Source: an uncultured Acidobacteriaceae bacterium (GTDB lineage: Bacteria > Acidobacteriota > Terriglobia > Terriglobales > Acidobacteriaceae). Taken from it: a stretch of 64,000 nucleotides of DNA. The notes beneath the pieces were generated by a model, which worked only from the letters and a program-made list of their open reading frames with translations, did not search any database and was not told the DNA's origin. A program made the translations under genes and the position numbers. Positions 1-64,000 of the stretch are shown one piece after another (position 1 is the stretch's first letter; each line of letters starts with the position of its first letter). The stretch lies in NCBI GenBank assembly GCA_964245315.1, contig CAXTMK010000002.1, positions 29,231 through 93,230 on the forward strand, read 5' to 3'.

Positions 1-579
1 GCTGATGAGCTGCTTCGGCCCCTGAAACGCGGCCTTCACCTTGCGCCGGCGTCCGTTCTTATCCACGGCGATGTGGTCGCCTTTGGTCATGGGCGTGGGC
101 ACCATGTACTTTTTGCCGTCGCGGCCGATGGCTTCGCGGCGGGTGTAGTAGAGGTCGCGCAGGCGGGAGTAATCGTGCATGCCGACGCCGACCGAGCGGC
201 CGGCGATGCGGGCCTGCGCGCCGACCGAGCCACCGCTGCGATCCGCCGAGCCGAACTGGTGCACCGCGGCGTAGGCGACGTTGGTGCCGACCGTGAGCAC
301 GCCGCCAGAGACCTGATAGCCGATGGAGTTGAAGAGGCGGCCGCTCATGATCAGCAGCTTGTGGCCGGCGGTGTAGCCCTTTTTCTTCAGCGTCGACGCC
401 GCCAGCGCGGGCCACGATCCGGCGGGCGAACCTTCGTCGCGGAAGGTGCGCGCGATCGACGCCCGCATCAGCTCGCCGATAACGCGGAGGATGCCGTTCT
501 TATCGCGCACCGAGGTCTGCACCTGGCCGAGCGTGATGAGCAGCTGATCCTGATTGATCGTGACAGCGGTGCCGGGCAT
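1..579 (-). CDS. Phage virion morphogenesis protein (Mu G-like), runs off the left edge
   Basis: Manual translation from ATG 579 (TAATG overlap with the upstream gene): MPGTAVTINQDQLL...F.DEGSPAGSWPALAAST...LLIMSGRLFNSI...VGTNVAYAAVHQFG, typical of this family. Not in the ORF track. Confidence 0.85.
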   Translation of the reverse strand, partial: MPGTAVTINQDQLLITLGQVQTSVRDKNGILRVIGELMRASIARTFRDEGSPAGSWPALAASTLKKKGYTAGHKLLIMSGRLFNSIGYQVSGGVLTVGTNVAYAAVHQFGSADRSGGSVGAQARIAGRSVGVGMHDYSRLRDLYYTRREAIGRDGKKYMVPTPMTKGDHIAVDKNGRRRKVKAAFQGPKQLIS

Positions 580-1013
580 TAGATGAAACCTTCCATGTTG
601 TGCTTGCCGAAGGTCTCGCGTTGATCGCGCGGCCTGACGGCGCCGGCGGAGGAGGTTTGCGGAGTGGGCGCGCCGACCGGCTGGTCGAGCGAAGCCTTGC
701 CGGTGGAGATGTCCTTCAGGATGGCGATGGCATCGTCGTAGCTCTGCCGCACCGTCTCGCGCATCTTTTGCGCCCGGCGCGAGAAGAGGTAGTAGAGAGT
801 GAGGTCGACGCAGATCTCGGTTGCGGTGTTCGAGGTCTGCAGCGGCGTCTGGTAGCGGGTGCGGACGTAGCTGTCGATGACGCCGGTGGCGCGATCGAGC
901 GCGGCCTGAACCTTGGTCACATCCACCTGGCCGGTCTTCTCGTCGTCCGTGAGCTGCACCAGCTCGACCGCAGTGACGCGGTCGAGCAGGTCGGCTTGGA
1001 CGGCGTAGGACAT
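579..1013 (-). CDS. Mu gp36-like / DUF1320 head-tail connector
   Basis: MSYAVQADL...IDSYVRTRYQTPL...YDDAIAILKDISTGKASL pattern and its position after the capsid gene. Confidence 0.85.
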   Translation of the reverse strand: MSYAVQADLLDRVTAVELVQLTDDEKTGQVDVTKVQAALDRATGVIDSYVRTRYQTPLQTSNTATEICVDLTLYYLFSRRAQKMRETVRQSYDDAIAILKDISTGKASLDQPVGAPTPQTSSAGAVRPRDQRETFGKHNMEGFI

Positions 1014-1015
1014 GG

Positions 1016-1339
1016 CTAGACGGTGGCCACGGGTTCAACGGTGGCCGACGTGAGCGTGGTGATGATCTGGTCCCTGGTGGCATCGGACGCGACGACGATG
1101 TCGTGCGCGGCCGCGTACTCGCCCAATTCGGCCAGATTCATGCGGCCCAGCGTAGATGCGCTGAGGGTGAGCTTCTTCGGCAGGACGATGGCGGACTCCG
1201 TCTCGACGGGAATGCCGATATGCTGCGAGGCGAGCAGCGGGCGAGCCTGCTCCTCGCTGAGTTCAATGGGCCGGGTGCGACGATACAGCCGCTTGTTGTG
1301 AAGGACGGGCTTCAGGACGGTGTAAGTCTTGACGGACAT
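1016..1339 (-). CDS. Phage head-associated hypothetical protein with a possible C-terminal HeH/LEM-like motif
   Basis: 107 aa ORF between capsid and gp36-like genes; ends in LAELGEYAAAHDIVVASDATRDQII. Confidence 0.6.
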   Translation of the reverse strand: MSVKTYTVLKPVLHNKRLYRRTRPIELSEEQARPLLASQHIGIPVETESAIVLPKKLTLSASTLGRMNLAELGEYAAAHDIVVASDATRDQIITTLTSATVEPVATV

Positions 1340-1409
1340 GGGCGGAGTCTCCGGGTGTTACGAACGGCCTCCGCCATGCAGCACGGAGGCCCTTACGGTT
1401 GGCAGCGGC

Positions 1410-2396
1410 TTAGTAGGCCGGAGCGAAGGCCGGCAGCCCTTCATACGTCGGGGCGGCACAGCAGTTGGAGAAGGTGAAGAGCGTCTCGGGCGCAGTGACC
1501 TGGATGTCGTAGTACCAGTCGGTGGAGACGATCTGCGTCTTGGTGGACAGCGGATACTTCGGCTCAACGATGACGCCATAGCCGTCGACCGTATCGGGAG
1601 CGCCTGTCCAGGTGAAGGTCTTGACCGAGCTGATGTCTTCCTGGCTCGATACCGGCTGCGTATAGGCGAGGGTCGCGGTCTGACCCCACACGAAACTGAC
1701 GTTGTCGTTCTTGTCGACCTGGACGGCCGCCGCGCGCACGCAGCGAATGCCGAAGACCGCCGAGAGCTGGTCCATGTTGATGTTGTCGATCGTGCCGCCG
1801 GGGAAGGTGTACTTCACCCGGTTGATGATCTCCTGATTGTTCACCAGGGCATCGACGACGGGCGAGCCGAGGACGAGAATGTTGGCCTCGACGCCGGACT
1901 GGCGCGCGATCGAGCGGGCAGCAGTGACGTTCTCGATCGGCGTCGACGCGGGGTTATCCCACTGCGAGGTGCCGGAGAGCGCGAGCGTGGTGCCCGCTCC
2001 CGCAACCTTCTGCGCAAGCAGAACCTCGCGGCCAAGCAGCAGCGTCTCCATCACGTTTTTGGTCGCGGTCTGGATCTGCGAGAAGCCGAAGCCCTGCGCG
2101 TACTGCTCGGTCTCGAACGGGATCTCCGCGGCGCGCGCATGCGACCTGCAGAAGTACATCGCCGTGGAGAAGCTGGAACGCAGCGTGCGAGGGGCATCGC
2201 CAGGCGCGCGCAGATCGGTGCCGTCGAGACGCATGGCGGAGCGATCGTGAATGACATACTGGAAGGCCTGCCGGTCCATCGGAACGCGCCCAGCCAGCAT
2301 GTCGCCGATGTAGGCGTTGTTCGTGTACGCCTTGGCGAAGTTGGCTGCCGCTACGTTTAGAAGTCCGCCGCCAAATGGAGCTGCAAAACCACCCAT
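1410..2396 (-). CDS. Major capsid protein
   Basis: 328 aa, follows protease and decoration genes; W.NPASTPIE.V...R..ARQSG..ANILVLG motif of phage capsid E-like proteins. Confidence 0.85.
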   Translation of the reverse strand: MGGFAAPFGGGLLNVAAANFAKAYTNNAYIGDMLAGRVPMDRQAFQYVIHDRSAMRLDGTDLRAPGDAPRTLRSSFSTAMYFCRSHARAAEIPFETEQYAQGFGFSQIQTATKNVMETLLLGREVLLAQKVAGAGTTLALSGTSQWDNPASTPIENVTAARSIARQSGVEANILVLGSPVVDALVNNQEIINRVKYTFPGGTIDNINMDQLSAVFGIRCVRAAAVQVDKNDNVSFVWGQTATLAYTQPVSSQEDISSVKTFTWTGAPDTVDGYGVIVEPKYPLSTKTQIVSTDWYYDIQVTAPETLFTFSNCCAAPTYEGLPAFAPAY

Positions 2397-2466
2397 GATC
2401 TACTCGCTTTCCCTCGCTCCCGCGAGGCGTGAATTTGTACTGCGCCGGCAATGGCCGGATAAGTTA

Positions 2467-2856
2467 TCAGGCCTGTCCAGGCAGCACGAGGAGAATGAAC
2501 TCGTCGCCCTGCAGCGCCGCGCTCGACTTCGCCTGGCCGACGATCTGGTCGCCGGTGGTGGTTATGGGAATCAACTGTCCGGCCGCGGTGCACTTCACGA
2601 ACTGACCGGCATTGACGGCAGCACCCGCGATTGCAACAGCTTCGCCGAGGTCGACGACCGAGATCGGCTCGCCGGCGCTCACCGACGCCTCTTCCTGCAC
2701 GCCCAGGCAGGTCGCGTTGGCGGCTGCGGCGGTGGCGGCATAGTCATCGCCGCTTCCGCCCTGAACGACAGCGAGGCCGCGCCCCTGTGCCGCATTCTGC
2801 GCGATGTAGGTGCTCCGCTTGCCCCACCCGAGACCCTTGCTTGCTACTGCCGCCAT
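2467..2856 (-). CDS. Capsid cement/decoration protein (DUF2190-like)
   Basis: Small Ala/Gly-rich beta protein (AGAAVNAGQFVKCTAAGQLI...IVGQAKSSA) directly before the capsid gene. Confidence 0.75.
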   Translation of the reverse strand: MAAVASKGLGWGKRSTYIAQNAAQGRGLAVVQGGSGDDYAATAAAANATCLGVQEEASVSAGEPISVVDLGEAVAIAGAAVNAGQFVKCTAAGQLIPITTTGDQIVGQAKSSAALQGDEFILLVLPGQA

Positions 2857-2940
2857 ACTGCCTCACCTTCCGGGCGCAACGCCCAACTTCGAGATTGTTC
2901 GGCGGCCGGGTCCATACCGGCCGCCATTCCTGCTGAATGT

Positions 2941-4023
2941 CTAGGCGCCGCCGGAAGACGCGCCGCCGAGGCGGGCGAGGTCGGGATTCTTCCTGAGCAC
3001 CGCGGTCTGCGCCTCGATGTAGCCGACATTGTTCTCTTCCGAGAAGAGGACGGTCGCCTGATGCAGGCGATCCGAGTTCTCGTCGACGGCGAATGCGCCA
3101 CGGTTTACGCCCGACGTGGTCTTCGGCGTGCCGGCCGCACCGTTGATCGCCAGGTTGCCGGTGGGCACGATCCTGCCGAGGCCTTCCATGAACTCGGTGA
3201 AGATATCGAGCTTCGTGCGCTGGGCCTTCTTGTCGCCCTCGCCGAACTCGATGGTCACGTCCGTGGTCGCGAGCTCTTCGAAGATGAGCGGCAGGCCCAT
3301 CTTGTCGAACGCGGGCACCCAGCCGCCGGCAGTCTTGACCTTCAGGATCGCGTTGGCAGCGCGCTGCTTCTGCTCGGTGGTCGCGATGGCGGTATTGCGC
3401 TCGGCGAACTGCGTCTCCTGCGTCTTCAGCCGCGCTTCGAGCGGCGCGACGGCGGCCGTTACGGCCTCGGCTGCGATGCGCTTGGCATCCTCTTCCGAGA
3501 AGGTCTTCGGCTCAGTCTTCTTACCGCCGAACTTCTCTTCCCACCATGCGCTCATCATCTCGCGGATCTGTTCTGCGGTCATGCCCGTCTCCTCTGAGAA
3601 CTCAATCTCGATTGCGTTTTTGTCTTCTGCGGAAAATGCGATATTGGCAAGCCCCTTGACCTCCGGCGGCACCGCGCCCAGGAAGGCCACATGGCGGACC
3701 GAAAGCCCGTGGCCGTAATCCTTCAGGCCGATGCTGCGCTTCTTGAAGGTGCCACGCTCGACCGCCTCCGCGAACGCCGGCACAACCTGCTTGAACTTGC
3801 CCTGCAGCGTGTCGCCTACGCAGCGGAGCGATTCGAGCCAGCCGTAAGCCGGCGCCTTGTCCTCGTCGGTGTGGCCGATGCGGATGGGCGCTTCGTGAAA
3901 TTCGGGTTTGTAACTTGCCGCGATCGCCTGCACGTCCGCAACCGTGTACGTGCCCTTGTCGCCGTAGTTGCCGGCGCGAAAGAGATCGACCCACTGATTG
4001 AGGAGCTTGCTCATTGCTACCAA
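2941..4023 (-). CDS. Prohead protease/scaffold (Mu I-like)
   Basis: WVDLFRAG...P+RIGH...PAYGW...F..RSI..RHVAFLGAVPPEVKGL protease region followed by a coiled-coil scaffold region. Confidence 0.85.
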   Translation of the reverse strand: MVAMSKLLNQWVDLFRAGNYGDKGTYTVADVQAIAASYKPEFHEAPIRIGHTDEDKAPAYGWLESLRCVGDTLQGKFKQVVPAFAEAVERGTFKKRSIGLKDYGHGLSVRHVAFLGAVPPEVKGLANIAFSAEDKNAIEIEFSEETGMTAEQIREMMSAWWEEKFGGKKTEPKTFSEEDAKRIAAEAVTAAVAPLEARLKTQETQFAERNTAIATTEQKQRAANAILKVKTAGGWVPAFDKMGLPLIFEELATTDVTIEFGEGDKKAQRTKLDIFTEFMEGLGRIVPTGNLAINGAAGTPKTTSGVNRGAFAVDENSDRLHQATVLFSEENNVGYIEAQTAVLRKNPDLARLGGASSGGA

Positions 4024-4086
4024 GGTAGAGGCGCATCCTTTCCTGCGCGATGCAAAGTGGCGAAGACGGAATACAACGTGGATAAC

Positions 4087-4929
4087 TCATGCGGCCAGCG
4101 GCCCGCCGAAGACCTTGCCGAAGCCCGCCTGCGGCACCAGCGCGATGGCCAGCGCGGGCAGGCGCATGTAGCCGTCGTCGCTGGCGTCATCCGCTGCTTC
4201 TTCGCGCAGCAGGGCGATGACGGTGCAGCGGCAGTTGAAGCCGTTGGGCGGATAGATCTTGTTCCAGACGGGATCGTTGTTGAGCGCCTGGAAGCCGTCC
4301 AGCACGGCATGCTCGGGGCGAACGCGATCGTCGCCTACGGTCATGTACTCCCAGAACGGCAGCGCGTCCATGACGGCCGGCTCTTTGAGCTGCTCGTAGC
4401 GGCCGAGCGAGTAGGCCTTCTGCATGTTCGTCGTAAAGACCGTGTCGAGGGTGAAGGCGTTCAGCTCCTGCACGCCGGCCGCCGAGGTTAGTTTGGCCGC
4501 GGTGGCCTTGAACTGCGCGGGTGTCGCGCCCTGGTGCAGCGTGGCGGCGAGCTCGTCGCGGATCTTCTGAATTAGGCGCAGATCGGCAGTGCCAGAGACA
4601 GTGAACGCATCCTTGCGGTACTGCGAGGTGAGGCCGTCGAAAGTCTCCCTGGTGACGGGCGTTAGCTGGCGAAGATACTCGGCCGCGCGATCGGGCGGAA
4701 GGTTGACGGAGAAGCCCGAGGTCAGGGGCGCGTCGTCGTCCAGATCTTCGGCGAAGTGGTGCGCGGGCTTGCGCGAGACGGTGGAGATCGGCACGGCCTT
4801 GCCGGTCTTGCGATGCACCTCGCGCTGGATCTGCGTGCGGCCGAGGATGTTCGCGGCAGCCAGGTGCTGCGCGAGCAGCTCGCCGATGTGGTGGGTGATG
4901 CCGGCGTTATGAAGGAGGCGCGGCTGCAT
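4087..4929 (-). CDS. Head morphogenesis protein (Mu F / SPP1 gp7 family)
   Basis: WEYMTVGDDRVRPEHAVLDG...WNKIYPPNGFNCRC signature. Confidence 0.92.
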   Translation of the reverse strand: MQPRLLHNAGITHHIGELLAQHLAAANILGRTQIQREVHRKTGKAVPISTVSRKPAHHFAEDLDDDAPLTSGFSVNLPPDRAAEYLRQLTPVTRETFDGLTSQYRKDAFTVSGTADLRLIQKIRDELAATLHQGATPAQFKATAAKLTSAAGVQELNAFTLDTVFTTNMQKAYSLGRYEQLKEPAVMDALPFWEYMTVGDDRVRPEHAVLDGFQALNNDPVWNKIYPPNGFNCRCTVIALLREEAADDASDDGYMRLPALAIALVPQAGFGKVFGGPLAA

Positions 4930-5148
4930 CTATCGCTCCGGATACAGCGGCATTCTCGCGCTGAATGTGTCCTCAATGCGCTCGACCTTATGCGGCGTCG
5001 GAAGCAGCGATCGGGATTCGAGTGCGAAGAGAATATCGAGCGCGTGCTGCTCTTCCGTAAACATCGCGGCCATTTTGACCTGAATGCCAAACAGCTTGGT
5101 TTCGAGCGTGAGCATGCGGTTCTGCTCGTCGCAGATTAGATAAGTCAT
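4930..5148 (-). CDS. Small hypothetical protein inserted between portal and F genes
   Basis: 72 aa, ATGA overlap with the portal stop, GGAGG RBS, visibly more AT-rich than its neighbours. Confidence 0.55.
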   Translation of the reverse strand: MTYLICDEQNRMLTLETKLFGIQVKMAAMFTEEQHALDILFALESRSLLPTPHKVERIEDTFSARMPLYPER

Positions 5149-6614
5149 CGCACCTCCGCCGGTTCAACCGCGTCGACGATCTCGCCCACGCGCTTGCGCA
5201 GATCTCCGACCGACTTCTCGCGGAGCTGCGCCATGATGGTGTCGAACTCCGCGAGCTGCCTGCGCACGGCACGCTGCGCGGCCAGCCTGGAGCCGCGCAG
5301 CTCCGAGAACGCCACGTCGCTCGCCTCGTCGGGATCGGCGGGGATGGCAGGCGTGTTGGGGTTGGGGCCGACGATGGTGTCGGTCGGCTCGGGCGCGGGC
5401 ACGTTGTAGGTCGCGCGCAGATACTGCTCGGTGTAGGGCAGGCCCATGCCCTGCAGGATCTTGTCGCGGTTGAGCCGCTGCGTAAGATCTTCGGCCTGCT
5501 TGATCTCCCAGCCCCATGACGGCATCGGAGCCTTCGGCCCGTAGTTCCACAGCACCAGCGGGCGGATGAGCTGGCGATTGACCACCGAGGCGGCGGCCTT
5601 GCAGATGCCGATCGACTTCTTTTCGAGCGTGTCGCTGTGGACCTCGCCGAGCGCCTGCGTACCTTTGCCGCCATCGCCGCCGAAGCTGGTGAGCGTCTCG
5701 CCCAGCAGGCGCCGGACGATGTTCTTCTGCAACGCTTCGTACAAATGCTCGAAGACATCGGGGCTCAGCGAACGCGCAATGGTGAGCAGCTCTTTGTCGT
5801 ACTCGAAGCCTTGCGGCACGGCGAGCGAAGGCAGGTCCACGATCATCTGCGCGATGTCCGCGGCCTGTTGCTTGGCGGCCTGGTCGTCGCTATCCTGGTA
5901 GCGCACGACTGCGGTGCCCGGCCCCTTCTCGGCGTAGCGCATCCACATGCTCTGCATGTTGCGCTTGAACCAGCTCTCCCAGAAGATATCGCGCAGCAGC
6001 GGGCGGCCCATGCGATCGCGCGAGCGCGGGCGATAGCTGTAGATGAGGAACTTGTTCTCCGGCACCAGCGTGCCGGTGCTGGCGTAGGGGCTGGTGAGGA
6101 ACTGCAGCGGCCCGATCTGCGGCTCGTAGCGGTTGCCGAAGAGGAAGAGCTCCTGCGGGCAGTCCTTGATGTCGAGCAGCTGCGCCTGACCCATGCTGGT
6201 GTCGAACATCAGCTCCTGCACGCTGAAGCCGTAGCCGGGCGCGTCGAGCAGGGTGTCGAGCATGCCTTCGAAGTTGGGGATGCCGGCGATCTGGTCGCGC
6301 ACGAACTGCGCCACCTCCTCGGCCAGGGGCGAGCTGTCGGCCGGCTGCACGTCGTGCGGGCGCTCGATGACGGTGCCCTTCAGGGTGTCGAGGCCGTTGG
6401 CCACGTCGACATCCTTCATCTCCAGCTCGCGATAGTAGAGCATCGCGGAGCCGTCGTTGCGCACCATCGAACTCCAGATGTTCGTTGGGTTGCGCGATCC
6501 GCTGAACGCGAGCGTGTTGCGGTAGTTGGCGATCTGCGAGCTGTAGAGCGCGGCGCTCGATACGATCTCGCCGGGCGGCGGCATGGGCGGAACTGCCTGG
6601 GTGTCTTCGGCCAT
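5145..6614 (-). CDS. Portal protein (Mu gp29 / DUF935)
   Basis: Likely start MAEDTQAV at 6614 (TAATG overlap with terL). Contains LLDAPGYGFSVQE, FKRN...W.RYAEK.G, LLGETLTS...GTQALGEVH and NRQLIRPLV..NYG. Confidence 0.92.
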   Translation of the reverse strand: MAEDTQAVPPMPPPGEIVSSAALYSSQIANYRNTLAFSGSRNPTNIWSSMVRNDGSAMLYYRELEMKDVDVANGLDTLKGTVIERPHDVQPADSSPLAEEVAQFVRDQIAGIPNFEGMLDTLLDAPGYGFSVQELMFDTSMGQAQLLDIKDCPQELFLFGNRYEPQIGPLQFLTSPYASTGTLVPENKFLIYSYRPRSRDRMGRPLLRDIFWESWFKRNMQSMWMRYAEKGPGTAVVRYQDSDDQAAKQQAADIAQMIVDLPSLAVPQGFEYDKELLTIARSLSPDVFEHLYEALQKNIVRRLLGETLTSFGGDGGKGTQALGEVHSDTLEKKSIGICKAAASVVNRQLIRPLVLWNYGPKAPMPSWGWEIKQAEDLTQRLNRDKILQGMGLPYTEQYLRATYNVPAPEPTDTIVGPNPNTPAIPADPDEASDVAFSELRGSRLAAQRAVRRQLAEFDTIMAQLREKSVGDLRKRVGEIVDAVEPAEVR

Positions 6615-8158
6615 TACATGAATCCTCTGGAGAGCCTGTAGCTGCTGGGTGTGGAAGGGAGAGTGATCCCGAGCTGGAGGCCGGACGACGTGGCCGCATA
6701 GGTGGCCAGCGCGCAACCCCAGAAGTGATCGGCGTGGGCGAAGCCTTTCTGTTTCGGGCCGCCGGCGACGCCGGTCTCGATCGGCACGCGGGGCGCGTCG
6801 AAGGTGACGCCGGTCGCGGTGGGCATGCGCTTGATCGCCTGCAGCTCGGTGCGGATGTCGAGCGCGTATGGGATCCGCTCCTTGCCGCCTTCCATCGAGA
6901 GCTTGATCTTTACGGCCAGGTCGGTCTTCATCTTGACCGCGCCGTCCTCGACATGCGACGTGGCGCGTGCCTTCTCGCGCTTCTCGTCGCGCAGCCGGCT
7001 GGATCCGGCGAAGTTGATGCCCATGACGCGGCCGGCGTTCTCGACGTTCAGCAGATCGAAGAGCGCGATGCCCATGCCGGTGGAGTCGATGGCGGTGCGC
7101 GTTGTCATCTTCACGTAGGGGTTCAGCAGCTCGGCCTGTTTGTTGAAGGGCATGCCGTGAATACCGAGGACCATGCGTGTCCACAGCACATCGCCGACGC
7201 GCTCTTTGATCCAGAAGGTTGTGCGATCCTTCACGCGGCCGACGTCGATGCCGCCGAAGAGATCCCCGCGCGGCCGGTAGCCTCCGGGCCAGTCGACGGT
7301 AGCGCCGTCGTCTTCCGAAGCCTTGATGAGTTCGAGCGGCAACCAGGCGCCGGTCGACTTGAGGAAGATGCAGTTGAACTCCTGGTCGACGATATCGTCG
7401 TCCTGGATCATCTGCCGCATCTCTTCGAGATTGATCGGGCAGCCCTGGGCGATCGCCATCGCGGCATCAATCCAGTGAACGCCCCAGCCCTTGTACTTCT
7501 GGAAGTTATAGTCGGGAGCTACTCCAAAGGTAAGTCCCAGTTCCAGGCATAGGTCGTAGAACTTACCCTGCTCGCCGTTCGGCGTGGAGAGCACGCGAAT
7601 TTTGTGGCCGAGCGAAGTCTGGCGGGTAATTGCCGCCCAGATCGCGTAGCTCTCGGCATGGTGGCCGAACTCGTCGAGGATCGCATTTCCCGGATATCCG
7701 CGCGCCGTCCGAGGATTTGCCGCCAGCGCGATGATGCGCGAACCATTCGGCAGACTAACTCGCTGCTGAATTGCTTCGTACTCGCCTAACTCGTCGTAGA
7801 AATTCTCGTCTTCATAAAGCTTGACGGTGCCATGAATTAGTTCGAGGAGGGTATGGCAGGTCTGAATAAACTCGACGGACTGCGGCTTCGAAGCGCTGAG
7901 AACCGTCCATGTCGCTTTAGGATGAGCGATGCAATCCAGCACAGCTTCGAGAGCTGTAGCGAAGGAGAAGCCGATGCGGGCCGACTTCACCGCGATCTTC
8001 ATGCGGGAGTCGTCGTCGATCCACTGCTGCTGATAGGGGCGAAGCGGCAGTACGGCCGGGTTCACCGGCGGAAGCGGCGGAGCTGGAGGCGGGGCGCCGC
8101 CGCCGACCGCGAGGCCGATCCCGAGGACCGCTGCATGGAAGAGCGAGTGAAGTATCAC
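6614..8158 (-). CDS. Terminase large subunit (Mu gp28-like)
   Basis: LRPYQ Q-motif, KSARIGFS Walker A, ILDEF Walker B, GIDVGR and HADHFW nuclease motifs. GTG start overlaps the upstream TAG. Confidence 0.95.
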   Translation of the reverse strand: MILHSLFHAAVLGIGLAVGGGAPPPAPPLPPVNPAVLPLRPYQQQWIDDDSRMKIAVKSARIGFSFATALEAVLDCIAHPKATWTVLSASKPQSVEFIQTCHTLLELIHGTVKLYEDENFYDELGEYEAIQQRVSLPNGSRIIALAANPRTARGYPGNAILDEFGHHAESYAIWAAITRQTSLGHKIRVLSTPNGEQGKFYDLCLELGLTFGVAPDYNFQKYKGWGVHWIDAAMAIAQGCPINLEEMRQMIQDDDIVDQEFNCIFLKSTGAWLPLELIKASEDDGATVDWPGGYRPRGDLFGGIDVGRVKDRTTFWIKERVGDVLWTRMVLGIHGMPFNKQAELLNPYVKMTTRTAIDSTGMGIALFDLLNVENAGRVMGINFAGSSRLRDEKREKARATSHVEDGAVKMKTDLAVKIKLSMEGGKERIPYALDIRTELQAIKRMPTATGVTFDAPRVPIETGVAGGPKQKGFAHADHFWGCALATYAATSSGLQLGITLPSTPSSYRLSRGFM

Positions 8159-8859
8159 TATCCCGCCTTCTGCGCGATCGGCGGCAGGCCGAAGACGCGC
8201 TCGCGCAGCCGGTCGATATCCTCCGGCCCGACCTGGCCTTTGCTGGCCTTTTTGGTCATGCGGGCGGTTTCGTCTTCCATCACCTTGCGTTTGCGCTCGG
8301 CCTCGGCTTCCAGCGCGGCGAGCTTGCGTTCGTCGACGGCGACCTTCCGCTCCTTGATGTCGTTCGCGCGCGCGGACTGCATCACCTCGGCCAGGACGAT
8401 CAGCGCCTTGCCGGCATTGATGCGTCCGCGGTCCGTAGCGTCTTCGGCCAGGACCGTCATAAACGTGTCGCGAGCGGCGTTCAGCACCGCTTCATTGCCG
8501 CCCTTGACGACGGACCGGGCAAACGCCTCCGCGACCTCGCGGGCCTGAGCGCTGCGTTGCAGCACGCTGCTCTTGACCTGTTCGACCCGCAGATCGTACC
8601 AGCGGTGCAGCGACGAGTGCGGCAGCCGCATCTCGGGGAAGAGTTCCAGCACCGCGATCGAGACCTCATCCCACTCGACGAAGCCGCCGGCGTCGTACTT
8701 CCATTCCTTCGAGTACTTCGCCGCGGACTGCGCCTCGATCTCCTGCCACGTCTTGCCGTCGTGATTGCGCAGGTACAGGATGGCGTCATGCACCGACGCG
8801 GGCAGGCGATCGATCTTCAGGGGCTGGTTGGTCTTGCGCTTCTCGCCGGTCTTGGCCAT
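8158..8859 (-). CDS. Terminase small subunit-like (Mu gp27 / DUF3486)
   Basis: KIDRLPASV...SSLHRW pattern, directly upstream of terL. Confidence 0.75.
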   Translation of the reverse strand: MAKTGEKRKTNQPLKIDRLPASVHDAILYLRNHDGKTWQEIEAQSAAKYSKEWKYDAGGFVEWDEVSIAVLELFPEMRLPHSSLHRWYDLRVEQVKSSVLQRSAQAREVAEAFARSVVKGGNEAVLNAARDTFMTVLAEDATDRGRINAGKALIVLAEVMQSARANDIKERKVAVDERKLAALEAEAERKRKVMEDETARMTKKASKGQVGPEDIDRLRERVFGLPPIAQKAG

Positions 8860-8872
8860 CGTCTGGATCCCT

Positions 8873-9190
8873 TCAAAGCAAGACAGAGTCGTCTACGACC
8901 TTGCCTTCGAGGACGCGCAGCCCGCGCGTACACATCTGGATCATGGTGATCGACGTGCGATTGGTGCGGCGATCCTTGTCGGCCGTGAACTCGATCATGT
9001 CCAGCATTTCGAGATCCTGCAGGTAGGTGATGACATCGTTCTCGCCCACGTCGATGCCGATGCCGCGCAGCATGTGCCACAGCTCGACGTGATCGAGACG
9101 GTTCTGCTGGGCGCGATGCCGCGTCCGCACGAGCTTCAGAATCTCGCCGCGTGCCCGGCCGTCCCTGATCGCATTGAGCTTGTCTTCCAT
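8873..9190 (-). CDS. Mu gp26-like winged-helix protein
   Basis: RGEILKLV...DVITYLQDLEML...TRGLRVLEG, in the conserved Mu position before gp27. Start approximate. Confidence 0.65.
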   Translation of the reverse strand: MEDKLNAIRDGRARGEILKLVRTRHRAQQNRLDHVELWHMLRGIGIDVGENDVITYLQDLEMLDMIEFTADKDRRTNRTSITMIQMCTRGLRVLEGKVVDDSVLL

Positions 9191-9191
9191 G

Positions 9192-9722
9192 TCACCCATC
9201 CTTCCTGGTCGAAACATTCATCTGCGCCGCGATCCGGCTCAGCACGTCGTGCATGGCGCTCACCGTCTCGGCCGTCTGGCGGCTCTGCTCGGCGGCCTCG
9301 CGGCTCTGCTGGCCGGAGTAGTCCACCAGCGTCGCCATGCGCTCATGGTCGCGATCGTCGCGATCCGCCGAGCGCTTCATCGATTCGGCCTGGTCGCGCG
9401 CGGCCTCGGCCAGCTTGACCTGCTCGTCGGCGATGCGGTCCATCGAGCCGGCGAAGCGCTCGCCGACTTCCGAGGTCACGTCGAGGATCCGCATCGCGAT
9501 CCCGTTCAGCGCCCACACGCAGAACATGGCCAGGAAGTACCACGGACCCCACTTCTCCAGCAGCATGAATCCCTTGTCCGGATTGGAACGGACAAGCTCG
9601 ATCAGCGCGAGGACGACGGCGCTCGCGCCCGCCAGCCCGCCGCCGAAGAGCACGCCCTGCGCCAGTTTGCGCCGGCCTTCCGACTGCTGATTCTCCGGAT
9701 CGAACAGCCCCAACATGCTCAT
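9192..9722 (-). CDS. Phage membrane protein with C-terminal coiled coil (Mu gp25 position)
   Basis: Two hydrophobic segments followed by a charged helical tail. Confidence 0.6.
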   Translation of the reverse strand: MSMLGLFDPENQQSEGRRKLAQGVLFGGGLAGASAVVLALIELVRSNPDKGFMLLEKWGPWYFLAMFCVWALNGIAMRILDVTSEVGERFAGSMDRIADEQVKLAEAARDQAESMKRSADRDDRDHERMATLVDYSGQQSREAAEQSRQTAETVSAMHDVLSRIAAQMNVSTRKDG

Positions 9723-10030
9723 AGCCCGCCTGCCTCCTGCGATACCGTTCTCCGGATCGTCCGCTCGACCAGCGCGAGGGCCGCGGCCTTGTCGCCCTGA
9801 CGGTAAGCCTTGCCGCTCTGCGCCACCGCGGACAGTGCGGCGAGCAGCTCGGCCTGGTGACGGTTGGCTTTGGCCGACAAGCCGAGGACCGAGAAGCCCA
9901 GCGCCGCGACCGCGACCGCATCCACCGGCGACAGCTGGCCGAAGAACGCGCCGGCGATCGCCACGGCCATCAGGACCGAGCCGCCGATAATCGTCTTCTT
10001 ACCCTGCAGCCAAACAATCAGCTTTCCCAT
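9719..10030 (-). CDS. Putative holin-like membrane protein
   Basis: MGKLIVWLQGKKTIIGG..., two TM segments, in the lysis region. ATG 10030 has a GGAG RBS. Confidence 0.55.
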   Translation of the reverse strand: MGKLIVWLQGKKTIIGGSVLMAVAIAGAFFGQLSPVDAVAVAALGFSVLGLSAKANRHQAELLAALSAVAQSGKAYRQGDKAAALALVERTIRRTVSQEAGGL

Positions 10031-10172
10031 CAACCTGTCTCCCACCCTCCTGCGAGGGGTCCAAAGGCTCCGTAGAGCGGCCCGCAGTCGCGCGGATAAA
10101 TACCGCGCAGGGCTGCAATGCAATTACCGAGGCCTACCCTACGTCGCCGAGCGCCAGCGCGCCGTACGTGCC

Positions 10173-10421
10173 TCAGCGCCGGGTGTGGTGTCCGAGGTGC
10201 CAGTTGGGGCAGAACGGACACTCGTAAGGTTCCAGACCATCGCCGGTTCGCAGCGCGCCCCCGACCTGGTAGAACTGCATCGCGGCTCGCGCCGCAGCCT
10301 CGGTCGCATGCTGCTCTTTGCCCTCGCAGGTGGCCGCGTAGACGCGCGGCGCGTGCTCGGGTTGAAGGGTCAGCACCTGACCATCTTGTCGTGACACTGC
10401 GCGCGAAGGCGGGTCCAGCAT
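10173..10421 (-). CDS. Small Zn-finger protein
   Basis: TCEGKEQH...YECPFCPNWHLGH motif. Confidence 0.55.
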   Translation of the reverse strand: MLDPPSRAVSRQDGQVLTLQPEHAPRVYAATCEGKEQHATEAAARAAMQFYQVGGALRTGDGLEPYECPFCPNWHLGHHTRR

Positions 10422-10603
10422 TCAGCGCAGAAGTGGAAGCAGATCTTCCGGTGGACCTGCGTTGTGCCGTGGGAACATCCCTGCGAGCAGTTCGAGCAGG
10501 GCACGATGCGTCCCAACACTTTGCCGAGTCTTCTCATCACGGCTCCTTCAAAGATTGCCGGGAGGTGACGGTCTCCCGTTTGTTGCAACTCGTATGCCAG
10601 CAT
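10370..10603 (-). CDS. Small Cys-rich protein (real start probably MRRLGK)
   Basis: CSNCSQGC...CFHFCAEC; GAAGGAG RBS before MRRLGK. Confidence 0.4.
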   Translation of the reverse strand: MLAYELQQTGDRHLPAIFEGAVMRRLGKVLGRIVPCSNCSQGCSHGTTQVHRKICFHFCAECWTRLRAQCHDKMVRC

Positions 10604-10713
10604 TTCGTCCGATGTGGGTTGCTCAGACCGTGATCCTGCGCCGCCGTCAACCCGGCATTCCGGTCCTCACTCCCAGCCCACTGGCTTTCTCATTTTGTTA
10701 GCTTGGTGCGCCG

Positions 10714-11256
10714 CTACTTGAGCGGCGCGAGACCGGGCTTCAGCTTCGCGCGCAACGCGTTCCACTGCGCCTTGAACTCTTTGGCGGTCTTTGGCGTTTT
10801 GGCGAGGTAGACCCTGCGATGCGGCACATGCCGCACGGTCGACACCTGATACGAAGCGCGCGTCACGCTGGGTGACACCGTCACCGGTGTAGTGGCGGCC
10901 GGCGCGGGAAAGAGCGCGAGCAGCTGGTCGACCGCGCCGATCCCGAGGTCGATGAATGCCTGGTCCTCGGTCGAGATGGGGATCAGGTTCAGATCGTCTT
11001 CGACGATGTTGAGCAGCTCGGCGATGTCCTGCGTGGGCGATCCGCTCTTCCAGCCAGAGATCGCGGTCGACGCGGCGGCGAAGTCGGCGTTGATCTTCGC
11101 CGCAGTGGTGGTGTTGCCTTCAAACACCAGCAGCGACGAGACAGCGGTTCCAGCGGTGCTGACCAGCTCGGCGGCGGTCTGCTGTTTGTCGCAGCCGGTG
11201 GTAAGCGCGAGCGACGCGAAGGCGATAAGAGCGAACTTCGATAATCCAGACTTCAT
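10714..11256 (-). CDS. Phage lipoprotein
   Basis: Signal peptide with lipobox-like LTTGC; lies in the lysis cassette. Confidence 0.7.
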   Translation of the reverse strand: MKSGLSKFALIAFASLALTTGCDKQQTAAELVSTAGTAVSSLLVFEGNTTTAAKINADFAAASTAISGWKSGSPTQDIAELLNIVEDDLNLIPISTEDQAFIDLGIGAVDQLLALFPAPAATTPVTVSPSVTRASYQVSTVRHVPHRRVYLAKTPKTAKEFKAQWNALRAKLKPGLAPLK

Positions 11257-11292
11257 GGTGAATCTCCTTCATCGGTGCGGGTTGTGGAGCGT

Positions 11293-11523
11293 TCAGGAGC
11301 CTGCGAACCAGGCGGTGATTTCGTTCTCGACGAAGCCTTCGGACAGAAAGAAGGGTTTGCTCCTGACGTTGACTGTCAGCAGCGCGCCGTTGTAGCCGTA
11401 CTCGACCGTGACGCCGGAGTGCGTGATCCTGCCAGTGTCGGTGGGAAGCGTCTGGCCGACCCTGGCTTCGACCTGCTGCAGCCTGGCCTTGAACTGTTCG
11501 GGCGTGAGTTTGAACTGCATCAT
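11293..11523 (-). CDS. Small hypothetical phage protein
   Basis: MMQFKLTPEQFKARLQ...; ATGA overlap with the endolysin stop. Confidence 0.55.
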   Translation of the reverse strand: MMQFKLTPEQFKARLQQVEARVGQTLPTDTGRITHSGVTVEYGYNGALLTVNVRSKPFFLSEGFVENEITAWFAGS

Positions 11524-12053
11524 GCGGCGATCTCTCGTGCCACCGCGGGCGGCGGCGTGTCGTACTGCGTGAGGTTGTAGTCGGTGATGAGCTCCATCAG
11601 CATCGCCGAGTAGGACTTGGTGCCGTTCTGCCCCGACGCGGAGCTGTAGCCGCAACGCTGCAACAGCGAGGCGAAGGCGAAGGGATTGGGCGCGACCGCC
11701 ATCGCGGGCTTGTAGCGCGCGGCCGTAGCCAGCAGCTGGCCGTGGGCGTCGAAGCAGGCGGCCTCGTCGGGGAACTTCTGAAACAGCGCCTCGACGACGA
11801 CGTACCTGCCGTTCTCGTACTCCCCGGTCGGAAACTGTTCATAGGCGTCGGGCGCGCTCAGGTGCATCGCCTTGATGCCGAAGTAGTTGTTCGCCTTCCG
11901 CGATAGCTGCGACGTTCCCCAGCCATTCTTCGAGCCCGACTCCAGCATCCACTGCGCCAGCGTGATCGATGCCGGCACACCCCACTTCGCGAACGAAGCC
12001 TGGGCGGCAGGTACGACAGCTTTCAGTGCGGCTAACTCGGCGGCGGTGGCCAT
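11520..12053 (-). CDS. Endolysin, GH73 glucosaminidase/FlgJ-like
   Basis: SITLAQWMLESG...ANNYFGIKA...T.EY...F.KFPD...GYSS GH73 motifs. Confidence 0.9.
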   Translation of the reverse strand: MATAAELAALKAVVPAAQASFAKWGVPASITLAQWMLESGSKNGWGTSQLSRKANNYFGIKAMHLSAPDAYEQFPTGEYENGRYVVVEALFQKFPDEAACFDAHGQLLATAARYKPAMAVAPNPFAFASLLQRCGYSSASGQNGTKSYSAMLMELITDYNLTQYDTPPPAVAREIAA

Positions 12054-12084
12054 CTACTCTCCCCGACGCTCACGGATAGTTGAA

Positions 12085-12121
12085 GTGCGCCCCGCCCTGT
12101 CGTAGTCAAGGCGGAGCGCAC
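12085..12121 (-). promoter_or_regulatory. 15-bp stem-loop in the leader of the late (lysis-head) operon
   Basis: Minus-strand GUGCGCUCCGCCUUG-ACUACGA-CAGGGCGGGGCGCAC pairs fully (two G-U pairs), ~30 nt upstream of the endolysin ATG. Confidence 0.55.
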
Positions 12122-12408
12122 CGCAGCTCTGGCGATTCCCGCGATCTCCTTATCCTCTGAAGGCACGTGGCCGGTTAGTTGGAAAGGAAGAGAGATAGCT
12201 CGGATACGGCAGGGCCGAGACCGTGAGGTCTGGAATTGAGAGTAAGATCGGCGGGAATTTCCGCTGTATCAATCCGGCGAAGACGAAATCCAGTTGCTAT
12301 AAACCGGAGATCAGCATCGTTGCATGACGCGACGAGATATTCTGAAGTACACCGATTGGAATATCTCCCCTGTCCGCAGCCGGTGTATTGTGTGCTCAGG
12401 AGACGACA

Positions 12409-12723
12409 ATGTCACACGATGAGCAGAACGCAACGCTGGGAAGAATCCTCCGGGAGCGGAAGGAAGCGCAGCAGCACCTGCAGCTTCTCAGGTCGGAAGC
12501 CCGCCGCATCGGAGCCGCGATGGTGAAGCTGGGCCAACAGCTCCAAAATGAGCCGGAGCATGTGCAGTTCTTTGGCGTGCAGAGTGACAGCCGATACCGC
12601 ACCACGATCGACAGCTTCGAGCGCACCGACTTCGATGCAGCCATGCTCACCAGGCTCGTTACCGAGATCCGCGATGAGACGACCCGCGTCGCAGATCTCT
12701 CTCGCGACCTCGAAGGGTTCTAG
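12409..12723 (+). CDS. Hypothetical coiled-coil protein (moron-like)
   Basis: 104 aa, AGGAG RBS, opposite strand to its neighbours. Confidence 0.6.
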   Translation: MSHDEQNATLGRILRERKEAQQHLQLLRSEARRIGAAMVKLGQQLQNEPEHVQFFGVQSDSRYRTTIDSFERTDFDAAMLTRLVTEIRDETTRVADLSRDLEGF

Positions 12724-12744
12724 GCCGCTCGCGCCGCACCTCGT

Positions 12745-13254
12745 CTAGGGTTGCGACTTGCTGAGCATGTTTCGGTTCGCATAGGCCAAGGGGAGACCTA
12801 TTTTAGTCAGGAGCTGTTTTTCGAGGATCTGCGCAAAGTCGCGCTGCTCGATCAGCACGTTGCGCAGGCGCGCCGCCGTCTGGTCCAGCAGGCCGCGCAC
12901 GCGATCGAGCGAACGCCGCACCTTGTTGCCTGTGCAGCCCTGCGCCGAGCTGCTGGCGAAATGCTCGCCCTTGGCTCCGTAGCTATACCAGGCGAGGTAG
13001 GCGAAGCGGAGCGCGCTGCAGCTCGTCGGGATTCGCGACCTCGCCCCGCAGATCCCTGAAGCGGCCGGCGTGCACCAGCTCGTTATCGAACAGCTCCGCC
13101 AGCTCGGCCGGGCGGGCGGCTTGGCGAACAGCAGCTTGGCCGAACCGGCGAAGACCTCGACGTAGATGCGATGTTCCGGGATCAGGCCGAGCAGCGTCTT
13201 CTTGAGCGCACGCTTGCCGCCCGGCCAGGCGAAGGGCGATTGAGGAGTAGACAT
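12745..13254 (-). pseudogene. DNA adenine methyltransferase (Dam/D12 class) remnant
   Basis: Starts MSTPQSPFAWPGGKR...YVEVFAGSA (motif I). The middle is split across frames, the EV.ND segment is absent, and it ends after VLIEQRDF without a DPPY motif. Confidence 0.85.
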
Positions 13255-13341
13255 TCGAGCAGCGTAGCTCGACAGCTGGGCGAAGACAAGGCGAATACAG
13301 ATTATCAACTTGATTCCGCCGACCCGCCAATCGGATGCCGA

Positions 13342-14568
13342 CTAGCGCAGTGGGTTGATGCCCTGCAGCTTCAGGTTGATGAAGGGGATGTAGAGGTTGA
13401 TCCAGCCTGCCCCGGACGGATGAATCAGATCGCTGGTCAGGTAGGTGGACCAGTTGTAACTGTTCAGCGCGCTTTCGGCGTACAGGTGCATCACCGGCAC
13501 TCCATAGCTGGCGCAGACCTGCTCGATGGCATTCGCGATCGGACCCATCGCCGCGGCACGTGTGCCCAGCTGGCCCACCGTTTGATCGCCGACGTGCCAG
13601 GGCTCGATCCAGACGATCCGCGTATAGGCAGGGATCGCACCGAGCAGACCGTTCAGCGCGAACCTGACGTAGCCATAGACGGAATTGGTCGCCGCCGAAT
13701 CGGTCATCGAGCCCAGACTTACATCATTGAAGTCGTTCACCCCGAGCTGGACGAAGAGGATATCCGGCGCAGCCGCGGCGAGATCCTGCGTTAGCGTGTT
13801 GCCTGCCTTACCGGTGTTTGCGATCTGGTCCGGCCCTCCGCCCGCGGCGCACGTTCCCCAGCCTCCGCCGGCCGGAGCCTCGGCCGCCTGCTGATTGGTT
13901 CCGCTTACCGGGTTTCCCTGGTAGCACTCGAAGATCCCGTTTGAGGCCTGTATCGTGCTGCCGATCGGGCGCGCCGACCGGACATCCTCGAAGCTGATCG
14001 TCATGTTGTTGGCGGCGGCGATGGCCTTTTGCCAGACCAGGCCGAACGCCTGCGAGTAGCTATCGCCGATGACGGCCATTGTCTTGCCGCTCCACGGGCT
14101 CGGAGTCGGAGGTCCGGCTGGTCCGACGGGGCCAGCCACACCCGTGGGGCCGGTTGGTCCGGAAGCGCCCGTCGCTCCCGTCGCTCCCGTCGCGCCAGCC
14201 GGGCCGGTCGGGCCGACGATACTCACACCGGGAAGGCCTTGCGGCCCTTGTGTTCCCTGCGGCCCTGCGGCTCCCACCTCGCCGGCGGATGCCAGGACAG
14301 CCCAGTCGGCAACGCTGGACGGGTTTCCCACTGGCGGGATGTTGGTGCTGGACGCGAGCGCGACATACGACGATCCCAGGTACGTCACCACGTCGGTTGT
14401 CGCATACAGCGTGCCGGCAACGTAGGCGTTCCTGAAGACGAGACCTGGCGGTCCGGCAGGGCCCTGCGTGCTGATTACCTGGCCGGTCGAACATCCGCTG
14501 AGAGAAAGACAGCAGGCGAATATGAGAATCGAAACAGACTTGCGCAGGAAAAGCGGGCTTCCAGTCAT
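13342..14568 (-). CDS. Lipoprotein SGNH/GDSL hydrolase with a carbohydrate-binding-like module and collagen-like repeats
   Basis: Lipobox LSGC; Y.AGTLY...DVVTY.GSSYVA module; G-X-Y repeats; GDSY, GVND and DLIHP catalytic blocks. Confidence 0.85.
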
Positions 14569-14612
14569 CCTTTGAACCTCAGTTGTGCGGATAGGCTTCG
14601 TTTATAGAGTTA

Positions 14613-14849
14613 TCACGTCGCAGAGAGCAGCAGCCGCAGCAGCCCAAAAAGCAGACCGAAGCCAACAAGGAACAGCACGACCGAGAGACCAGCTCGCCAA
14701 CCGGCTCGGAGAATCACTGGCGTCAGCTTCTCCACGATATACAGCGCGTCATTCGAGATGATAACTGTCGGAGGAGGAGCGGCCGCGCATTCGTCATGGA
14801 CGGCGTTGCCCCACCCGGCCGGCTTTCCGCATACGGTGCAGGTTGCCAT
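14613..14849 (-). CDS. Small Zn-ribbon membrane protein downstream of the repressor
   Basis: CTVC...HDEC plus a C-terminal TM helix; starts 6 nt after the repressor stop. Confidence 0.65.
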   Translation of the reverse strand: MATCTVCGKPAGWGNAVHDECAAAPPPTVIISNDALYIVEKLTPVILRAGWRAGLSVVLFLVGFGLLFGLLRLLLSAT

Positions 14850-14855
14850 AGTTCC

Positions 14856-15593
14856 TCACTTCCTCTTTGTTGGCGGGGGTTGGCCGATCCACATCACGAC
14901 TTCCCCGACGATGGACCACTCGCCTTCGGCCCGCATGATCTGAACCTGGTGACGCTGAGATGTCCGCTGTGGCACCAGGAGGTAAAGATTATCGCTCTGC
15001 TTTTGAAGCCACTTGATCGTGATGCCGTCCCCATCGCGGGCGGCGACCATGCGGTTGACCAGGCTGCTTGCCTTTCGTTGCGTTGTGTCGACGAGCGCCA
15101 CATAGCCGGTCTCAAGAATCGGCGACATCGAATCACCGTCTACCTTCACCCCAACCAGCTTTCCGCCTAAAGGCACCAGGTGCTTCGGCAGCGAGAGCAT
15201 GTAGTCAATCGCTTGCTCGTCAACCGCGCGGGGTGTTCCGGCTGCCGCCGCATCCCGCAGCACTGGCACCCGCCGCAAGGTATCATCCGCGTCCTGCGGT
15301 GCCGCCGATTCGACGCCGGCTTCGGCAACCCACCAACCGGCCTCATCCTCCGGTGCGAGCTTCGCCATCGCGAGCAACGCGCGCGGTCCCGGCAGGTCTT
15401 GCCCCTTCTCCCAACGCGAGATCTGAACGGAGCTGCACCCACAGGCAGCCGCCATATCCGTTTGCTTCATACCTAACAGACTTCTCAACTCTTTGACTTT
15501 AGGCGCAATACGGGCAATCGCCTCGCGGCGCAAAAGAACCCTTTTATTTGTGTTGACACTCACTAAAGAATCCTTTAGCGTTTCACCTAACAC
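14856..15593 (-). CDS. Prophage repressor (XRE HTH + S24 peptidase); true start probably ~15500-15535
   Basis: MKQTDMAAACGCSSVQISRWEKG HTH; AAAG cleavage-like site; VDGDSMSP and ITIK catalytic Ser/Lys. Confidence 0.92.
   Translation of the reverse strand: MLGETLKDSLVSVNTNKRVLLRREAIARIAPKVKELRSLLGMKQTDMAAACGCSSVQISRWEKGQDLPGPRALLAMAKLAPEDEAGWWVAEAGVESAAPQDADDTLRRVPVLRDAAAAGTPRAVDEQAIDYMLSLPKHLVPLGGKLVGVKVDGDSMSPILETGYVALVDTTQRKASSLVNRMVAARDGDGITIKWLQKQSDNLYLLVPQRTSQRHQVQIMRAEGEWSIVGEVVMWIGQPPPTKRK
15553..15581 (+). promoter_or_regulatory. Sigma70 early promoter with an internal palindromic operator
   Basis: TTGACA (15553) - 17 nt - TAGCGT (15576); CTAAAG-AATC-CTTTAG palindrome at 15563-15578. 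Confidence 0.75.
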
Positions 15594-15605
15594 CGAGGCA
15601 TCAAT

Positions 15606-15820
15606 TTGAACTCCCAGTTTAGCCCGAAGATCGAAGCAATCCGACTCGCTACCCGGAAGCTTCCGAATTCAGCGAGATTGCCCGTGAGCAGGGTGTAACG
15701 CCTGGCCACGTCCGCAGGGTGTTCTGGGGCCTTTCGGTGTCCTCGCGGATCAGCAAGGCGATCGAGCGCAAGGTCGCACAGCGCGAGCGGAAGATGCGTG
15801 ACCGGGAGCGTGCCGCTTGA
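15606..15820 (+). pseudogene. Ner/Cro-like HTH gene with a 1-nt frameshift
   Basis: TTG start with a GAGG RBS gives MNSQFSPKIEAIRLATRKLPN. The HTH FSEIAREQGVTPGHVRRVFWG... is in the -1 frame and ends at TGA 15820, overlapping the next TTG start. Confidence 0.7.
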
Positions 15821-16308
15821 ACTCATGGCCTAACTCTCGCAGTTCCGTTTCGGAACCGTCTACGGAAACTTTCGAACAAAGAATTTCCTCATCCGAGCAG
15901 GAACGCCTCAGCTTTGGTGCAAACGACGTTCTCTCAGGCAGCTATGACGACGCTTCCATGATTCGCGGAGTGCTCATCCAGGCAATCAAGCGCAGCGGAA
16001 AATCCCGCGCCGCCATTGCCGAAGAGATGGAGTTCCTGCTCGCCCGCCCTGTAACGGAAAAGATGCTGAACGCGTTTACCGCAGAGTCGCGTGATGATCG
16101 CCGCTGGCCTGCTGAGTTCGACCGGGCGTTTTGCCGTGCCACCGGCGACGACACGCTGCTGGCCTGCCGCGCCCGTCTCGCGGGCCTCCATGTCATCACC
16201 GAGGAAGAGCGGCTCCTGATGGAGCTGGGCCGCCAGTACCTGATGCGCAATCAGGCGGAAGAGCAGATCGCAATCCTCCAGCGCCGCCTGCACGGGAGAG
16301 TCGCATGA
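15817..16308 (+). CDS. Mu-like phage regulatory / 'DNA transposition' protein
   Basis: AIKRSGKSRAAIAEEM...V+EKMLNAFTAESR...P...FCRATGD pattern, directly before the transposase. Confidence 0.65.
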   Translation: MNSWPNSRSSVSEPSTETFEQRISSSEQERLSFGANDVLSGSYDDASMIRGVLIQAIKRSGKSRAAIAEEMEFLLARPVTEKMLNAFTAESRDDRRWPAEFDRAFCRATGDDTLLACRARLAGLHVITEEERLLMELGRQYLMRNQAEEQIAILQRRLHGRVA

Positions 16309-18413
16309 GCGCTGCATTGGCCTATCTCCCCGTCTCGATCGCGCCCTCGGCGGACTGGATCACGAAGGATCAGATCATCAGCGGCGCGGGTGTGTCGGCG
16401 CGCTGGATCGAGATGCTGACTACGCGGCAAGTCCTCATCACGCGCGAGCTGTCGGTGCGTGGAAGGAATGGCCGTCCGGTTCGCGAGTACCTCATCTCAT
16501 CGTTGCCAGACTATCTGCGCGCCAAGCTGCAGCCCGCCGCTCCAGCGCCGCCGCCGATCCCCGCTGCGTCGCCGTTGCAGCCGCTTTTTGCCAGCCTGCC
16601 GGCAGAGCCGCCCGTCCGCGTCAAGGTGCCGGCCGAGCATCAGGCCGAGGTGGCGCGGTGCAAGGCGCTGATCCAGCCGCTGCTCGACTTCGCCCAGGAT
16701 CGCGGCCGCTACGCTGCGCTGCGCTTGCAGGATGGCCGCGCGGTCACCAGCGTGGACATGCTGGCGCTGCACATCGCCGAAACCGAGACCGCCGCCGGCC
16801 GGCCGGTAAGCGGACGCACTCTGACCCGCTGGGTCGCGGCCTGGAAGCGGGACGGCGACATCGCGCTCGCGCCGAAGGTTCGCACAGACAAGGGCCGCAG
16901 TCGTTGGGCGACGGACAACAGAGTGATGGCGGACCTCGCCGCCTGGATCGCGATCGGCGACGCCAACCAGCCGCCGCAGTCGGTGATGGTGGCGTGGGAG
17001 CAGGTCTGCGCCTACGCCGACGAGAACGGAATCGACGCGCCCAGCTACGAGACGATCCGCAGCTTCCTTGGAAATCGCAACGAGGTGAGCGCGTCGATGA
17101 AGTCGCTGCAGACACGGGGCAAGCGCGGCTACGAGAAGGTCTTCGCGGGTTACCTTCAGCGCGGCTATACCGAGCCGGCAAACCAGATTTGGATAAGCGA
17201 CCACATGTTGGCGGACGTTCTTGTTCAAGATGACGTGTTTGAAAAGGACCTGAAGCACTGCCGCATCCAGATGACGACGATCATCGACTATCGCTCCCGC
17301 CTGGTGGTCGGGGTGAGCTGGTGCCGCAACGGTTCGAGCCATTCCATCAAACGCGCGCTGCTGCCCGCGATCCTGCAATACGGCCCGCCTGCAATCTTCT
17401 ATATCGATAACGGCAAAGACTACCGCAAGGTGGGCGGCAAGTCCGAGCTGCTGCGGGCGCGTGAGTTCGCCGGCGAAGAGGTCGATAAGCTGCGCGGCAG
17501 CGTGCTGAACCGGCTCGGCATCGAGGCGAAGTATTGCAAGCCGTACCACCCTCAGGCCAAGCACATCGAAAAATATCACGGCTTCTACCATGCTCGCGTC
17601 GACCGCACCTTTCCGACCTACACCTCGGGCGCCACCCACCTGCGCCGCGACGAGACGGTTGAAATCCTCGTCGAGCACAAGAAGCTGGTCGCGATCGACG
17701 ATACGCGCAGCTCGAAGATGCCGCTGGCCAGCGAGTACATCGCGATGGCCGAGGCGTGGATCTTCGGCGAGTACAACCATCGCCCGCACGAGGGCGAAGG
17801 CATGAGCGGCCGCAGCCCGGCAGAGTGCTTCCAGCAGGAGCTGAACCCCGCGCAGAAGCCGTCCCCGGCGTTCGAGGAGCTCGCCGCGCTGATGGCCGAG
17901 CACACCCTGCGCAAGGTCCGCAACGGCGCGGTGGAGATCGACGGCACGCGCTTCGTCGCCGCCTACGACGACATGCAGGCCACGGCGAGGATGCACGAGC
18001 TGAGCGGCGCGGACGGCAAGGTCGACGTGGCTTACGACCCGCTAAACATGGAACGTGCCGTGGTGCTCGATCTGGACGGCCGCCCGCTCTGCAAGCTGAT
18101 CGCGCAGGGCCTGACGCGCTTCTCCGATGATGACGAGACCCGCGCCGAGATCGCCGGCATGGAGCAGCAGCGCGGCATGATGCTGAAGGCGACGCGGCAG
18201 TCGATCCGCGACCTCAGCGCGCGCGTCAACGATGCCGGCCACAAGCCGCTGGTCGCGCAGCTCCGCGCGCAGGCTCAGCTCCCAGAAATCAGCAGCATCA
18301 TTCACAAGCCGCGCAAGACGGCCTCGGGCGAGACTGCCGCACCATCCGCCCCGGCGTATGTGGCGGACACCATTGAACGATTTTTACGGAGACGCGCCAA
18401 TGCAAATTCCTAA
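16305..18413 (+). CDS. Mu-type DDE transposase A
   Basis: ATG 16305 overlaps the upstream stop; WISDH, YIDNGKDY and AKHIE DDE motifs; YNHRPH; C-terminal beta domain. Confidence 0.95.
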   Translation: MSAALAYLPVSIAPSADWITKDQIISGAGVSARWIEMLTTRQVLITRELSVRGRNGRPVREYLISSLPDYLRAKLQPAAPAPPPIPAASPLQPLFASLPAEPPVRVKVPAEHQAEVARCKALIQPLLDFAQDRGRYAALRLQDGRAVTSVDMLALHIAETETAAGRPVSGRTLTRWVAAWKRDGDIALAPKVRTDKGRSRWATDNRVMADLAAWIAIGDANQPPQSVMVAWEQVCAYADENGIDAPSYETIRSFLGNRNEVSASMKSLQTRGKRGYEKVFAGYLQRGYTEPANQIWISDHMLADVLVQDDVFEKDLKHCRIQMTTIIDYRSRLVVGVSWCRNGSSHSIKRALLPAILQYGPPAIFYIDNGKDYRKVGGKSELLRAREFAGEEVDKLRGSVLNRLGIEAKYCKPYHPQAKHIEKYHGFYHARVDRTFPTYTSGATHLRRDETVEILVEHKKLVAIDDTRSSKMPLASEYIAMAEAWIFGEYNHRPHEGEGMSGRSPAECFQQELNPAQKPSPAFEELAALMAEHTLRKVRNGAVEIDGTRFVAAYDDMQATARMHELSGADGKVDVAYDPLNMERAVVLDLDGRPLCKLIAQGLTRFSDDDETRAEIAGMEQQRGMMLKATRQSIRDLSARVNDAGHKPLVAQLRAQAQLPEISSIIHKPRKTASGETAAPSAPAYVADTIERFLRRRANANS

Positions 18414-19401
18414 AGACAGACTCGCAGTGATGGAGGCCGCTACGCCCGCGGCCGAGGAGCTTCGCGCCCGCACCAGGGCGTACATGGCCACCGCGCAGCT
18501 CACGATGCCGCAGATGGCGCAACGCATCAACTACGGCCGCAGCTCGCTCGCGTACTTCATGGCGGGCACCTACATCAGCAGCGGCTTCGCGCAGACCGAC
18601 GTGCAGATCCGCAAGGCGTTATGCGATTACATGGACGCAAACCCCGTTGAGGTCGAGACCGGTACGCACGGCCGGCTGCACGAGACCGGCAACGTCGCAG
18701 TGATGAGGAAATGGTTTCAGCACTGCATCGACCGCCGCGAGATGGTGGGCATCTACGGACCGCCCGGCGCGCAGAAGACCTTCGTCTTCGAACATCTCGT
18801 CGCCGAGCACAACGCCAGGGAGATCCCGAAGAACGGCCACGGCACACGGGCGTACTACGTGTATTGCTCGCAGGACATCTCCAAGCGCGACCTGCTGCGT
18901 GCGATGTGCCGCGCGGCCGCGCTGCCCTCGGGCCGCGGCATCCAGGAGCTGATCAACACCATCGCGCACGCCCTGCAGTCGCGCCGCGCACTCTTCGTGC
19001 TGGATGAGGCGCAGCACCTGTCGATCCCTTGCCTGGAGATCGTCCGGCAGCTCAACGACCGCAAGCCCAACGTCGGAATCATCCTCAGCGGCAGCCATCG
19101 CCTGTTCGAGTTGTTCCGCGAGAAGGCGCCCGAGCTTGAGCAGTGGAACTCGCGGATCCACGCGTTCGTCGAGCTGCCCGGCATTGCCGCCGCCGAGGTC
19201 TACGCCATCCTTGAGGCCGAGCTCGGCCCCATGTCGATGGCGGAGATGAAGGACTTCCTGCAGGACATCACCGTCACCGATCGCTTCGGCAAGAAGACGC
19301 GCAGCTACTACTCGGCGCGCCGGCTGTTCCGCACCATCAACGGCCTCAAAGCCGATCCCGCCTTCGCTTCCATCGCCGCACAGAAAGAGGTTGCCGCATG
19401 A
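18400..19401 (+). CDS. MuB-like AAA transposition ATPase
   Basis: N-terminal HTH, GPPGAQKT (variant Walker A), VLDEAQHL Walker B. Confidence 0.9.
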   Translation: MQIPKDRLAVMEAATPAAEELRARTRAYMATAQLTMPQMAQRINYGRSSLAYFMAGTYISSGFAQTDVQIRKALCDYMDANPVEVETGTHGRLHETGNVAVMRKWFQHCIDRREMVGIYGPPGAQKTFVFEHLVAEHNAREIPKNGHGTRAYYVYCSQDISKRDLLRAMCRAAALPSGRGIQELINTIAHALQSRRALFVLDEAQHLSIPCLEIVRQLNDRKPNVGIILSGSHRLFELFREKAPELEQWNSRIHAFVELPGIAAAEVYAILEAELGPMSMAEMKDFLQDITVTDRFGKKTRSYYSARRLFRTINGLKADPAFASIAAQKEVAA

Positions 19402-19730
19402 CCACTCGCCCGATGCCCAAGCACGCCGATCGCTATCTCAGCCAGCCCTGCGGCCCGTTCGCCGATGGCTTCTACGCCTGGCTGGTGCGCAACAATCGCC
19501 ACGCTCCGCAACTGCTGCGCGCCGTGGCGTTGCCGCTCGTCTACCTGATCCTGTTCGGCTGCTTCCTCGCCGACGAGATCGACCTGCAGCTCGCGCAGCT
19601 CCGCTTCCGCACCATCGACCGTGTCGCCGAGCGCCTGATGCAGGCCCTCGTGCTCTTCTCCGCGATGATGCTGGCGATCTGGATCCTCGACGCGCTGCTG
19701 TCCGGCGCGTTCAGTCGGGCGGTGCGCTGA
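19398..19730 (+). CDS. Phage early membrane protein
   Basis: Two hydrophobic segments; ATGA coupling. Confidence 0.55.
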   Translation: MTTRPMPKHADRYLSQPCGPFADGFYAWLVRNNRHAPQLLRAVALPLVYLILFGCFLADEIDLQLAQLRFRTIDRVAERLMQALVLFSAMMLAIWILDALLSGAFSRAVR

Positions 19731-19818
19731 TGCGCTTTTCCTCGACCCTCGAACTTTCCGCGGTGGTCACCGTCTGCGCCGCCCTGCTGTTCTTCGCCTG
19801 GCTGGCAGGAGGCTGCAA

Positions 19819-20118
19819 TTGAGCCCCCGCGTGGCATGGTGCAGCGGCTGCCGCGCAATGCAGCCGGTCAGCCGGCACTGGCGCGCGCTCTGGATCGACG
19901 GCGACGGCGACCTGATCTGCACGCTGCCCGAGCGCGGCTGCGATCTCGAGTATGAGCGCCCCGGCACGGTGTTCGCGTGCGGCCAGGGCGCGGCGCTCGC
20001 GCTCACCGAGCGTTACCTTCACTCGCACAGCTTCGGCGCGTGCGAAGACCTCAGCCCCGCGCAGCCGGGACACACCGGCGACGCCTCAACCCAGCACCTT
20101 TCGGAGATTGTCCTATGA
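19819..20118 (+). CDS. Cys-rich hypothetical protein
   Basis: WCSGC...LICTLPERGC...VFACG; overlap-coupled to its neighbours. Confidence 0.5.
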   Translation: MSPRVAWCSGCRAMQPVSRHWRALWIDGDGDLICTLPERGCDLEYERPGTVFACGQGAALALTERYLHSHSFGACEDLSPAQPGHTGDASTQHLSEIVL

Positions 20119-20702
20119 CCACCGCAACCCAACCATCCGCCGCCGACCTGGACGCCGTAGCCGTCGAGGCTCAGGTTCGCCAGGCCACCGCGCCCACCCC
20201 TGTCATTACGCCCACTGCGTTTGAGATCGACACCGCCATCGAGCGTTATGAGTACGCGCTGCTGCTCGGCAAGGCGGCCGATAGGGCCATCGCCGATGAG
20301 AAGGCGAAGCTCACGGCCCTCGTCGAAAGCTTCGGCCAGGTACCGGCGCACGCAGGCCAGTCCAAGCGCCTCGCCGGCCAGCACAACGAGGCCACTATTA
20401 CCTGGTCGACCAGCTACACCGTCATCGAGGAGCGCGTCGAGGCGTTCGATGTCTACCTCGCCGCGCAGGGCTACCGCGCGATCTTCGGGCGGTTCTTCTC
20501 TCCCGTCACCAAGCACAAGATGGTCGAAGGCGCGCACGACGTGCTAAAGACGCTCGACCTGCCCAACCGCATCCGCGAGAAGGTCGCGGCGCTGGTAGGT
20601 CTTGCCATCGCGGTCAAGACTTCGGCGCCGTCGCTGAAGGTGAAGACGATCCAGCCGGAGAAGCCCGCGCGCACGAAGCGGGCAGCAAAGGTGGCCGCCT
20701 GA
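20115..20702 (+). CDS. Hypothetical early protein (Gam/DUF3164-like position)
   Basis: ATG 20115 overlaps the upstream TGA; helical N-terminus and basic C-terminus. Family not firmly recognised. Confidence 0.55.
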   Translation: MTTATQPSAADLDAVAVEAQVRQATAPTPVITPTAFEIDTAIERYEYALLLGKAADRAIADEKAKLTALVESFGQVPAHAGQSKRLAGQHNEATITWSTSYTVIEERVEAFDVYLAAQGYRAIFGRFFSPVTKHKMVEGAHDVLKTLDLPNRIREKVAALVGLAIAVKTSAPSLKVKTIQPEKPARTKRAAKVAA

Positions 20703-20989
20703 TGGCAGACAAGTTCACCAACCTCGACGAGACGCACGCCACGCTCATCGGCGTCTTGATGGTCGCCGCGAAGTTTCTCCAGATGTCATTGAAAGATGCT
20801 CTTCTCCACGAGGCCGATCCCACCCTTCCACATACCGGAGCGCATCACCACTTCCTGGTGATGTCTCTTTCCCAGCTCGCGCGCGGCGACGGCGAGCAGT
20901 TAGAGAAGGACACGCTCGCGCTCGCGAAGGTCCTCGGCTTCAATGTTCAGCAAGAGTTCCTCAAGAAGCAGACGGAGACCGTGCAATGA
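20702..20989 (+). CDS. Hypothetical protein
   Basis: TGATG-coupled ORF in the early operon. Confidence 0.55.
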   Translation: MADKFTNLDETHATLIGVLMVAAKFLQMSLKDALLHEADPTLPHTGAHHHFLVMSLSQLARGDGEQLEKDTLALAKVLGFNVQQEFLKKQTETVQ

Positions 20990-21231
20990 GACGAGTCGCC
21001 ACCCAGCTCAGCGATGCCACGGTCCTGATGAACTCGATGCGCGGCAACCTCTCGCGCGTGTCGTCGCTCGACGGCGCGCGCAACCCCGATGAGTCGCTGC
21101 GCGAGGTCAAGGAAGCCATTGCCAGCGGCAACCATCTGCTGGCCATCCTCGACGATCTGCGCAGCCGCTACGTCGGCGCCTGCCTCGCCAAAGACAAACG
21201 CAGCACCAACGTCACGGAGATCTCCCGATGA
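20986..21231 (+). CDS. Hypothetical protein
   Basis: ATGA-coupled ORF. Confidence 0.55.
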   Translation: MRRVATQLSDATVLMNSMRGNLSRVSSLDGARNPDESLREVKEAIASGNHLLAILDDLRSRYVGACLAKDKRSTNVTEISR

Positions 21232-21584
21232 GAAACACTGCCCGCGCGATCGACCAGCACCTGAAGTCCTGCCGCACCGTCTCGCCCAACGCCGTCCGCG
21301 TCGTGCTGATGGATGCGCACAACTGCTACGCCTTCACCGAGGCCGATCTCGATGCCTGGTGGGCCAATCACGCCGCCGCCGAAAAGGCGCAGATCTTCGA
21401 GATGTACATGGGCGACGCCGAGGAGAGCTGCCAGTTCTGCGGCTGCACCCAGAACCGTGCCTGCTCAGGCGGCTGCTCATGGCTCGACCCCAACCACACC
21501 GTCTGCTCGGCCCCGGCCTGCGCGGAGAAGTGGAGCGCGACGCTGACCGCGCTGGTGCTGGAGGCTGCCCATGCGACGTTTTAA
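21228..21584 (+). CDS. Hypothetical protein with a C-terminal Cys cluster
   Basis: CQFCGCTQNRACSGGCSW...VCSAPAC, a common phage Zn-binding motif. Confidence 0.6.
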   Translation: MRNTARAIDQHLKSCRTVSPNAVRVVLMDAHNCYAFTEADLDAWWANHAAAEKAQIFEMYMGDAEESCQFCGCTQNRACSGGCSWLDPNHTVCSAPACAEKWSATLTALVLEAAHATF

Positions 21585-21936
21585 GCTAGACGACGCGATT
21601 CTTCAGCTAGTCGCAGACAGCAAAATTACTCTCCACGAAATAAGTGTCGTCGCTGTAGTGGAGGAGCTGGTCGACCGCCGTGCCGAGGCCGACAGCGATC
21701 TGCGCAGACTTGAACAAAGCCTCGCCTTCGACAACGCAATGAGCACTATCGAAACAAACTGCCGCCCGGTTGAAGGGCGCTCTGACTGGTTCGATATCGA
21801 CGACTGTTCGGAAGCAGCGGAACTCGCTGTGATTCCTTCGGTGTCCTATCTGCGGATGCGCGGCCTGCTGGAAGAGGATGATGACGATCCGCGCAACATT
21901 GTTTCGATCCGCTACGAGAGCGAGGCCACGGCATGA
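21571..21936 (+). CDS. Hypothetical protein
   Basis: GAGG RBS, overlap-coupled. Confidence 0.55.
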   Translation: MRRFKLDDAILQLVADSKITLHEISVVAVVEELVDRRAEADSDLRRLEQSLAFDNAMSTIETNCRPVEGRSDWFDIDDCSEAAELAVIPSVSYLRMRGLLEEDDDDPRNIVSIRYESEATA

Positions 21937-22430
21937 ATAACTTTCCACCGCCGGGAACAATGTGCCGCGTTTGCGGCTGCTGCAAGGCCGGTATCTACGC
22001 CGACTCCGGCGGTGTGCGCGTGCCGATCTGCATGGCGTGCGACCAGGACATTCTCTGCGGACCACAGCAGGCCGAGGCCAACGCCCGCGCTGCTGCCGCT
22101 CAACCGCAACCTGCCGCGCCCGAACCCGTTGGGCCGACCGCACCCGATGTGAAGGAGTCACCAATGCCCGAAGAATACCTTTGTGCCGGTGGTTGCGGCG
22201 AGAAGACGAAATCCCCCGGCTTGAAGTGGGGCCACAAGAACGGATGCAAACCCAAAACCAGCGCTACCTCCCCCCGCACGTCAGAGGCCGAACCCGAGGC
22301 TGAGATAGTTGACGCGCCGGAAGTCTCGATCAACTTCACTGAGGCCCACCTCGACCGCATCTGGTTCACGCTCGCGATCGAAGAGAAGGCTCTGGCAATA
22401 CAAACCGCGCTCAGCGCCGAGCGGGAGTAA
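21933..22430 (+). CDS. Zn-ribbon hypothetical protein
   Basis: CRVCGC, CMAC and CAGGCG clusters joined by Pro-rich linkers. Confidence 0.5.
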   Translation: MNNFPPPGTMCRVCGCCKAGIYADSGGVRVPICMACDQDILCGPQQAEANARAAAAQPQPAAPEPVGPTAPDVKESPMPEEYLCAGGCGEKTKSPGLKWGHKNGCKPKTSATSPRTSEAEPEAEIVDAPEVSINFTEAHLDRIWFTLAIEEKALAIQTALSAERE

Positions 22431-22474
22431 CCAGCAGCAACGAGCACCAATGAGCAGCACGGGAGGACAGCACG

Positions 22475-22966
22475 ATGGCCGCCGATCTTGATTTCGAACG
22501 TTCGATCTATCGCAACTCCACGCAGGGGCCTGCGCCGGCGGGGTCTCTCTTCGAGACCTTCGCCGACCAGGTGCTGCGCCGCGTCGACGACGTGCTCGCC
22601 GGCCGCGACTGCCCGTTTCGCGCCGACGTGAAACAGGATACCTTCCTGCAATTCCTGCGCCAGCACCAGGGTAAGCGCCGCGCCGTCTCGCGCGAGAGAT
22701 GGTGCTATGCCCTCGCCATCTCCGATCGCGAGGTGCGTGAGGTCGTGCAGTCGCTCCGCCAGGACTTCGGCGTCGCGATCGGCGCGGCCGAGGACGGCGG
22801 CTACTTCCTCGTCGAGACCGAGCAGGAGTTCGCCGACGCGATACGCAGCCTGCGCCAGCGCGCCGTCACTATCCTGCGCGTCGCGCAGGGCATAAGCCGC
22901 GGCCGCGCCACCATCGACGACCTGCTGCACCAGCTGCGGCTCGAACTGAGCGAGGAGGTGCGCTGA
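22475..22966 (+). CDS. Winged-helix DNA-binding protein
   Basis: HQGKRRAVSRE...ISDREVREVVQSLR...G..IGA....GYF, typical phage wHTH. Confidence 0.7.
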   Translation: MAADLDFERSIYRNSTQGPAPAGSLFETFADQVLRRVDDVLAGRDCPFRADVKQDTFLQFLRQHQGKRRAVSRERWCYALAISDREVREVVQSLRQDFGVAIGAAEDGGYFLVETEQEFADAIRSLRQRAVTILRVAQGISRGRATIDDLLHQLRLELSEEVR

Positions 22967-23346
22967 TGCCGCTTTATAACTTCCAACCTCAGTTCGTAGC
23001 GAAGATCCTCAGCGGCGAAAAGCGCCACACGATTCGCGCTAAGCGAAAGCGCCCGACGAAGGCCGGCGAGAGGCTCTACCTCTACACCGGGCTTCGGCAG
23101 AAGGGTGCACGCAAACTGCTCGACGCCGTGTGCACGAAGGTTCAGGACATCAGCATCGTGCGGATCAAGAGGGTTGGCGTGGTGATCGTGACTATTGATG
23201 GCATCGATCTTCATTCGTCCGAGCGCGAGGAGCTTGCAAGGCGCGACGGCTTCGACAGTTGGGGCTGGATGCTGAAGTTCTGGGAAGATCGGCTGCCGTT
23301 CCACGGCGACATCATCCATTGGAAACCGCTGAAGGAGGTGCGCTGA
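22966..23346 (+). CDS. ASCH/PUA-like domain protein
   Basis: F..KILSGEKRHTIR...AG+.LYLYTG.R...ARRDGF signature. Confidence 0.8.
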   Translation: MPLYNFQPQFVAKILSGEKRHTIRAKRKRPTKAGERLYLYTGLRQKGARKLLDAVCTKVQDISIVRIKRVGVVIVTIDGIDLHSSEREELARRDGFDSWGWMLKFWEDRLPFHGDIIHWKPLKEVR

Positions 23347-23777
23347 TGCCGAGCAACTATCCAGAGACGCGGCGCGAGCTGCTGCGCGCCGGCTACAAGT
23401 TCCTCAACAACTCGAAGTGCAAGAGCTGCGATGCGCCCATCGAGTGGTGGAAGACGACGAACGGCAAGCTGCTGCCGTTCAACCCGATGGCCGATGACAA
23501 CGCGCTCGCGAAAAAGCACACCTGTCCGGATGCGAATCGCACTGTGCCGCTGCCCGCCGCGACGCCGGTGCCGGCCGCGATCGGCGACCTCAAGACGATC
23601 GAGGAGCGCGTGAACTCGCTGCGCCGCGCGACCAATGCCCGCGTCATCGTGCTGCTGACCGAGGATGGCGGCGAGGTGACCGCATGGCGCACCGGCCTGC
23701 GCGGCGAGGATCTGCGCAACGACCTCATCACCGTCGCAAACAACGTCCGCAACGAAATCGTGAAAGGTGGCTTCTGA
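23346..23777 (+). CDS. Zn-finger hypothetical protein
   Basis: [21 protein letters not shown]...H..C. Confidence 0.6.
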
Positions 23778-24382
23778 TGGCAACGAGATCTACAAGTGTT
23801 CCCGCATTCCCCTTGAATTGGCCGTCTGGGGTTCCGCGCACCAAAGCTGCCGATCGCGAGCGCTCGCGCTTCGGCAATGTGAAGTGGAATAACGCGCTCG
23901 CCGACCTTCGGACAGAGCTGTCCAGACTCGGCGCTCAATACGTCACGCTTTCTACCAACATGAGGATTCGCAACGATGGCGAACCCTATGCGCAGGTGAG
24001 CCGCATTGATGATCCGGGCGTCGCGGTCTACTTCACGCTCGACGGCGTCCAGGTGTGCTTTCCCTGCGACCGCTGGCTCTCCATCGCGGAGAACTTCCGC
24101 GCGGTAACGTTGCACATCGAAGCGATGCGCGGGCAGCAGCGTTGGGGCGTCGGCACGGCCAGGCAGGCGTTCGCCGGATACAAGGCGCTGACCGCGACGG
24201 CCGGCGAGGCGGAGGATTGGTGGTTTGTCCTCGGCATCCTCAGCACGGCGACGGCCGACCAGATCAACGCCGCGCATCGCGAGCTGGCGCGCAAGTTCCA
24301 CCCGGATCGCGGCGGCACGGCCGAGCAGATGGCCCGGATCAATACGGCACGCGATCGCGCGTTGGCGGAAAGGAGCGCGTGA
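23777..24382 (+). CDS. Phage J-domain (DnaJ-like) protein
   Basis: C-terminal WW.VLG...A..DQI..A+[19 protein letters not shown]; N-terminal LSTN...DDPGVAVYF...CDRW domain. Confidence 0.85.
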
Positions 24383-24537
24383 TGCCATTCATCGACATCT
24401 CGAAGATTGAGCGCGGCGTCCACGATCCGAATGTCGACAGCCTGTGCCTGATCGGTGCGGCGCTCGGCGTCGACGGCTGGCGACTGCTGCGGTTTGCGCA
24501 GCGCAAGGCCAGGGAACAGCGCGAGGTTACCCTATGA
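24382..24537 (+). CDS. Short XRE-HTH-like protein, probably N-terminally truncated
   Basis: ISKIERG..DPNVDSLC.IG.ALGV retains only the recognition helix onward. Confidence 0.5.
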   Translation: MPFIDISKIERGVHDPNVDSLCLIGAALGVDGWRLLRFAQRKAREQREVTL

Positions 24538-25220
24538 GCGAAACGATGAACTGCTCGATCTGCGGCGACGAGGTGCTCGCGATGCGTGGTGGGCGTTGCA
24601 AGCCCTGCATCTGCCGCGCACTTACGCCGGTCAAGAAGTACAACTGGACACCCGACATCGAGGGCGCTCTCCGCCGTGCGTACCAGGCAAAGCGTAAGAT
24701 TGACTGCACACGCGCGATCGACGAACTGGTGCGCCGCACGCGTTGGCCGCGGTATGTGTTCATCAACAAGGCTCAGCAGCTCGACCTGCGTGTGACGATC
24801 TCGCGCGGATGGTCGGCGCAAGAGCGCGCCACACTGCGCGAACTGGCCGGGGAGCTACCCCCGTACAAGATCGGCCAGCGGCTGCATCGCTCACCGCAGA
24901 GTGTGAAGCAGAAGATCTTCGCGATGGGCCTCAGCGCCCAGGTGACGCGTGGTTACAGCCGCAACGAGCTGGCGAAGCAGATGGGCGTGAGACACGAGTC
25001 CGTTGAGCGCTGGATCGGGCGCAACTGGCTGCGGATTGATTCCAACGACCGAATTACCGACGACTCGATCACGCGCTTCCTCTGGGACCACATGGATGAG
25101 TACCGCTTCCGCAACTGCGACGAGCAGTGGCTCAAAGTGATGCTCAATCCTAACTTCGGCAAAATTCGCGACCCGCGCAAAGATGCGATGCCAGATTATG
25201 CAATCCGGAGGATGGCGTGA
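24534..25220 (+). CDS. Putative DNA-binding protein (Zn ribbon + Myb-like repeats + HTH)
   Basis: CSIC..CKPC; WTPDIEGALR and WSAQERATLR repeats; YSRNELAKQMGV.H.SV.RWI HTH. Confidence 0.6.
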   Translation: MSETMNCSICGDEVLAMRGGRCKPCICRALTPVKKYNWTPDIEGALRRAYQAKRKIDCTRAIDELVRRTRWPRYVFINKAQQLDLRVTISRGWSAQERATLRELAGELPPYKIGQRLHRSPQSVKQKIFAMGLSAQVTRGYSRNELAKQMGVRHESVERWIGRNWLRIDSNDRITDDSITRFLWDHMDEYRFRNCDEQWLKVMLNPNFGKIRDPRKDAMPDYAIRRMA

Positions 25221-25609
25221 GCGACATCATCAGGACGTGGCCGGCGAGCTGCAACGTGCGCCAGGTGCATGAGATGTTCCGCGGCGAGGAGTTCCCCGGC
25301 AGCTACTATTTCACGCTCGGCCGAGGCAAGCCGAAGCAGCAGATCGAGCGGCTGTGGTGGACGTGGCGCGGACGCATCCTCGGCTACTTCGAGATCAAGC
25401 AGATCCAACAGAATATCGGCCAGTTCGGCCACCTGCACTCGATCAGCGACGGCGAAGCATGGACCATCCGGCCCGATCACTGGGTGGCGATCTGCCACAC
25501 CGCCTGCGTGCCGTCGCCCGAGCGCATTTACATGAGCGGCTTCAGAGGCTTCCGCTACTTCGACTTCGAAAGCTACCGGAAGACGGCGGAATCGAGGATG
25601 AGGCTATGA
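25217..25609 (+). CDS. Hypothetical protein, possible PUA/EVE/ASCH-like fold
   Basis: Aromatic-rich; G+I.GYF strand and terminal GFRGFRYF motif. Confidence 0.45.
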   Translation: MSDIIRTWPASCNVRQVHEMFRGEEFPGSYYFTLGRGKPKQQIERLWWTWRGRILGYFEIKQIQQNIGQFGHLHSISDGEAWTIRPDHWVAICHTACVPSPERIYMSGFRGFRYFDFESYRKTAESRMRL

Positions 25610-25887
25610 TCTTCGGCGGCCCGATGGACAAGTGGGAACACGAGCTGCAGAAGGTCGGCAAGACTGGCCTGCTGGAGTTGATCGACATGCTTCTGTTCGG
25701 GCGTGGCTATGACCGCGACCAGCTGCTGGGCATGGTGGTCAACGCTCGTAAGTACGGGCGTTCGATGGACCAGATCGCGCGGTACCGCCGCGAAGCACTC
25801 GACCCGGACAAAGCGATAGAGCGCAGGTTGCGCCGAAGTCTGAAAACGCTGAAGGCAAAGCGGGCAGTCAGGAAAGGAACACGATGA
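25606..25887 (+). CDS. Hypothetical protein
   Basis: ATGA-coupled, basic C-terminus. Confidence 0.5.
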   Translation: MIFGGPMDKWEHELQKVGKTGLLELIDMLLFGRGYDRDQLLGMVVNARKYGRSMDQIARYRREALDPDKAIERRLRRSLKTLKAKRAVRKGTR

Positions 25888-26573
25888 AGAACGATTACCA
25901 GCAGCTCGGCGAGGAGATCGGCAAGCTCGTCGACCAGAAGCGCGAGTCCTACGGCAACAGCTTCGGCACCAGCGTCGAGTGTCTGAAGCTGCTCTACCCA
26001 AACGGCATCCAGCCGCGGCAGTTCGAGGGCGCGCTGCTGGCGGCGCGGATCTTCGACAAGCTGGCGCGCGAAGCCGAGGGTGCCGACATGTTCTTCGAGT
26101 CGCCTTACCTCGACATCGCCGGCTACGCGATGCTCGGCATCGTTTCGAAGAAGGAAAGGGAGAGCAAGGAATGCGGGTCTGTCAGCGGGAGCAATGCGGG
26201 CGCAAGGTCGACGGAACCAAACGATTCTGCGGAGCCAGATGCCAGCAGGCCGACTACGCCGAACGACGAAAGCAGAAGCTCGCCGAGTTCAGGGCCGCGG
26301 TCGACCGAGCCGCCCGACTCATCCTCGAAAGAGATGGATGCCCTTGCTGCGGAACGAAGCAGCTTAGCCGTCGTGGTCGACCGCGCCAAAAATAGGAACG
26401 CAGAGGGCCTATGCGTCGCTTGTCCTTGCGAGGCGGGCGGTGAACCTTTACCAGCAAGGCCTTACTGCCACCTCTTCTTATTTCAAGGGGTCTGGCTGTG
26501 GGCTCACAACGATACCTGCAGGGTCCACTTCACGGGTCAGGCATCGAGAGACACGGGGTTACAACTACATTGA
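25884..26573 (+). CDS. DUF1599/Nmad1-like N-terminal domain with a low-complexity extension
   Basis: K..SYGNSF...RIFDKL.R...ES.YLDIAGYA.L; the C-terminal half overlaps another ORF. Confidence 0.55.
   Translation: MKNDYQQLGEEIGKLVDQKRESYGNSFGTSVECLKLLYPNGIQPRQFEGALLAARIFDKLAREAEGADMFFESPYLDIAGYAMLGIVSKKERESKECGSVSGSNAGARSTEPNDSAEPDASRPTTPNDESRSSPSSGPRSTEPPDSSSKEMDALAAERSSLAVVVDRAKNRNAEGLCVACPCEAGGEPLPARPYCHLFLFQGVWLWAHNDTCRVHFTGQASRDTGLQLH
26171..26395 (+). CDS. Nested Zn-finger protein in an alternative frame
   Basis: MRVCQREQCGRKVDGTKRFCGARCQQAD...CPCCG, with AAGGA directly upstream. Confidence 0.5.
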   Translation: MRVCQREQCGRKVDGTKRFCGARCQQADYAERRKQKLAEFRAAVDRAARLILERDGCPCCGTKQLSRRGRPRQK

Positions 26574-27082
26574 TCGCCCCGTCCATCACCGCTCCTCAGC
26601 GCAGGCGCCTACAGACGCTCTACTCGCAATACGAGCGCCACACCCTCGACGTCGTCGACTCCTCGCGCGCAGCCCGCATGCAGTGGGCAAGCGCGCAGAT
26701 CGGCCGCCCGATCGACAGCTTCAACGGCCTCACCAAGATCGAGGCGAAGCGCCTGATCGAGCAGCTGCAGGGCATCCTCAACGTCAAGGCGCCCAACAAG
26801 ACGCCGCGCCGCCAGAGCCGCAGGCTCGCCGAGAAGATGGGCACCGAAGGCCGGCACGATCAGATCCACGATGAGACCACGCTGGCGGGCGCACACGAGG
26901 CCGAGCTGATCCAGCGCGACCTCACCCGCCTGGGCTGGACGGAAGCGCGCCTGGAGGCGTTTCTGCGCTCGCCACGCAGCCCGCTGAAGGGCAGGCACAG
27001 CATCCGCACGCTGGGCGATGCCAACGCAATCCACTGGGCCCTGAAGAGATTCAAACCTGATGCGGAAAGGATCGCGAGTTGA
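26570..27082 (+). CDS. GemA/gp16-like regulatory protein
   Basis: TTGA overlap start; S...LT..EA..LI..L and LGW....L..F....L......A..+..ALK repeats typical of Mu GemA. Confidence 0.6.
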   Translation: MIAPSITAPQRRRLQTLYSQYERHTLDVVDSSRAARMQWASAQIGRPIDSFNGLTKIEAKRLIEQLQGILNVKAPNKTPRRQSRRLAEKMGTEGRHDQIHDETTLAGAHEAELIQRDLTRLGWTEARLEAFLRSPRSPLKGRHSIRTLGDANAIHWALKRFKPDAERIAS

Positions 27083-27086
27083 CGCC

Positions 27087-27656
27087 ATGAAGCCAGCCGC
27101 CGCCGACTATCCCACGCTCTTCGACATTCACCCCACCGGCACCGAGCCGCCCATCGCCCAGCGCAAAATCACGCCCGGCTGCCTGCTGCCCGCGCCCGAC
27201 AATCTCTTCGTCGACGCGACCAGGGCTGCCCTGATCCTTGACGTGAGCTACACGCAGCTGCGCGTCATGCTCGGCGCCGGTCTGCTGGCCGGTTACCAGA
27301 TCAACCGGCGCAACGGCTGGAAGGTCCTGTATAGCTCCATCGTGCAGTTCTGCGACGGCCTGCGCGTGAAGTACCACATCGCCGACCGCCGCGCCCGCAG
27401 GCTCGCGCCGGGCATGCGCTGGCGCGACGCCGAGCTGCTCCCGTTTCCGAAGGAAGACACCGTCAGCGTCGACGAGGCGATGGTCGGCTTCGGCTTCAGC
27501 CGCCAACGCGTGATCCACCTGCTCGAAGAGGGCAAGGTCGACGCCTACCAGCTCTACGGAAAGTGCGCGTGGAGAATCAGCAAGTCGTCGCTGTTCGCCT
27601 TCCGCGACCGCAAGAAAGACGAGCTCGGCCTGCCCGCTTCGGTCTCGAACCGATAG
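27087..27656 (+). CDS. Tandem excisionase/MerR-like HTH protein
   Basis: Two repeats: ATRAALILDVS..QLR.ML..G.L.GYQI...GWKV and VDEA...FGFSRQRVI.LL.EGK+DAYQL...AWRI. Confidence 0.65.
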   Translation: MKPAAADYPTLFDIHPTGTEPPIAQRKITPGCLLPAPDNLFVDATRAALILDVSYTQLRVMLGAGLLAGYQINRRNGWKVLYSSIVQFCDGLRVKYHIADRRARRLAPGMRWRDAELLPFPKEDTVSVDEAMVGFGFSRQRVIHLLEEGKVDAYQLYGKCAWRISKSSLFAFRDRKKDELGLPASVSNR

Positions 27657-27715
27657 AGATTCGATCTTCGCCAGTTTGCGTTGAGCAAACCTCTCGCGCG
27701 CGCGAGGATGGCACC

Positions 27716-30133
27716 ATGCGATTCCTCCGCAGCGCCCTCACCGCACTCCTCGCCGTTGCCGTCGGCCTCGCGCCCGCATACGCGCAGACGAACTATACGA
27801 CCAACATCACGCAGACTAATCTGCTCGCGGGCGGTACGCCGGTCGCCAACGCCAAGGTCTGCGCCACGGCCGTCGACCAGGTGGGCAACCCGATCACGTT
27901 CTCCGCACCCTCGTGGGGACTGATCCTCGCGAACACTCCTTTCTGCGGCGCGGTCTCGGCGGGTGCGATCACGGGCGGAATCAACGTGCCGGACGCCAAC
28001 CACACCAACAACCCGTCGCCGATCCACTACAACATCACGATTCAACTGCTGGCCAGCGCCGGTGGCGCTCCCACCGCGCCTCCGATCGTGCTGTCCAACG
28101 TGCCGAACGTCAGCGGCACAACCTACTCGCTCGACAGCTACGCGCCATCGACTGTCGCGGCTATTCCCGCGAATGTCATCGTCGCCGGCCCAGGCGCACC
28201 CGGTTCCTGCGCGGGCAATTCGCTGGATATCGACACCACGTCGATGGCCCTCTACGGCTGCAAGTCCGGCGCCTATACCTTGCTCGCCAGCACGGGATTC
28301 AACCTGCGCGGCGCATGGGCCGCCAGCACCGCGTATGCCCTTTACGATGTCTTCAACTACCAGGGAAGCAGCTATGTCGTGACGACTGCCTTCACCTCGG
28401 GCTCAACCTTCAGCGCGACAAACACCATGATGCTGGCGGCGGCCGGAGCGGCCGGACCTACGACGCCAGCCCAGCTTGCGGCGGGTTCCGGAGCGGCTGT
28501 CAAGGATGTCTACGCGGCGCTCGGAGCGACGCTGCACAATCGCTTCAGTGGGAGCTGGACCAATGGCGGTCTGACATGCCCGGACGGTAACTTCCATGCC
28601 GGCTCCCCGAACTACTTCTGGACCTCGGGCTATATCTACATCGCCGACCTGGCCACGTGGCAGGTCAACCAGACGATCGGGAACACAACCTATGATCCGA
28701 CTTATGCCATATACGACGAGAATTTGACTACTCTCGCATGCGTAGTGGATGGTCAGCCGGGTGGAACAATCTACAACAATGTGACGGGTGGCTTTTGGCT
28801 GCGCTTCGTAGCTAATGGCGTCTTCACGCCCAGTACAGCCATGCTTATCGACGGCAGCCTGACCATGCCGTCTACTTACCTTCCTTATGGCTACGTCTAC
28901 CCGGATGCAACCTTTGTCGCAGGCCTCAAGCAGAATATCCCGACTTCCGCGAACTTCAACTTCCAGATAAATCAACAGGTCCAGGCTCTGATAAGTGCGT
29001 CTTCCCCTGACGTTCGAAACCTGTTCGATTCCACGAAGTATCAGCCTGCGTACCAATGGGATACAACAACCAGTACGCTCCGCAACGAAACGGGCTCCTT
29101 CCAGGGCGTCTCCGCGCCCATCCCGGTCATCGCCGGCGCGACCTATACCGTCGTCACACCCGCCGAAAGCGGTACCACGCCTGGCGGAGGACTCTTCCTC
29201 GACGCGAACCTCAACCCCATCTGGTCGACCCTTCACACTGGGCCATTCACCGCGAATTACACCGTCACCGCGCCCGCAAACGCCGCGTATCTGGCGGCTC
29301 TGATGGCGAACGCGAACGCAGCCATAACAATGGTTGTGCAGGGAACGACTGTCCCGTCCTACTACATCCCGTTTGCGCAACCCCCCAGCACGACGCAGAA
29401 CCGATCGCCGTGGAGCGGCAAGCGGCTGGGTGTCATGGGCGACTCCTACAGCGCCTCATTCGGGAACATCTGGCAGCTTGGCGTCGAGGCATACCACAAC
29501 CTTATTCCGGTCTTTCAGGACGCGCGGGCGGGGCGGCCAGTCGGCGGCAGCAGCACGAACGGAATTTTTGAGTGCTACGGCGGTACGTCCACCGGCACAA
29601 ATGTCGGCGCTTCCGTCTCGCCCGGAGGCGGAGGGTACGGCAACTGCGCGGCCGCCAACAACGGCACAGTGGGCAACACGCTGGCGCAGGATATCGCCAA
29701 CGTCGACCTGATGATCGTCGAGATGGGAACCAACGACGTCTATGGCGAGACGCTCGGCACCATCGCCGATTCGGCATCTACGGCTTCGACCTATGGGTAC
29801 ATAAAGCTCGCGCTCAATGGCTTGCTCGCGGCCAGGCCGCAGATGCGCATCGTTTGGGTAGAGCCTTGGCAGGTCGGCGACTCAACCGTAACCAACACCA
29901 CGTCCGGGCAGACCCGCGCGCAGCAGATGCCGGGTGTAGCCGCCGCGATCGAGGCCGTCTGTGCGCAGTACGGCGTTCCCGTCGTCAAGATGCTTTCAGA
30001 GGCCGGCCTGAACAGCTACAACTGGTCGATCTTCCTCAACACCGACCTGATCCACCCCTCCGCGCTCGGGTGGACGAAGGCCTGGATTCCGACCGTCAAC
30101 CTCCGCCTGAACAACATCACACCGCTGAATTAG
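27716..30133 (+). CDS. Secreted multi-domain SGNH/GDSL hydrolase, tail-fibre-like architecture
   Basis: Signal peptide MRFLRSALTALLAVAVGLAPAYA-Q; RGAWAASTAY..YDV.NYQGSSYV module; GDSY, GTND and DLIHP catalytic blocks. Confidence 0.85.
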   Translation: MRFLRSALTALLAVAVGLAPAYAQTNYTTNITQTNLLAGGTPVANAKVCATAVDQVGNPITFSAPSWGLILANTPFCGAVSAGAITGGINVPDANHTNNPSPIHYNITIQLLASAGGAPTAPPIVLSNVPNVSGTTYSLDSYAPSTVAAIPANVIVAGPGAPGSCAGNSLDIDTTSMALYGCKSGAYTLLASTGFNLRGAWAASTAYALYDVFNYQGSSYVVTTAFTSGSTFSATNTMMLAAAGAAGPTTPAQLAAGSGAAVKDVYAALGATLHNRFSGSWTNGGLTCPDGNFHAGSPNYFWTSGYIYIADLATWQVNQTIGNTTYDPTYAIYDENLTTLACVVDGQPGGTIYNNVTGGFWLRFVANGVFTPSTAMLIDGSLTMPSTYLPYGYVYPDATFVAGLKQNIPTSANFNFQINQQVQALISASSPDVRNLFDSTKYQPAYQWDTTTSTLRNETGSFQGVSAPIPVIAGATYTVVTPAESGTTPGGGLFLDANLNPIWSTLHTGPFTANYTVTAPANAAYLAALMANANAAITMVVQGTTVPSYYIPFAQPPSTTQNRSPWSGKRLGVMGDSYSASFGNIWQLGVEAYHNLIPVFQDARAGRPVGGSSTNGIFECYGGTSTGTNVGASVSPGGGGYGNCAAANNGTVGNTLAQDIANVDLMIVEMGTNDVYGETLGTIADSASTASTYGYIKLALNGLLAARPQMRIVWVEPWQVGDSTVTNTTSGQTRAQQMPGVAAAIEAVCAQYGVPVVKMLSEAGLNSYNWSIFLNTDLIHPSALGWTKAWIPTVNLRLNNITPLN

Positions 30134-30146
30134 CGGCTGATGCTGT

Positions 30147-30472
30147 AGTTCGCTTGGATCGACTCCTAAAACCGCCGTTCTTTGACAGTTCGCGTGGATT
30201 GAAACCCGCTGAACCCCGCCCGGTCCGCGGGTTTTCTCCACTTTCGACCATTCCGGCCGATGTTACGCTGCGGGAGTTCGTTTGGTTCGCTTGGATGCCG
30301 ACCTGAAATCAGCAACTTAGCCTCTTCATCCAAGCGAACTCGCCGCCCGACCCTCAAAGAGCGCCTGTATTCCGCCCGCCGCCTCAAGCCTCCGGAATTG
30401 CTTCAAACCCCGCGATTGGCGCGCCTTCTCCCGCCACCGCCCGCCTCATCCCCCCGCATCCCGCGACTGTCA
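30147..30472. repeat. Putative prophage right-end repeat array
   Basis: GTTCGCTTGGAT-like copies at 30148, 30188, 30285 and inverted at 30328; GC-rich ...CTCAA units at ~30-bp spacing; terminal TGTCA. Confidence 0.6.
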
Positions 30473-30497
30473 TATATCTTTGGCAGTGACAGCCCGA

Positions 30498-31886
30498 TCA
30501 CTTACTCACCGTCGCAACCGCCTCCTGCACCAGCATCTGGTACACCGCCAGATACTTCAGCTCGATGCGCTCATCATCCCCGTGCACGCCTTCGTTCTCC
30601 GCGAACGTCCGCGGAATCCGTACCCCATACGCGTTCACGCCCCTGGCCCGCAGGAACGCCGAGTCCGTAGCGCCCGTAGTCATCATGGGAATCGTAATCG
30701 CCCCCGGCAGCACCTTCTGCTGCGCCGCTTCGAGCGCCTGGAACATCGCCGTATGCAGCGAGCTCTCGGGCGCGACCGGCATGGCATTGGTCAGGTCCGG
30801 AGGCACGATGGTGATTGCTGGGTCATCGATCACCTTCGCCATCTGCGCGTAGAACGCCGGCATATTCTCCTCCGGCAGCGCGCGCACATCCACATCGGCG
30901 TCGGCTTCGGGCGGGATCACGTTCGACTTGAAGCCGGCTTTCAGCACGGTAGGGACGACGGTGGTATGCAGCATGGAGTAGAACTGCGGCATCTTCGCGT
31001 GCAGCGCCTGCTGGGTCGCGGGTTTGTCGAGCGTGCGGAAGAGCGCGGCCTGATCGGGCGGCGAGATGGTCGCCAGCCGCACGAAGAACTCGCGCGTGGT
31101 GTCGGTGGGTCGCGACGGCGTCTCCCATGTGCCCAGCTTCGCCACCGCCTGCGCCAGATGCGTCACCGCATTGTTGAGCACCGGCACCGAACCATGACCG
31201 CTCAGGCCCTTCGCGACCAGCTTCACGCCGCGCGGCAGCTTCTCGCCGGTGGCGATGCCGAAGTAGGGAATCCTGCCATCCTGCACCTCCGCCGCGCCGC
31301 CTTCGTTCAGCGCAAACTCGCACGCGATCTTGTCCCAGTAGCGATTGACGATGGTGTTCATGCCGGCGGCGGAGTCCTGCTCCTCGCTCGCCTCGGCCAG
31401 AAAGACGATGTCGCGCGAGAAGACCTGCCCGCTGCGATGCAGTTGCAGCATGGTCTCGAGATGCGCTGCCAGCGGGCCTTTATCGTCCGACGCCCCGCGA
31501 CCGTACATAGTCCCATCTTTTTCGTCCGCGGCGAAAGGCTCGACGCTCCAGTGCGCGCGATCGACCGGCACGACATCCTCATGCGCCAGCATCAGCACGG
31601 GCTTCTGCGAGCCGTTGCCCTTCAGCCGCGCCACGATGCTCGCGCGCCCCGGCACCGGCTCCAGAATCTCGTACGCAATGCCTTCGCGCCTGAAGATCGC
31701 CGCGAGATACGTCGCCACCTTCGACTCGTTGCCGGGCATATCCTGCGTGTCGATGCGGATCAGGTCCTTCAGGAATCCAGCGGTCTCTTCAGCAGCCTTC
31801 GCGGGTGGCAGCATAGCGGACTGCGCCTCGCATAGCCAGGCGGAAGCGGCAAAGCAGGATAGAACCAACGCGGCGCGTAGCGTCAT
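30498..31886 (-). CDS. M20/M25/M40 family peptidase
   Basis: LAHEDVVP, GRGASDDKG, EASEE, GHGS and HGDDERI motifs; signal peptide. Confidence 0.92.
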   Translation of the reverse strand: MTLRAALVLSCFAASAWLCEAQSAMLPPAKAAEETAGFLKDLIRIDTQDMPGNESKVATYLAAIFRREGIAYEILEPVPGRASIVARLKGNGSQKPVLMLAHEDVVPVDRAHWSVEPFAADEKDGTMYGRGASDDKGPLAAHLETMLQLHRSGQVFSRDIVFLAEASEEQDSAAGMNTIVNRYWDKIACEFALNEGGAAEVQDGRIPYFGIATGEKLPRGVKLVAKGLSGHGSVPVLNNAVTHLAQAVAKLGTWETPSRPTDTTREFFVRLATISPPDQAALFRTLDKPATQQALHAKMPQFYSMLHTTVVPTVLKAGFKSNVIPPEADADVDVRALPEENMPAFYAQMAKVIDDPAITIVPPDLTNAMPVAPESSLHTAMFQALEAAQQKVLPGAITIPMMTTGATDSAFLRARGVNAYGVRIPRTFAENEGVHGDDERIELKYLAVYQMLVQEAVATVSK

Positions 31887-32131
31887 AGGGACGTACTCCA
31901 GTGGATCGAATCGGGGAATGTTCTTCCGACTATACCCGACCACGCGGCGCGCCTACCGGGACAAAGAACACAGATCAGCGCGTGAGGCATTTCGATTGCA
32001 CTTCGCGCCTTCAGGAATAGAGGAGAACCTTCCTCATCTCCCGTCAGCCTTACTGTCCATCGCGGTTTCCGATGCCGCGCAAGCTGTTCCATGAAGAATG
32101 CTTTAATTCCTCACCCATAGGGGGTTTTCCC

Positions 32132-32779
32132 ATGCGTCGCCTTATCTTCACTCTCCTGATGCTTGCACTTACCGCTTCCGTAGCGGCCCGCGCCGACGAC
32201 ATCGTCACGACCTACAACTTCGACGGAGTCACCACGTTCGACGGCTCGTCGCTCACGGGCACCATCACCATCGACTCGACGATCGGCGCGTTTACCGCTA
32301 TCGACGCGACCTACATTGGCGAAGGCCAGACCGACACCTTCACCGGAGACGTCTCCAACCAGGGTACATTTTTCAATGACGGGTACGTAGGCTTCTTCAA
32401 TGCCGACCAAGGCGACCCGAGCGTTGCGGGCGGAGCTCAGATCGCTCTGCTGCTGCCTTATGAGTACCTCACCGGCTATCCCGGCTCCTTGATCTGCGCC
32501 AATGCTTACTCCTGCAACAACGTCATTTCGACGGTCTACTCCCCAACTCAAGTCAACGACAACGGAAACACTCACTCGGACGCTTTCTGCACAGGCAGCC
32601 TGGATACGGCCTCCAGCCCCATCACGCCTGGAACTTCCTGCGCGGGAGGATCTCAGACCGTAATCATGAACGGGCCGACGACCGTCACAACCGTCACGCC
32701 GGAGCCATCGTCGCTGGTTTTGCTGGGGACCGGCGTACTTGGGGTCGCAGGAGCAGTCCGGCGGCGCTGGCGCAGGTGA
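32132..32779 (+). CDS. PEP-CTERM sorting domain protein
   Basis: Signal peptide; C-terminal TPEPSSLVLLGTG...AVRRR. Confidence 0.92.
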   Translation: MRRLIFTLLMLALTASVAARADDIVTTYNFDGVTTFDGSSLTGTITIDSTIGAFTAIDATYIGEGQTDTFTGDVSNQGTFFNDGYVGFFNADQGDPSVAGGAQIALLLPYEYLTGYPGSLICANAYSCNNVISTVYSPTQVNDNGNTHSDAFCTGSLDTASSPITPGTSCAGGSQTVIMNGPTTVTTVTPEPSSLVLLGTGVLGVAGAVRRRWRR

Positions 32780-32956
32780 TGCAACGGTCCGATTCTCCTG
32801 GTGCGGGACTTCGGTCCCGCGTTTTTTTGGTCGGACAAGATCGCGGCAGCGGCATAAGTGCCGCGGCTGCTGAAGTTCCCTGCATTGATACGATGCGATG
32901 GAATCGATCTTTCACGGTGGCTACACTCCAGTTGTCACACGCTCTAAAGTGGACGT

Positions 32957-34432
32957 ATGACTGTACCTCAAGCAAAGAACGGCGCAATGCCCACCGCCTT
33001 GCTGAAACACGCCGAAGACTCGCGCGTAACCATCCGCCGGGACGGCCCGCCCCACCCCAACGGCAAGTGCGTCGTCTACTGGATGCAGCGCGCCCAGCGC
33101 GGCGTCGACAATCATGCCGTCAATCTGGCCGTCGCGGTCGCGAATGAACTGAGACTGCCGCTGGTGGTCTACTTTGCCGGCATCTCGAACTTCCCGCACG
33201 CGAATCTGCGGCACTATGTTTTTCTGCAGCAGGGATTGCCGGATGTCGAGCACGATCTCGCCAGGCGCAACATCAGCTTTGTCATGCGGCGCGCCCCGCA
33301 CGAGTCGCATGTGAAGCTGCTCGCGGACGCCGAGGCGGCGATCTGCATCGGCGACGAGAACCCGATGCGCGAGCCGGAGCGCTGGAGGCGGGAGCTCGCA
33401 GAGAAGATAAAAATTCCGTTCTGGACGGTCGATACAGATGTCGTCATTCCGACGAAGCTGACCGAAAAGGCGCAGTATGGCGCGTATACGATTCGTCCAC
33501 GGCTTTACAAGCTGCTGCCGGATTACCTGGTCCCATATGAAAACCCGCACGCCAAGCACGAGTGGAAGCGGCCGAAGGGATTTCATGCCGACAGCCTGAC
33601 CGAGGACATCACGCAGGGCTGGAAGGATCTCGACCGCAGCGTAAAGCCTGTGCCGGAGTGGAAGGGCGGCACGCATGCCGGCCTCGCGCGGCTTAAGCAC
33701 TTTACCGCGAAGCTGCTGGCCGAGTACGACGTCAAGCGCAGCAAGCCGGAGGTGGACGGCAGTTCGGCCATGTCGCCGTACCTGCACTATGGGCACGTGG
33801 GGCCGCAGACCATCGCTCTGGCCGTGCAGGAAGCTGCCGCCGGAGACCCGAAACTAAGAGCCGCAAAGGAGAGCTACTTCAATGAGCTGATCGTCTGGCG
33901 CGAGCTTGCGATCAACTTCGTCAGATACTCGCCCGACACCTACGACAGCTGGACGTGCGCGGAGAACTGGGCGAAGCAGTCCATCGCCGACCACGCGAAA
34001 GACGAGCGCGAGCATCTCTACACGCTGGCGCAGCTCGAACGCGCCGAGACCTACGACGAGCTTTGGAACGCCTCGCAGATCCAGATGGTCGAGCATGGCT
34101 GGATGCATAACGTCATGCGCATGTACTGGGCCAAGAAGATTCTGGAGTGGACGCCCGATGCAGAGACCGCGGTGAAGTACGCGATCCACCTGAACGACAA
34201 ATATTTCCTCGATGGGCGCGATCCCAACGGCTACTCCGGCATCGCGTGGTCGATGGTGGGTAAGTTCGACCGGCCCTGGTTCGACCGGCCCATCTTCGGC
34301 AAGATTCGCTACATGTCCGGCGGAAGCACGGGCAAAAAGTTCGACTCGAAGAGCTATATCCGGCAGATGCAGGCGCTGCGTGGCAGCGGCTCGGGCGATC
34401 TGTTCGGCTCTTCAGCGCAAGACAAAGCTTAA
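32957..34432 (+). CDS. phr: Class II CPD deoxyribodipyrimidine photolyase
   Basis: VVYWMQRAQR..DN, SPYLHYG, RMYWAKKILEW, DGRDPNGY, RP+FGKIRYM. Confidence 0.92.
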   Translation: MTVPQAKNGAMPTALLKHAEDSRVTIRRDGPPHPNGKCVVYWMQRAQRGVDNHAVNLAVAVANELRLPLVVYFAGISNFPHANLRHYVFLQQGLPDVEHDLARRNISFVMRRAPHESHVKLLADAEAAICIGDENPMREPERWRRELAEKIKIPFWTVDTDVVIPTKLTEKAQYGAYTIRPRLYKLLPDYLVPYENPHAKHEWKRPKGFHADSLTEDITQGWKDLDRSVKPVPEWKGGTHAGLARLKHFTAKLLAEYDVKRSKPEVDGSSAMSPYLHYGHVGPQTIALAVQEAAAGDPKLRAAKESYFNELIVWRELAINFVRYSPDTYDSWTCAENWAKQSIADHAKDEREHLYTLAQLERAETYDELWNASQIQMVEHGWMHNVMRMYWAKKILEWTPDAETAVKYAIHLNDKYFLDGRDPNGYSGIAWSMVGKFDRPWFDRPIFGKIRYMSGGSTGKKFDSKSYIRQMQALRGSGSGDLFGSSAQDKA

Positions 34433-34454
34433 CGCGGAAAGAACGTAGAAATTG

Positions 34455-34519
34455 GGATTAGCGTGGGGCTTCAGCCCCACGAATAGGGCTGGCGAAAAAG
34501 AAGGGGCTTTAGCCCCGGG
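34455..34519. repeat. REP doublet (GGGGCTT(C/T)AGCCCC family), left of RAYT
   Basis: Two GGGGCT..AGCCCC palindromes; inverted counterpart at 35022-35084. Confidence 0.88.
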
Positions 34520-34544
34520 TTCGCTCAGGCGGACCCGATGGCCT

Positions 34545-34997
34545 CTATCCGATAAAGTGCTCTGGAACTGGATCGACTGAGGTGCCAGGTGCTGCCGAAG
34601 AGTAAGGATAGAATTCCGCCTCCATCACTTTGTATGCCTCAACGGGATTTTGATGAATGTACCGCTGGCAGGCGTCGAAGGCAGCGCGATCTTGAATGCG
34701 GCGGCTGTCATAGCTCCTCTCCCATACGTCCATTTTGCTCTTAAGCTGGAATGAGAAGCCGCCTTTGATGAATTGCATGGCCTTTTCCAAAGACACCTCG
34801 GGCGCGGGGGTTAGCAATAGGTGGACGTGATCGGGCATGATGACGAAGGCGTGAAGGCTCATCCGTTTCTGCGCCCGTTGAGCCGCGAGAATTTCCATCA
34901 GTAGCAATGCGTTTCGTTCGACCTGAAATAGCCGACGACGAGAGGCGGTTACGGTTGTGATGAAGTAGGTGCGGATTTCCTGTGGGGCCAAGGGCAT
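34545..34997 (-). mobile_element. REP-associated tyrosine transposase (RAYT)
   Basis: YFITT, MPDHVHLL (HUH motif), FIKGGFS, YIHQNPV; flanked by inverted REP doublets. Confidence 0.9.
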
Positions 34998-35021
34998 GGG
35001 TAGAAGAGTACAACGTCCCGG

Positions 35022-35084
35022 CCCGGGGCTAAAGCCCCCATTGTTTCTGCCCTCATTCGTGGGGCTAAAGCCCCACGCTAATCC
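35022..35084. repeat. REP doublet, right of RAYT (inverted)
   Basis: Reverse complement nearly matches 34455-34519. Confidence 0.88.
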
Positions 35085-35186
35085 AGCAAGGCAAAGGAAG
35101 ATCCATGAGGCATCAAAAAATGCGCGGCGCCGCGGATACGGGCTGATTTCCCTGTCGTGCGATACTTCTAGGATCAAGCCATCGAG

Positions 35187-36773
35187 GTGGTCGTGAGGGC
35201 AGAGCTGATTTTCGCGAGCGTGTGTCTGGTTGGATCGGGCGTGGCAATGGCGCAGCCCGGAACGCTTAAGTGCTCGGCCCTCGACGCGCTCACGCTTCCA
35301 GGCGCGGAGGTCACTTCTGCCGCATTGATTCCGGCGGGCAGCGCGATCTCGGGCGTACGTCTCGCTCCTGCAATCCTGGCCCAACTGCCCGCATTTTGCC
35401 GCGTGCGCATCACCGATAAGCCCTCCGCCGACTCCGACATTACAACCGAAATCTGGCTGCCGGCGATCGGCTGGAACCAGCGTTATCGCGGCCAGGGCAA
35501 CGGCGGCTTTGCCGGAGTGATCGACTACCCCGCAATGGCTACAGCGGTCGCGCAAGGCTACGCGACCGCCGGCACCGACACCGGCCACAGCGGCGGCGAA
35601 CCGGCCTTTGCGCTGGGCCATCCCGAGAAGGTGAAGGACTTCGGCTGGCGCGCCATCCACGATATGACGCTCGAAGCCAAGGCGGTCGTGGCGGCGTTCT
35701 ATGGCAACGCGCCGGCGCACTCCTACTTCGCAAGCTGCTCCGACGGCGGACGCGAGGCGCTGATGGAGGCGGAGCGCTTTCCGGCGGATTACGACGGCAT
35801 CCTCGCCGGAGCGCCCGCGTACAACTGGACCGGGCTGATGGCTTCCGCCGCGTCCAGGACGAAGGCAATGCTTTCCACGCCGGACAAAGTGCTTCCGGCA
35901 ACCAAGGTTCCGGCCATCGCGGCGGCGGTGAAGCGGGCGTGCGACGCAAAAGATGGCGTGAGCGATGGCGTGATCAACGATCCGCGGCAATGCCGCTTCG
36001 ACCCGGCCACGCTGCTCTGCAAGGACGGCGACGCGCCGGACTGCCTTACCGCCGGGCAGGTGGCGACGGTCAAGAGCCTTTACGCGCCGATGCTCGACAG
36101 CAACGGCAAGGAAGTGTTACCGGGCTACTCGCCGGGCGGCGAGGATGGCGGCAACGGCTGGACGAGCTGGATCACCGGCACGCCGGGGCGCGAGTCCTCC
36201 GGCCTCTTCTTCGGGCGCGGCTTCTTCGTCAACTTTATCTACGAGCGCGCCGACTGGAAGCTCGACAGCTTCGATCTCGACCGCGACCTGAAGCTGGCGC
36301 GGCAGAAGACCGGCGCGGCGCTCGACGCCGCCGACACCGACCTGAAGCCGTTCGTGGCTCACGGCGGCAAGCTGATTCTGTATCACGGCTGGAACGACCC
36401 GGCCATCCCCGCGCTCAGCACGGTGGAGTACTTCGACGGTGTCCATCGTGCCATCGGAGCGAAAGAGGCGGATGCCGCGCTGCGCCTCTACATGGTGCCC
36501 GGAATGCAGCACTGCAGCGGCGGACCGGGCGCGACGCACTTCGGCCAGAATGTAACCGATGCACGCGGCGATGCCGATGCCGATATCTTTGCCGCGCTAC
36601 AGCAGTGGGTTGAGGCAGGCAAGGCGCCGGCACAGCTAACGTCGCGGCGCCTGGCCTCCGACTCAGCAAAGGGCGACGAGTTCAGTCGTCCACTGTGCCC
36701 TTATCCCGCCACCGCAGTGTACAAGGGCGGCGACACTGGCGATGCGAAGAGCTTCGCCTGCGTGGCGCCTTAG
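35187..36773 (+). CDS. Tannase/feruloyl esterase family hydrolase
   Basis: GNGGFAG, TDTGH, CSDGGRE, DGILAGAPA, YHGWND and PGMQHC motifs. Confidence 0.93.
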   Translation: MVVRAELIFASVCLVGSGVAMAQPGTLKCSALDALTLPGAEVTSAALIPAGSAISGVRLAPAILAQLPAFCRVRITDKPSADSDITTEIWLPAIGWNQRYRGQGNGGFAGVIDYPAMATAVAQGYATAGTDTGHSGGEPAFALGHPEKVKDFGWRAIHDMTLEAKAVVAAFYGNAPAHSYFASCSDGGREALMEAERFPADYDGILAGAPAYNWTGLMASAASRTKAMLSTPDKVLPATKVPAIAAAVKRACDAKDGVSDGVINDPRQCRFDPATLLCKDGDAPDCLTAGQVATVKSLYAPMLDSNGKEVLPGYSPGGEDGGNGWTSWITGTPGRESSGLFFGRGFFVNFIYERADWKLDSFDLDRDLKLARQKTGAALDAADTDLKPFVAHGGKLILYHGWNDPAIPALSTVEYFDGVHRAIGAKEADAALRLYMVPGMQHCSGGPGATHFGQNVTDARGDADADIFAALQQWVEAGKAPAQLTSRRLASDSAKGDEFSRPLCPYPATAVYKGGDTGDAKSFACVAP

Positions 36774-36779
36774 ACAAAC

Positions 36780-36856
36780 AAAAGCAGATCCCTTACGGGA
36801 TGACAAACAACTTACTTTACTTGCTTTTGTTTGTCATCCCGTGGGGATCTGCTTTT
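36780..36856. repeat. Inverted REP pair (AAGCAGATCCCT..GGGATGACAA family)
   Basis: Long hairpin between convergent genes; further copies at 38700 and 45821. Confidence 0.85.
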
Positions 36857-36875
36857 CGCTCACCACCCAACCGTC

Positions 36876-37571
36876 TTACTGCCGCTTATAGTCCACAAAC
36901 AGATCCGGAAACTGCGCCATCAACGCCTTGGTCTTGGGAACGTCGCAGACCATGATGTAAGGATTGTTCGGATTCTTGACGGCGTAATCCTGGTGGTACT
37001 CCTCGGCCTTGTAGAAGGCCTTCAGCGGTGTAACCTCGGTCACGATCTTGCCGTTGAAGGCATGCGCCGCATCGAGCTGCTGGATGTATTGCTGCGCGAT
37101 CTTATGCTGCATCTCGCTGTTGTAGAAGATCGCCGAGCGGTAGCTCGTGCCCTCATCGTTGCCCTGCCGGTTCAGCGTCGTAGGATCGTGCGCGACAGAA
37201 AAGAAGATGCGCAGCAGCGTGCCGTAGGTGATCTTCGACGGATCATACGTCACCTGCACCGACTCGGCATGGCCGGTCGTCTCGGTCGTCACCTGATCGT
37301 AGGTCGCGGTGCTGGCGGCACCGCCCGAATAGCCCGCCTCGGTGTGCGTCACGCCCTTCACGCGCTGGAAGACAGTCTGCGTCCCCCAGAAACATCCACC
37401 TGCGAAGACCGCGATCTCCTTGCCCGGGTGCGCTGCCAAAGGTTCGTCGAACTGCGGCGCCACGATGGGCGTCGAACTGAGAGGTGCTCCTGCTGCCGCC
37501 ATACGCCTGTACCCCATAAAGATGACCGCTACGAGAAGCGTCGCCAGCAGTATCGTCTGATTCCGTGTCAT
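36876..37571 (-). CDS. msrA: Peptide-methionine (S)-S-oxide reductase, exported
   Basis: FAGGCFWG, TGHAESV, HDPT.LNRQGND.GT.YRS and AEEYHQDY. Confidence 0.95.
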   Translation of the reverse strand: MTRNQTILLATLLVAVIFMGYRRMAAAGAPLSSTPIVAPQFDEPLAAHPGKEIAVFAGGCFWGTQTVFQRVKGVTHTEAGYSGGAASTATYDQVTTETTGHAESVQVTYDPSKITYGTLLRIFFSVAHDPTTLNRQGNDEGTSYRSAIFYNSEMQHKIAQQYIQQLDAAHAFNGKIVTEVTPLKAFYKAEEYHQDYAVKNPNNPYIMVCDVPKTKALMAQFPDLFVDYKRQ

Positions 37572-37604
37572 AACAGCCTCATCCTGAGTTAGACGCAAAA
37601 TCCG

Positions 37605-38585
37605 TCACTTTGGACTGTAATATCCCTGCCGCGCCTGAACGGTCAGGTGTTTGACCTTCGGCTTCAGTTCGATCTTGTGATAACTCCCCGGCTGCGCCTC
37701 CGGCGGCGTATAGCCGAGCTGGTATTGCAGCCGCATATCGTCCGCGATCTGCGTATAGATCAGGTCCAGCGGCGTCTTCTGGGTCACGGTGAAGACATGC
37801 CCGCCGGTCGCGCTCGAAAGCTTCTCCAGCACGTTACGCCCGTCGTGATTGCCGCCGCCGTGCATGCCGTAACCTCCCCCGCCGCTCAAAAAGCCGCTCT
37901 CCTGCATGCTGTACAGCACCGAGTACACGACGATATCCGCGCGCTGCGCCGCCGCCACCGCCTGATCCAGGTTGTAGCGGCTGCCGTTGTCGTCGCCATC
38001 CGTCAGGATCACCATTGCGCGCCGTCCGCGCTCCCTGCCCAGCACCACCTGCGACGCGGCGATGATCGCGTCGTACAACAGTGTGCCTCCGCGAGCGTTG
38101 TAGCCGGCCTGATGCGGAATGGAAAGGAAGCTCAGCGCATTCGTCAGAGCTACGGTGTCGTTCGTCATCTTCTGCAGCTGCAGCACGTTGGTGTCGAACT
38201 GCACCAGCACGGCGCGGTCGTTTGGATTGGTCAGCATCACCTTGAAGAACTTGCGGCTCGCGTCGGTTTCATCCTCGATAAACATCTTCTGGCTGCCGCT
38301 GGTATCCACCATCAGCGCCAGCGTCAGCGGCAGGTCGGAGTCCTGCGAGAAGTAGCGAATCTCCTGCTCTTTGCCGTCCTGCTTCAGCACGAAGTCGTCC
38401 TTCGTCAGGCCCTTCACTGGCTCGCTATGGTTATCCAGCACCACTGCGGAGACGCCGACGATGCGCGTGCCGAGCTTCAGCGTGGTGATCGCCTGATCGC
38501 CGTTGGCGGGCACCGGCAAAGGCTCCTGCGCCGTCGCAGTTCCCGCAACGATCAGCATCGTCAGCCAGAGGAGAATCTTCACCAC
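37605..38585 (-). CDS. VWA domain protein (acidobacterial type)
   Basis: DTSGS MIDAS, T.LYDAI, ILTDGDD, L+.QY.LGY.P. Confidence 0.9.
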   Translation of the reverse strand: MVKILLWLTMLIVAGTATAQEPLPVPANGDQAITTLKLGTRIVGVSAVVLDNHSEPVKGLTKDDFVLKQDGKEQEIRYFSQDSDLPLTLALMVDTSGSQKMFIEDETDASRKFFKVMLTNPNDRAVLVQFDTNVLQLQKMTNDTVALTNALSFLSIPHQAGYNARGGTLLYDAIIAASQVVLGRERGRRAMVILTDGDDNGSRYNLDQAVAAAQRADIVVYSVLYSMQESGFLSGGGGYGMHGGGNHDGRNVLEKLSSATGGHVFTVTQKTPLDLIYTQIADDMRLQYQLGYTPPEAQPGSYHKIELKPKVKHLTVQARQGYYSPK

Positions 38586-38699
38586 GAAAACTCCGAAGAG
38601 AGGGTGAAGTCAGTGTAATCGACTCAGGCACGCAGTTGTCTTAAGCCGGCAGCTACCCCACTTAAGCTTAGAGCGGATTTGGACGGTATACAGGAAGAC

Positions 38700-38765
38700 A
38701 AAAGCAGATCCCTACGGGATGACAACAATTTGCTTTTGTTTGTCATCCCGTAGGGATCTGCTTTT
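38700..38765. repeat. Inverted REP pair (AAGCAGATCCCT family)
   Basis: AAAGCAGATCCCTACGGGATGACAA ... TTGTCATCCCGTAGGGATCTGCTTT. Confidence 0.85.
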
Positions 38766-38781
38766 CGCGGAATCGCGTGCC

Positions 38782-40740
38782 TTACGCGATCAACCGCGCG
38801 GCATCCGCCCGCTTTCTCCCCTGACTCTCCACGTACACGTGCAGCAGCGACACCGCCGCCGGCGTCACACCCGGCAGCCGGCTCGCCTGCCCGAGCGTAA
38901 GCGGCCGCACGCGCTCGAAGGTCTGCTGCATCTCGCGCGAAAGGCCGCTCACCGCGCGGTAGTCGAACCACGCCGGAATGCGCATCTGCTCGGCCCGCTT
39001 CATCTTGCCGATCGAGCGCAACTGCTGCGTCAGGTATCCCGCATACTTGATCTCCGTCTCGACTGCCCGCAGTTCGTTGCGCCGCGTAGCTCGCTCGAAG
39101 GGTTGTGCCGCTTCTTCCCATGTCTCAGAATCGAGACATGGGGCACCCCGATTGATAGCCAGATCGATTGGCAGGTCGAAGATCGAGACCTCCGGCCGCT
39201 TCAGAAACTCCGCCAGCGGCTGTCCGCTCAAATTTTCCGGGTTGCCATCGAGCTTCGCCAGCACGCCCGGCGACAGCTGCTTCGCATCCAGCCGCGTCGT
39301 CTCCAGCCGCTCCTTCAGCTCCGCCGCCCGCGCCTGCCGAGCCTCATAGTCCGCCCACGCTGCATCGTCGATCAAACCCAGCCTTCGGCCGTGCGGCGTC
39401 AACCTCCGGTCGGCATTATCGATCCGCAGATGCAGCCGGAACTCCGCCCGCGAGGTAAACATCCGGTACGGCTCGTCGGTCCCCTTGCTGATCAGGTCGT
39501 CGATCAGGATGCCGATATACGCCTCGGTGCGATCCAGGTGAAACGGAGCTTCGCCACGCACCGAAAGCGCCGCATTGATGCCCGCCATGATGCCCTGCGC
39601 CGCCGCCTCTTCGTACCCCGACGTCCCGTTGATCTGCCCGGCCAGATAGAGCCCCTGCATGCTCTTCACTCGCAGGCTGCGGTCGAGCTCGGTCGGGTCG
39701 ATGGCGTCGTACTCGATCGCGTATCCCGGCCGCAGCATCTCCGCGCGTTCGAGCCCCGGGATACTCGCGACCATCGCCGCCTGAATCTCCATCGGCAAAG
39801 AGGTCGACATGCCATTCACATACACCTCGTGCGTCGACAGGCCCTCCGGCTCCAGAAAAAACTGGTGCGCCGCCTTATCCGGAAAGCGCACGATCTTGTC
39901 CTCGATCGACGGGCAATAGCGCGGCCCAATCGCCTCGATCTGCCCCGTATACATGGGCGAGCGATGCGCGTTCTCGCGGATCAGCCGCATCGTCTCCGGC
40001 GTCGTGCGCGCGATGTGGCAGGCTATCTGCCTGAGCGGGATGCTGCGCGTGCGCAGGCTGAACGGCGTAGGCTCGTCGTCGCCGGGCTGCTCCTGAAACT
40101 GCGTCCAGTCGATAGTCCGTCCATCCAGCCGCGGCGGTGTCCCTGTCTTCAGTCGCGTCCCGCGCAGACCCAGCCGCTTCAGCGCCTCGCCCAGCAGCAC
40201 GCTGGCCGGCTCGCCGCTGCGCCCCGCCGAATACTGCTGCTCGCCGCAGTGGATCAGCCCATTCAGAAACGTACCGGTCGTAACGATGGTCGCCGCCGCC
40301 CGCACCTCGCGCCCATCCCGCAGCTTCAGGCTACGGACGCATCCATGGTCGATCAGCAGATCGACAACCTCAGCCTGCTTCAGGAAGAGGTTCTCCCGCG
40401 CCTCCAGCATCTCCTTCATGCGCACGCGATAAAGTGCCTTATCGCACTGCGCCCGCGGACTCCAGACCGCCGGCCCGCGGCTGGTATTCAGCAGCCGGAA
40501 CTGAATTCCCACCGAGTCCGCGACCAGCCCCATCACGCCGCCCAGCGCATCGATCTCGCGCACCAGGTGACCCTTCGCGACACCGCCTACCGCCGGATTG
40601 CACGACATCTGCGCGATCAGATCCAGGTTCAGCGTAAACAGCGCCGTGCGCAGGCCCATGCGCGCCGCAGCCATCGCCGCCTCGCACCCGGCATGCCCCG
40701 CCCCGACGATGACCACATCGTATTGTTCCGTAAAGCTCAC
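38782..40740 (-). CDS. mnmG: tRNA uridine-5-carboxymethylaminomethyl synthesis enzyme MnmG (GidA)
   Basis: [47 protein letters not shown]. Confidence 0.98.
39117..39148. repeat. GGGTGCCCCA-family REP inside the mnmG coding sequence
   Basis: CCCATGTCTC-AGAATC-GAGACATGGG-GCACCC; translated as [10 protein letters not shown]. Confidence 0.75.
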
Positions 40741-40793
40741 AGAACCATTTTACAATCCCGCCATTCAGACAAAGCGAACTCTCATAAGGATCC

Positions 40794-40836
40794 GGGTGCC
40801 CCATCCGCGCGACGGTTTCATCGTCGCAGGGTGGGG
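40794..40836. repeat. Intergenic GGGTGCCCCA-family REP
   Basis: GGGTGCCCCATCC-GCGCGACG-GTTTCAT-CGTCGC-AGGGTGGGG. Confidence 0.75.
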
Positions 40837-41031
40837 TATATGCGAAAGCCGACCTTTCCAGAATCTCTCATACGGCGCACACTCAGGGCGGGAACTGGGC
40901 CTTCGATGAATTTCCTGCGCCGCTTCGGCAATTCCCAACCCCATCCGGCAATCCAGCGGCCTATCCTCTCTGTCTGCCGTGGCCTGGATCCATTCGAGCA
41001 TACGGACGAATCTAATATCGAGGGCGAGCGG

Positions 41032-41886
41032 ATGCCGTATCTGGAACTGGAAGATGGAACCGAGCTTTACTTCAACGACTGGGGCTCCGGCACGCCCGTG
41101 ATCCTGATCCACGGCTGGCCGTTGTCGAGCGATATGTGGGAGCACCAGACGGGATTCCTGGTGTCGAACGGTTATCGCGTGATCACGTACGATCGCCGCG
41201 GCTTCGGCAAGTCGTCGCACCCCTACGACGGCCACGACTACGACACGCTGGCGGGCGATCTCGCCGAGTTGATCGACGAACTGGACCTGACCGATGCGGT
41301 GCTGGTGGGCTTCTCGATTGGCGGCGGCGAGGTGGTGCGCTACCTCAGCGAGTATGGCTCGGCGCGGGTAGCGAAGGCCGTGCTGATCTCGGCCGTGCCG
41401 CCGTTCATGCTGAAGACGGAGAGCAATCCCGATGGCACTCCGGAGGAGACGTTCGACGGCTTCCGGAAGAACATCCTGAAGGACCGCTTCGACTTCCTGA
41501 ACACCTTTGGGCCGCAGTTCTACGGGCGTTCGGCGATCAACCACACGGTATCGGAGTCGGTGCTGAACTGGACGTTTGCTCTGGGCGCGATGGCTTCGCC
41601 CAAGGCGACGCTGGATGACCTGACGGCATTTTCGACGACCGACTTCCGCGAAGAGATGAAGACGATTACCACGCCGTTCCTGATCATCCACGGCACGGGC
41701 GACAAGACGGTGCCGATCGATGCGGCCGGACGGGCTTCCGCGAAAATTCTGCCGAATGCGACATTGATCGAGTACGACGGCGAGCCGCACGGGCTGTTTA
41801 TGACCGTGCCGGATCGGCTGAACCACGACCTGCTGAGCTTCATCGGCGGCGACCGGAATACGGTGCCGAAGCTGGAGCAGATCTAA
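41032..41886 (+). CDS. Alpha/beta hydrolase, non-haem haloperoxidase-like
   Basis: ILIHGWPL, YDRRGFG.S, GFSIGG, IHG.GD..VP, PHGL. The upstream part of the 1055-aa track ORF is an antisense shadow of mnmG. Confidence 0.92.
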   Translation: MPYLELEDGTELYFNDWGSGTPVILIHGWPLSSDMWEHQTGFLVSNGYRVITYDRRGFGKSSHPYDGHDYDTLAGDLAELIDELDLTDAVLVGFSIGGGEVVRYLSEYGSARVAKAVLISAVPPFMLKTESNPDGTPEETFDGFRKNILKDRFDFLNTFGPQFYGRSAINHTVSESVLNWTFALGAMASPKATLDDLTAFSTTDFREEMKTITTPFLIIHGTGDKTVPIDAAGRASAKILPNATLIEYDGEPHGLFMTVPDRLNHDLLSFIGGDRNTVPKLEQI

Positions 41887-41950
41887 ACCGAAAACGACCG
41901 GCGGATTGAATGCGGATTAGCACGGATGAAGTCATATCGCATTATCCATG

Positions 41951-42880
41951 TCAATCCGCTTCGATCCGCGGTCGTCTTTTCAGCTCAAGGATGGCTGCTT
42001 TGACGCTGCCGGTTCGGTCGAGAAGTGTCTCCGCGGTTGCAGGGTCGCAGCCGGTTGCAGCAACGATAATGCGGCGGGCACGATCGATCAGCTTGGCGTT
42101 GGTGGGTTGAACATTCACCATCAGGTTGCCGAGAACCGCGCCCTGACGGATCATCACGCCGGTCGAGAGCATGTTCAGGACGAGCTTGGTTGCCGTTCCG
42201 GCCTTCATGCGCGTCGAGCCGGTGAGAACTTCCGAGCCGGTGGCCAGTTCGATTGATAGCTCAGCAAGTGCCGACATGCGGGACAATTCCGCGCCGCCAC
42301 CGGCGCAGGTCAGCGCGATGGTAAACGCTCCCGCTTTGTTGGCGCAGGCAAGCGCGCCGAGCACGTAGGGTGTGCGGCCGGAGGCGGCGATGCCGACCAC
42401 AGAATCCTGCGGTGTCACAGTGTGCGCTGCGAGGTCGTTGGCGCCGGCCTCGGGTGAGTCTTCGCTGCCTTCGGACGATTTGCGCAGAGCCGAGTCTCCG
42501 CCCGCGATAATGCCCACGAAAAGGTTGGGCGGAACAGAGAAGGTAGGCGGGCATTCGCTGGCGTCGAGCACGCCGAGGCGTCCGCTGGTTCCGGCGCCGA
42601 TGTAGAAGAGGCGTCCGCCCTGCACAAATCGTGCCGAGATGGCGTCCACCGCCTCGGCGATCCGCGGCAGGGCTTCGCGGACTGTGGCGGCGACGGTTGC
42701 GTCTTCGTCGTTGATGACGCGCAGCATGTCGAGGGTGGAGAGTTGGTCGATGTGCTCCGAACGAGGATTGCGCGCCTCGGTCGGAAGCTCCGCGAGCCGT
42801 TCGGGATCGTGCGTCCCTGGGTCAAACGATGATGCCGCTTGAGTTGGGGCACCCAAAGATGTTTGCTCAGTATCGGCCAT
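41951..42880 (-). CDS. murQ: N-acetylmuramic acid 6-phosphate etherase
   Basis: TE.RNP, GAGTSGRLGVLDASECPPTF, GSTRMKAGTATK. Confidence 0.96.
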   Translation of the reverse strand: MADTEQTSLGAPTQAASSFDPGTHDPERLAELPTEARNPRSEHIDQLSTLDMLRVINDEDATVAATVREALPRIAEAVDAISARFVQGGRLFYIGAGTSGRLGVLDASECPPTFSVPPNLFVGIIAGGDSALRKSSEGSEDSPEAGANDLAAHTVTPQDSVVGIAASGRTPYVLGALACANKAGAFTIALTCAGGGAELSRMSALAELSIELATGSEVLTGSTRMKAGTATKLVLNMLSTGVMIRQGAVLGNLMVNVQPTNAKLIDRARRIIVAATGCDPATAETLLDRTGSVKAAILELKRRPRIEAD

Positions 42881-42906
42881 AGATTCTTTACGGATTCTAA
42901 TCCGGG

Positions 42907-44328
42907 CTACACGCTCGCCAAAGTGCGTTCGCGTAACGGCGCGAGGCGAACCTCTTCGAGGTTGTCGCGATAGAACATGTTGTACGTATCGAACGGAATC
43001 AACCGCTTCCCGTCAGGGTGCGCGATGTGCACGCAGGTCTTCTTGATCGAGCGCAGGTCGAAGCTCTGGGCATCGATGAACTGCACGATCAGCACGCGGA
43101 ACAAGTTCTGGTAGCTGAGGTTCTGCGGAGCCAGCACCCTGGGCATGCAGCAGAGCAGCTCGCGCAGGCTGTTGGCCTGGCCCTCGGGCGAGTGGTTGGT
43201 GGAAAACAGCCGGAAGATGTGGTCGCGAATGGCCGGATCCTGTTCGTAGATGATGGTGTTGCGGCCGCCGTCGATCAGCACCTCGGGTGGGATCAGCCCG
43301 GTGAGCGGCAAAACCTTGCCGTCGATCTTGAGCGCGTACGCCATGGCGAGCGAGTCGGGATGGCAGGGCACCGGGATGAGGTCTTCGGGCTTGATGTTGC
43401 GGGTCTGTTCGAGGATTTTGCGGCGCACTTCAGTCAGCGTCAGGCGGTGCTTCGCGCGCTCGTAGCCCGCGGTGCGGCCGGCCTGCTGGACGGGCTGGAA
43501 GGTAATGCCGCGCACGCACGGCTGGGTAAGCGCGAAGTCCACCAGCGCGCCGAGTTCGTCGTCGTTGACGCCGCGCTCCACCGTGATGACGAGCGTGGTG
43601 GAGATGTTGTGACGGTTCAACGCTTCGAGCGCGCGGGTGCGGACGTTGCGCAGGTCGGCGCCGCGCATCTGCATCAGCGGCTCGCGCTTCAGCGAGTCGA
43701 ACTGCAGGTAGAGTTCGAAGCGCGGCATGTAGGTGGCGAGCCGCTCGACGAAGGCCTCATCCTGCGCGATGCGGATGCCGTTGGTGTTGACCATCAGGTG
43801 CTGGATGGGCCGGCGTTTGGCGGCGTCCAGGATTTCGAAGAACTGCGGGTGGATGGTGGGTTCGCCGCCGGAGATCTGCACGATGTCGGGCTGCAACTCG
43901 TTCGAGACGATGGCGTCGAACATCGATTCCACCTGCGCCAAAGGCTTGAATTCAGTCCGATGCGTGCCGCTTTCGGCGTAGCAGACCGGGCAGCTGAGGT
44001 TGCAGGCGTCGCAGATTTCGACCAGCGAGAGGCAGCTGTGCTGCTCGTGATCGGGGCAGAGGCCGCAGTCGTAGGGGCAGCCGTATTTGATGGGCGTGTT
44101 GTAGTGCGCGGGCATCTCGGGCGGCTTGATGAAGACCTCGCGGCAGCGGCGATAGTAGTCGATGTCGTCGGCGAGGAGCACGCGCTCGAAGCCGTGCTCG
44201 GGGCAGCGTTTGAGCATGAAAACGTTCGAGTCTTCGAAGACGATCTTCGCGTCGACGCGGCGGTAGCAGGTGGAGCAGATGGAGACGGCGGTGTCGTAGA
44301 AGAGATACGGGCGGACTTGCGCGCTCAT
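42907..44328 (-). CDS. Radical SAM protein (MJ0619/MptM-like family)
   Basis: CSTC..CPEHG, CPYDCGLC, CNLSCPVC, QISGGEPT, YLQFD, PCHPD. Confidence 0.9.
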   Translation of the reverse strand: MSAQVRPYLFYDTAVSICSTCYRRVDAKIVFEDSNVFMLKRCPEHGFERVLLADDIDYYRRCREVFIKPPEMPAHYNTPIKYGCPYDCGLCPDHEQHSCLSLVEICDACNLSCPVCYAESGTHRTEFKPLAQVESMFDAIVSNELQPDIVQISGGEPTIHPQFFEILDAAKRRPIQHLMVNTNGIRIAQDEAFVERLATYMPRFELYLQFDSLKREPLMQMRGADLRNVRTRALEALNRHNISTTLVITVERGVNDDELGALVDFALTQPCVRGITFQPVQQAGRTAGYERAKHRLTLTEVRRKILEQTRNIKPEDLIPVPCHPDSLAMAYALKIDGKVLPLTGLIPPEVLIDGGRNTIIYEQDPAIRDHIFRLFSTNHSPEGQANSLRELLCCMPRVLAPQNLSYQNLFRVLIVQFIDAQSFDLRSIKKTCVHIAHPDGKRLIPFDTYNMFYRDNLEEVRLAPLRERTLASV

Positions 44329-44567
44329 GGCTTTTCCTTTGGATCGGAGGTGAAGAAGACCAAGATCGCGGCGAGGAGGGAGCCGAGCAGGCCGAGTACG
44401 CCGGCGCCCATGCCGAGCAGCGAGAAGACGGCGAGGCCTCCGTTGTAGTGATTCGGCGCGCGAAGAGATATCCCGCAGAGGCCAAGCGAGACGATGAAGA
44501 TGACGGCGGAGACAGCGGCTGCTTTGCCTACGCCGTTGTATCTTCCGGGTTGGGGGTCTGGTTCCAT
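44325..44567 (-). CDS. Small two-TM membrane protein coupled to the radical SAM gene
   Basis: MEPDPQPG..., two hydrophobic helices, ATGA overlap. Start approximate. Confidence 0.55.
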   Translation of the reverse strand: MEPDPQPGRYNGVGKAAAVSAVIFIVSLGLCGISLRAPNHYNGGLAVFSLLGMGAGVLGLLGSLLAAILVFFTSDPKEKP

Positions 44568-44849
44568 CGGGGCTACCTCGTTCAACCAGAGTATGCCGGA
44601 TCGGTTTTGCGCGTGTGGAGACGGTGATGTCACTCTTTACCATCCCGTCTTCGGACGACGCCGTTAAGTATGCCGGAACGGCTTGTGCGTAGGGAGGCGA
44701 TTGTGTCACTTTCCACGCTGTAACAGCCGAGTTCTCACATATCCGATTCAGCTTATAATTGAGCGGCACCGGGTATAAAGTGTTGCGCCTGTCGTGCCAC
44801 ATCCGCCGGCAAGTTTAACTGGCGGCATTCGGGCGCACCATCTCCTCAC

Positions 44850-45662
44850 ATGCCTCTGCGAGTTCTCATCGTCGACGATGAACCACTGGCGCGGCAGGAG
44901 CTGCAATACCTGCTCGAAAGCGCCGGCGGCGTCGAGCTGCTCGGCACCGGATCGAACGGCATCCAGGCCGTCGAACTCATCCGCACCCACAAGCCCGACC
45001 TCGTCTTCCTCGACGTCCAGATGCCTGGCCTTGACGGCTTCGGCGTCATCAGGAAGCTGCTGGAAAAAAAGATGCCGCTCCCGCAGGTCGTCTTCGCCAC
45101 CGCCTACGATCAGTACGCCGTGCGCGCCTTCGAAGTCAATGCCGTCGACTATCTGCTGAAGCCCTTCGACCGCGGACGCGTCGGGCGCACGCTCGAAAAG
45201 GCGCGCTCCCGCATGCCGTTGGCCGAACCCGCCGGCGACTCCGCCACCACCGCCAAGCTCGACACGCTGCTGCGCCTGGTCGAAGAGGCCACCGCGCAGG
45301 CTCCTCCGCAGGCTCCCAAACCGAGTTCCGGACGCGTCGTCGTGCGCGCCCAGAACCGCCTGCTGCTGGTAGATCAAAAGGAGATTTGCTTCGCCGCAAT
45401 CGAGGAGGGCGCAATCTCCGTCACCACCTCAGCTGTCGAAGGCCAGTCCAACTGCCGCACGCTGGAGGAACTGATCGATCAGCTCGACCCGGACATCTTC
45501 TGGCGCGTACACCGCTCGTTCGTGGTCAACATCCAGCACATCCGCGAGGTGGTGCCCTGGTTCAAGTCCAGCTACCAGCTGCGCATGGACGACCCGAAGA
45601 AGACCGAAATCCCAGTAAGCCGCAACCAGACCAGGCGCCTGCGCGAGCTGTTCAATCTTTAG
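44850..45662 (+). CDS. LytR/AlgR family response regulator
   Basis: Receiver (VDDE, FLDVQMP, TAY, KPF) plus LytTR domain (F.RVHRSF+VN). Confidence 0.95.
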   Translation: MPLRVLIVDDEPLARQELQYLLESAGGVELLGTGSNGIQAVELIRTHKPDLVFLDVQMPGLDGFGVIRKLLEKKMPLPQVVFATAYDQYAVRAFEVNAVDYLLKPFDRGRVGRTLEKARSRMPLAEPAGDSATTAKLDTLLRLVEEATAQAPPQAPKPSSGRVVVRAQNRLLLVDQKEICFAAIEEGAISVTTSAVEGQSNCRTLEELIDQLDPDIFWRVHRSFVVNIQHIREVVPWFKSSYQLRMDDPKKTEIPVSRNQTRRLRELFNL

Positions 45663-45694
45663 GATCTCGCTGGATAAGGCGGCTTTGCCGTTCG

Positions 45695-45896
45695 GGATTT
45701 GCGTGGGGCTTCAGCCCCACGAAGGAAGCCAATGGAAGAAGCGGGCGTTAGCCCCGGTTTCGGCCGGCACACCAGGGGCGTAGCAGTAGAGTTCCGACAG
45801 GCGTACGGCGCACCGAACAAAAAGCAGATCCCTTAGGGAGTGACAACCAAGCCAGATCAGGCGAAATTGGTTGTCATCCCGGAGGGATCTGCTCTT
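45695..45896. repeat. Composite REP cluster (GGGGCTTCAGCCCC doublet plus AAGCAGATCCCT pair)
   Basis: Matches to both families, located between convergent genes. Confidence 0.8.
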
Positions 45897-45924
45897 GCCC
45901 TCTCATCTCCCGCCCCAGATCCCT

Positions 45925-46407
45925 CTAGTCGCGCTCCCAGAACGGCGGCGGCTCGATGCCAAGGGCGCGCAGGTAGACATAGCCTTCGCCGCGATGATGA
46001 ATCTCGTTGTCGATCGCGTACTGGATCATCTCCAACCCCGTCATCTCCCACTGCCCGAACGCCTTATCGACTTCGCTGAATCGCGCGGGCGGGATGGTCG
46101 AGAACTTCTCGTCCAGGAGCGCCGTTTGCTGGTCCCACAAGCTGAGAAGCTCGGCTTTCGTCTCTGGTTTTGCGGGCTTGAACTCCTCCCATTCTCCCGT
46201 CGCAACGCCCTCCACGAGTGGTCCCGTCATAACGATCAGTTCCAGCGCCATCTCGCGGAAGCTCCTCATTCCGCCTATCGAGAAATCGAACAATTTGTCT
46301 TCCGGGAAGGTCGCGATCGTTTTGCGTGTGAGCCGCCTGTGTCCCTGCCAGTTCGTCAGCAGGGCATTCGCTGTGATTACGTTGACCGATGCCGTTTCAA
46401 GTACCAT
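45925..46407 (-). CDS. DinB family protein
   Basis: F....GMRSF.E..LE...NEIHHRG..YVYLR.LGIEPP. Confidence 0.9.
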   Translation of the reverse strand: MVLETASVNVITANALLTNWQGHRRLTRKTIATFPEDKLFDFSIGGMRSFREMALELIVMTGPLVEGVATGEWEEFKPAKPETKAELLSLWDQQTALLDEKFSTIPPARFSEVDKAFGQWEMTGLEMIQYAIDNEIHHRGEGYVYLRALGIEPPPFWERD

Positions 46408-46456
46408 TTCACCCTCCGCGCCCAGTTGGGCATGCCGTCAGACTAACCAGCATTCC

Positions 46457-46471
46457 CGACAGCCCACGTCG
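46457..46471. promoter_or_regulatory. Putative WYL-regulator operator (CGAC-N7-GTCG)
   Basis: CGAC-AGCCCAC-GTCG between divergent dinB-family and WYL genes. Confidence 0.55.
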
Positions 46472-46495
46472 CTGATTCGGGAAATAATACAACGT

Positions 46496-47455
46496 ATGTA
46501 TGACCCCATCATGCGCGTCTTCACCGTCCTCGAGATCCTCCAGGCGCGCGACCGCGTGACCGGAGCGGAACTCGCCGAGCGGCTGGAAGTCGATCTCCGC
46601 ACCGTGCAGCGCTACATCGTTCGCTTGAAGGATCTGGGCATTCCCATCAGCTCGTCGCCGGGCGTTGGCGGCTCCTATCGTCTGCGGCCGGGTTATCGCC
46701 TGCCTCCGCTGCTGCTGACGAACGAAGAGGCATTCGCTCTCTCGCTGGGTCTGCGCGCGCTTCGTCAGATCGGCGCGGAGGCCTTCGCGCCCGCCACCGA
46801 ATCCGCGCTCGCCAAGCTCGGCCGCGTCCTGCCCGAGGCGTTGCGCGAGAGCATTCGCACCGTGGAAGACGTGGTCAGCGTGGAACCCAATCCCTGGGTC
46901 GCTCCAACCTCGATGGAGTGCCTGATCGGCGCCGCATCCGCCATTCGCAACGGTCGGCGCATCCGCTTCGCCTATGAGTCGCACCAGGGGACGACATCCC
47001 ATCGCGAGATCGAGCCCTGCGGCCTGACCCACGCCGACGGACGCTGGTACCTGATCGGCCGCTGCCTCTCGCGGCAGGCGCTGCGCACCTTTCGCCTCGA
47101 CCGCGCGACGCATCTCGAACTTTGCGCCCAGACGTTCCAGCCGCCGGCCGATTTCGATGCGCGCCGCTACCTCGCGGAGCATATGCCGTTCGTCCAATCC
47201 GAGTACCGGATCGATGTCTGGATCGATATGCCCCTTGCGGAAGCTGAGCGCTCCTTCACGCCGTGGAGAATCGCAGCGGAAGCGGACGGTGAGGGCACAC
47301 GCCTGCGCTGCGGGCGCGATCGCCTGGAGATGTTCGCCGCGATGCTGCTCAGCACAGACCGCCGGATCGTGGTGCATTCTCCTGCGGAACTGCGCGACAT
47401 CTTTCGCCGGCTGGCAATACTGGCGAAACAGGCGGCGCGCTGCGATGTTAGCTGA
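46496..47455 (+). CDS. YafY/DriD-like HTH-WYL transcriptional regulator
   Basis: ELAERLEVD.RTV.R..., G..GGSY, R.IEP, WYL, R.FRLDR. Confidence 0.93.
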   Translation: MYDPIMRVFTVLEILQARDRVTGAELAERLEVDLRTVQRYIVRLKDLGIPISSSPGVGGSYRLRPGYRLPPLLLTNEEAFALSLGLRALRQIGAEAFAPATESALAKLGRVLPEALRESIRTVEDVVSVEPNPWVAPTSMECLIGAASAIRNGRRIRFAYESHQGTTSHREIEPCGLTHADGRWYLIGRCLSRQALRTFRLDRATHLELCAQTFQPPADFDARRYLAEHMPFVQSEYRIDVWIDMPLAEAERSFTPWRIAAEADGEGTRLRCGRDRLEMFAAMLLSTDRRIVVHSPAELRDIFRRLAILAKQAARCDVS

Positions 47456-47542
47456 ATTTTCAAACACCATTCATCTTCTGCTGCGTCGGTGAGCCTTAAA
47501 ACAGAGGGGAACTTACCTTCACCCCACTGAGGCAATCGACAC

Positions 47543-49243
47543 ATGGTACGCAAATCTCTGGCTGTTATTTTGACTGGCACCCTCGCCCTGAGCGGCTGCG
47601 GCATGACTTCGCTGCCGACGGCGTACTCACCCACGGCTACGACTACGCCGGTTGTGGTTTCCACGACGAGCGCTCAGGTAATCAAGCACGTCGTCGTCAT
47701 CTTCGGCGAGAACATCTCATTCGATCACTACTTCGGCACCTACCCCAACGCCAGCAACCTGGCGGGTGAGACGAAGTTCACCGCCGCGACCGGCACGCCG
47801 ACGAACATCAACAACTACATCTCTAGTCCCTCCCTGCTGACCGGCAATCCCAACCTGAGCACGAAGAACCTGAATACGGCGACGAATTCGGTGCCTTCGA
47901 ATCCCTTCCGCCTGGCTCCGGGACAGGCCGGAACCGGCGACCAGGGCCATAACTATGCTCCTGAACAGAACGCGTTCGACAACGGAAAGATGGATATGTT
48001 CCCGCTCTCGGTCGGTACGGCCGATGCTGCCGCGCTCGTGACCGAAACCAACGCGACCAGCCTGGCCGGCACCACTGCGCTGACGATGGCCTATTACGAC
48101 GGCAACACCGTCACCGCGCTGTGGAACTACGCGCAGCACTATGCAATGAACGACCACTCGTTCGGCTCGACCTTCGGGCCTTCGACCCCCGGAGCGCTGA
48201 ATGTCATCTCCGGCCAGACCAACGGCGTCATCAATCCGACCAACGTGGCTTCGTCCATTGTTGCGGACGGACAGGGCGGCTTCACGGACATCAACGATGC
48301 TGACCCGACTGGCGATGTGTGCTCTTCGACCAGCGCCAACTTCAGCATGTCCGGCCCGAACATCGGCAACCTGCTGACCAACGCCAACATCACCTGGGGC
48401 ATGTTCTCGGGCGGCTTCAATCTCTCGACGACGAACGCCAACGGCACCACGGGCTGCGCGCGCACGACCGGCGCGGCCAACATCCCGGGCAATCCGCTGA
48501 AGGCCGATTACATTCCGCACCACGAGCCATTCCAGTACTACGCCAGCACGGCGAATCTGAACCACGTGCGGCCCACCTCGGTCGCGGCGATCGGCACAAA
48601 CGCGGATGCCGCGAATCACCAGTATGACGTGACCGACTTCACGGCTGCTCTGGCCGCGGGCAATCTGCCGGCGGTAAGCTACATCAAGGCGCCGGGATTT
48701 CAGGACGGACATGCCGGATACTCCGATCCTCTGGACGAGCAGACGTTTGTCGTGAATACGGTCAACGCAATCGAGCAGTCGAGCTTCTGGTCGAGCACGG
48801 CGATCATCATCGCGTACGACGATTCAGACGGCTGGTATGACCATCTGAGCAACTTCGTAAACGGGTCGGCGACGGCTTCGGACACGCTGAATGGCGCGGG
48901 GGTGTGCATCAGCACGACGGCCGCGGCGAACGCTCTGCCGGGACCGAACTCGAACGGTCTGCCGGTGCAGGGACGCTGCGGCTATGGACCGCGCCTGCCG
49001 TTCATGGTCATCTCTCCCTGGGCAAACAAGAACGTCGTCGACAACACCGTCACCGATCAATCGTCGGTAGTGCGCTTCATCGAAGATACGTTCCTGTCGA
49101 GCAAGCGGCTGGGCGGCGGATCGTTCGACGCGACAGCCGGTTCAATCAACAATATGTTCAATTTCACCAACGGCGCGGTGATTCCGAATCCAACCCCGGT
49201 GATCCTGAACCCGACAACGGGTGCTTGCGTTTCGGGCTGCTAG
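47543..49243 (+). CDS. Phospholipase C / acid phosphatase family phosphoesterase, lipoprotein
   Basis: Lipobox LSGC; IKHVVVIFGEN.SFDHYFG, YDDSDGWYDH, GPRLP. Confidence 0.92.
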   Translation: MVRKSLAVILTGTLALSGCGMTSLPTAYSPTATTTPVVVSTTSAQVIKHVVVIFGENISFDHYFGTYPNASNLAGETKFTAATGTPTNINNYISSPSLLTGNPNLSTKNLNTATNSVPSNPFRLAPGQAGTGDQGHNYAPEQNAFDNGKMDMFPLSVGTADAAALVTETNATSLAGTTALTMAYYDGNTVTALWNYAQHYAMNDHSFGSTFGPSTPGALNVISGQTNGVINPTNVASSIVADGQGGFTDINDADPTGDVCSSTSANFSMSGPNIGNLLTNANITWGMFSGGFNLSTTNANGTTGCARTTGAANIPGNPLKADYIPHHEPFQYYASTANLNHVRPTSVAAIGTNADAANHQYDVTDFTAALAAGNLPAVSYIKAPGFQDGHAGYSDPLDEQTFVVNTVNAIEQSSFWSSTAIIIAYDDSDGWYDHLSNFVNGSATASDTLNGAGVCISTTAAANALPGPNSNGLPVQGRCGYGPRLPFMVISPWANKNVVDNTVTDQSSVVRFIEDTFLSSKRLGGGSFDATAGSINNMFNFTNGAVIPNPTPVILNPTTGACVSGC

Positions 49244-49360
49244 TTCTTGCGTTTTGGGGCTGTAGTTCATCGCTTCGTTACATCCGCACCTTACACTCGG
49301 ATCACGCACTCTCCGGCATGGCGAGTGCGTGATTTTCTTTGCACGGTCTCCGGAGCGAAC

Positions 49361-50974
49361 TTGTCACAGACCCGACGCAACTTTCTGAGGCAGGCGACTG
49401 CCCTCACGGTTCTCTCTCGCACGCTGGGATCGCGTGCTTTGCAGAACGCGCATCCCGGCATGAGTTCCGTGCCGCAGATGCGTGCGCCGGCCGCGCCCCC
49501 GGCGAAGATGCTGCACTCGCTGGAGCTGCCGCCGTTTGCCGATGCGCTGCCGCTGCCGGAGCGCCTGCATCCTGCGCCTCCGAAGCGTATGGGCCAGCCG
49601 AGGACCTTGCGCGTGACCATGAGCGAGGTGCGCGGCAAGGTGCATCGCGATGTGCCTGCGGGACGCTTCTGGAGCTACGGCGACGGCCTGTTGGCGCCGA
49701 TGATCGAGGCTCGCGCACATGAGCCGTTGCAGATCGAGTGGGTGAATGCGCTGCCCGAGAAACACTTTCTGCCGATCGACTACACACTGCATGGCTGCGG
49801 GCGCGAGCTACCGGACGTGCGCGCGATCGTACACGTCCACGGAGCGAAAGTGCTGCCGAAGGACGACGGCTACCCGACCGACTGGTTCGTGCCGGGGACG
49901 AGCCGGACCTGCCTGTATCCGCTCGAACAGGAGGCTACGGCGCTGTGGTATCACGACCACGCCATGGGGTTGAACCGGCTGAACATCTACGCGGGCCTGT
50001 ATGGCATGTTTCTGATTCGCGATCGCGAAGAGGAGGCGCTGGGATTGCCGGGCGGAAGATATGAGGTTCCCCTCATGTTCTGCGATCGCGACTTTACGGC
50101 GGACGGACAGCTGTTCTATCCCGACTCGGGGATCGAGGGGCATCCCTGGGTGCCGGAGTTTCTGGCGGATGCGATTCTTATCAACGGGAAGATACGGCCT
50201 TACTTCGAGGTCGAGCCGCGCCTGTACCGCTTTCGCGTGGCGAATGTGGCCAACAGCCGCTTCTTCGCGCTGAGCCTTTCGCAGCAGATGGGCTTTTATC
50301 AGATCGGCTCGGATCAGGGTTTGCTGGGGGCGCCCGTGCCGATGACGCGGTTGACGCTGGCGCCTGCCGAGCGCGCCGATCTGCTGATCGACTTTTCGAA
50401 GATGGCTGGCAACAAGCTGCACCTGCTGAATGGGGCGCTTGAGGTGCTGGAGTTTCGCGTGGCGGGAACGGCGTCGGCAAGCGCGGCGATGCCCGCGAGC
50501 TTACGGAGCGTGCTGCGAACGCCGGAATCGGACGCGGTCGTCACCCGTACCATCATGCTGAACGAGTACCAGGACAAGATTGGCAATCCGATGGTGATGC
50601 TGCTGAATCGCAAGCACTGGCACGAGCCTGTCACCGAGACGCCGCGGCTGAACACGACCGAGATATGGGAGTTCGTGAACCTGACCGAGGACGTTCACCC
50701 GATGCATCTGCACCTGGTGCGCTTTCAACTGCTGGATAGGCGAGTCTTCGACGTATTCAATTACCGGGCCGGCGCGCCGCCCAGGTACATCGCCCCGGCG
50801 GAGTTGCCGACCGCGCACGAGATGGGCTGGAAGGACACCATCCAGTGCCCGCCCGGCATGGTGACGCGCATCATCGCGCGCTTTGAGGGCTATGCCGGCA
50901 AGTACCTCTACCACTGCCACATTTTGGAGCACGAATCGAACGACATGATGCGGCCGTTTGAGGTTGTTGCATAG
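49361..50974 (+). CDS. Multicopper oxidase (CotA/bilirubin oxidase-like), Tat substrate
   Basis: TRRNFL Tat motif; HVHG, WYHDH, HPMHLH and HCHILEH copper motifs. TTG start inferred from a GGAG RBS. Confidence 0.93.
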   Translation: MSQTRRNFLRQATALTVLSRTLGSRALQNAHPGMSSVPQMRAPAAPPAKMLHSLELPPFADALPLPERLHPAPPKRMGQPRTLRVTMSEVRGKVHRDVPAGRFWSYGDGLLAPMIEARAHEPLQIEWVNALPEKHFLPIDYTLHGCGRELPDVRAIVHVHGAKVLPKDDGYPTDWFVPGTSRTCLYPLEQEATALWYHDHAMGLNRLNIYAGLYGMFLIRDREEEALGLPGGRYEVPLMFCDRDFTADGQLFYPDSGIEGHPWVPEFLADAILINGKIRPYFEVEPRLYRFRVANVANSRFFALSLSQQMGFYQIGSDQGLLGAPVPMTRLTLAPAERADLLIDFSKMAGNKLHLLNGALEVLEFRVAGTASASAAMPASLRSVLRTPESDAVVTRTIMLNEYQDKIGNPMVMLLNRKHWHEPVTETPRLNTTEIWEFVNLTEDVHPMHLHLVRFQLLDRRVFDVFNYRAGAPPRYIAPAELPTAHEMGWKDTIQCPPGMVTRIIARFEGYAGKYLYHCHILEHESNDMMRPFEVVA

Positions 50975-51063
50975 AATCTTCGTCGCTTAATCAAGTGAAA
51001 GTGTGGGCGCATACATAAAGACGACGAACAATGCGTTTAGTGGAGCTAATACAGCAGATGTCT

Positions 51064-51660
51064 TTATCGGCCCGAGCGTGAGGCAGACCGCCCGTGAACC
51101 ATCAACCATGGATCGATGGCAGCCGGTTGAGGGACACGGATGAGTTGGAACTGGTGCTTGTGGCCGCCAGTGTCCTCGCATTCAATAACGCACAACCAAT
51201 ATTTATTGATCTCGGCGCGTTCCAACACAATCTCAGCGGGTTCGTTCGCTAGAACATGGTAACTCGTGCTCACGCCATCTTTGTCATCCGATCTGCGTTT
51301 GACCAGCTTCGACTCCTCCAACCGGAACTTAGGATCAACCATACGGTGCCATCCCTCAACCCGGAGCGCGGGGCCCTTACCTATATTCCTGACCTTCAGG
51401 TGTATATTACGGGACGGTGAAGAGCTTGCGGTCGCAGCCTGGGACGTCGTGAACGCATTATCAGAGCCGCCCAGGGAGCTCAGGGTAAACACGGGGGCTA
51501 TTTCTGCCCGCCGCGTTTCCAATTGTAGTTCCATCATCTTCTTCGTATATCCGGTGTACTTGATTAGATAAATGATCCCGGCGAGAGCAGAAATGCTCTG
51601 AACGCCTACCCAGAATGTCTCCGATTCCAGGAAGTGTTGGAGGTGAGTTGTCACGGCCAT
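51064..51660 (-). CDS. Hypothetical protein with an N-terminal TM helix, lower GC
   Basis: 198 aa ORF compositionally distinct from its flanks. Confidence 0.6.
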   Translation of the reverse strand: MAVTTHLQHFLESETFWVGVQSISALAGIIYLIKYTGYTKKMMELQLETRRAEIAPVFTLSSLGGSDNAFTTSQAATASSSPSRNIHLKVRNIGKGPALRVEGWHRMVDPKFRLEESKLVKRRSDDKDGVSTSYHVLANEPAEIVLERAEINKYWLCVIECEDTGGHKHQFQLIRVPQPAAIDPWLMVHGRSASRSGR

Positions 51661-51770
51661 TCCGACAGTCTACGCCCGCCTGCGCCGTTGGGGCAGACGA
51701 CGCACGACGGAGAGCATAAAAACAGAACAGAATGCGCCGAAGGGGGTTTGTGGGTGGATCCGACAACTTC

Positions 51771-54700
51771 CTACTGCATTCTCATCCACACATCCTCCAG
51801 CACATCCACCGAGGAAGTCAGCGTTTGTCCGCCCACGGTCACGCGGATCATGTAGCTTCCCGGCGCAAGAATCGGCCCCTGCGGTGTACGTCCGAAACCT
51901 CCTCCGCCACCACCGCCGCCGCCCGTAGCCGCGACGAACGGCACCTCGGTTGACTCCGGATACCCACCCGGAGGCGGAGGCGGCGCATTCGGATCGGTCG
52001 GCACCGACTCGCCGCGGCCGGGGCCTCCAGGACCGCCAACGCCTGCTCCGCCGCGTCCGGCTGCGCCCGCCACTGGAACCGGTCCGCGCATGTTCCACTG
52101 GAAGCGATTCAGCCCGGCCTTGATGTCGACATCCATCGTGCTGACCACGCGCGTGCCCTGCAGGAACTCGACCTTGGTCTTGGCGGCGTCGGTCTTCGAG
52201 TAGATGGCGATCGCCGTGCCGCCCTGCGGGTTCGCGCCGATGAACTCGCGGTTCGAACCCACCACGCGGTTCGCCCCATGCCGCTGATCTTCGAGGTTGT
52301 TCTTCCACAGGATCGCAGGCCGCGGCTCAAACAAGACCACATCCTTGTTCTTCGCCTTATTCATCTGTTCGAGCGACGAGATGTCGTCCATGATCCAGAT
52401 CGAGCGGCCGTGCGTGCCGACGATCAGGTCGTGGTCGCGCGGATGAATCAGGATGTCGTCCACAGGCACCATCGGCAGGCCGTTCATGAACCTCTGCCAA
52501 CTCTTCGCGCCATCCAGCGAGACGAACATGCCGAACTCGGTGCCGACAAACAGCAGATCGGGGTTTACGAGGTCCTCGCGCAGCGCGTTGATGTTGCCGT
52601 TCGCGGGCAGATTCGCGGTTACGTTGGTGAAGGTCTTGCCGTAGTCGGTCGTCTTATACAGATAGGGCGCCCAGTCGTCTTCGCGGTGCGCGTCGATGGC
52701 GACGTAAGCGGTGCCGGGATCGAAACGTGACGGCTCGATGCGCGACACCTGGATGTAGCCCTGCGGCGCTCCGGGCAGGTTGGCGTAGACGTTGGTCCAC
52801 GTCTCGCCGTCGTCCTGCGAGACCTGCAGGTTGCCGTCGTCGGTCCCGACCCACAGCACGCCCGGCTTGGAGGGCGACTCGCGCATCTGCGTCGCCATGG
52901 AACTGGTCGCGTAGCCGTCGTGCTTGGCCACCATCGGCTTGTCGCCGGGCACGCCCATGATGGGGCGACCGGCGGACCAGCGCGGCAGGTTCTTCGACAA
53001 GTCCTGCGGCGAGGTAATCATCCACGTATCGCCGCGGTCGATGCTCTTGAAGACATACTGGCCCGCCATGTAGAGCACCGCCGGATTGTGCGGGCTGACC
53101 TCGAACGGCGCGTTCCAGTAGAAGCGCAGCGGCTGGATATCCCTGGTCACATTGCCGATGTTCGCGACGGTCTGCGGACCGAGGCCGTTGGCGGGCGTGT
53201 CCGTGGCTGTTGCTCCCGGCGCGGTACCCGGAGCCGTCCCGGCAGCGGCCTGACCGCCAGCCGCGCCCGCTCGTCCTCCGCGACGTCCGCCGGCCGGTGC
53301 AGCTTCAGCGGGAGTCGCGCTCTCAGCCGGAGCCAACGTCCCTTCCGCCGGAGCCGCAGCGGGCCGAGGCGGCGTAACCGGAGGCAGCGTGGGCCTGATG
53401 CTCTTCTGGGTGCCGTCGCGCAGGTTGTGCCGCTGCATCTCGCCGTCCTGCGACTCCGCGTAGACGATCGTCCAGTCGATCGGGTCCTGCCGCGTGTAGA
53501 AGCCGTCACCGCCCGCCACCGAGTACCAGTCGTTGTTCATCGGACCGGTGGTCGAGCGCAGCGCGCTCGGAGCGCACCACGCGGCGTTATCCTGCAGCCC
53601 GCCGCAGACGTGATACGGATGCCGGTTGTCGGCCGAGACCTGGTAGAACTGCCCGACTGCGAGGTCATTGTGGTAATCCCACGTAAAGCCGCCGTCGTTC
53701 GAGATGTCGAAGCCGCCGTCGTGGCCGATCGCGACGATGCGCGGGTCGGCGGGGTTGATCCAGATCGCGTGGTAGTCCACATGCGAGGCCGTAAAGCCCT
53801 TCCAGGTCTTGCCGCCGTCGAGCGACATCTGCCCCGGCGTCCCGCCCACGTAGACCTTGTCCACGTTCTTCGGATCGACGCGAATCTGCGCGAAGTAGGT
53901 CGGCCGCTGGTTCTGATTGCTCATGAACTTCCAGGTCTTGCCGCCGTCGTCGGAGCGGAAGACGCCGTTGCCGTTGGGATCGGGCGGAGGCGTCGCGGGA
54001 CGTCCGCCACCCGCAGCCGCGGTTACCGCGGGCGTCGGTGTCGCACCCGCAACACCCGCCGGCGTCGTGCCGGTCGTGGGTTTGGGAGGCGCGCCGGGAG
54101 TGGCGACGGCTTCAGCCGCTGACTCGCCGGTAGGGGCGGGTGCCGGAGCGCCGCCGCCGCGACCGGCGTTTGGAGCCTGTGGCCCTCCATTGGCCGCGGT
54201 GCCGCTGCCCGTGCCGGCGCTCGCGCCCGCCTCCACCAGCGCGTAGATGGTCGTCGGCTTCGCCGGGAAGATCGCCAGCGCGATGCGTCCATACAGCCCA
54301 TCCTTGGGCTTCGGCCAGCCGGGGCCGTCGAGCTTGGTCCAGGTCTCGCCGGCGTTCGTCGACTTCCACAGCGCGCAGTTGGCGCTGCCGCCGTTGTATC
54401 CCCAGCCGTTGCGCCGCCGCGCGAAGGAGGTCGCATAGACGATCTTCGGGTTCAAAGGGTCGAGCGCGACATCGTTGAAGCCGGTGTCGTTATCGATGAA
54501 CTTCATGTTCTTCCAGGTCTTGCCGCCGTCGCTTGTCTTATACAGCCCGCGATCCGGATTGGGTCCGAACAGGTGGCCCGGCGACGCGACGTAGACGATG
54601 TCCGGGTTCTTCGGATCGACCGCAATCCGATTGATCGACTGCACTTTCTCGAGGCCCAGGTGCGTCCAGGTCTTGCCGCCGTCGCGCGTGCCCCACATGC

Positions 54701-55115
54701 CGTCGCCGATCGACGAGCTTTGGCGGTTGTTCGCCTCGCCCCGGCCCACGTAGACGATATTCGGGTCCGAAGGCGCGATGCCGATGGCGCCGATGGACTC
54801 GTTTTCGGCCGTGTCGAACTGCGACTTCCAGTGGTTGCCGCCGTCGGTCGACTTCCACAGGCCGCCGGTCGCAAAGCCGACGTAGAGCAGCATCGTATCC
54901 CTGGCCGAGCCCTGAATGTCGTCGACGCGCCCGCCCATCACCGCCGGGCCGATCGTTCGGAAGGCGAAGCTGCGCAGCACGGGGTCCGCGCTCATGTTCG
55001 GCTTGATCTCAGGCGCACGCGGGGTGGGCGGCTGCGCTTCGCCGACACCGATCGCGAAAAAAATAGTAGCTACTGGAAGCAGCAAACGGCGGGAAGCAGA
55101 GGGGCGAACAGACAT
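51771..55115 (-). CDS. BNR/Asp-box (VPS10/sortilin-like) beta-propeller protein
   Basis: Repeated S.DGG.TW Asp-boxes, signal peptide, Pro/Ala/Gly-rich insertions. Confidence 0.9.
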   Translation of the reverse strand: MSVRPSASRRLLLPVATIFFAIGVGEAQPPTPRAPEIKPNMSADPVLRSFAFRTIGPAVMGGRVDDIQGSARDTMLLYVGFATGGLWKSTDGGNHWKSQFDTAENESIGAIGIAPSDPNIVYVGRGEANNRQSSSIGDGMWGTRDGGKTWTHLGLEKVQSINRIAVDPKNPDIVYVASPGHLFGPNPDRGLYKTSDGGKTWKNMKFIDNDTGFNDVALDPLNPKIVYATSFARRRNGWGYNGGSANCALWKSTNAGETWTKLDGPGWPKPKDGLYGRIALAIFPAKPTTIYALVEAGASAGTGSGTAANGGPQAPNAGRGGGAPAPAPTGESAAEAVATPGAPPKPTTGTTPAGVAGATPTPAVTAAAGGGRPATPPPDPNGNGVFRSDDGGKTWKFMSNQNQRPTYFAQIRVDPKNVDKVYVGGTPGQMSLDGGKTWKGFTASHVDYHAIWINPADPRIVAIGHDGGFDISNDGGFTWDYHNDLAVGQFYQVSADNRHPYHVCGGLQDNAAWCAPSALRSTTGPMNNDWYSVAGGDGFYTRQDPIDWTIVYAESQDGEMQRHNLRDGTQKSIRPTLPPVTPPRPAAAPAEGTLAPAESATPAEAAPAGGRRGGRAGAAGGQAAAGTAPGTAPGATATDTPANGLGPQTVANIGNVTRDIQPLRFYWNAPFEVSPHNPAVLYMAGQYVFKSIDRGDTWMITSPQDLSKNLPRWSAGRPIMGVPGDKPMVAKHDGYATSSMATQMRESPSKPGVLWVGTDDGNLQVSQDDGETWTNVYANLPGAPQGYIQVSRIEPSRFDPGTAYVAIDAHREDDWAPYLYKTTDYGKTFTNVTANLPANGNINALREDLVNPDLLFVGTEFGMFVSLDGAKSWQRFMNGLPMVPVDDILIHPRDHDLIVGTHGRSIWIMDDISSLEQMNKAKNKDVVLFEPRPAILWKNNLEDQRHGANRVVGSNREFIGANPQGGTAIAIYSKTDAAKTKVEFLQGTRVVSTMDVDIKAGLNRFQWNMRGPVPVAGAAGRGGAGVGGPGGPGRGESVPTDPNAPPPPPGGYPESTEVPFVAATGGGGGGGGGFGRTPQGPILAPGSYMIRVTVGGQTLTSSVDVLEDVWMRMQ

Positions 55116-55290
55116 CGGTGTCTCTCCTGTGGCGGGGCTACTACACACTGTAATCCATGCCGGGGGTGACCTCATTTTAAAGTCTCAAAGTATTCAAACG
55201 ATAGGACTTAAGTCTGGACTTCGATGGAGAAGTCCGTCAAGTCCGGTGTCTGCCTGTAAAGTATTCATTCGAAAGGGGCAGTCCCATCAT

Positions 55291-55309
55291 GAGCCGGGGG
55301 GCGGAATTG
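55291..55309 (-). other. tRNA 3'-end-like fragment (att remnant)
   Basis: Reverse complement CAATT-CCGCC-CCCCGGC-T-C fits T-loop/T-stem/acceptor/discriminator geometry; it does not match the tRNA-Ser at 60211. Confidence 0.45.
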
Positions 55310-55474
55310 GTAGTGCAGACGGGATTCTCACGTAGAATCAGCACTCAATCTCATCGCTAAGCCGGACTTACACACTGCACGGGAAGAGCGAATTCTTGCG
55401 TCTACAATGGAGCTTTATTGACCAGAAGCGCGGTTATCGTTACTAAATGTGAGGTTTCAAGAGACCGGCAGCCG

Positions 55475-55732
55475 CTAAACATCTTGATTCCGAATTCCTT
55501 GCTGAACAATCTCGAACTCGTCCAGCGTCACTCCATAAACCTGTTTGAAAACGGCATTTGCTCGTGCTTCGTCAAGTGATTGATCATGCTTCCCCGAGAT
55601 CCACTCGAAGTCGCAAACGAACGGGCCATCCTCTAGAATCCATTGCCGGGTAGGCGCTGGTTCGAGCCCATCGTCAATGGAGTCAAGGAGATCGTGACGG
55701 AGATCCGAAAAGGGTCTTGGCGACTCTGACAT
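55475..55732 (-). CDS. Hypothetical protein
   Basis: 85 aa ORF with plausible composition. Confidence 0.45.
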   Translation of the reverse strand: MSESPRPFSDLRHDLLDSIDDGLEPAPTRQWILEDGPFVCDFEWISGKHDQSLDEARANAVFKQVYGVTLDEFEIVQQGIRNQDV

Positions 55733-56122
55733 ACAGAATTGACATCCTAAGCACTTGGCTCGCTAAACGAAAATATAATGGTCGTTATTAGTTCGGAAGC
55801 TAATTCGTCGTGGAGCGGACATACGACAGAATTCTACGCACATTGGATGGGTACCGAGAAGTCTTGGTGCTGTATCTGGACCGCCCGCTTGTGAGCGCTG
55901 AACGCGGCATTGTCCTGGTTTGGGCGGTTCGGATACAGCGACTTGAAGGAAGCCGCTTTGTCCGGCTCCGCTGTTCTATGGGCGTTGAAAAGGGTTGAGT
56001 TGGTGACGGTCGGGGAAGCTGCGGATGTTGTGGCGTTCTGAGTGCTCAAGGCCTGTGAGTTGATGGCCGCTGTTGGGCGTTTTCAGGTCGCTTCATCGTG
56101 AGCTGAGCCGGGAATCGCGGGT

Positions 56123-56638
56123 GTGCGTGTCACGCAAGGCGCAGAGCTTCCGCACCGCCATAAGATCGTGGTTCCCGGTAATCATGAGTTCTTCCTCGAA
56201 TCGAACCCAGAACGCCGGACACTCCTCGACAATGCCAACGTGCTGATCGATGAACGCATTGAGATCGATGGGCTGAACATTTACGGTTCGCCCATGACCC
56301 CGCTCTACGGCGCTGCATTCGGTAAATCGTCACCGCGCGATCGGGAACGCCATTGGAGCAAGGTTCCGGATGACACTCATGTGCTTCTTACACACGGACC
56401 TCCGTTCGGCATTCTCGACCTTCCTCCAGACCAGGCGAAGCGGATGGGCGATCCAGAGCTGCGTAGTCGGGTGAGAAAACTGGATTCTTTGAAGCTACAT
56501 GCGTTTGGTCATGTTCATGGCGCACATGGTGTTGTCGAACAGGACGGTGTTACATTCACCAACGTCGCGCTAACGGGGCTTCTTGGCGACCTTGTGCAAG
56601 CCCCAACAGTGCTTCGGATGAAGAGCAGACGAAAATAG
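56123..56638 (+). pseudogene. Metallophosphoesterase, N-terminally truncated
   Basis: Has KIVVPGNHE, LLTHGPP and FGHVH but lacks the N-terminal SDTH/HAGD motifs. Confidence 0.75.
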
Positions 56639-56766
56639 GGAAGGCACTGTGATGACACAAACTTTACCCAGGTAAGATTCTCCACTTGAAGTGTAGAGGG
56701 CAATGTCTCTGGGTGTGCTCATCGTGGACCACGACGTCATCCACCTGATCCCGCTCATAAACTCGC

Positions 56767-57045
56767 CTATATTGTCCGCTCATCGTGAGCCAATGGGTGT
56801 TCCGAACGACATACGGCGTACTCTTCCGATTGCCGGAAGACCCTGGATAGATCAGGGCCTCCAGGTAAGGCTTTCGCGCCAGTCGCCCGAGTAGCCGAAT
56901 AGGGCGCTTGCTCGCTCTCCGTAAACCAGAAAACGGTGAACGCGGCGACCTTGGGTGCCTTGAACCAATGAGCTTTCCCGTCAGCGTCCACGGCCCACCA
57001 CTGGGCGGTTTTCGGAGCGGCTTTCCAGTCAACACAGTCTTGCAT
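56767..57045 (-). CDS. Small hypothetical protein
   Basis: W..AP..AQWWAVDADG.AHWF motif seen in phage-type small proteins. Confidence 0.4.
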   Translation of the reverse strand: MQDCVDWKAAPKTAQWWAVDADGKAHWFKAPKVAAFTVFWFTESEQAPYSATRATGAKALPGGPDLSRVFRQSEEYAVCRSEHPLAHDERTI

Positions 57046-57126
57046 AAATGGTCTCCCGATGACGATAGCACTTGAGTGTGCGGGCAGGCCCCTTTTCGTC
57101 TCGTCGTATCATGATCGCGCCGGAGT

Positions 57127-58557
57127 TTATCGGCGAAATTTGCGGCGAATCGCGAGTAGAAATAAGGCAAGTAGTGTCCAGACCGAGAGCATCTCTATGG
57201 TCTGTATTAGTGTGCCCCATGGGTAGGACGGAGAGAACTCAAGACTTTTTTGGTATGTTGCTATATTCAGTGACGTCAATAGTCCTGTCGCGGCAAGTTG
57301 CACTTCTTTCCACAGAGGAAATTTGCCGGTGTGAGTGCCGTACAGAAGGGCGCGATAGGTACTTGTGACGTGCTCATCCACTCCTCTAGTCTGATGCAGA
57401 CCAACTAACGGATATATCAGACCAAACGCGACCACCAAAAGCATGATCCAAGCGACAGGACGACGATAGCTATTGCCATAACTGCTCGCGTGCCGATATA
57501 AGGCGGTAAGGCTAAGATTCCTCCTTATCCATCGCCGCCATCCAGCCGATGAGCTTTCCTCAGCCAAGCCAAGCCGTTGCATCTCAAGAATTCCTACATG
57601 GAATTCATCTGCCATCCAATAATTGAGTCATCCATCGTAGTTACGGAGAAGCTGTAGATAGATCTGGCCTATAATCTGAAAACGTCGTTTGAATCTGTCT
57701 GAGGTCTCCTCGTAGTCCCCGTACTTGAGGAACCAGAGTTCATCGAAGATGAGAGCCCCCCGACCGTCAGGACGTTCTGCCCACCTAACAGAAGATGTAA
57801 AAAGCAGCTTACTTACATCGGTGTCGCCAAAAAGCACTCGGCTGAGGTCGACATCATCGAAAGCTACTTCTTCGGGCTTAGAGAAAGAGACGAAGCGAAA
57901 GTCTGCATCCGGCTCGCGTTCATACTCGTGGCCGAAGCTTGTAGATCTAAATAGCGCCGAATCGAGGAATTTACTATCTCGCCAGTCCGCCTTATGGCTA
58001 AATGTAGTTCCCTTGAAGTAAGCATATCCCGCGAAGGTCGCATGTACCCAAAATGACTCCTCGAACTCGGCCTCACGAACGTATAAATTCTTTTTGAATT
58101 TGACATGAGAAAAGTAGCGTCGGGACTTGAAGCATGGTCTCGTGAAATATGCATCTGACTGGAAAACGGTGTCTGTGAAATGAGCGTTGGATTCAAAGAC
58201 TGCCATGGAAAAGACGCTGTCCATTTCAAACACGCACTTTTCAAACTCGGTGTCATCCGTAAATGTTATGAAGCGAAAGTCGGCAACGCCTTTGAATACT
58301 GTCTGGCTGAAATCGACGCTGTCCTCAAAAGTAACGTTCATGAAAGCGGCCGTTCCACGGAATATCGCTTCATTAAACCTGCAAGTGATCCTGATGACCT
58401 CTTCTCTGAAGGCGCCACCGGGAAAGATAAACCCCGTGAAAATCGCTTCTTCCTGTGCAGTCGCGGACAGTACCCTCGAACACTCATCCCAAAAAGCTGA
58501 ATTGAGAGGCTCCGTCGCTTTTAGGGGGTCATTGGAGTGCATCAGGCAGACTCCCAC
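57127..58557 (-). pseudogene. Pentapeptide-repeat membrane protein interrupted by an in-frame TGA
   Basis: A(x)F pentapeptide repeats; ...RNYDG*LNYWMADEF... continues in frame into YG.SY.RP..W and TM helices. Confidence 0.8.
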
Positions 58558-58654
58558 CGGATCAGTTCCTGACTCATTGGCGTGTATGGGCCGTGAGCAT
58601 TCCTGCCCACCCCAAAGGGTGACACCACAATGTTTGAACGAGTCGGGTTGCGGG

Positions 58655-59494
58655 TATTGCTCAGCTCATGCGTGCGCTTTACATCCTTTCCGCGAAGAGC
58701 GCGGACGAGTTTGATGTCGTGATTGCCCGGGACGCAGAACGTCTGTCCCGAACCCATCATGCTCATGACCAGCCTGAGAACCTGCGCGGTGCCAGGACCA
58801 CGATCGACCAGGTCGCCAACGAAGACCAGCTTCCTGCCTCCAGGGGACGATACGTCGTACCGTCCTTCGTGCTGATGTACCGTGTACCCCAACTTAGCCA
58901 TGAGCTCAATCAGCTCGTCGGAGCATCCGTGCACGTCTCCGATGATGTCAAACGGACCGTGCTCGGCCTTCCGGTTGTTCCAGAGTGGCTGCCGCTCGAT
59001 CGTTACAGCATCCACCTCCTCGGGGGTAGACAGCTCGAAAACGTGGCGTATGCCCTCACGCTCCATGCCTCGAAGTGAGCGCCGGACTTGCTGCGACTGA
59101 TTGCGGATCACGTGCGGACCAAACTGGCGATCGGCTCGGAGCGCATTGCGATCCTGGCAGAGCCTGTCGGGAAGATCGAAGACGATTGCCTCGGCAAAGA
59201 GGTGGAACTCCTTGGCCAGTGCGATCAGGGTTTTGCGTGCTTCGGGCTGTACGTTCGTCGCATCGACCACCGTCAGGTGACCACGGGTGAGCCGCTTCCG
59301 CACGATGGTGTGGAGCAGGTCGAAAGCATCGCCTGTCGCCGACTGGTCGTTCTCATTGTCAGACACCAGCGCCCGGCAGAAGTCGGAAGAGACGACTTCG
59401 GTTGGAAGGAAGTGCTTGCGTGCGAAGGATGACTGCCCGAACCGGAGGGGCCGACGAGGAGAACGAGCGAGAGTTCAGGGAGACCGATCTTCAT
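58655..59494 (-). pseudogene. Polynucleotide kinase-phosphatase (Pnkp) 5' fragment
   Basis: MKIGLPELSLV+LVGPSGSG(K) with a -1 nt frameshift in the P-loop; VVDATN; IIGDVHGC, FVGDLVDRG and GNHD; truncated after KRTH. Confidence 0.88.
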
Positions 59495-59623
59495 GTGTTT
59501 CGCTTTCGACTTATCTGGAGACGCCGGTGCCAAGGCGTACCCTGATAAGGATATCGTTCAAAGCTGACTCTGCCGTGGGTGACACCGGTAGAAAAGTTTC
59601 GGAAGCCTCTATCGTGAGCCGCT

Positions 59624-59787
59624 CCTCGGATCAAGACGCTGGAAGAGTTCGACTTCGAGCAGTCGCTGCACATCCCGGCGGCCTGCATTCGCGCCCTGGC
59701 CGAAGGCGGAGATCTCGAACGCGCCGAGCCCGTGCGCTTTTGGTCGGCGATCCCGGCACCGGCAAGAGCCATCTCGCCACCGGCCTT
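59624..59787 (+). pseudogene. istB: IS21-family IstB ATPase fragment
   Basis: PRIKTLEEFDFEQS..IPA..IRALAEGG.LERAEP(V/fs)LLVGDPGTGKSHLATGL. Confidence 0.85.
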
Positions 59788-59889
59788 TTACGAGTATGCG
59801 ACCTACTGTCGGGACCACCAGACCGATTTCTTCGGAGATCCGACGTCGCAAATTGACCAGTTGAAACACCGTGCCGTCCAACCTGCCAC

Positions 59890-60122
59890 CCAGGTTCCGG
59901 GCCTACAGCTTCCCAGACGGACTTTCCACCGCGACGAAATCTGAGGTAATAGATCCCTTCAGGATGATGCTTTGCGTCGACTTCGGCGTAGCCAGCCCTG
60001 AGGGTGCGATTCTTGTTCCAGACCGGCTCCGCGAAGACGCTGCCGCCAGCGGCGGTCAGGACTCTGATATACAGGTGGACCTTTGGGCTCTTCACTCGTT
60101 GCTCCTGATGGTTGATAGCCAT
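59890..60122 (-). pseudogene. N-terminal fragment of a tyrosine integrase
   Basis: V.LYIRV...HHPEGIYYLRF...GK..WE.VG resembles integrase N-terminal domains; adjacent to tRNA; catalytic domain absent. Confidence 0.6.
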
Positions 60123-60210
60123 GTAGGGCGAGCGATCACGATTATCTTCGCGAGAAAGAAAGTGTCACAAACTTGCTTCGCTGTTCATTCCAAATGACTT
60201 ACAAGCAAAG

Positions 60211-60300
60211 TGGCGGAAGAGGAGGGATTCGAACCCCCGATACCCTTTCAGGTACGCCAGTTTTCAAGACTGGAGCCATCAACCACTCGGCCACTCTTCC
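60211..60300 (-). tRNA. tRNA-Ser(TGA)
   Basis: GGAAGAGTGGCCGAGTGG..., CCAGT-CTTGAAA-ACTGG anticodon arm, long variable arm, GGTTCGAATCC, encoded CCA. Confidence 0.97.
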
Positions 60301-60387
60301 GCGGGAGGGTGCTGTTCGGCTCCAGCAAAAGGTTATCAGGAAACGGCGCATCGCTGCGAGACTGGGTTGAATCTAAGAAGCAGGCTT

Positions 60388-61689
60388 ATGGCAACCGCAA
60401 CCACTCCAAAACCGCCGGCACCGCCTGCTGCATCCCGAAATACGTTCGACAACACGCTGGCCAGCGCCACCTCGACCATCGCGCTGCGCGAGACGATCAC
60501 CCTCGCCATAGACAGCTTCCGCGCCTCGAAGGTTCGGTTTATGTTGACGATGCTGGGTATGGTGATCGGTTCGGGTTCGATCGTGCTGGTCATTACGATC
60601 GGGCTTACAGGCAAGCAGTATGCGCTGTCTACGATCTCCAGCATCGGCCCGAACAAGATCGAGATGATGTACTCCGGCGGCAGCGTCGCCGGGCCGGACA
60701 ACAACTCTACGCAGGATCTGATGACGATCGAGGATATGGACGCCGTGCTGGAGCAGGTGCCCGGCATCGTGGCCGCCTCGCCCATGCTGGAGTTTCACGA
60801 TCGCATCAGCATCGGCGGCGGCGTCACCAAAGAGGCGATGCTGCTGGGCGTCTCGCCCGAATACAAGCAGGTGCGCAACCTGCAGATCGATGCCGGCCGC
60901 TTCTTCGACGAGCAGGATGCGACGGCGCATACCAAGGCCGGGGTGATCCTGGGCAAGTTCGCGATCGAGCTGTTCGGAAGCCCGCAGGCTGCCATCAACC
61001 AGACGATCAGCGTGCTGGGGATTCCGTTTACCGTGATCGGCGTCTTCGACGAGCGCGTGAAGGTGGCGCAGGGCATCGACGAAATCAGCGATCAGACGAT
61101 CCTGATTCCATACCAGGTCGCGCAATACTTCCAGGGCAGCGACAAGGCCAAGGAACTCTTTTTCTCCGTCGCTGACTCGGGACAGGTAAACGCGGCGGCG
61201 GATCAGATCACGGCCGTCATCCAGGGCCGGCATCGCGCGGGCAGCGTGTACAAGGCGTCCACGCTGGTCGGCATTCTGAACATCATGAGCAGCATCGCCG
61301 ACGGGTTGACGATCGTGCTGGTGCTGGCCTCGTTTGTGACGCTGGTGGTGTCGGGCGTGGGTATCACGAACTCCATGCTGGCGAATGTGTCGGCGCGAAC
61401 GCGCGAGATCGGCATCCGTAAGGCGCTGGGCGCGACCAGCAAGGAGATTCGCCTGCAGTTCCTCACCGAGGCGGTCTTTCTGTCGCTGGCGGGAGGCCTG
61501 GTGGGCACGGCCATCGGGCTCGCGATTCCAATTTCCGTCTCGTTGCTGACACCGTACAAGCTGCCGGTAAATTACTGGTCGGGCGCAATCTCGCTGGGCA
61601 CCTGCATGATCGTCGGCATTCTGGCGGGAACGCTGCCGGCGAATCGCGCGGCGGGGCTGGATCCTGTGGAGACGCTGAAGTACGAGTAA
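60388..61689 (+). CDS. ABC transporter permease (MacB/FtsX family)
   Basis: LTMLGMVIG, V.G.GI.NSML.NVS.RTREIGIRKALGA, PA.RAA.LDPVE.LKYE. Confidence 0.93.
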   Translation: MATATTPKPPAPPAASRNTFDNTLASATSTIALRETITLAIDSFRASKVRFMLTMLGMVIGSGSIVLVITIGLTGKQYALSTISSIGPNKIEMMYSGGSVAGPDNNSTQDLMTIEDMDAVLEQVPGIVAASPMLEFHDRISIGGGVTKEAMLLGVSPEYKQVRNLQIDAGRFFDEQDATAHTKAGVILGKFAIELFGSPQAAINQTISVLGIPFTVIGVFDERVKVAQGIDEISDQTILIPYQVAQYFQGSDKAKELFFSVADSGQVNAAADQITAVIQGRHRAGSVYKASTLVGILNIMSSIADGLTIVLVLASFVTLVVSGVGITNSMLANVSARTREIGIRKALGATSKEIRLQFLTEAVFLSLAGGLVGTAIGLAIPISVSLLTPYKLPVNYWSGAISLGTCMIVGILAGTLPANRAAGLDPVETLKYE

Positions 61690-61776
61690 TTCTCGCCGCG
61701 CTGTTCTCATTCTGAGAGCATTCGTACTCAATCGGAAACACCGAACGCTGAAGCGTTACCTCGTTAGAATGGAGCC

Positions 61777-62919
61777 ATGCCGACGCGTGTCCGTTCGTAC
61801 TCGAAGATCAACCTGGGGCTGGCGATCGGAGCGCCACGGGAGGATGGTTTTCACTCGCTGGCGACGCTGTACCAGACGCTGGCGCTGCACGACCTCGTGA
61901 CCGTGGCGGCCCGCAGATCGAATCAGAATATCCTGCGGCTTAGCTGCAATGACCCGCGCGTGCCGAGCGACGGGCGTAACACTGCCTGGAAGATGGTCGA
62001 GAAGACGTTGGCGGCGTTGAACATGCGCGCTCACGTTGAGATTCACATTCAGAAGAATCTGCCGATTCAGGGTGGGATGGGGGCCGGCTCGGCGAATGCG
62101 TCGGCGGCGTTGCTCGGGCTGGAACGAGAGTTGGGGCTTACGCTTTCGCAGCACGAAAAGCTTGAGCTGGCCGCGCAGGTGGGGTCGGATGTGCCGCTGT
62201 TTCTGGTTGGCGGATCGGTGCTGGGCCGGGATCGCGGGCAGATAGTTGGGGGGTTGGACGATGTCACGCTGGCAGGCGAGGGCGAGATCGACTGCGTGGT
62301 CGCGCTGCCGCGGATCGGGGTGTCGACGCCGGCCGCGTTTCGTGATTGGGATCGTCTGTTGACTGATCCGGATTTGCACAATCTCCCCAAACGCGATACT
62401 CTGAATGAGTTGAGCCGCACCTATGCTTCCGTTCTGAAAAGAACAGGAAAGCCCTTAGCCGGGCAAAGCAGGCACGGCGCCTCCGGTATCTTTCCCGATC
62501 CCAGTGCTTTTCCCAGTGAAATGCACACCCCTGAGAAACTGCAGGGCCTCTCTCGTGAACAACGTCACACCAGTCTTGCTTCTGCGAAGAATCCAGGCGA
62601 GAGCGGAATCGAGGATGATCTAGCCGAGAACTCCCTTCTCGCGCTTGTCCGCACCGGGATCGAAAACGACTTTGAAACGGTCGTCTTTCCTCAGTATCCC
62701 CTCTTGCGTGAAATCAAGCGACAATTGATGGGAACGGCTTCGGAAGATGCAGCAATATATGCTGCGCTTTCCGGCTCAGGCTCCGCGCTGTTTGGCCTGT
62801 ATCGGAGCCAGACGGATGCAAGTGCCGCTCAACAGCGACTCCAGCAGCAGGGCGTCGAGGCAATCGTCACGAAGACCATGCCCCGCGCACGCTACTGGAA
62901 CGAGATGTTCGCAGAGTGA
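61777..62919 (+). CDS. ispE: 4-diphosphocytidyl-2-C-methyl-D-erythritol kinase
   Basis: SKINLGL, K.LP..GG+GAGSANA, GSDVP.FL, LSGSGSALFG; large internal insertion. Confidence 0.95.
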   Translation: MPTRVRSYSKINLGLAIGAPREDGFHSLATLYQTLALHDLVTVAARRSNQNILRLSCNDPRVPSDGRNTAWKMVEKTLAALNMRAHVEIHIQKNLPIQGGMGAGSANASAALLGLERELGLTLSQHEKLELAAQVGSDVPLFLVGGSVLGRDRGQIVGGLDDVTLAGEGEIDCVVALPRIGVSTPAAFRDWDRLLTDPDLHNLPKRDTLNELSRTYASVLKRTGKPLAGQSRHGASGIFPDPSAFPSEMHTPEKLQGLSREQRHTSLASAKNPGESGIEDDLAENSLLALVRTGIENDFETVVFPQYPLLREIKRQLMGTASEDAAIYAALSGSGSALFGLYRSQTDASAAQQRLQQQGVEAIVTKTMPRARYWNEMFAE

Positions 62920-62965
62920 TCTCTGGTAATTTGCCTCTACAATAGAGTCAGCTACCGGAAGTGAT

Positions 62966-63039
62966 TGGGCGATCGATCAATGGTAGGTCAGGTGCCTTTG
63001 GAGCACTTTATCCAGGTTCGAGTCCTGGTCGCCCAACCA
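62966..63039 (+). tRNA. tRNA-Gln(TTG)
   Basis: TGGGCGA/TCGCCCA acceptor, GGTGC-CTTTGGA-GCACT anticodon arm, GGTTCGAGTCC, CCA; conserved ispE-tRNA-Gln-prs synteny. Confidence 0.95.
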
Positions 63040-63302
63040 AAATCGATTGCCACATCCGCGAGCAACAAAGCAGGAGCCAGGGTTATTTTTGAAGCATCCG
63101 GCGAGTCCGAAGCGACCGCCGCGCAACGGAAGTAAAAGTATTTGCCACTGTCGCGGAAACACACGCGAGAAGTACATGCATTCCCCGGAAGAACCGAGCG
63201 TCTTCTATTTCGTAATTGAAGTACCGGCCCACAACGGCGCCGGAGCGAGACCAGGCAGCAGAGGAACCACCAGGGTCAACCAGCCTGAGGAGTTTCAAAA
63301 AC

Positions 63303-64000
63303 GTGAACCAACAAGACACGACTGCGGTTCTTTTCCCTGATTCAGCGCGCGACGAAGAGTTGAACCGAAGCTCCTTGTCTACCCAAAATGGGTCCGCGCA
63401 AAACACGCCCGCAAAGACCGCGCCCGCGCCAAGAAAGCCGGGCCGGTTGAGCGACGCGAAACGCTTCAAGATCTTCTCGGGCGAGGCCAACCGTCCTTTG
63501 GCCGAAGAGGTCTGCAAATTTGTCGGAGTGCCGCTGGGCGAAACCAGGCTCGAGCGCTTTTCCGACGGCGAGGTTCTGTTTCAACTGCTTGAAAATGTTC
63601 GCGGCGCGGATGTGTTCCTTATCCAGCCGACCTGTTTTCCGGTTGACCAGCATCTGGTCGAGCTCTTGGTCATGATGGACGCGCTGAAGCGGGCTTCCGC
63701 CAAGCGCATCACCGTCGTGATCCCGTATTACGGCTACGCCCGGCAGGACCGCAAGGACCGGCCGCGCGTTGCCATCACCAGCAAGCTCGTCGCGGACTTG
63801 CTGACGGCAGCCGGTGCAAATCGCGCTCTGCTCGTCGATCTTCACGCGGCACAGATTCAGGGCTTCTTCAACATCCCGGTCGACCATCTGTTTGCCAGCC
63901 CGGTGCTGGTGGGTTATTTCCGGGAGCTCAACCTGCCCAACCTGACTGTGGTCAGTCCGGACGCGGGAGGAGTGGAACGGGCGAGATTCTTCGCCAAGAA
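63303..64000 (+). CDS. prs: Ribose-phosphate pyrophosphokinase (partial, runs off the right edge)
   Basis: Manual translation: KIFSGEAN..LAEE, RFSDGE, NVRG.DVF.IQPT, IPYYGYARQDRK, DLHAAQIQGFF.IPVDHL, VVSPDAGGVERAR. GTG start with a GAGGAG RBS. Confidence 0.96.
   Translation, partial: MNQQDTTAVLFPDSARDEELNRSSLSTQNGSAQNTPAKTAPAPRKPGRLSDAKRFKIFSGEANRPLAEEVCKFVGVPLGETRLERFSDGEVLFQLLENVRGADVFLIQPTCFPVDQHLVELLVMMDALKRASAKRITVVIPYYGYARQDRKDRPRVAITSKLVADLLTAAGANRALLVDLHAAQIQGFFNIPVDHLFASPVLVGYFRELNLPNLTVVSPDAGGVERARFFAK

Follow-up and report, generated by a model that had tools for sequence, protein, structure and literature searches.

Gene map of the prophage

Positions 1-30491 of the window (the whole stretch of DNA that was analysed, 64,000 nucleotides in length) hold a Mu-like transposable prophage, whose host is a soil bacterium of the Acidobacteriaceae, in agreement with an earlier note on this DNA that had described a prophage with two SGNH esterase genes, here ORF A and ORF B, both of which lie where it had placed them. 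The features of the prophage are the following.

579..12053, minus strand: late module of the Mu-like prophage (profile matches)
11520-12053, minus strand: endolysin, part of the late module
12745..13308, minus strand: Dam-like DNA methyltransferase (degraded), next gene downstream of ORF A
13342..14568, minus strand: ORF A (SGNH-A), 408 aa, SGNH esterase lipoprotein
14613..14849, minus strand: small protein with zinc ribbon and transmembrane segment, flanked by the repressor and ORF A
14856..15593, minus strand: CI/LexA-like phage repressor (phrog_4, E 5e-26)
15817..19401, plus strand: Ner-like regulator, MuA-type transposase and MuB-type AAA+ protein (phrog_2345, phrog_310, phrog_296)
16131-18413, plus strand: MuA-type transposase (phrog_310, E 3e-76)
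18232-19401, plus strand: MuB-type AAA+ protein (phrog_296, E 2e-31)
27060..27656, plus strand: HTH_17-domain protein, immediately upstream of ORF B
27716..30133, plus strand: ORF B (SGNH-B), 805 aa, last gene before the right phage end
30134..30491, plus strand: prophage right end (AGTTCGCTTGGAT-like sites, hairpin, end of homology)

Besides the endolysin, the late module encodes the small and large terminase, portal, a MuF-like protein, a protease, the major head protein and a head-tail adaptor; the tail genes fall outside the window, before its first position. The right end carries five AGTTCGCTTGGAT-like sites within 30147-30340, four in direct and one in inverted orientation, to which the transposase probably binds. 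A terminator-like hairpin at 30215-30231 follows ORF B. The homology shared with the related phage L003 ends at ...TCATATATCTTTGGCAGTGACA (30470-30491), and one metagenome contig ends at 30492, which supports a phage end at about 30491. The public runs that contain the sequence are low-coverage metagenomes only. The two genes had been assigned to opposite ends of the early region, which does not hold, since ORF A, on the repressor/late strand, has the repressor on one side and the lysis genes on the other, whereas ORF B terminates the rightward early arm, which begins with the Ner-like, MuA and MuB genes, beside the prophage end.

ORF A and ORF B share an esterase domain

ORF A comprises, in this order, a lipoprotein signal (Cys26), a CBM5/12-like module (about residues 44-93), a collagen-like stalk (96-154) and the SGNH esterase domain (about 160-408). 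ORF B consists of a Sec-type signal peptide (1-23, AYA|Q), an N-domain (24-190) with conserved Cys49/77/165/182, a CBM5/12-like module (194-245), a middle part (about 250-555) and the SGNH domain (560-805). The close relationship of the two SGNH domains had been proposed from a series of motifs, each of which recurs in our BLASTP alignment of A 150-408 with B 557-805 (133/264 identities, 50%, E 7e-80), and Pfam Lipase_GDSL_2 exceeds its gathering score of 32.9 in both proteins (52.4 bits in A, 42.9 bits in B). In an alignment of 18 sequences, G168-D169-S170, G256, G276/N278/D279, D380 and H383 (A numbering) are invariant; the esterase residues are Ser170, Gly256, Asn278, Asp380 and His383 in ORF A and G575-D576-S577, G671/N673, Asp777 and His780 in ORF B, confirming that the Ser/Asp/His blocks are intact in both. 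The esterase of ORF A groups with those of ORF B and P0124 in a neighbour-joining tree, and P0135 and P0131, which stem from two different assemblies, represent a second pairing of both architectures with a 79% identical esterase cassette. Because their catalytic domains are close relatives, A and B would most likely remove the same O-acetyl group, carried by the same envelope or exopolysaccharide glycan.

The small W/Y-rich modules of both proteins also align with each other (second HSP, A 13-75 with B 169-227, E 7e-05). Their description as sugar-binding-like fits their CBM5/12-like character, but Pfam CBM_5_12 stays below its cut-off of 26.2 in both (15.9 in A, 14.1 in B). Similarly, the collagen-like stalk is recognisable from 19 G-X-Y triplets with a single two-residue break, although Pfam Collagen scores just below its cut-off (26.1 vs 27.2). 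AlphaFold2 gives confident models of the CBM-like module and the SGNH domain, both in ORF A (pLDDT about 82-96) and in ORF B (residues 190-245 and 560-805). Residues 250-555 of ORF B have a pLDDT of about 30 and no confident fold, so that the beta-rich body ascribed to this protein is putative.

The structural comparison suggested in the earlier note returned carbohydrate esterases as best matches of the SGNH fold (7bxd, 3dc7, the acetylxylan esterase Axe2 and sialate O-acetylesterases); these are generic carbohydrate esterases that indicate no single substrate. Together with the CBM5/12-like modules, these matches speak for auxiliary metabolic enzymes, i.e. exported esterases with chitin- or cellulose-type binding modules that would deacetylate environmental polymers such as acetyl-xylan, chitin or pectin and feed the lysogen, without a role in phage-host recognition. 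Acidobacteria are polysaccharide degraders, which is in line with such a role. It is also favoured by a report on soil prophages with many CAZymes, 5% having signal peptides (PMC13507307). Nevertheless, we consider it unlikely, given that one esterase cassette is common to lipoprotein and fibre-like scaffolds and that the body of ORF B is homologous to tail-module proteins.

ORF A is related to chromosomal lipoproteins

According to the intergenic distances, the repressor opens a leftward unit that runs on into the small zinc-ribbon protein, which has a counterpart at the equivalent position in the relative L028/L037, and then into ORF A, with gaps of 6 and 44 bp. In L037, L038 and L039, i.e. 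in all three relatives with a readable repressor side, the stretch from repressor to endolysin contains no ORF A. Because of this absence, the two genes of the system suggested earlier are not a conserved pair. The best full-length relatives of ORF A are ordinary chromosomal lipoproteins of 34-48% identity, and no phage genes were found in the neighbourhoods of the chromosomal relatives P0135 (48% identity), P0011 and P0017. Ordinary chromosomal enzymes as close homologs had been named as evidence against a phage-specific role, which applies to ORF A only loosely, because homologs of 34-48% identity are not close. Based on its absence from the three relatives and on the chromosomal origin of its best full-length matches, we regard ORF A as an accessory gene that was captured from a host-type family of surface lipoproteins. 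The neighbours of P0135, a TonB-dependent-receptor-like protein, a GH39 enzyme and a glycoamylase, would again suit a metabolic function, whereas the neighbourhoods of P0011 and P0017 contain no carbohydrate-use genes.

The methyltransferase gene adjoining ORF A carries a frameshift and is shorter at its C-terminal end, by about 100 residues, than the intact 280-aa counterpart in L028, and because of this decay selection on the repressor-side unit may be relaxed. Both esterase genes could then have no function at present and be carried along, neutral or in decay, by a degenerating prophage, in line with the restriction of ORF A to this phage among the relatives seen. This appears highly improbable to us, since A and B are full length with catalytic residues, signal sequences and conserved cysteines all intact, the structural and transposition genes give full-length family matches, and a 96%-identical variant of ORF B occurs at the same phage end in an independent metagenome.

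Export signals and the right-end locus

Signal peptides were judged by eye and with a crude home-made heuristic, which flags A, B and most of their homologs as exported. The N-terminus of ORF A reads as a lipobox (LSGC, Cys26) and that of ORF B as MRFLRSALTALLAVAVGLAPAYA|QT, in accordance with the export signals described before. Among the ten full-length relatives of A listed, six have a lipobox (P0003 with LLTGC, P0005, P0007, P0010, P0011 and P0017) and P0015, P0016 and P0020 a Sec-type peptide; P0135 has a lipobox too. For the relatives of the B N-domain, the heuristic flags a signal peptide in 20 of 25, the other five being three sequences that begin inside the peptide and two in which it was missed. 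In the alignment, Met1 of the signal-peptide-free forms falls on the mature N-terminus of the exported ones. Within this family Cys49 and Cys77 are invariant and Cys165 and Cys182 near-invariant, and homologs with a signal peptide contain 13 cysteines per 1000 residues vs 7 in those without (Mann-Whitney p 1e-6), an enrichment that fits real export. Both A and B are thus predicted to be exported.

All nine related acidobacterial Mu-like phages encode at the right-end position a protein of 783-1389 aa with a signal peptide and a variable C-terminus, which makes it a feature of 10/10 phages of the group, and an HTH_17 protein adjoins the gene in eight of the nine, no counterpart being called in L031. 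The position of the locus is conserved but its content is variable, and the SGNH domain occurs in only some members. A locus fixed in place with highly variable content in every related phage fits host-surface specificity better than a metabolic trait.

The combination of a conserved N-domain and a swappable C-terminus across the ten phages is also a hallmark of receptor-binding tail fibres, which counts against the reading that we favour below. ORF B matches PHROG tail-fibre families, its middle part is homologous to phrog_11541 and to tail-module proteins, and its residues 418-804 are 44% identical to P0132, a protein without signal peptide that sits in a tail module between the tape-measure gene and a DUF1833 gene; the proposed kinship of the B body with virion tail proteins is thereby substantiated. 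Moreover, the signal-peptide homologs P0133 and P0131 directly follow the J-like gene, where side tail fibres sit, and the tail module of the relatives ends with this gene, with no separate fibre gene seen, so that B could be the missing fibre. In phage Mu, too, the fibre genes are located at the right end. ORF B and the whole right-end locus would then represent a real receptor-binding tail fibre, with an N-domain docking on the baseplate and a variable C-terminus recognising and deacetylating the host glycan, and ORF A a superinfection-exclusion enzyme that removes the acetyl group needed by B; the hydrophobic N-terminus would either be unused for export, or the fibre would pass via the periplasm and join the virions at lysis. 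We regard this possibility as doubtful, since tailed-phage virions assemble in the cytoplasm, whereas every member carries a canonical cleavable Sec signal with the AxA|Q site exactly before the conserved mature start, and the conserved cysteine pairs, like the raised cysteine content, suggest that folding is oxidative and takes place outside the cytoplasm. A tail fibre whose signal peptide is cleaved off is not known to us, and literature searches for one found none. Furthermore, the B gene closes the early arm, at a distance of about 27 kb from the expected place of the tail genes, and WceF shows that an exported tailspike homolog can retain an anchor-like N-domain (PMC7949094).

ORF B starts 59 bp behind the last early-arm gene, and no promoter of its own is recognisable in this gap; matches to promoter and terminator signals are at chance level with the exception of the hairpin after ORF B, and no conserved motif was found upstream of the right-end genes. 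From the close packing and the lack of a recognisable promoter, expression of ORF B during lytic growth seems at least as likely as expression in lysogens. The suggestion of lysogenic conversion is matched by the position of ORF A directly downstream of the repressor, which is the classical one for such genes.

Proposed role of the two esterases

The interpretation in the earlier note is partly supported. Our own, tentative reading is that A and B are exported and remove O-acetyl groups from glycans of the envelope or the exopolysaccharide, by which they plausibly destroy the phage receptor and exclude superinfection, and that the phage probably edits the surface sugars of its host from outside the cell. 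Both would be accessory cargo of the Mu-like prophage and not virion parts. SGNH-A is inserted just downstream of the repressor and probably shares its transcript in the lysogen. The protein would carry a lipid at Cys26 and be held off the membrane by a trimeric collagen-like stalk, displaying its small carbohydrate-binding module and Ser-Asp-His SGNH esterase at the surface, where receptor destruction would exclude superinfection of the lysogen. SGNH-B would be a Sec-secreted protein with a conserved cysteine-bearing N-domain and a swappable C-terminal part that goes back to tail-fibre or tail-associated esterases. After induction it would probably be produced from the early/middle transcript and leave the cell ahead of lysis, and it would keep progeny around the induced cell from being trapped on debris and slime. 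This model builds on domain make-up, catalytic residues, export signals across relatives, gene positions and presence/absence, from which we infer co-transcription, timing, cellular location, substrate and biological purpose.

Comparison with known systems

In its layout the prophage resembles the BcepMu-type phages, which are Mu-like with an inverted early region: both are transposable, with an internal repressor/transposase region, divergent early and late arms and accessory genes at the ends. It differs from them in the host phylum, and to our knowledge no terminal secreted fibre-like locus has been reported for BcepMu-type phages.

Virion-borne SGNH esterases reportedly include gp63.1 of phage G7C and the tailspikes of Vi-antigen phages. 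Like ORF B, which has P0132 as its tail-module relative, they are long, modular and fibre-like with the SGNH esterase at the C-terminus, and the presumed substrate is likewise an O-acetylated surface polysaccharide. In contrast to these proteins, A and B have export signals, both genes are located outside the tail module, and A has chromosomal lipoprotein orthologs. The SGNH receptor-binding proteins of Klebsiella prophages provide a further comparison (PMC13123978).

The exported tailspike-like enzyme WceF of Pantoea stewartii, which modifies EPS and is exported via Tat (PMC7949094), serves as a precedent with its phage-tail-derived trimeric architecture, its anchor-like N-domain, its cleavable signal peptide and its action on the producer's own exopolysaccharide. 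However, WceF is a beta-helix glycanase from a chromosomal EPS cluster, whereas A and B are SGNH proteins of a prophage with Sec or lipoprotein signals.

T5 Llp and Cor of phi80/N15 are said to be phage lipoproteins that block receptors. As phage-borne envelope lipoproteins that stop superinfection and shield progeny from debris they resemble the proposed SGNH-A, whose position beside immunity functions also fits, but they are small non-enzymatic FhuA binders, whereas SGNH-A is a 408-aa enzyme with a collagen stalk and a putative role. Such receptor-blocking lipoproteins have been reviewed (PMC11436027).

The NanS-p sialate O-acetylesterases of Stx prophages (PMC10462455) are prophage-encoded carbohydrate esterases of the SGNH type as well, often in several paralogous copies, but they lie in the late region downstream of stx, have a DUF1737/SASA architecture without collagen stalk or fibre-like body, and serve sialic-acid use. 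Finally, in O-antigen modification by lysogenic conversion, through the acetyltransferases Oac/OacB or through GtrABC (PMC9558356, PMC8952252), a temperate phage likewise carries cargo close to its genome end or immunity region by which the acetylation of surface glycans and hence adsorption are altered; there, acetyl or glucosyl groups are attached from the cytoplasmic or membrane side, whereas A and B would remove acetyl groups from outside.

Two SGNH domain genes in a Mu-like prophage

PHROG scans identify positions 1-30491 of the window as a Mu-like transposable prophage, in which ORF A and ORF B, encoding the putative esterases SGNH-A and SGNH-B, stand in the following layout.

Table Gene layout of the prophage: minus-strand genes in order, then the plus-strand genes diverging from them.
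(-) head-tail adaptor
(-) major head protein
(-) protease
(-) MuF-like protein
(-) portal protein
(-) terminases
(-) lysis genes
12745-13308 (-) methyltransferase remnant
13342-14568 (-) ORF A, 408 aa
(-) small zinc-ribbon/transmembrane protein
(-) CI/LexA-like repressor
(+) Ner
(+) MuA
(+) MuB
(+) about 20 small early genes
(+) HTH_17 protein
27716-30133 (+) ORF B, 805 aa

The markers of the carrier are matches to phrog_310 (MuA-type, E 3e-76), phrog_296 (MuB-type, E 2e-31), phrog_2345 (Ner) and phrog_4 (repressor); these transposase, ATPase and switch genes, together with the features of the right end, assign it by sequence to the Mu-like phages. Five AGTTCGCTTGGAT-like 13-mers at 30147-30340, four direct and one inverted, cluster in the 360-bp stretch that separates ORF B from the prophage end and occur nowhere else in the window; the sites are conserved in the related phage L003 and are probably MuA-type transposase-binding sites. 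The prophage has a terminal CA and ends with ...TCATATATCTTTGGCAGTGACA, and its homology to L003 stops at …GTGACA, position 30491; an independent metagenome contig ends at 30492, and from 30498 ordinary host genes follow (M20 peptidase, photolyase, tannase, MnmG and others). Based on the cluster of probable binding sites, these two end points and the adjacent host genes, we conclude that the right arm ends with ORF B, which is followed by a terminator-like hairpin. Neither the left prophage end nor the target duplication falls within the window. Unlike in Mu, the repressor/Ner/transposase switch sits inside the genome, from where the early genes run to the right and the head and tail genes to the left, an arrangement known from BcepMu-type phages; the same termini are shared by related contigs 40-44 kb long. 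Promoter and terminator scans gave counts at chance level, and the aligned regions upstream of five right-end genes revealed no shared motif. Only four public runs contain the locus, all of them low-coverage metagenomes and none an RNA run; an independent metagenome has a variant of B that is 96% identical and stops at the same phage end. Outside the prophage, window 55200-60300 is a low-GC island (0.53-0.56 vs about 0.62) of poor coding signal, which encodes a pentapeptide-repeat protein (57628-58557) and a protein with AAA_33 and metallophosphatase domains (58542-59366) and may represent a foreign insert or a defence-type locus.

Both proteins carry a predicted esterase domain

ORF A and ORF B are real open reading frames, and for the latter a longer GTG-started ORF from 27563 is unnecessary. 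Over the C-terminal 250-260 residues the two proteins are 50% identical (BLASTP, E 7e-80; 54% by another comparison), and a second, short HSP pairs their W/Y-rich modules. Membership in the SGNH/GDSL hydrolases was judged by Block I GDS with the nucleophile Ser, Block III GxND, Block V DxxH, an above-threshold profile and an alpha/beta/alpha fold. The catalytic blocks are G168-D169-S170 (Block I), G276/N278/D279 (Block III) and D380/H383 (Block V) in A, and G575-D576-S577, G671/N673 and D777/H780 in B; the catalytic Ser of GDS, the Asn of GxND and the Asp/His of DxxH are invariant or near-invariant in 18-sequence alignments. Both proteins match Pfam PF13472 (Lipase_GDSL_2; 52.4 bits for A and 42.9 for B vs a cut-off of 32.9), and the SGNH domain is modelled by AF2 with a pLDDT of 80-96. 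Foldseek matched it at probability 1.00 to 7bxd, 3dc7 and Axe2 (target-normalised TM up to 0.73), which, together with sialate O-acetylesterases, make up the best solved-structure matches and are carbohydrate esterases. According to blocks, profile and modelled fold, we assign A and B to the SGNH/GDSL hydrolase superfamily, with a predicted esterase activity. Among cultured-phage genomes, the SGNH domain found only weak matches, namely to Clostridium phage CPD2 (two records) and one Staphylococcus phage. A recent intragenomic duplication of the domain was rejected, as the two copies are only 50-54% identical.

The CBM-like module scores 15.9 bits (A) and 14.1 bits (B) with Pfam CBM_5_12, both under the cut-off of 26.2; relatives carry precomputed PF02839 matches, the module is modelled with a pLDDT of 82-91, and its BFVD matches include ChiC_BD- and ChiA1-BD-named proteins. 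For B, the AF2 model is usable only in the CBM-like and SGNH parts, the N-domain (the N-terminal part behind the signal peptide) and the 300-residue middle having no confident model.

Predicted export of both proteins

Lipoprotein signals were defined purely by a pattern check, i.e. a positive n-region, a hydrophobic h-region and the lipobox [LVI][ASTVI][GAS]C, and Sec signals purely by a heuristic, the marks being an n-h-c signal peptide, an AxA cleavage motif and conservation among relatives. ORF A has R9 and K10 near its start, followed by a 13-residue stretch and the lipobox L-S-G-C26 (…LSLSGC26); lipoboxes are also present in the relatives P0003, P0005, P0007, P0010, P0011, P0017, P0126, P0135 and P0174, and the protein encoded by ORF A is predicted to be a signal peptidase II lipoprotein. 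ORF B begins with a textbook Sec signal, MRFLR, then SALTALLAVAVGLAP, then AYA↓Q (…APAYA↓QT), and is a predicted Sec/signal peptidase I secreted protein. The heuristic flagged a signal peptide in 20 of the 25 N-domain relatives of B; three of the others begin inside the peptide and in two it was overlooked by the heuristic. The cysteine density of the signal-peptide-bearing relatives is about twice that of the others (p about 1e-6), which is expected if they fold in an oxidising compartment, and in a 16-sequence alignment of the N-domain Cys49 and Cys77 are invariant and Cys165 and Cys182 near-invariant. In several relatives without a signal peptide, Met1 starts the same N-terminal beta-domain motif that the exported forms have after the cleavage site. 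The earlier note had described two paralogous SGNH esterases with intact catalytic blocks and export signals, and this observation is confirmed by the open reading frames, the domain alignment, the Pfam matches, the conserved catalytic residues, the models and the N-terminal signals.

ORF A as captured host-type cargo

Homolog searches showed that the family of ORF A shares one architecture, which consists of a lipobox or signal peptide, the CBM-like module, a collagen repeat and the SGNH domain. In A, the collagen-like region (residues 96-154) comprises 7 + 12 G-X-Y triplets with one 2-residue break, scores 26.1 bits, just below the Pfam Collagen cut-off of 27.2, and is disordered in the AF2 monomer model. 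The relatives P0011 and P0017 sit among housekeeping genes on Mb-scale contigs; P0135, the closest full-length relative (48% identity end to end), is encoded on a 2.56-Mb contig and adjoins TonB-dependent-receptor-like, GH39 and glycoamylase genes. The esterase of A is only 27-33% identical to those of P0011/P0017-type lipoproteins, against 54% to B, and clusters with B and P0124 in a neighbour-joining tree. The view of A as a unique chimera built inside this phage was rejected because the chromosomal P0135 has the same architecture and an esterase of the same clade.

The three relatives with a readable repressor side (L037, L038, L039) have no A-like gene between repressor and endolysin, which makes A an accessory gene of variable occurrence among related phages, and L037 has its repressor, small protein and intact methyltransferase genes side by side. 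In the window, A is followed downstream by a frameshifted and truncated pseudogene of a Dam-like N6-adenine methyltransferase, in which the part matching residues 79-113 of the L028 homolog is in another frame and about 100 C-terminal residues are gone. From the absence of A in the three relatives, the contiguity in L037 and the chromosomal relatives we conclude, on comparative grounds, that A is an insertion of captured host-type cargo. It belongs to a repressor-headed leftward unit with gaps of 6 and 44 bp between repressor, small protein and A. Prophages often keep lysogen-expressed genes downstream of the repressor, and the location of A directly downstream of it is at most suggestive of expression in the lysogen. 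Another lipoprotein (180 aa, …LALTTGC), without a family match, is encoded in the lysis region at 10714-11256 (-) near the endolysin gene (11520-12053), and is a possible outer-membrane spanin or other envelope-acting phage lipoprotein.

A right-end locus for large proteins with signal peptides

While a word-indexed search found only 3 homologs of B, an exhaustive HMMER search returned 763, which form two overlapping sets: in the first, C-termini of widely differing length and content follow the signal peptide and N-domain of B (about residues 1-250), and the second has the middle region and the SGNH domain in common with B. IMG/VR contained no close relative of full-length B. A 5-sequence N-domain profile matched two viral contigs and nothing in GTDB genomes, a 16-sequence profile was too diverse for locus search, and the N-domain profile had no match among PDB sequences.

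In nine related Mu-like phages (L003, L027, L028, L031-L036) the position of B is always taken by a signal-peptide protein of 783-1389 aa, so that, with the window phage, 10 of 10 phages of the group encode such a protein at the right end; the gene comes after the HTH_17 gene in all relatives but L031. Some of these proteins have GDSL domains and others no recognisable domain, a variation in content that marks the locus as an accessory-gene site, and their N-domain region has no PHROG match.

Several relatives encode additional proteins of this kind. Directly behind the terminal gene, and still inside the prophage or at its edge, L031 (14269-16182), L032 (14912-16675) and L035 (14292-15989) have a second signal-peptide protein of 565-637 aa, whose mature form starts with T(N/T)WYIRADGG... 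in L031 and L032. In L003, a second one (MKHVLKYLFLFAIAAALHAQ..., 5150-7782, +) lies within the early region and has a similar N-terminal beta-domain, collagen-like/repeated units and a C-terminal domain without assignment, its gene being broken by scaffold gaps. L033 (CAJCHN010000047.1, 42,858 bp), binned as Rhodanobacteraceae, carries a near-complete relative of the window phage with the same N-domain protein and is likely a mis-binned phage contig.

The main rival explanation is that B is the phage's own tail fibre. The body of B (residues 418-804, middle and SGNH domain) shares 44% identity with P0132, which lacks a signal peptide and is encoded between the tape-measure and DUF1833 genes of a tail module, and B matches PHROG tail-fibre families; however, the cleavable signal peptide, universal among the right-end proteins, and the conserved cysteines argue against a fibre. 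Gene position also speaks against it, since neither A nor B, both with export signals, is part of the tail module: A stands between repressor and lysis genes, and B ends the early arm. The tail genes themselves lie beyond window position 1, off the left edge, and were read from the relatives, whose order is adaptor … tape measure … J-like (tail-tip) protein, then the genome end. The finding that these tail modules contain no separate fibre gene is in favour of the rival, as are the modular pattern of the right-end proteins and the location of P0133 and P0131 after J-like genes. If B is indeed a real fibre, it would be a Sec-exported tail fibre without precedent.

An esterase cassette shared by both scaffolds

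Two homologs from different assemblies link the scaffolds of A and B. P0135 is the chromosomal lipoprotein-collagen form, P0131 is a signal-peptide-bearing fibre-like form encoded in a lambda-like prophage right behind its J-like gene, and their esterase cassettes, which start at the same linker, are 79% identical. From this we infer that the same catalytic cassette moves between lipoprotein and fibre-like scaffolds, and such movement suggests a common substrate to which the enzyme is brought by either scaffold.

Discussion

On the most economical view, A and B would both be exported from the cytoplasm and would strip O-acetyl groups from an envelope or slime-layer glycan, A as a tethered trimer in lysogens and B as a secreted protein expressed from the early arm once the prophage has been induced. 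As T5 Llp, the conversion genes that modify O-antigen and the receptor-destroying enzymes of viruses suggest by analogy, the two proteins may serve to destroy the receptor, resulting in superinfection exclusion and protection of the progeny. A nutritional role of both esterases, i.e. carbon acquisition, is a less probable alternative. We consider it improbable that the right-end proteins are receptor-binding fibres which, exported by Sec and folded through disulfide formation in the periplasm, become attached to the tail tips only at or after lysis, with the lipoprotein SGNH-A, bearing the same esterase cassette, as the corresponding exclusion factor, which erases the fibre's acetylated receptor on lysogens. 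In that case one domain would build both the fibre and its anti-fibre, and the P0135/P0131 pairing would reflect the same host-phage arms race.

If the reading as exported de-O-acetylating enzymes is true, the right end is routinely set aside for a large secreted tail-fibre-derived protein in a clade of Mu-like phages of soil Acidobacteria, and the window phage has additionally captured a lipoprotein of the host surface whose esterase matches. This would offer a handle on the recognition targets of Acidobacteria phages, which are barely known. A homologous family with and without signal peptides also provides a clean comparative system for the transition from virion to secreted protein. For annotation, PHROG-based pipelines would label such proteins 'tail fiber' despite their export signals.

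SGNH tail enzymes, prophage esterases, exclusion lipoproteins and exported tailspike-like enzymes are each already known, and WceF of Pantoea is an exported tailspike homolog that retains an anchor-like N-domain (PMC7949094). What appears undescribed in the literature searched is their combination, in which acidobacterial Mu-like phages have a terminal locus of conserved position for Sec-secreted proteins derived from fibres, together with a captured lipoprotein that has a collagen stalk and the matching esterase. If confirmed, virion receptor-binding enzymes would here have been turned into exported receptor-editing ones, like a viral receptor-destroying enzyme.

Follow-up and report, generated by a model that had tools for sequence, protein, structure and literature searches.

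Repeats lying inside bacterial genes are already known from REPs, whose intragenic copies were catalogued by Di Nocera et al. (2013, PMC3733652), and from the RPEs of Rickettsia. The catalogued REP superfamilies have heads reading GTAG or CGTC, and different REPs at about the same site of one gene have been reported for Xanthomonas recB (PMC3733652). The palindrome described here, located in mnmG within a 64-kb stretch of DNA that was analyzed as a whole (the window), is another case of such intragenic repeats. It resembles REPs and REPINs in being an imperfect palindrome of ~32 nt, within the 20-40 nt typical of REPs, with a conserved 5' head, G.T pairs in its stem and, across relatives, many dispersed and mostly extragenic copies, and in its association in two related genomes (L025, L109) with RAYT genes flanked by inverted copies; the likeness extends to occasional in-frame copies in known genes and to multiple types per site, as in Xanthomonas recB. 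Its head, GGGTG, corresponds on neither strand to GTAG or CGTC, so the family falls outside the two catalogued REP superfamilies (PMC3733652). Further differences are the Acidobacteriaceae host, the combination of one head with many stem types, and the occurrence of at least three types at one MnmG junction. No description of this repeat family was found in the literature searched on Acidobacteria.

RPE-1 elements span about 100-150 bp and add 30-50 aa, whereas the element here comprises about 32-47 nt and adds 10-14 aa. Both are palindromic repeats found in frame in housekeeping genes, contributing a peptide at a tolerated position of an intact protein and distributed patchily among relatives. 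The present element belongs to a different sequence family and to a soil bacterium that is free-living and has a large genome, and is set apart by length and host. The parallel with Rickettsia elements drawn in the original prediction holds as a functional analogy of in-frame behavior, not as family membership.

An in-frame hairpin in mnmG

The host gene and its insertion have the following coordinates:

38782..40740, minus strand: mnmG (tRNA uridine-5-carboxymethylaminomethyl synthesis enzyme), intact, 652 aa
39117..39148, minus strand: A-type REP hairpin in mnmG, as read from the sequence, with head GGGTG, palindrome CCCATGTCTCG / TGAGACATGGG and loop ATTC
39118..39159, minus strand: whole inserted block of 14 codons (42 nt, aa 528-541), from codon comparison with the empty-site orthologs P0002 and P0003

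The mnmG product matches Pfam GIDA, GIDA_C_1st and SAM_GIDA_C, and E. coli MnmG 3CP2 with E=2e-187. The hairpin reads CCCATGTCTCAGAATCGAGACATGGGGCACCC on the plus strand and GGGTGCCCCATGTCTCGATTCTGAGACATGGG on the coding (minus) strand, where it is laid out as GGGTGCCCCATGTCTC-GATTCT-GAGACATGGG, 32 nt that fold as RNA into an 11-pair stem with a 4-nt loop. Its translation, G532-A-P-C-L-D-S-E-T-W541, is preceded by R and followed by E, and stands between LKRPE (513-517) and ETEIKYAGY; both the in-frame position inside MnmG and the 10-aa peptide between RPE and E+KY.GY had been predicted correctly. Since the inserted length is divisible by three and no stop interrupts the frame, the gene is intact and the hairpin peptide is presumably translated.

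The insertion lies in a variable linker or loop of GIDA_C_1st, the first C-terminal helical domain of MnmG, which in the window protein is ~20 residues longer than the Pfam profile. That much of the predicted surface loop was borne out; exposure of the loop at the protein surface is only weakly suggested, the AlphaFold model (mean pLDDT 67.8) being of low confidence at the insert. Close MnmG relatives are all Acidobacteriaceae, the named one being Granulicella sp. WH15 (80%), and nearly all repeat loci belong to Acidobacteriaceae/Terriglobales, which supports the acidobacterial origin proposed for the window.

The closest MnmG orthologs, P0002 (90% identical) and P0003 (88%), lack the segment, the nearest being 14 codons shorter: the empty site in P0002 reads GAG TTC / GAT GAC, as against CTG (42 nt) GAA GAA in the window. 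A covariance model of the repeat (R1, see below) gave no match on the empty-site loci L117 and L118, and more distant genera carry a native E.F..W loop at the insert position. Aligned orthologs thus reveal a lineage-specific segment that is patchy among relatives, in line with the original expectation, and four assemblies made independently from different samples (L119, L120, L144, L145) have matching inserts at the same codon. Neither of the outcomes originally named as refuting the insertion was observed: the peptide is missing from empty-site orthologs, and the motif recurs. A search of metagenome contigs with the C-terminal half of MnmG returned distant relatives only (~51-67% identical), which do not define the insertion; it was defined instead from contigs encoding chosen MnmG orthologs. 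The block consists of an 11-nt leader (gctatcaatcg) and the hairpin, the leader agreeing with the family upstream consensus c....aa.ccG at -11, -6, -5, -3 and -1. The downstream GAAGAAGCGGCACAACCC had been considered since intergenic copies often continue into aaagcacaaacc, and was rejected as part of the element, the empty-site orthologs keeping the homologous codons GAT GAC GCG GGA CAG CCG. No target tetranucleotide was identified for hairpin insertions and no target motif was defined.

The hairpin belongs to a dispersed repeat family

The A-type family comprises at least 145 copies in at least 116 loci from many Acidobacteriaceae genomes, several of which hold 3-8 independent copies each among the matches listed. 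The recurrence foreseen in the original prediction was therefore found across relatives, including copies within other proteins; in the genome of the window itself it was seen within the 64 kb and for the head only. The window 31-mer that begins with GGT and ends with GGG recurs unchanged in three unrelated contigs (L015, L042, L076), and most identical copies in other Acidobacteriaceae genomes lie outside genes. R1, for which 60 non-coding copies from other genomes were used, matches all 47 positions of 39113-39159 with 55.7 bits (E about 1e-12) and scores 31-56 bits on the mnmG copies of seven orthologs. These sequence matches constitute strong evidence, above that of the isolated fold, that the hairpin is a member of the repeat family.

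Across 60 copies, 99.8% of stem cells are paired. The stem occurs in the covarying variants CA/TG, CG/CG and TG/CA, and at two stem pairs 41 cells are altered on both sides, a number reached by 0/500 shuffles. Position -1 is occupied by G in 98% of copies, the loop reads GMTTYT, and the consensus is stop-free in 5/6 frames. The 10-mer head GGGTGCCCCA occurs three times in the window (0.07 expected; 0/100 shuffles reach 3) and 215 times in 851 kb of loci, 149 of these heads being A-type. The remaining 66 are nearly all CCCA...TGGG hairpins, one of them resembling the copy at 40794 in the window; judged from these sequences, the head is common to a superfamily of CCCA...TGGG hairpins. A tandem array of 13 copies in L055 was rejected as a CRISPR array, its 34-nt spacers being near-identical with 1-2 base differences.

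In-frame copies in other proteins

Copies in ORFs that are coding-like on both sides (60 or more codons plus a GC3 signature required on each side, followed by Pfam) amount to about 9/133, or ~7% of the sampled copies against ~93% for the rest, an intragenic share that also distinguishes the family from RPEs. A stop-to-stop ORF test was dropped as too permissive in GC-rich DNA, as it placed 67/145 copies in ORFs of at least 200 aa. Of these copies, seven in proteins other than MnmG, in frame and A-type, were examined with Pfam: the domain matches flank or span the repeat in Lhr, a cysteine desulfurase, His_Phos_1 and a carboxyltransferase, and lie on one side only in GH2, GH38 and TreS-Mak. 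Among these unrelated proteins the family is read in either orientation and in three frames. A further MnmG, encoded at L099, carries a copy in antisense that lies close by in the loop but at another position.

Turnover at one MnmG junction

At a single MnmG codon junction, close relatives carry one of three hairpin types (A, B, C) or none, and all three types end at a TGG/GAN junction. On a neighbor-joining tree of 120 MnmG sequences, highly similar proteins of which many stem from short metagenome contigs, the three types and the empty state are interleaved. This implies a minimum of 17 state changes, with a minimum of 9 between A and not-A; some of them could be tree error or recombination, and the tree does not tell insertion from precise deletion for every single event. 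A second insertion site of MnmG lies near residue 133, and the length of the protein within the family ranges from 604 to 705 aa.

Association with RAYT genes

In L025, a sense REP lies 15 nt upstream of a RAYT gene whose 3' end is overlapped by four inverted REPs, and the RAYT matches TnpA_REP of PDB 4ER8 with E=8e-11. L109 displays the same layout around an ORF matching Pfam Y1_Tnp (E=2e-7), the two RAYTs being 64% identical. No RAYT of this type was found in the 64-kb window, where a Y1_Tnp (RAYT-like) gene at 34545-34997 is flanked by hairpins of a different family, GGGGCTNNAGCCCC. Strictly used, the label REP calls for an association with RAYT, which was seen in these two related genomes only. 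The enzyme shares its superfamily (Pfam Y1_Tnp) with those of IS200/IS605 elements (IS608, ISDra2), which likewise use a hairpin substrate beside a short conserved head; the repeats here, in contrast, are not ends of an IS with its own transposase per copy. Comparison of filled and empty junctions of mnmG and murQ revealed no visible target-site duplication. This differs from MITEs, which have target-site duplications and terminal inverted repeats originating from a DDE insertion sequence, as does the make-up of the element, one hairpin with an asymmetric head, and agrees, together with the lack of terminal inverted repeats, with what single-strand transposition predicts.

Origin and maintenance of the insertion

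We consider the hairpin, with a probability of roughly 85%, to be one copy of a mobile REP-type palindrome family that proliferates in Acidobacteriaceae and entered mnmG in frame. The mobile unit would consist of the head GGGTG followed by a CCCA...TGGG palindrome, and a copy of ~42 nt (leader plus hairpin) would have entered the DNA for a variable, probably surface, loop of MnmG. Because RAYT genes are flanked by family repeats in two related genomes, we infer that the hairpin is mobilized in single-stranded form by a RAYT, a TnpA_REP-like Y1 HUH enzyme. Clustering at one junction may reflect selection, with insertions surviving in permissive loops alone, and a resident copy might be replaced by family members sharing the head and the TGGG tail. 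The mnmG insert is most probably a tolerated passenger and not an adaptation. A broader proposal, that a GGGTG-headed, RAYT-associated superfamily of Acidobacteriaceae repeatedly colonizes, or replaces itself at, the same codon junctions of housekeeping proteins so that sister genomes differ in hairpin type, is tentative, and we place it slightly below even odds.

The turnover could alternatively go back to one ancient insertion in the ancestor of the clade, inherited vertically, with compensatory substitutions in place and precise deletions in several lineages, and no repeated targeting. The A-type mnmG copies are indeed limited to one clade of the tree and all alike in frame, orientation and AAT-CNG leader, and P0011 (ASETWDE), P0067 and P0065 look like decayed remnants; the shared leader is nevertheless no sign of common descent, since AA.C.G is part of the family consensus. 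Types B and C, moreover, are different hairpins at the same junction, with B reading the head in another frame (GGG TGC CCC versus GGT GCC CCA), and the stem variants of mnmG copies (TG/CA, CA/TG, GG/CC) are common variants of the dispersed family, between which a switch in place needs 2-4 coupled substitutions. Near-identical proteins differ in state (P0014/P0017 versus P0011), and the antisense copy of L099 occupies its own point of the loop. We therefore regard a single insertion as unlikely, though less so than maintenance of the hairpin for a function, be it at the level of RNA (translation pause, mRNA stability, nuclease site), of DNA (protein binding, supercoiling) or of a peptide modulating MnmG or its partnership with MnmE. 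MnmG is known to make contact with MnmE through its C-terminal region, and the 11-pair stem is intact in several orthologs. Where stem pairs of the family depart from Watson-Crick pairing, nearly all are T.G on the GGGTGCCCC strand (18 versus 2 mismatches), the one that corresponds to the mRNA in mnmG; this would fit one-strand selection, but the asymmetry comes from a sample constrained by the search pattern. The closest orthologs manage without the insert, sister lineages have different, unrelated hairpins or nothing at the site, some mnmG copies have decayed stems (P0012, P0047), and the same family sits in unrelated proteins irrespective of orientation and frame, all of which makes a retained function improbable.

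That the palindrome arose by chance or by metagenome misassembly, unrelated to the intergenic repeats, is effectively refuted. Judged by its fold in isolation, the hairpin is no more than modestly exceptional (z = -2.05, 66-nt context), the exact 32-mer occurs once in the window, and none of the sequencing runs searched holds the window sequence (at most 12% of words). Set against this are the identical 31-mers in unrelated contigs, the R1 score, the frame intact on both sides, and the same insert at the same codon in the four independent assemblies.

Entry of a mobile family member into mnmG implies that selfish hairpin repeats add peptides to conserved enzymes of abundant soil bacteria, beyond reduced intracellular genomes. 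Such repeats account for part of the variation in MnmG length and for recurring motifs, e.g. GAPxLxSExW and CPIHRALGDEW, that otherwise resemble conserved protein features, and the inserts may mislead alignments, domain boundaries, phylogenies and structure prediction of Acidobacteriaceae proteins. The MnmG junction is a tractable place for studying REP movement or conversion. Repeated colonization, if true, would mean site-directed insertion or REP-to-REP conversion inside coding DNA, and would give the Rickettsia elements a counterpart in free-living bacteria with large genomes, as well as a natural system in which peptide insertions can be followed as they arise.

Further repeats in the window

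Two additional elements share the head of the mnmG hairpin:

40794..40836, plus strand: intergenic REP from the same superfamily, located in the spacer between the divergent mnmG and alpha-beta-hydrolase genes, from the sequence, with a fold of -33 kcal/mol (z = -3.8)
42803..42862, minus strand: second in-frame REP-type insertion, near the N-terminus of murQ, 60 nt and 20 codons (TSLGAPTQAASSFDPGTHDP)

The intergenic element has the identical 11-nt head GGGTGCCCCAT, as had been noted originally, on a stem that is compound and unlike that in mnmG. The closest relative lacks the element, the spacer measuring 291 nt in the window versus 126 nt in L117, and L027 carries a similar copy. The syntenic MurQ of L117 is devoid of the murQ insertion; on the syntenic contig of the closest relative, none of the three GGGTGCCCCA elements that the window has in mnmG, spacer and murQ is present. 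Junctions to which repeated colonization would apply are the two MnmG sites, murQ, cysteine desulfurase, Lhr and carboxyltransferase. The insertion in murQ (host gene 41951-42880, minus strand) combines the same head with a hairpin of a third type, decayed in its 3' outer stem; R1 matches it weakly (10.8 bits), and it aligns with the insert at residue 133 of MnmG in P0055.

An in-frame palindromic repeat in mnmG

38782–40740, reverse strand: mnmG, 652 aa
39117–39148: hairpin, CCCATGTCTCAGAATCGAGACATGGGGCACCC on the forward strand and GGGTGCCCCATGTCTC-GATTCT-GAGACATGGG on the reverse strand

The product of mnmG is a complete protein by Pfam (GIDA 8–397, GIDA_C_1st 459–573, SAM_GIDA_C 579–634) and by its match to E. 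coli MnmG (3CP2; E=2e-187, residues 2–645). Folded as RNA, the hairpin forms a stem of 11 pairs with a 4-nt loop, and it is translated in frame as G532-APCLDSETW541, flanked by LKRPE and ETEIKYAGY, as the original prediction had claimed. GIDA_C_1st is ~20 residues longer than usual right at the hairpin, as its match covers 115 residues compared with a 96-position profile. In an AlphaFold model of mediocre quality (mean pLDDT 67.8; 61 sequences as input), residues 528–544 appear as a low-confidence stretch (pLDDT below 50 at 528–530 and 538–544) with short helices on one side and the long helix 547–565 on the other, weakly consistent with a flexible loop. The full 32-mer hairpin is present once in the 64-kb window, and its 10-mer head GGGTGCCCCA three times (39139 reverse, 40794 forward, 42845 reverse) versus 0.07 expected, confirming the proposed common head of the mnmG hairpin and the element at 40794. 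Collectively, these and the following data support the interpretation of an in-frame palindromic repeat. Its most likely status is that of a tolerated passenger.

Filled and empty sites in MnmG orthologs

We aligned 120 Acidobacteriaceae MnmG sequences (75–90% identical) and compared the DNA of eleven orthologs codon by codon. The nearest orthologs lack the segment, and the window carries 14 additional codons (42 nt, 39118–39159).

Codons at the MnmG junction (slash, empty site; square brackets, additional block)
P0002 (90%) and P0003 (88%): empty; P0002 reads ...GAG TTC/GAT GAC GCG GGA CAG CCG
Window, 39118–39159, reverse strand: ...GAT CTG [GCT ATC AAT CGG GGT GCC CCA TGT CTC GAT TCT GAG ACA TGG] GAA GAA GCG GCA CAA CCC
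P0007, P0055, P0047, P0044: hairpin almost identical to that of the window, frame and junction unchanged
P0031 group: stem GGT/ACC
P0054: stem CAT/ATG
P0012: decayed copy
P0015: hairpin of another kind behind the same head, frame changed, GGG TGC CCC ATA CAT CGC GCA CCT GGC GAT GAG TGG
P0058: third hairpin, TGC CCA ACC TTC GCG CAG CTA AGG TGG

In this comparison, every hairpin type in MnmG shares the 3' junction TGG/GAN.

A dispersed repeat family in Acidobacteriaceae

Scanning one genome per species with the pattern GGTGCCCCAYRTCTCN{4,8}GAGAYRTGGG revealed that the repeat family of the mnmG hairpin (A-type; head GGGTG followed by a CCCA...TGGG palindrome) is dispersed over at least 116 loci, nearly all from Acidobacteriaceae/Terriglobales; those listed include Bryocella, Silvibacterium, Granulicella, Terriglobus roseus, Edaphobacter, Terracidiphilus, Alloacidobacterium and many MAGs. 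Among the 145 copies listed, the base preceding the pattern is G in 98% and the loop consensus is GMTTYT. Two variable stem positions covary in the copies listed (CA/TG 41, CG/CG 38, TG/CA 34, T·G wobble 18, mismatch 2). In 60 copies, 99.8% of cells are paired and 41 cells are altered on both sides, which none of 500 shuffles matched. The 31-mer of the window's mnmG hairpin has exact copies in three of the loci (L015, L042, L076). A covariance model trained on 60 copies outside coding sequence (R1) matched the mnmG copy of the window at 39113–39159 with 55.7 bits (E about 1e-12) and the mnmG copies of seven orthologs with 31–56 bits, and yielded no match on the empty-site loci L117 and L118. 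In 851 kb of the loci listed, 215 GGGTGCCCCA heads comprise 149 A-type copies and 66 with other stems, which form CCCA...TGGG hairpins in nearly all cases; these stems include relatives of type B, another hairpin of the MnmG junction (GGGTGCCCCATTCATCGC...GCGATGAGTGGG), a GG/CC variant and the 40794 element of the window (cf. L027). Because one head serves a hairpin superfamily, the 11-nt head common to the mnmG and 40794 elements is meaningful.

Stem pairs other than Watson–Crick ones are almost all T·G on the GGGTGCCCC strand (18 versus 2 mismatches in L001–L116, a sample constrained by the search pattern), hinting that selection acts on this strand, either as single-stranded DNA or as RNA. 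A few copies lie on contigs labelled Rhodanobacteraceae, Devosia, Acetobacteraceae and Actinomycetota MAGs (L015, L017, L054, L060), which are probably mis-binned acidobacterial DNA and not a sign of horizontal spread.

In-frame copies in other proteins

When a copy had to be flanked on both sides by 60 or more codons with a GC3 signature of coding DNA, about 9 of 133 A-type copies were intragenic. Seven proteins harboring such copies were scanned against Pfam.

Proteins with an intragenic A-type copy
Lhr helicase: GAPRLDSETW, sense; matches on both sides, WH3 and WH4 domains flanking the repeat
Class-V aminotransferase/cysteine desulfurase: GAPYLDSEMW, sense; repeat splits the domain
Histidine phosphatase: PTSQNRDVGHP, antisense; single domain match spans the repeat
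Carboxyltransferase: THVSEARHGAP, antisense; single domain match spans the repeat
GH2 hydrolase: GAPRLDSETW, sense; match downstream only, repeat after an N-terminal leader
GH38 mannosidase: GAPHLDSEMW, sense; match downstream only
TreS-maltokinase: GVPHVSPLRHG, sense, third frame; match upstream only

The eighth case is on L099, again in an MnmG; here the copy is antisense and lies at another point of the C-terminal loop (SHISESRYGAP), and additional repeat-like inserts accompany it. Of the six frames of the A-type consensus, only GGG TGC CCC ... TTY TGA is closed; the other five lack stop codons. The L099 protein (MAG Acidobacteriales bacterium 59-55) spans 771 codons from stop to stop, and its residue-~133 site holds a long composite insert, ADPTLRDEAAKDGAPGLSGVEDEIQGSLHSATDGEAVRRSGRDDVS.

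A second MnmG site and other repeats of the window

42803–42862, reverse strand: 60-nt, 20-codon in-frame insert in murQ (41951–42880), TSLGAPTQAASSFDPGTHDP, beginning with GGGTGCCCCA
40794–40836: intergenic element

The closest relative (L117), syntenic for murQ, a hydrolase and mnmG, is devoid of all three GGGTGCCCCA elements: its mnmG lacks the 42-nt insert in the codon comparison, its spacer measures 126 nt versus 291 nt in the window, without the intergenic element, and its syntenic MurQ (317–1186) lacks the 20 codons. The murQ insert represents a further hairpin type, in partial decay since its 3' outer stem has degenerated in the window, and P0055 (L120 3394–3447) carries this type at a second MnmG insertion site. 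This site follows window residue ~133 (about 40330–40345), in the turn after EVVDLLID; many orthologs harbor repeat-encoded peptides there (e.g., GSGIRDQ..CSLSPEP), derived from several other families as well as from A-type copies of either orientation. It is empty in the window and filled in the closest relative, P0002. A third palindromic family, AAAAGCAGATCCCTACGGGATGACAA and its complement, is located at 38700–38765, 36773–36842 and 45820–45896, and, 17 nt past the stop codon of mnmG, forms a perfect inverted repeat of 26 nt.

RAYT genes and turnover at the MnmG junction

In two related genomes, a RAYT gene (TnpA_REP-like Y1 HUH) is flanked on both sides by A-type or GG/CC repeats. On L025, a 121-kb Acidobacteriaceae contig, a 180-aa ORF matches E. 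coli TnpA_REP (PDB 4ER8, E=8e-11), with a sense A-type REP 15 nt upstream and four inverted GG/CC-variant REPs at and past its 3' end. The ORF on L109 is 64% identical (Pfam Y1_Tnp, E=2e-7) with the same layout. RAYT genes flanked by inverted REPs are an architecture known for REP/RAYT systems (PMC3733652; PMC6006769). By inference, a RAYT of this kind probably mobilized the mnmG copy. The window itself encodes a RAYT-like protein only 27% identical to that of L025:

34545–34997, reverse strand: Y1_Tnp gene (Pfam E=1.9e-14)
34465, 34503, 35025, 35061: flanking copies of another palindrome family, GGGGCTNNAGCCCC

This region (34465–35074) resembles another RAYT gene, independent of the first kind and bordered by repeats of its own; one further GGGGCTNNAGCCCC copy lies at 45705.

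On a neighbor-joining tree computed from the 120 MnmG sequences after masking the loop, A, B, C (one more hairpin type of the junction) and empty states are interleaved inside the clade of the window, and genera outside it have a native E.F..W loop at the site. Sister pairs differ in state: the window (A) and P0002 (empty), P0007 (A) and P0003 (empty), P0062 (B) and P0064 (A). P0070 (B) adjoins the P0031 group (A), and P0014 and P0017 (B) are near-identical to P0011, which retains only a remnant, ASETWDE. By parsimony, no fewer than 17 state changes are needed (nine or more for A versus not-A), counts that tree error and recombination may have inflated. One old insertion followed by in-place change and precise losses is possible for part of this pattern; however, a single event cannot explain three or more distinct hairpin types sharing one codon junction, together with the antisense copy in L099. 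We favor repeated insertion or replacement at this junction. Replacement might proceed, for example, by conversion between copies with head and TGGG tail in common, and selection for permissive loops would filter insertions.

Repeats inside genes are already known, and the GGGTG-headed acidobacterial family adds another. A catalogue of intragenic REPs exists for the superfamilies tagged GTAG and CGTC, including Rickettsia RPE-4 and RPE-6 and Opitutus terrae, and Xanthomonas recB harbors different REPs at about one site (PMC3733652). The mnmG element behaves like these catalogued REPs, yet its GGGTG head places it outside both superfamilies, and our literature search found no account of a GGGTG-headed family in Acidobacteria. 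The suggested parallel with Rickettsia elements holds as behavior, whereas the element itself is not an RPE. The element gains some interest from the several hairpin types at one MnmG site, from the associated RAYT genes and from the copies across housekeeping proteins.

Tandem arrays

Hairpins with near-constant spacers also occur in tandem, at L055 4535–5280, L025 5899–6190, L096 7482–7780 and L109 3696–3870; the arrays comprise 13 copies at a 65-nt period, 4 at 86 nt, 3 at 132 nt, and four spaced 45–59 nt. An assignment to CRISPR was rejected, since the spacers vary at one or two bases only.
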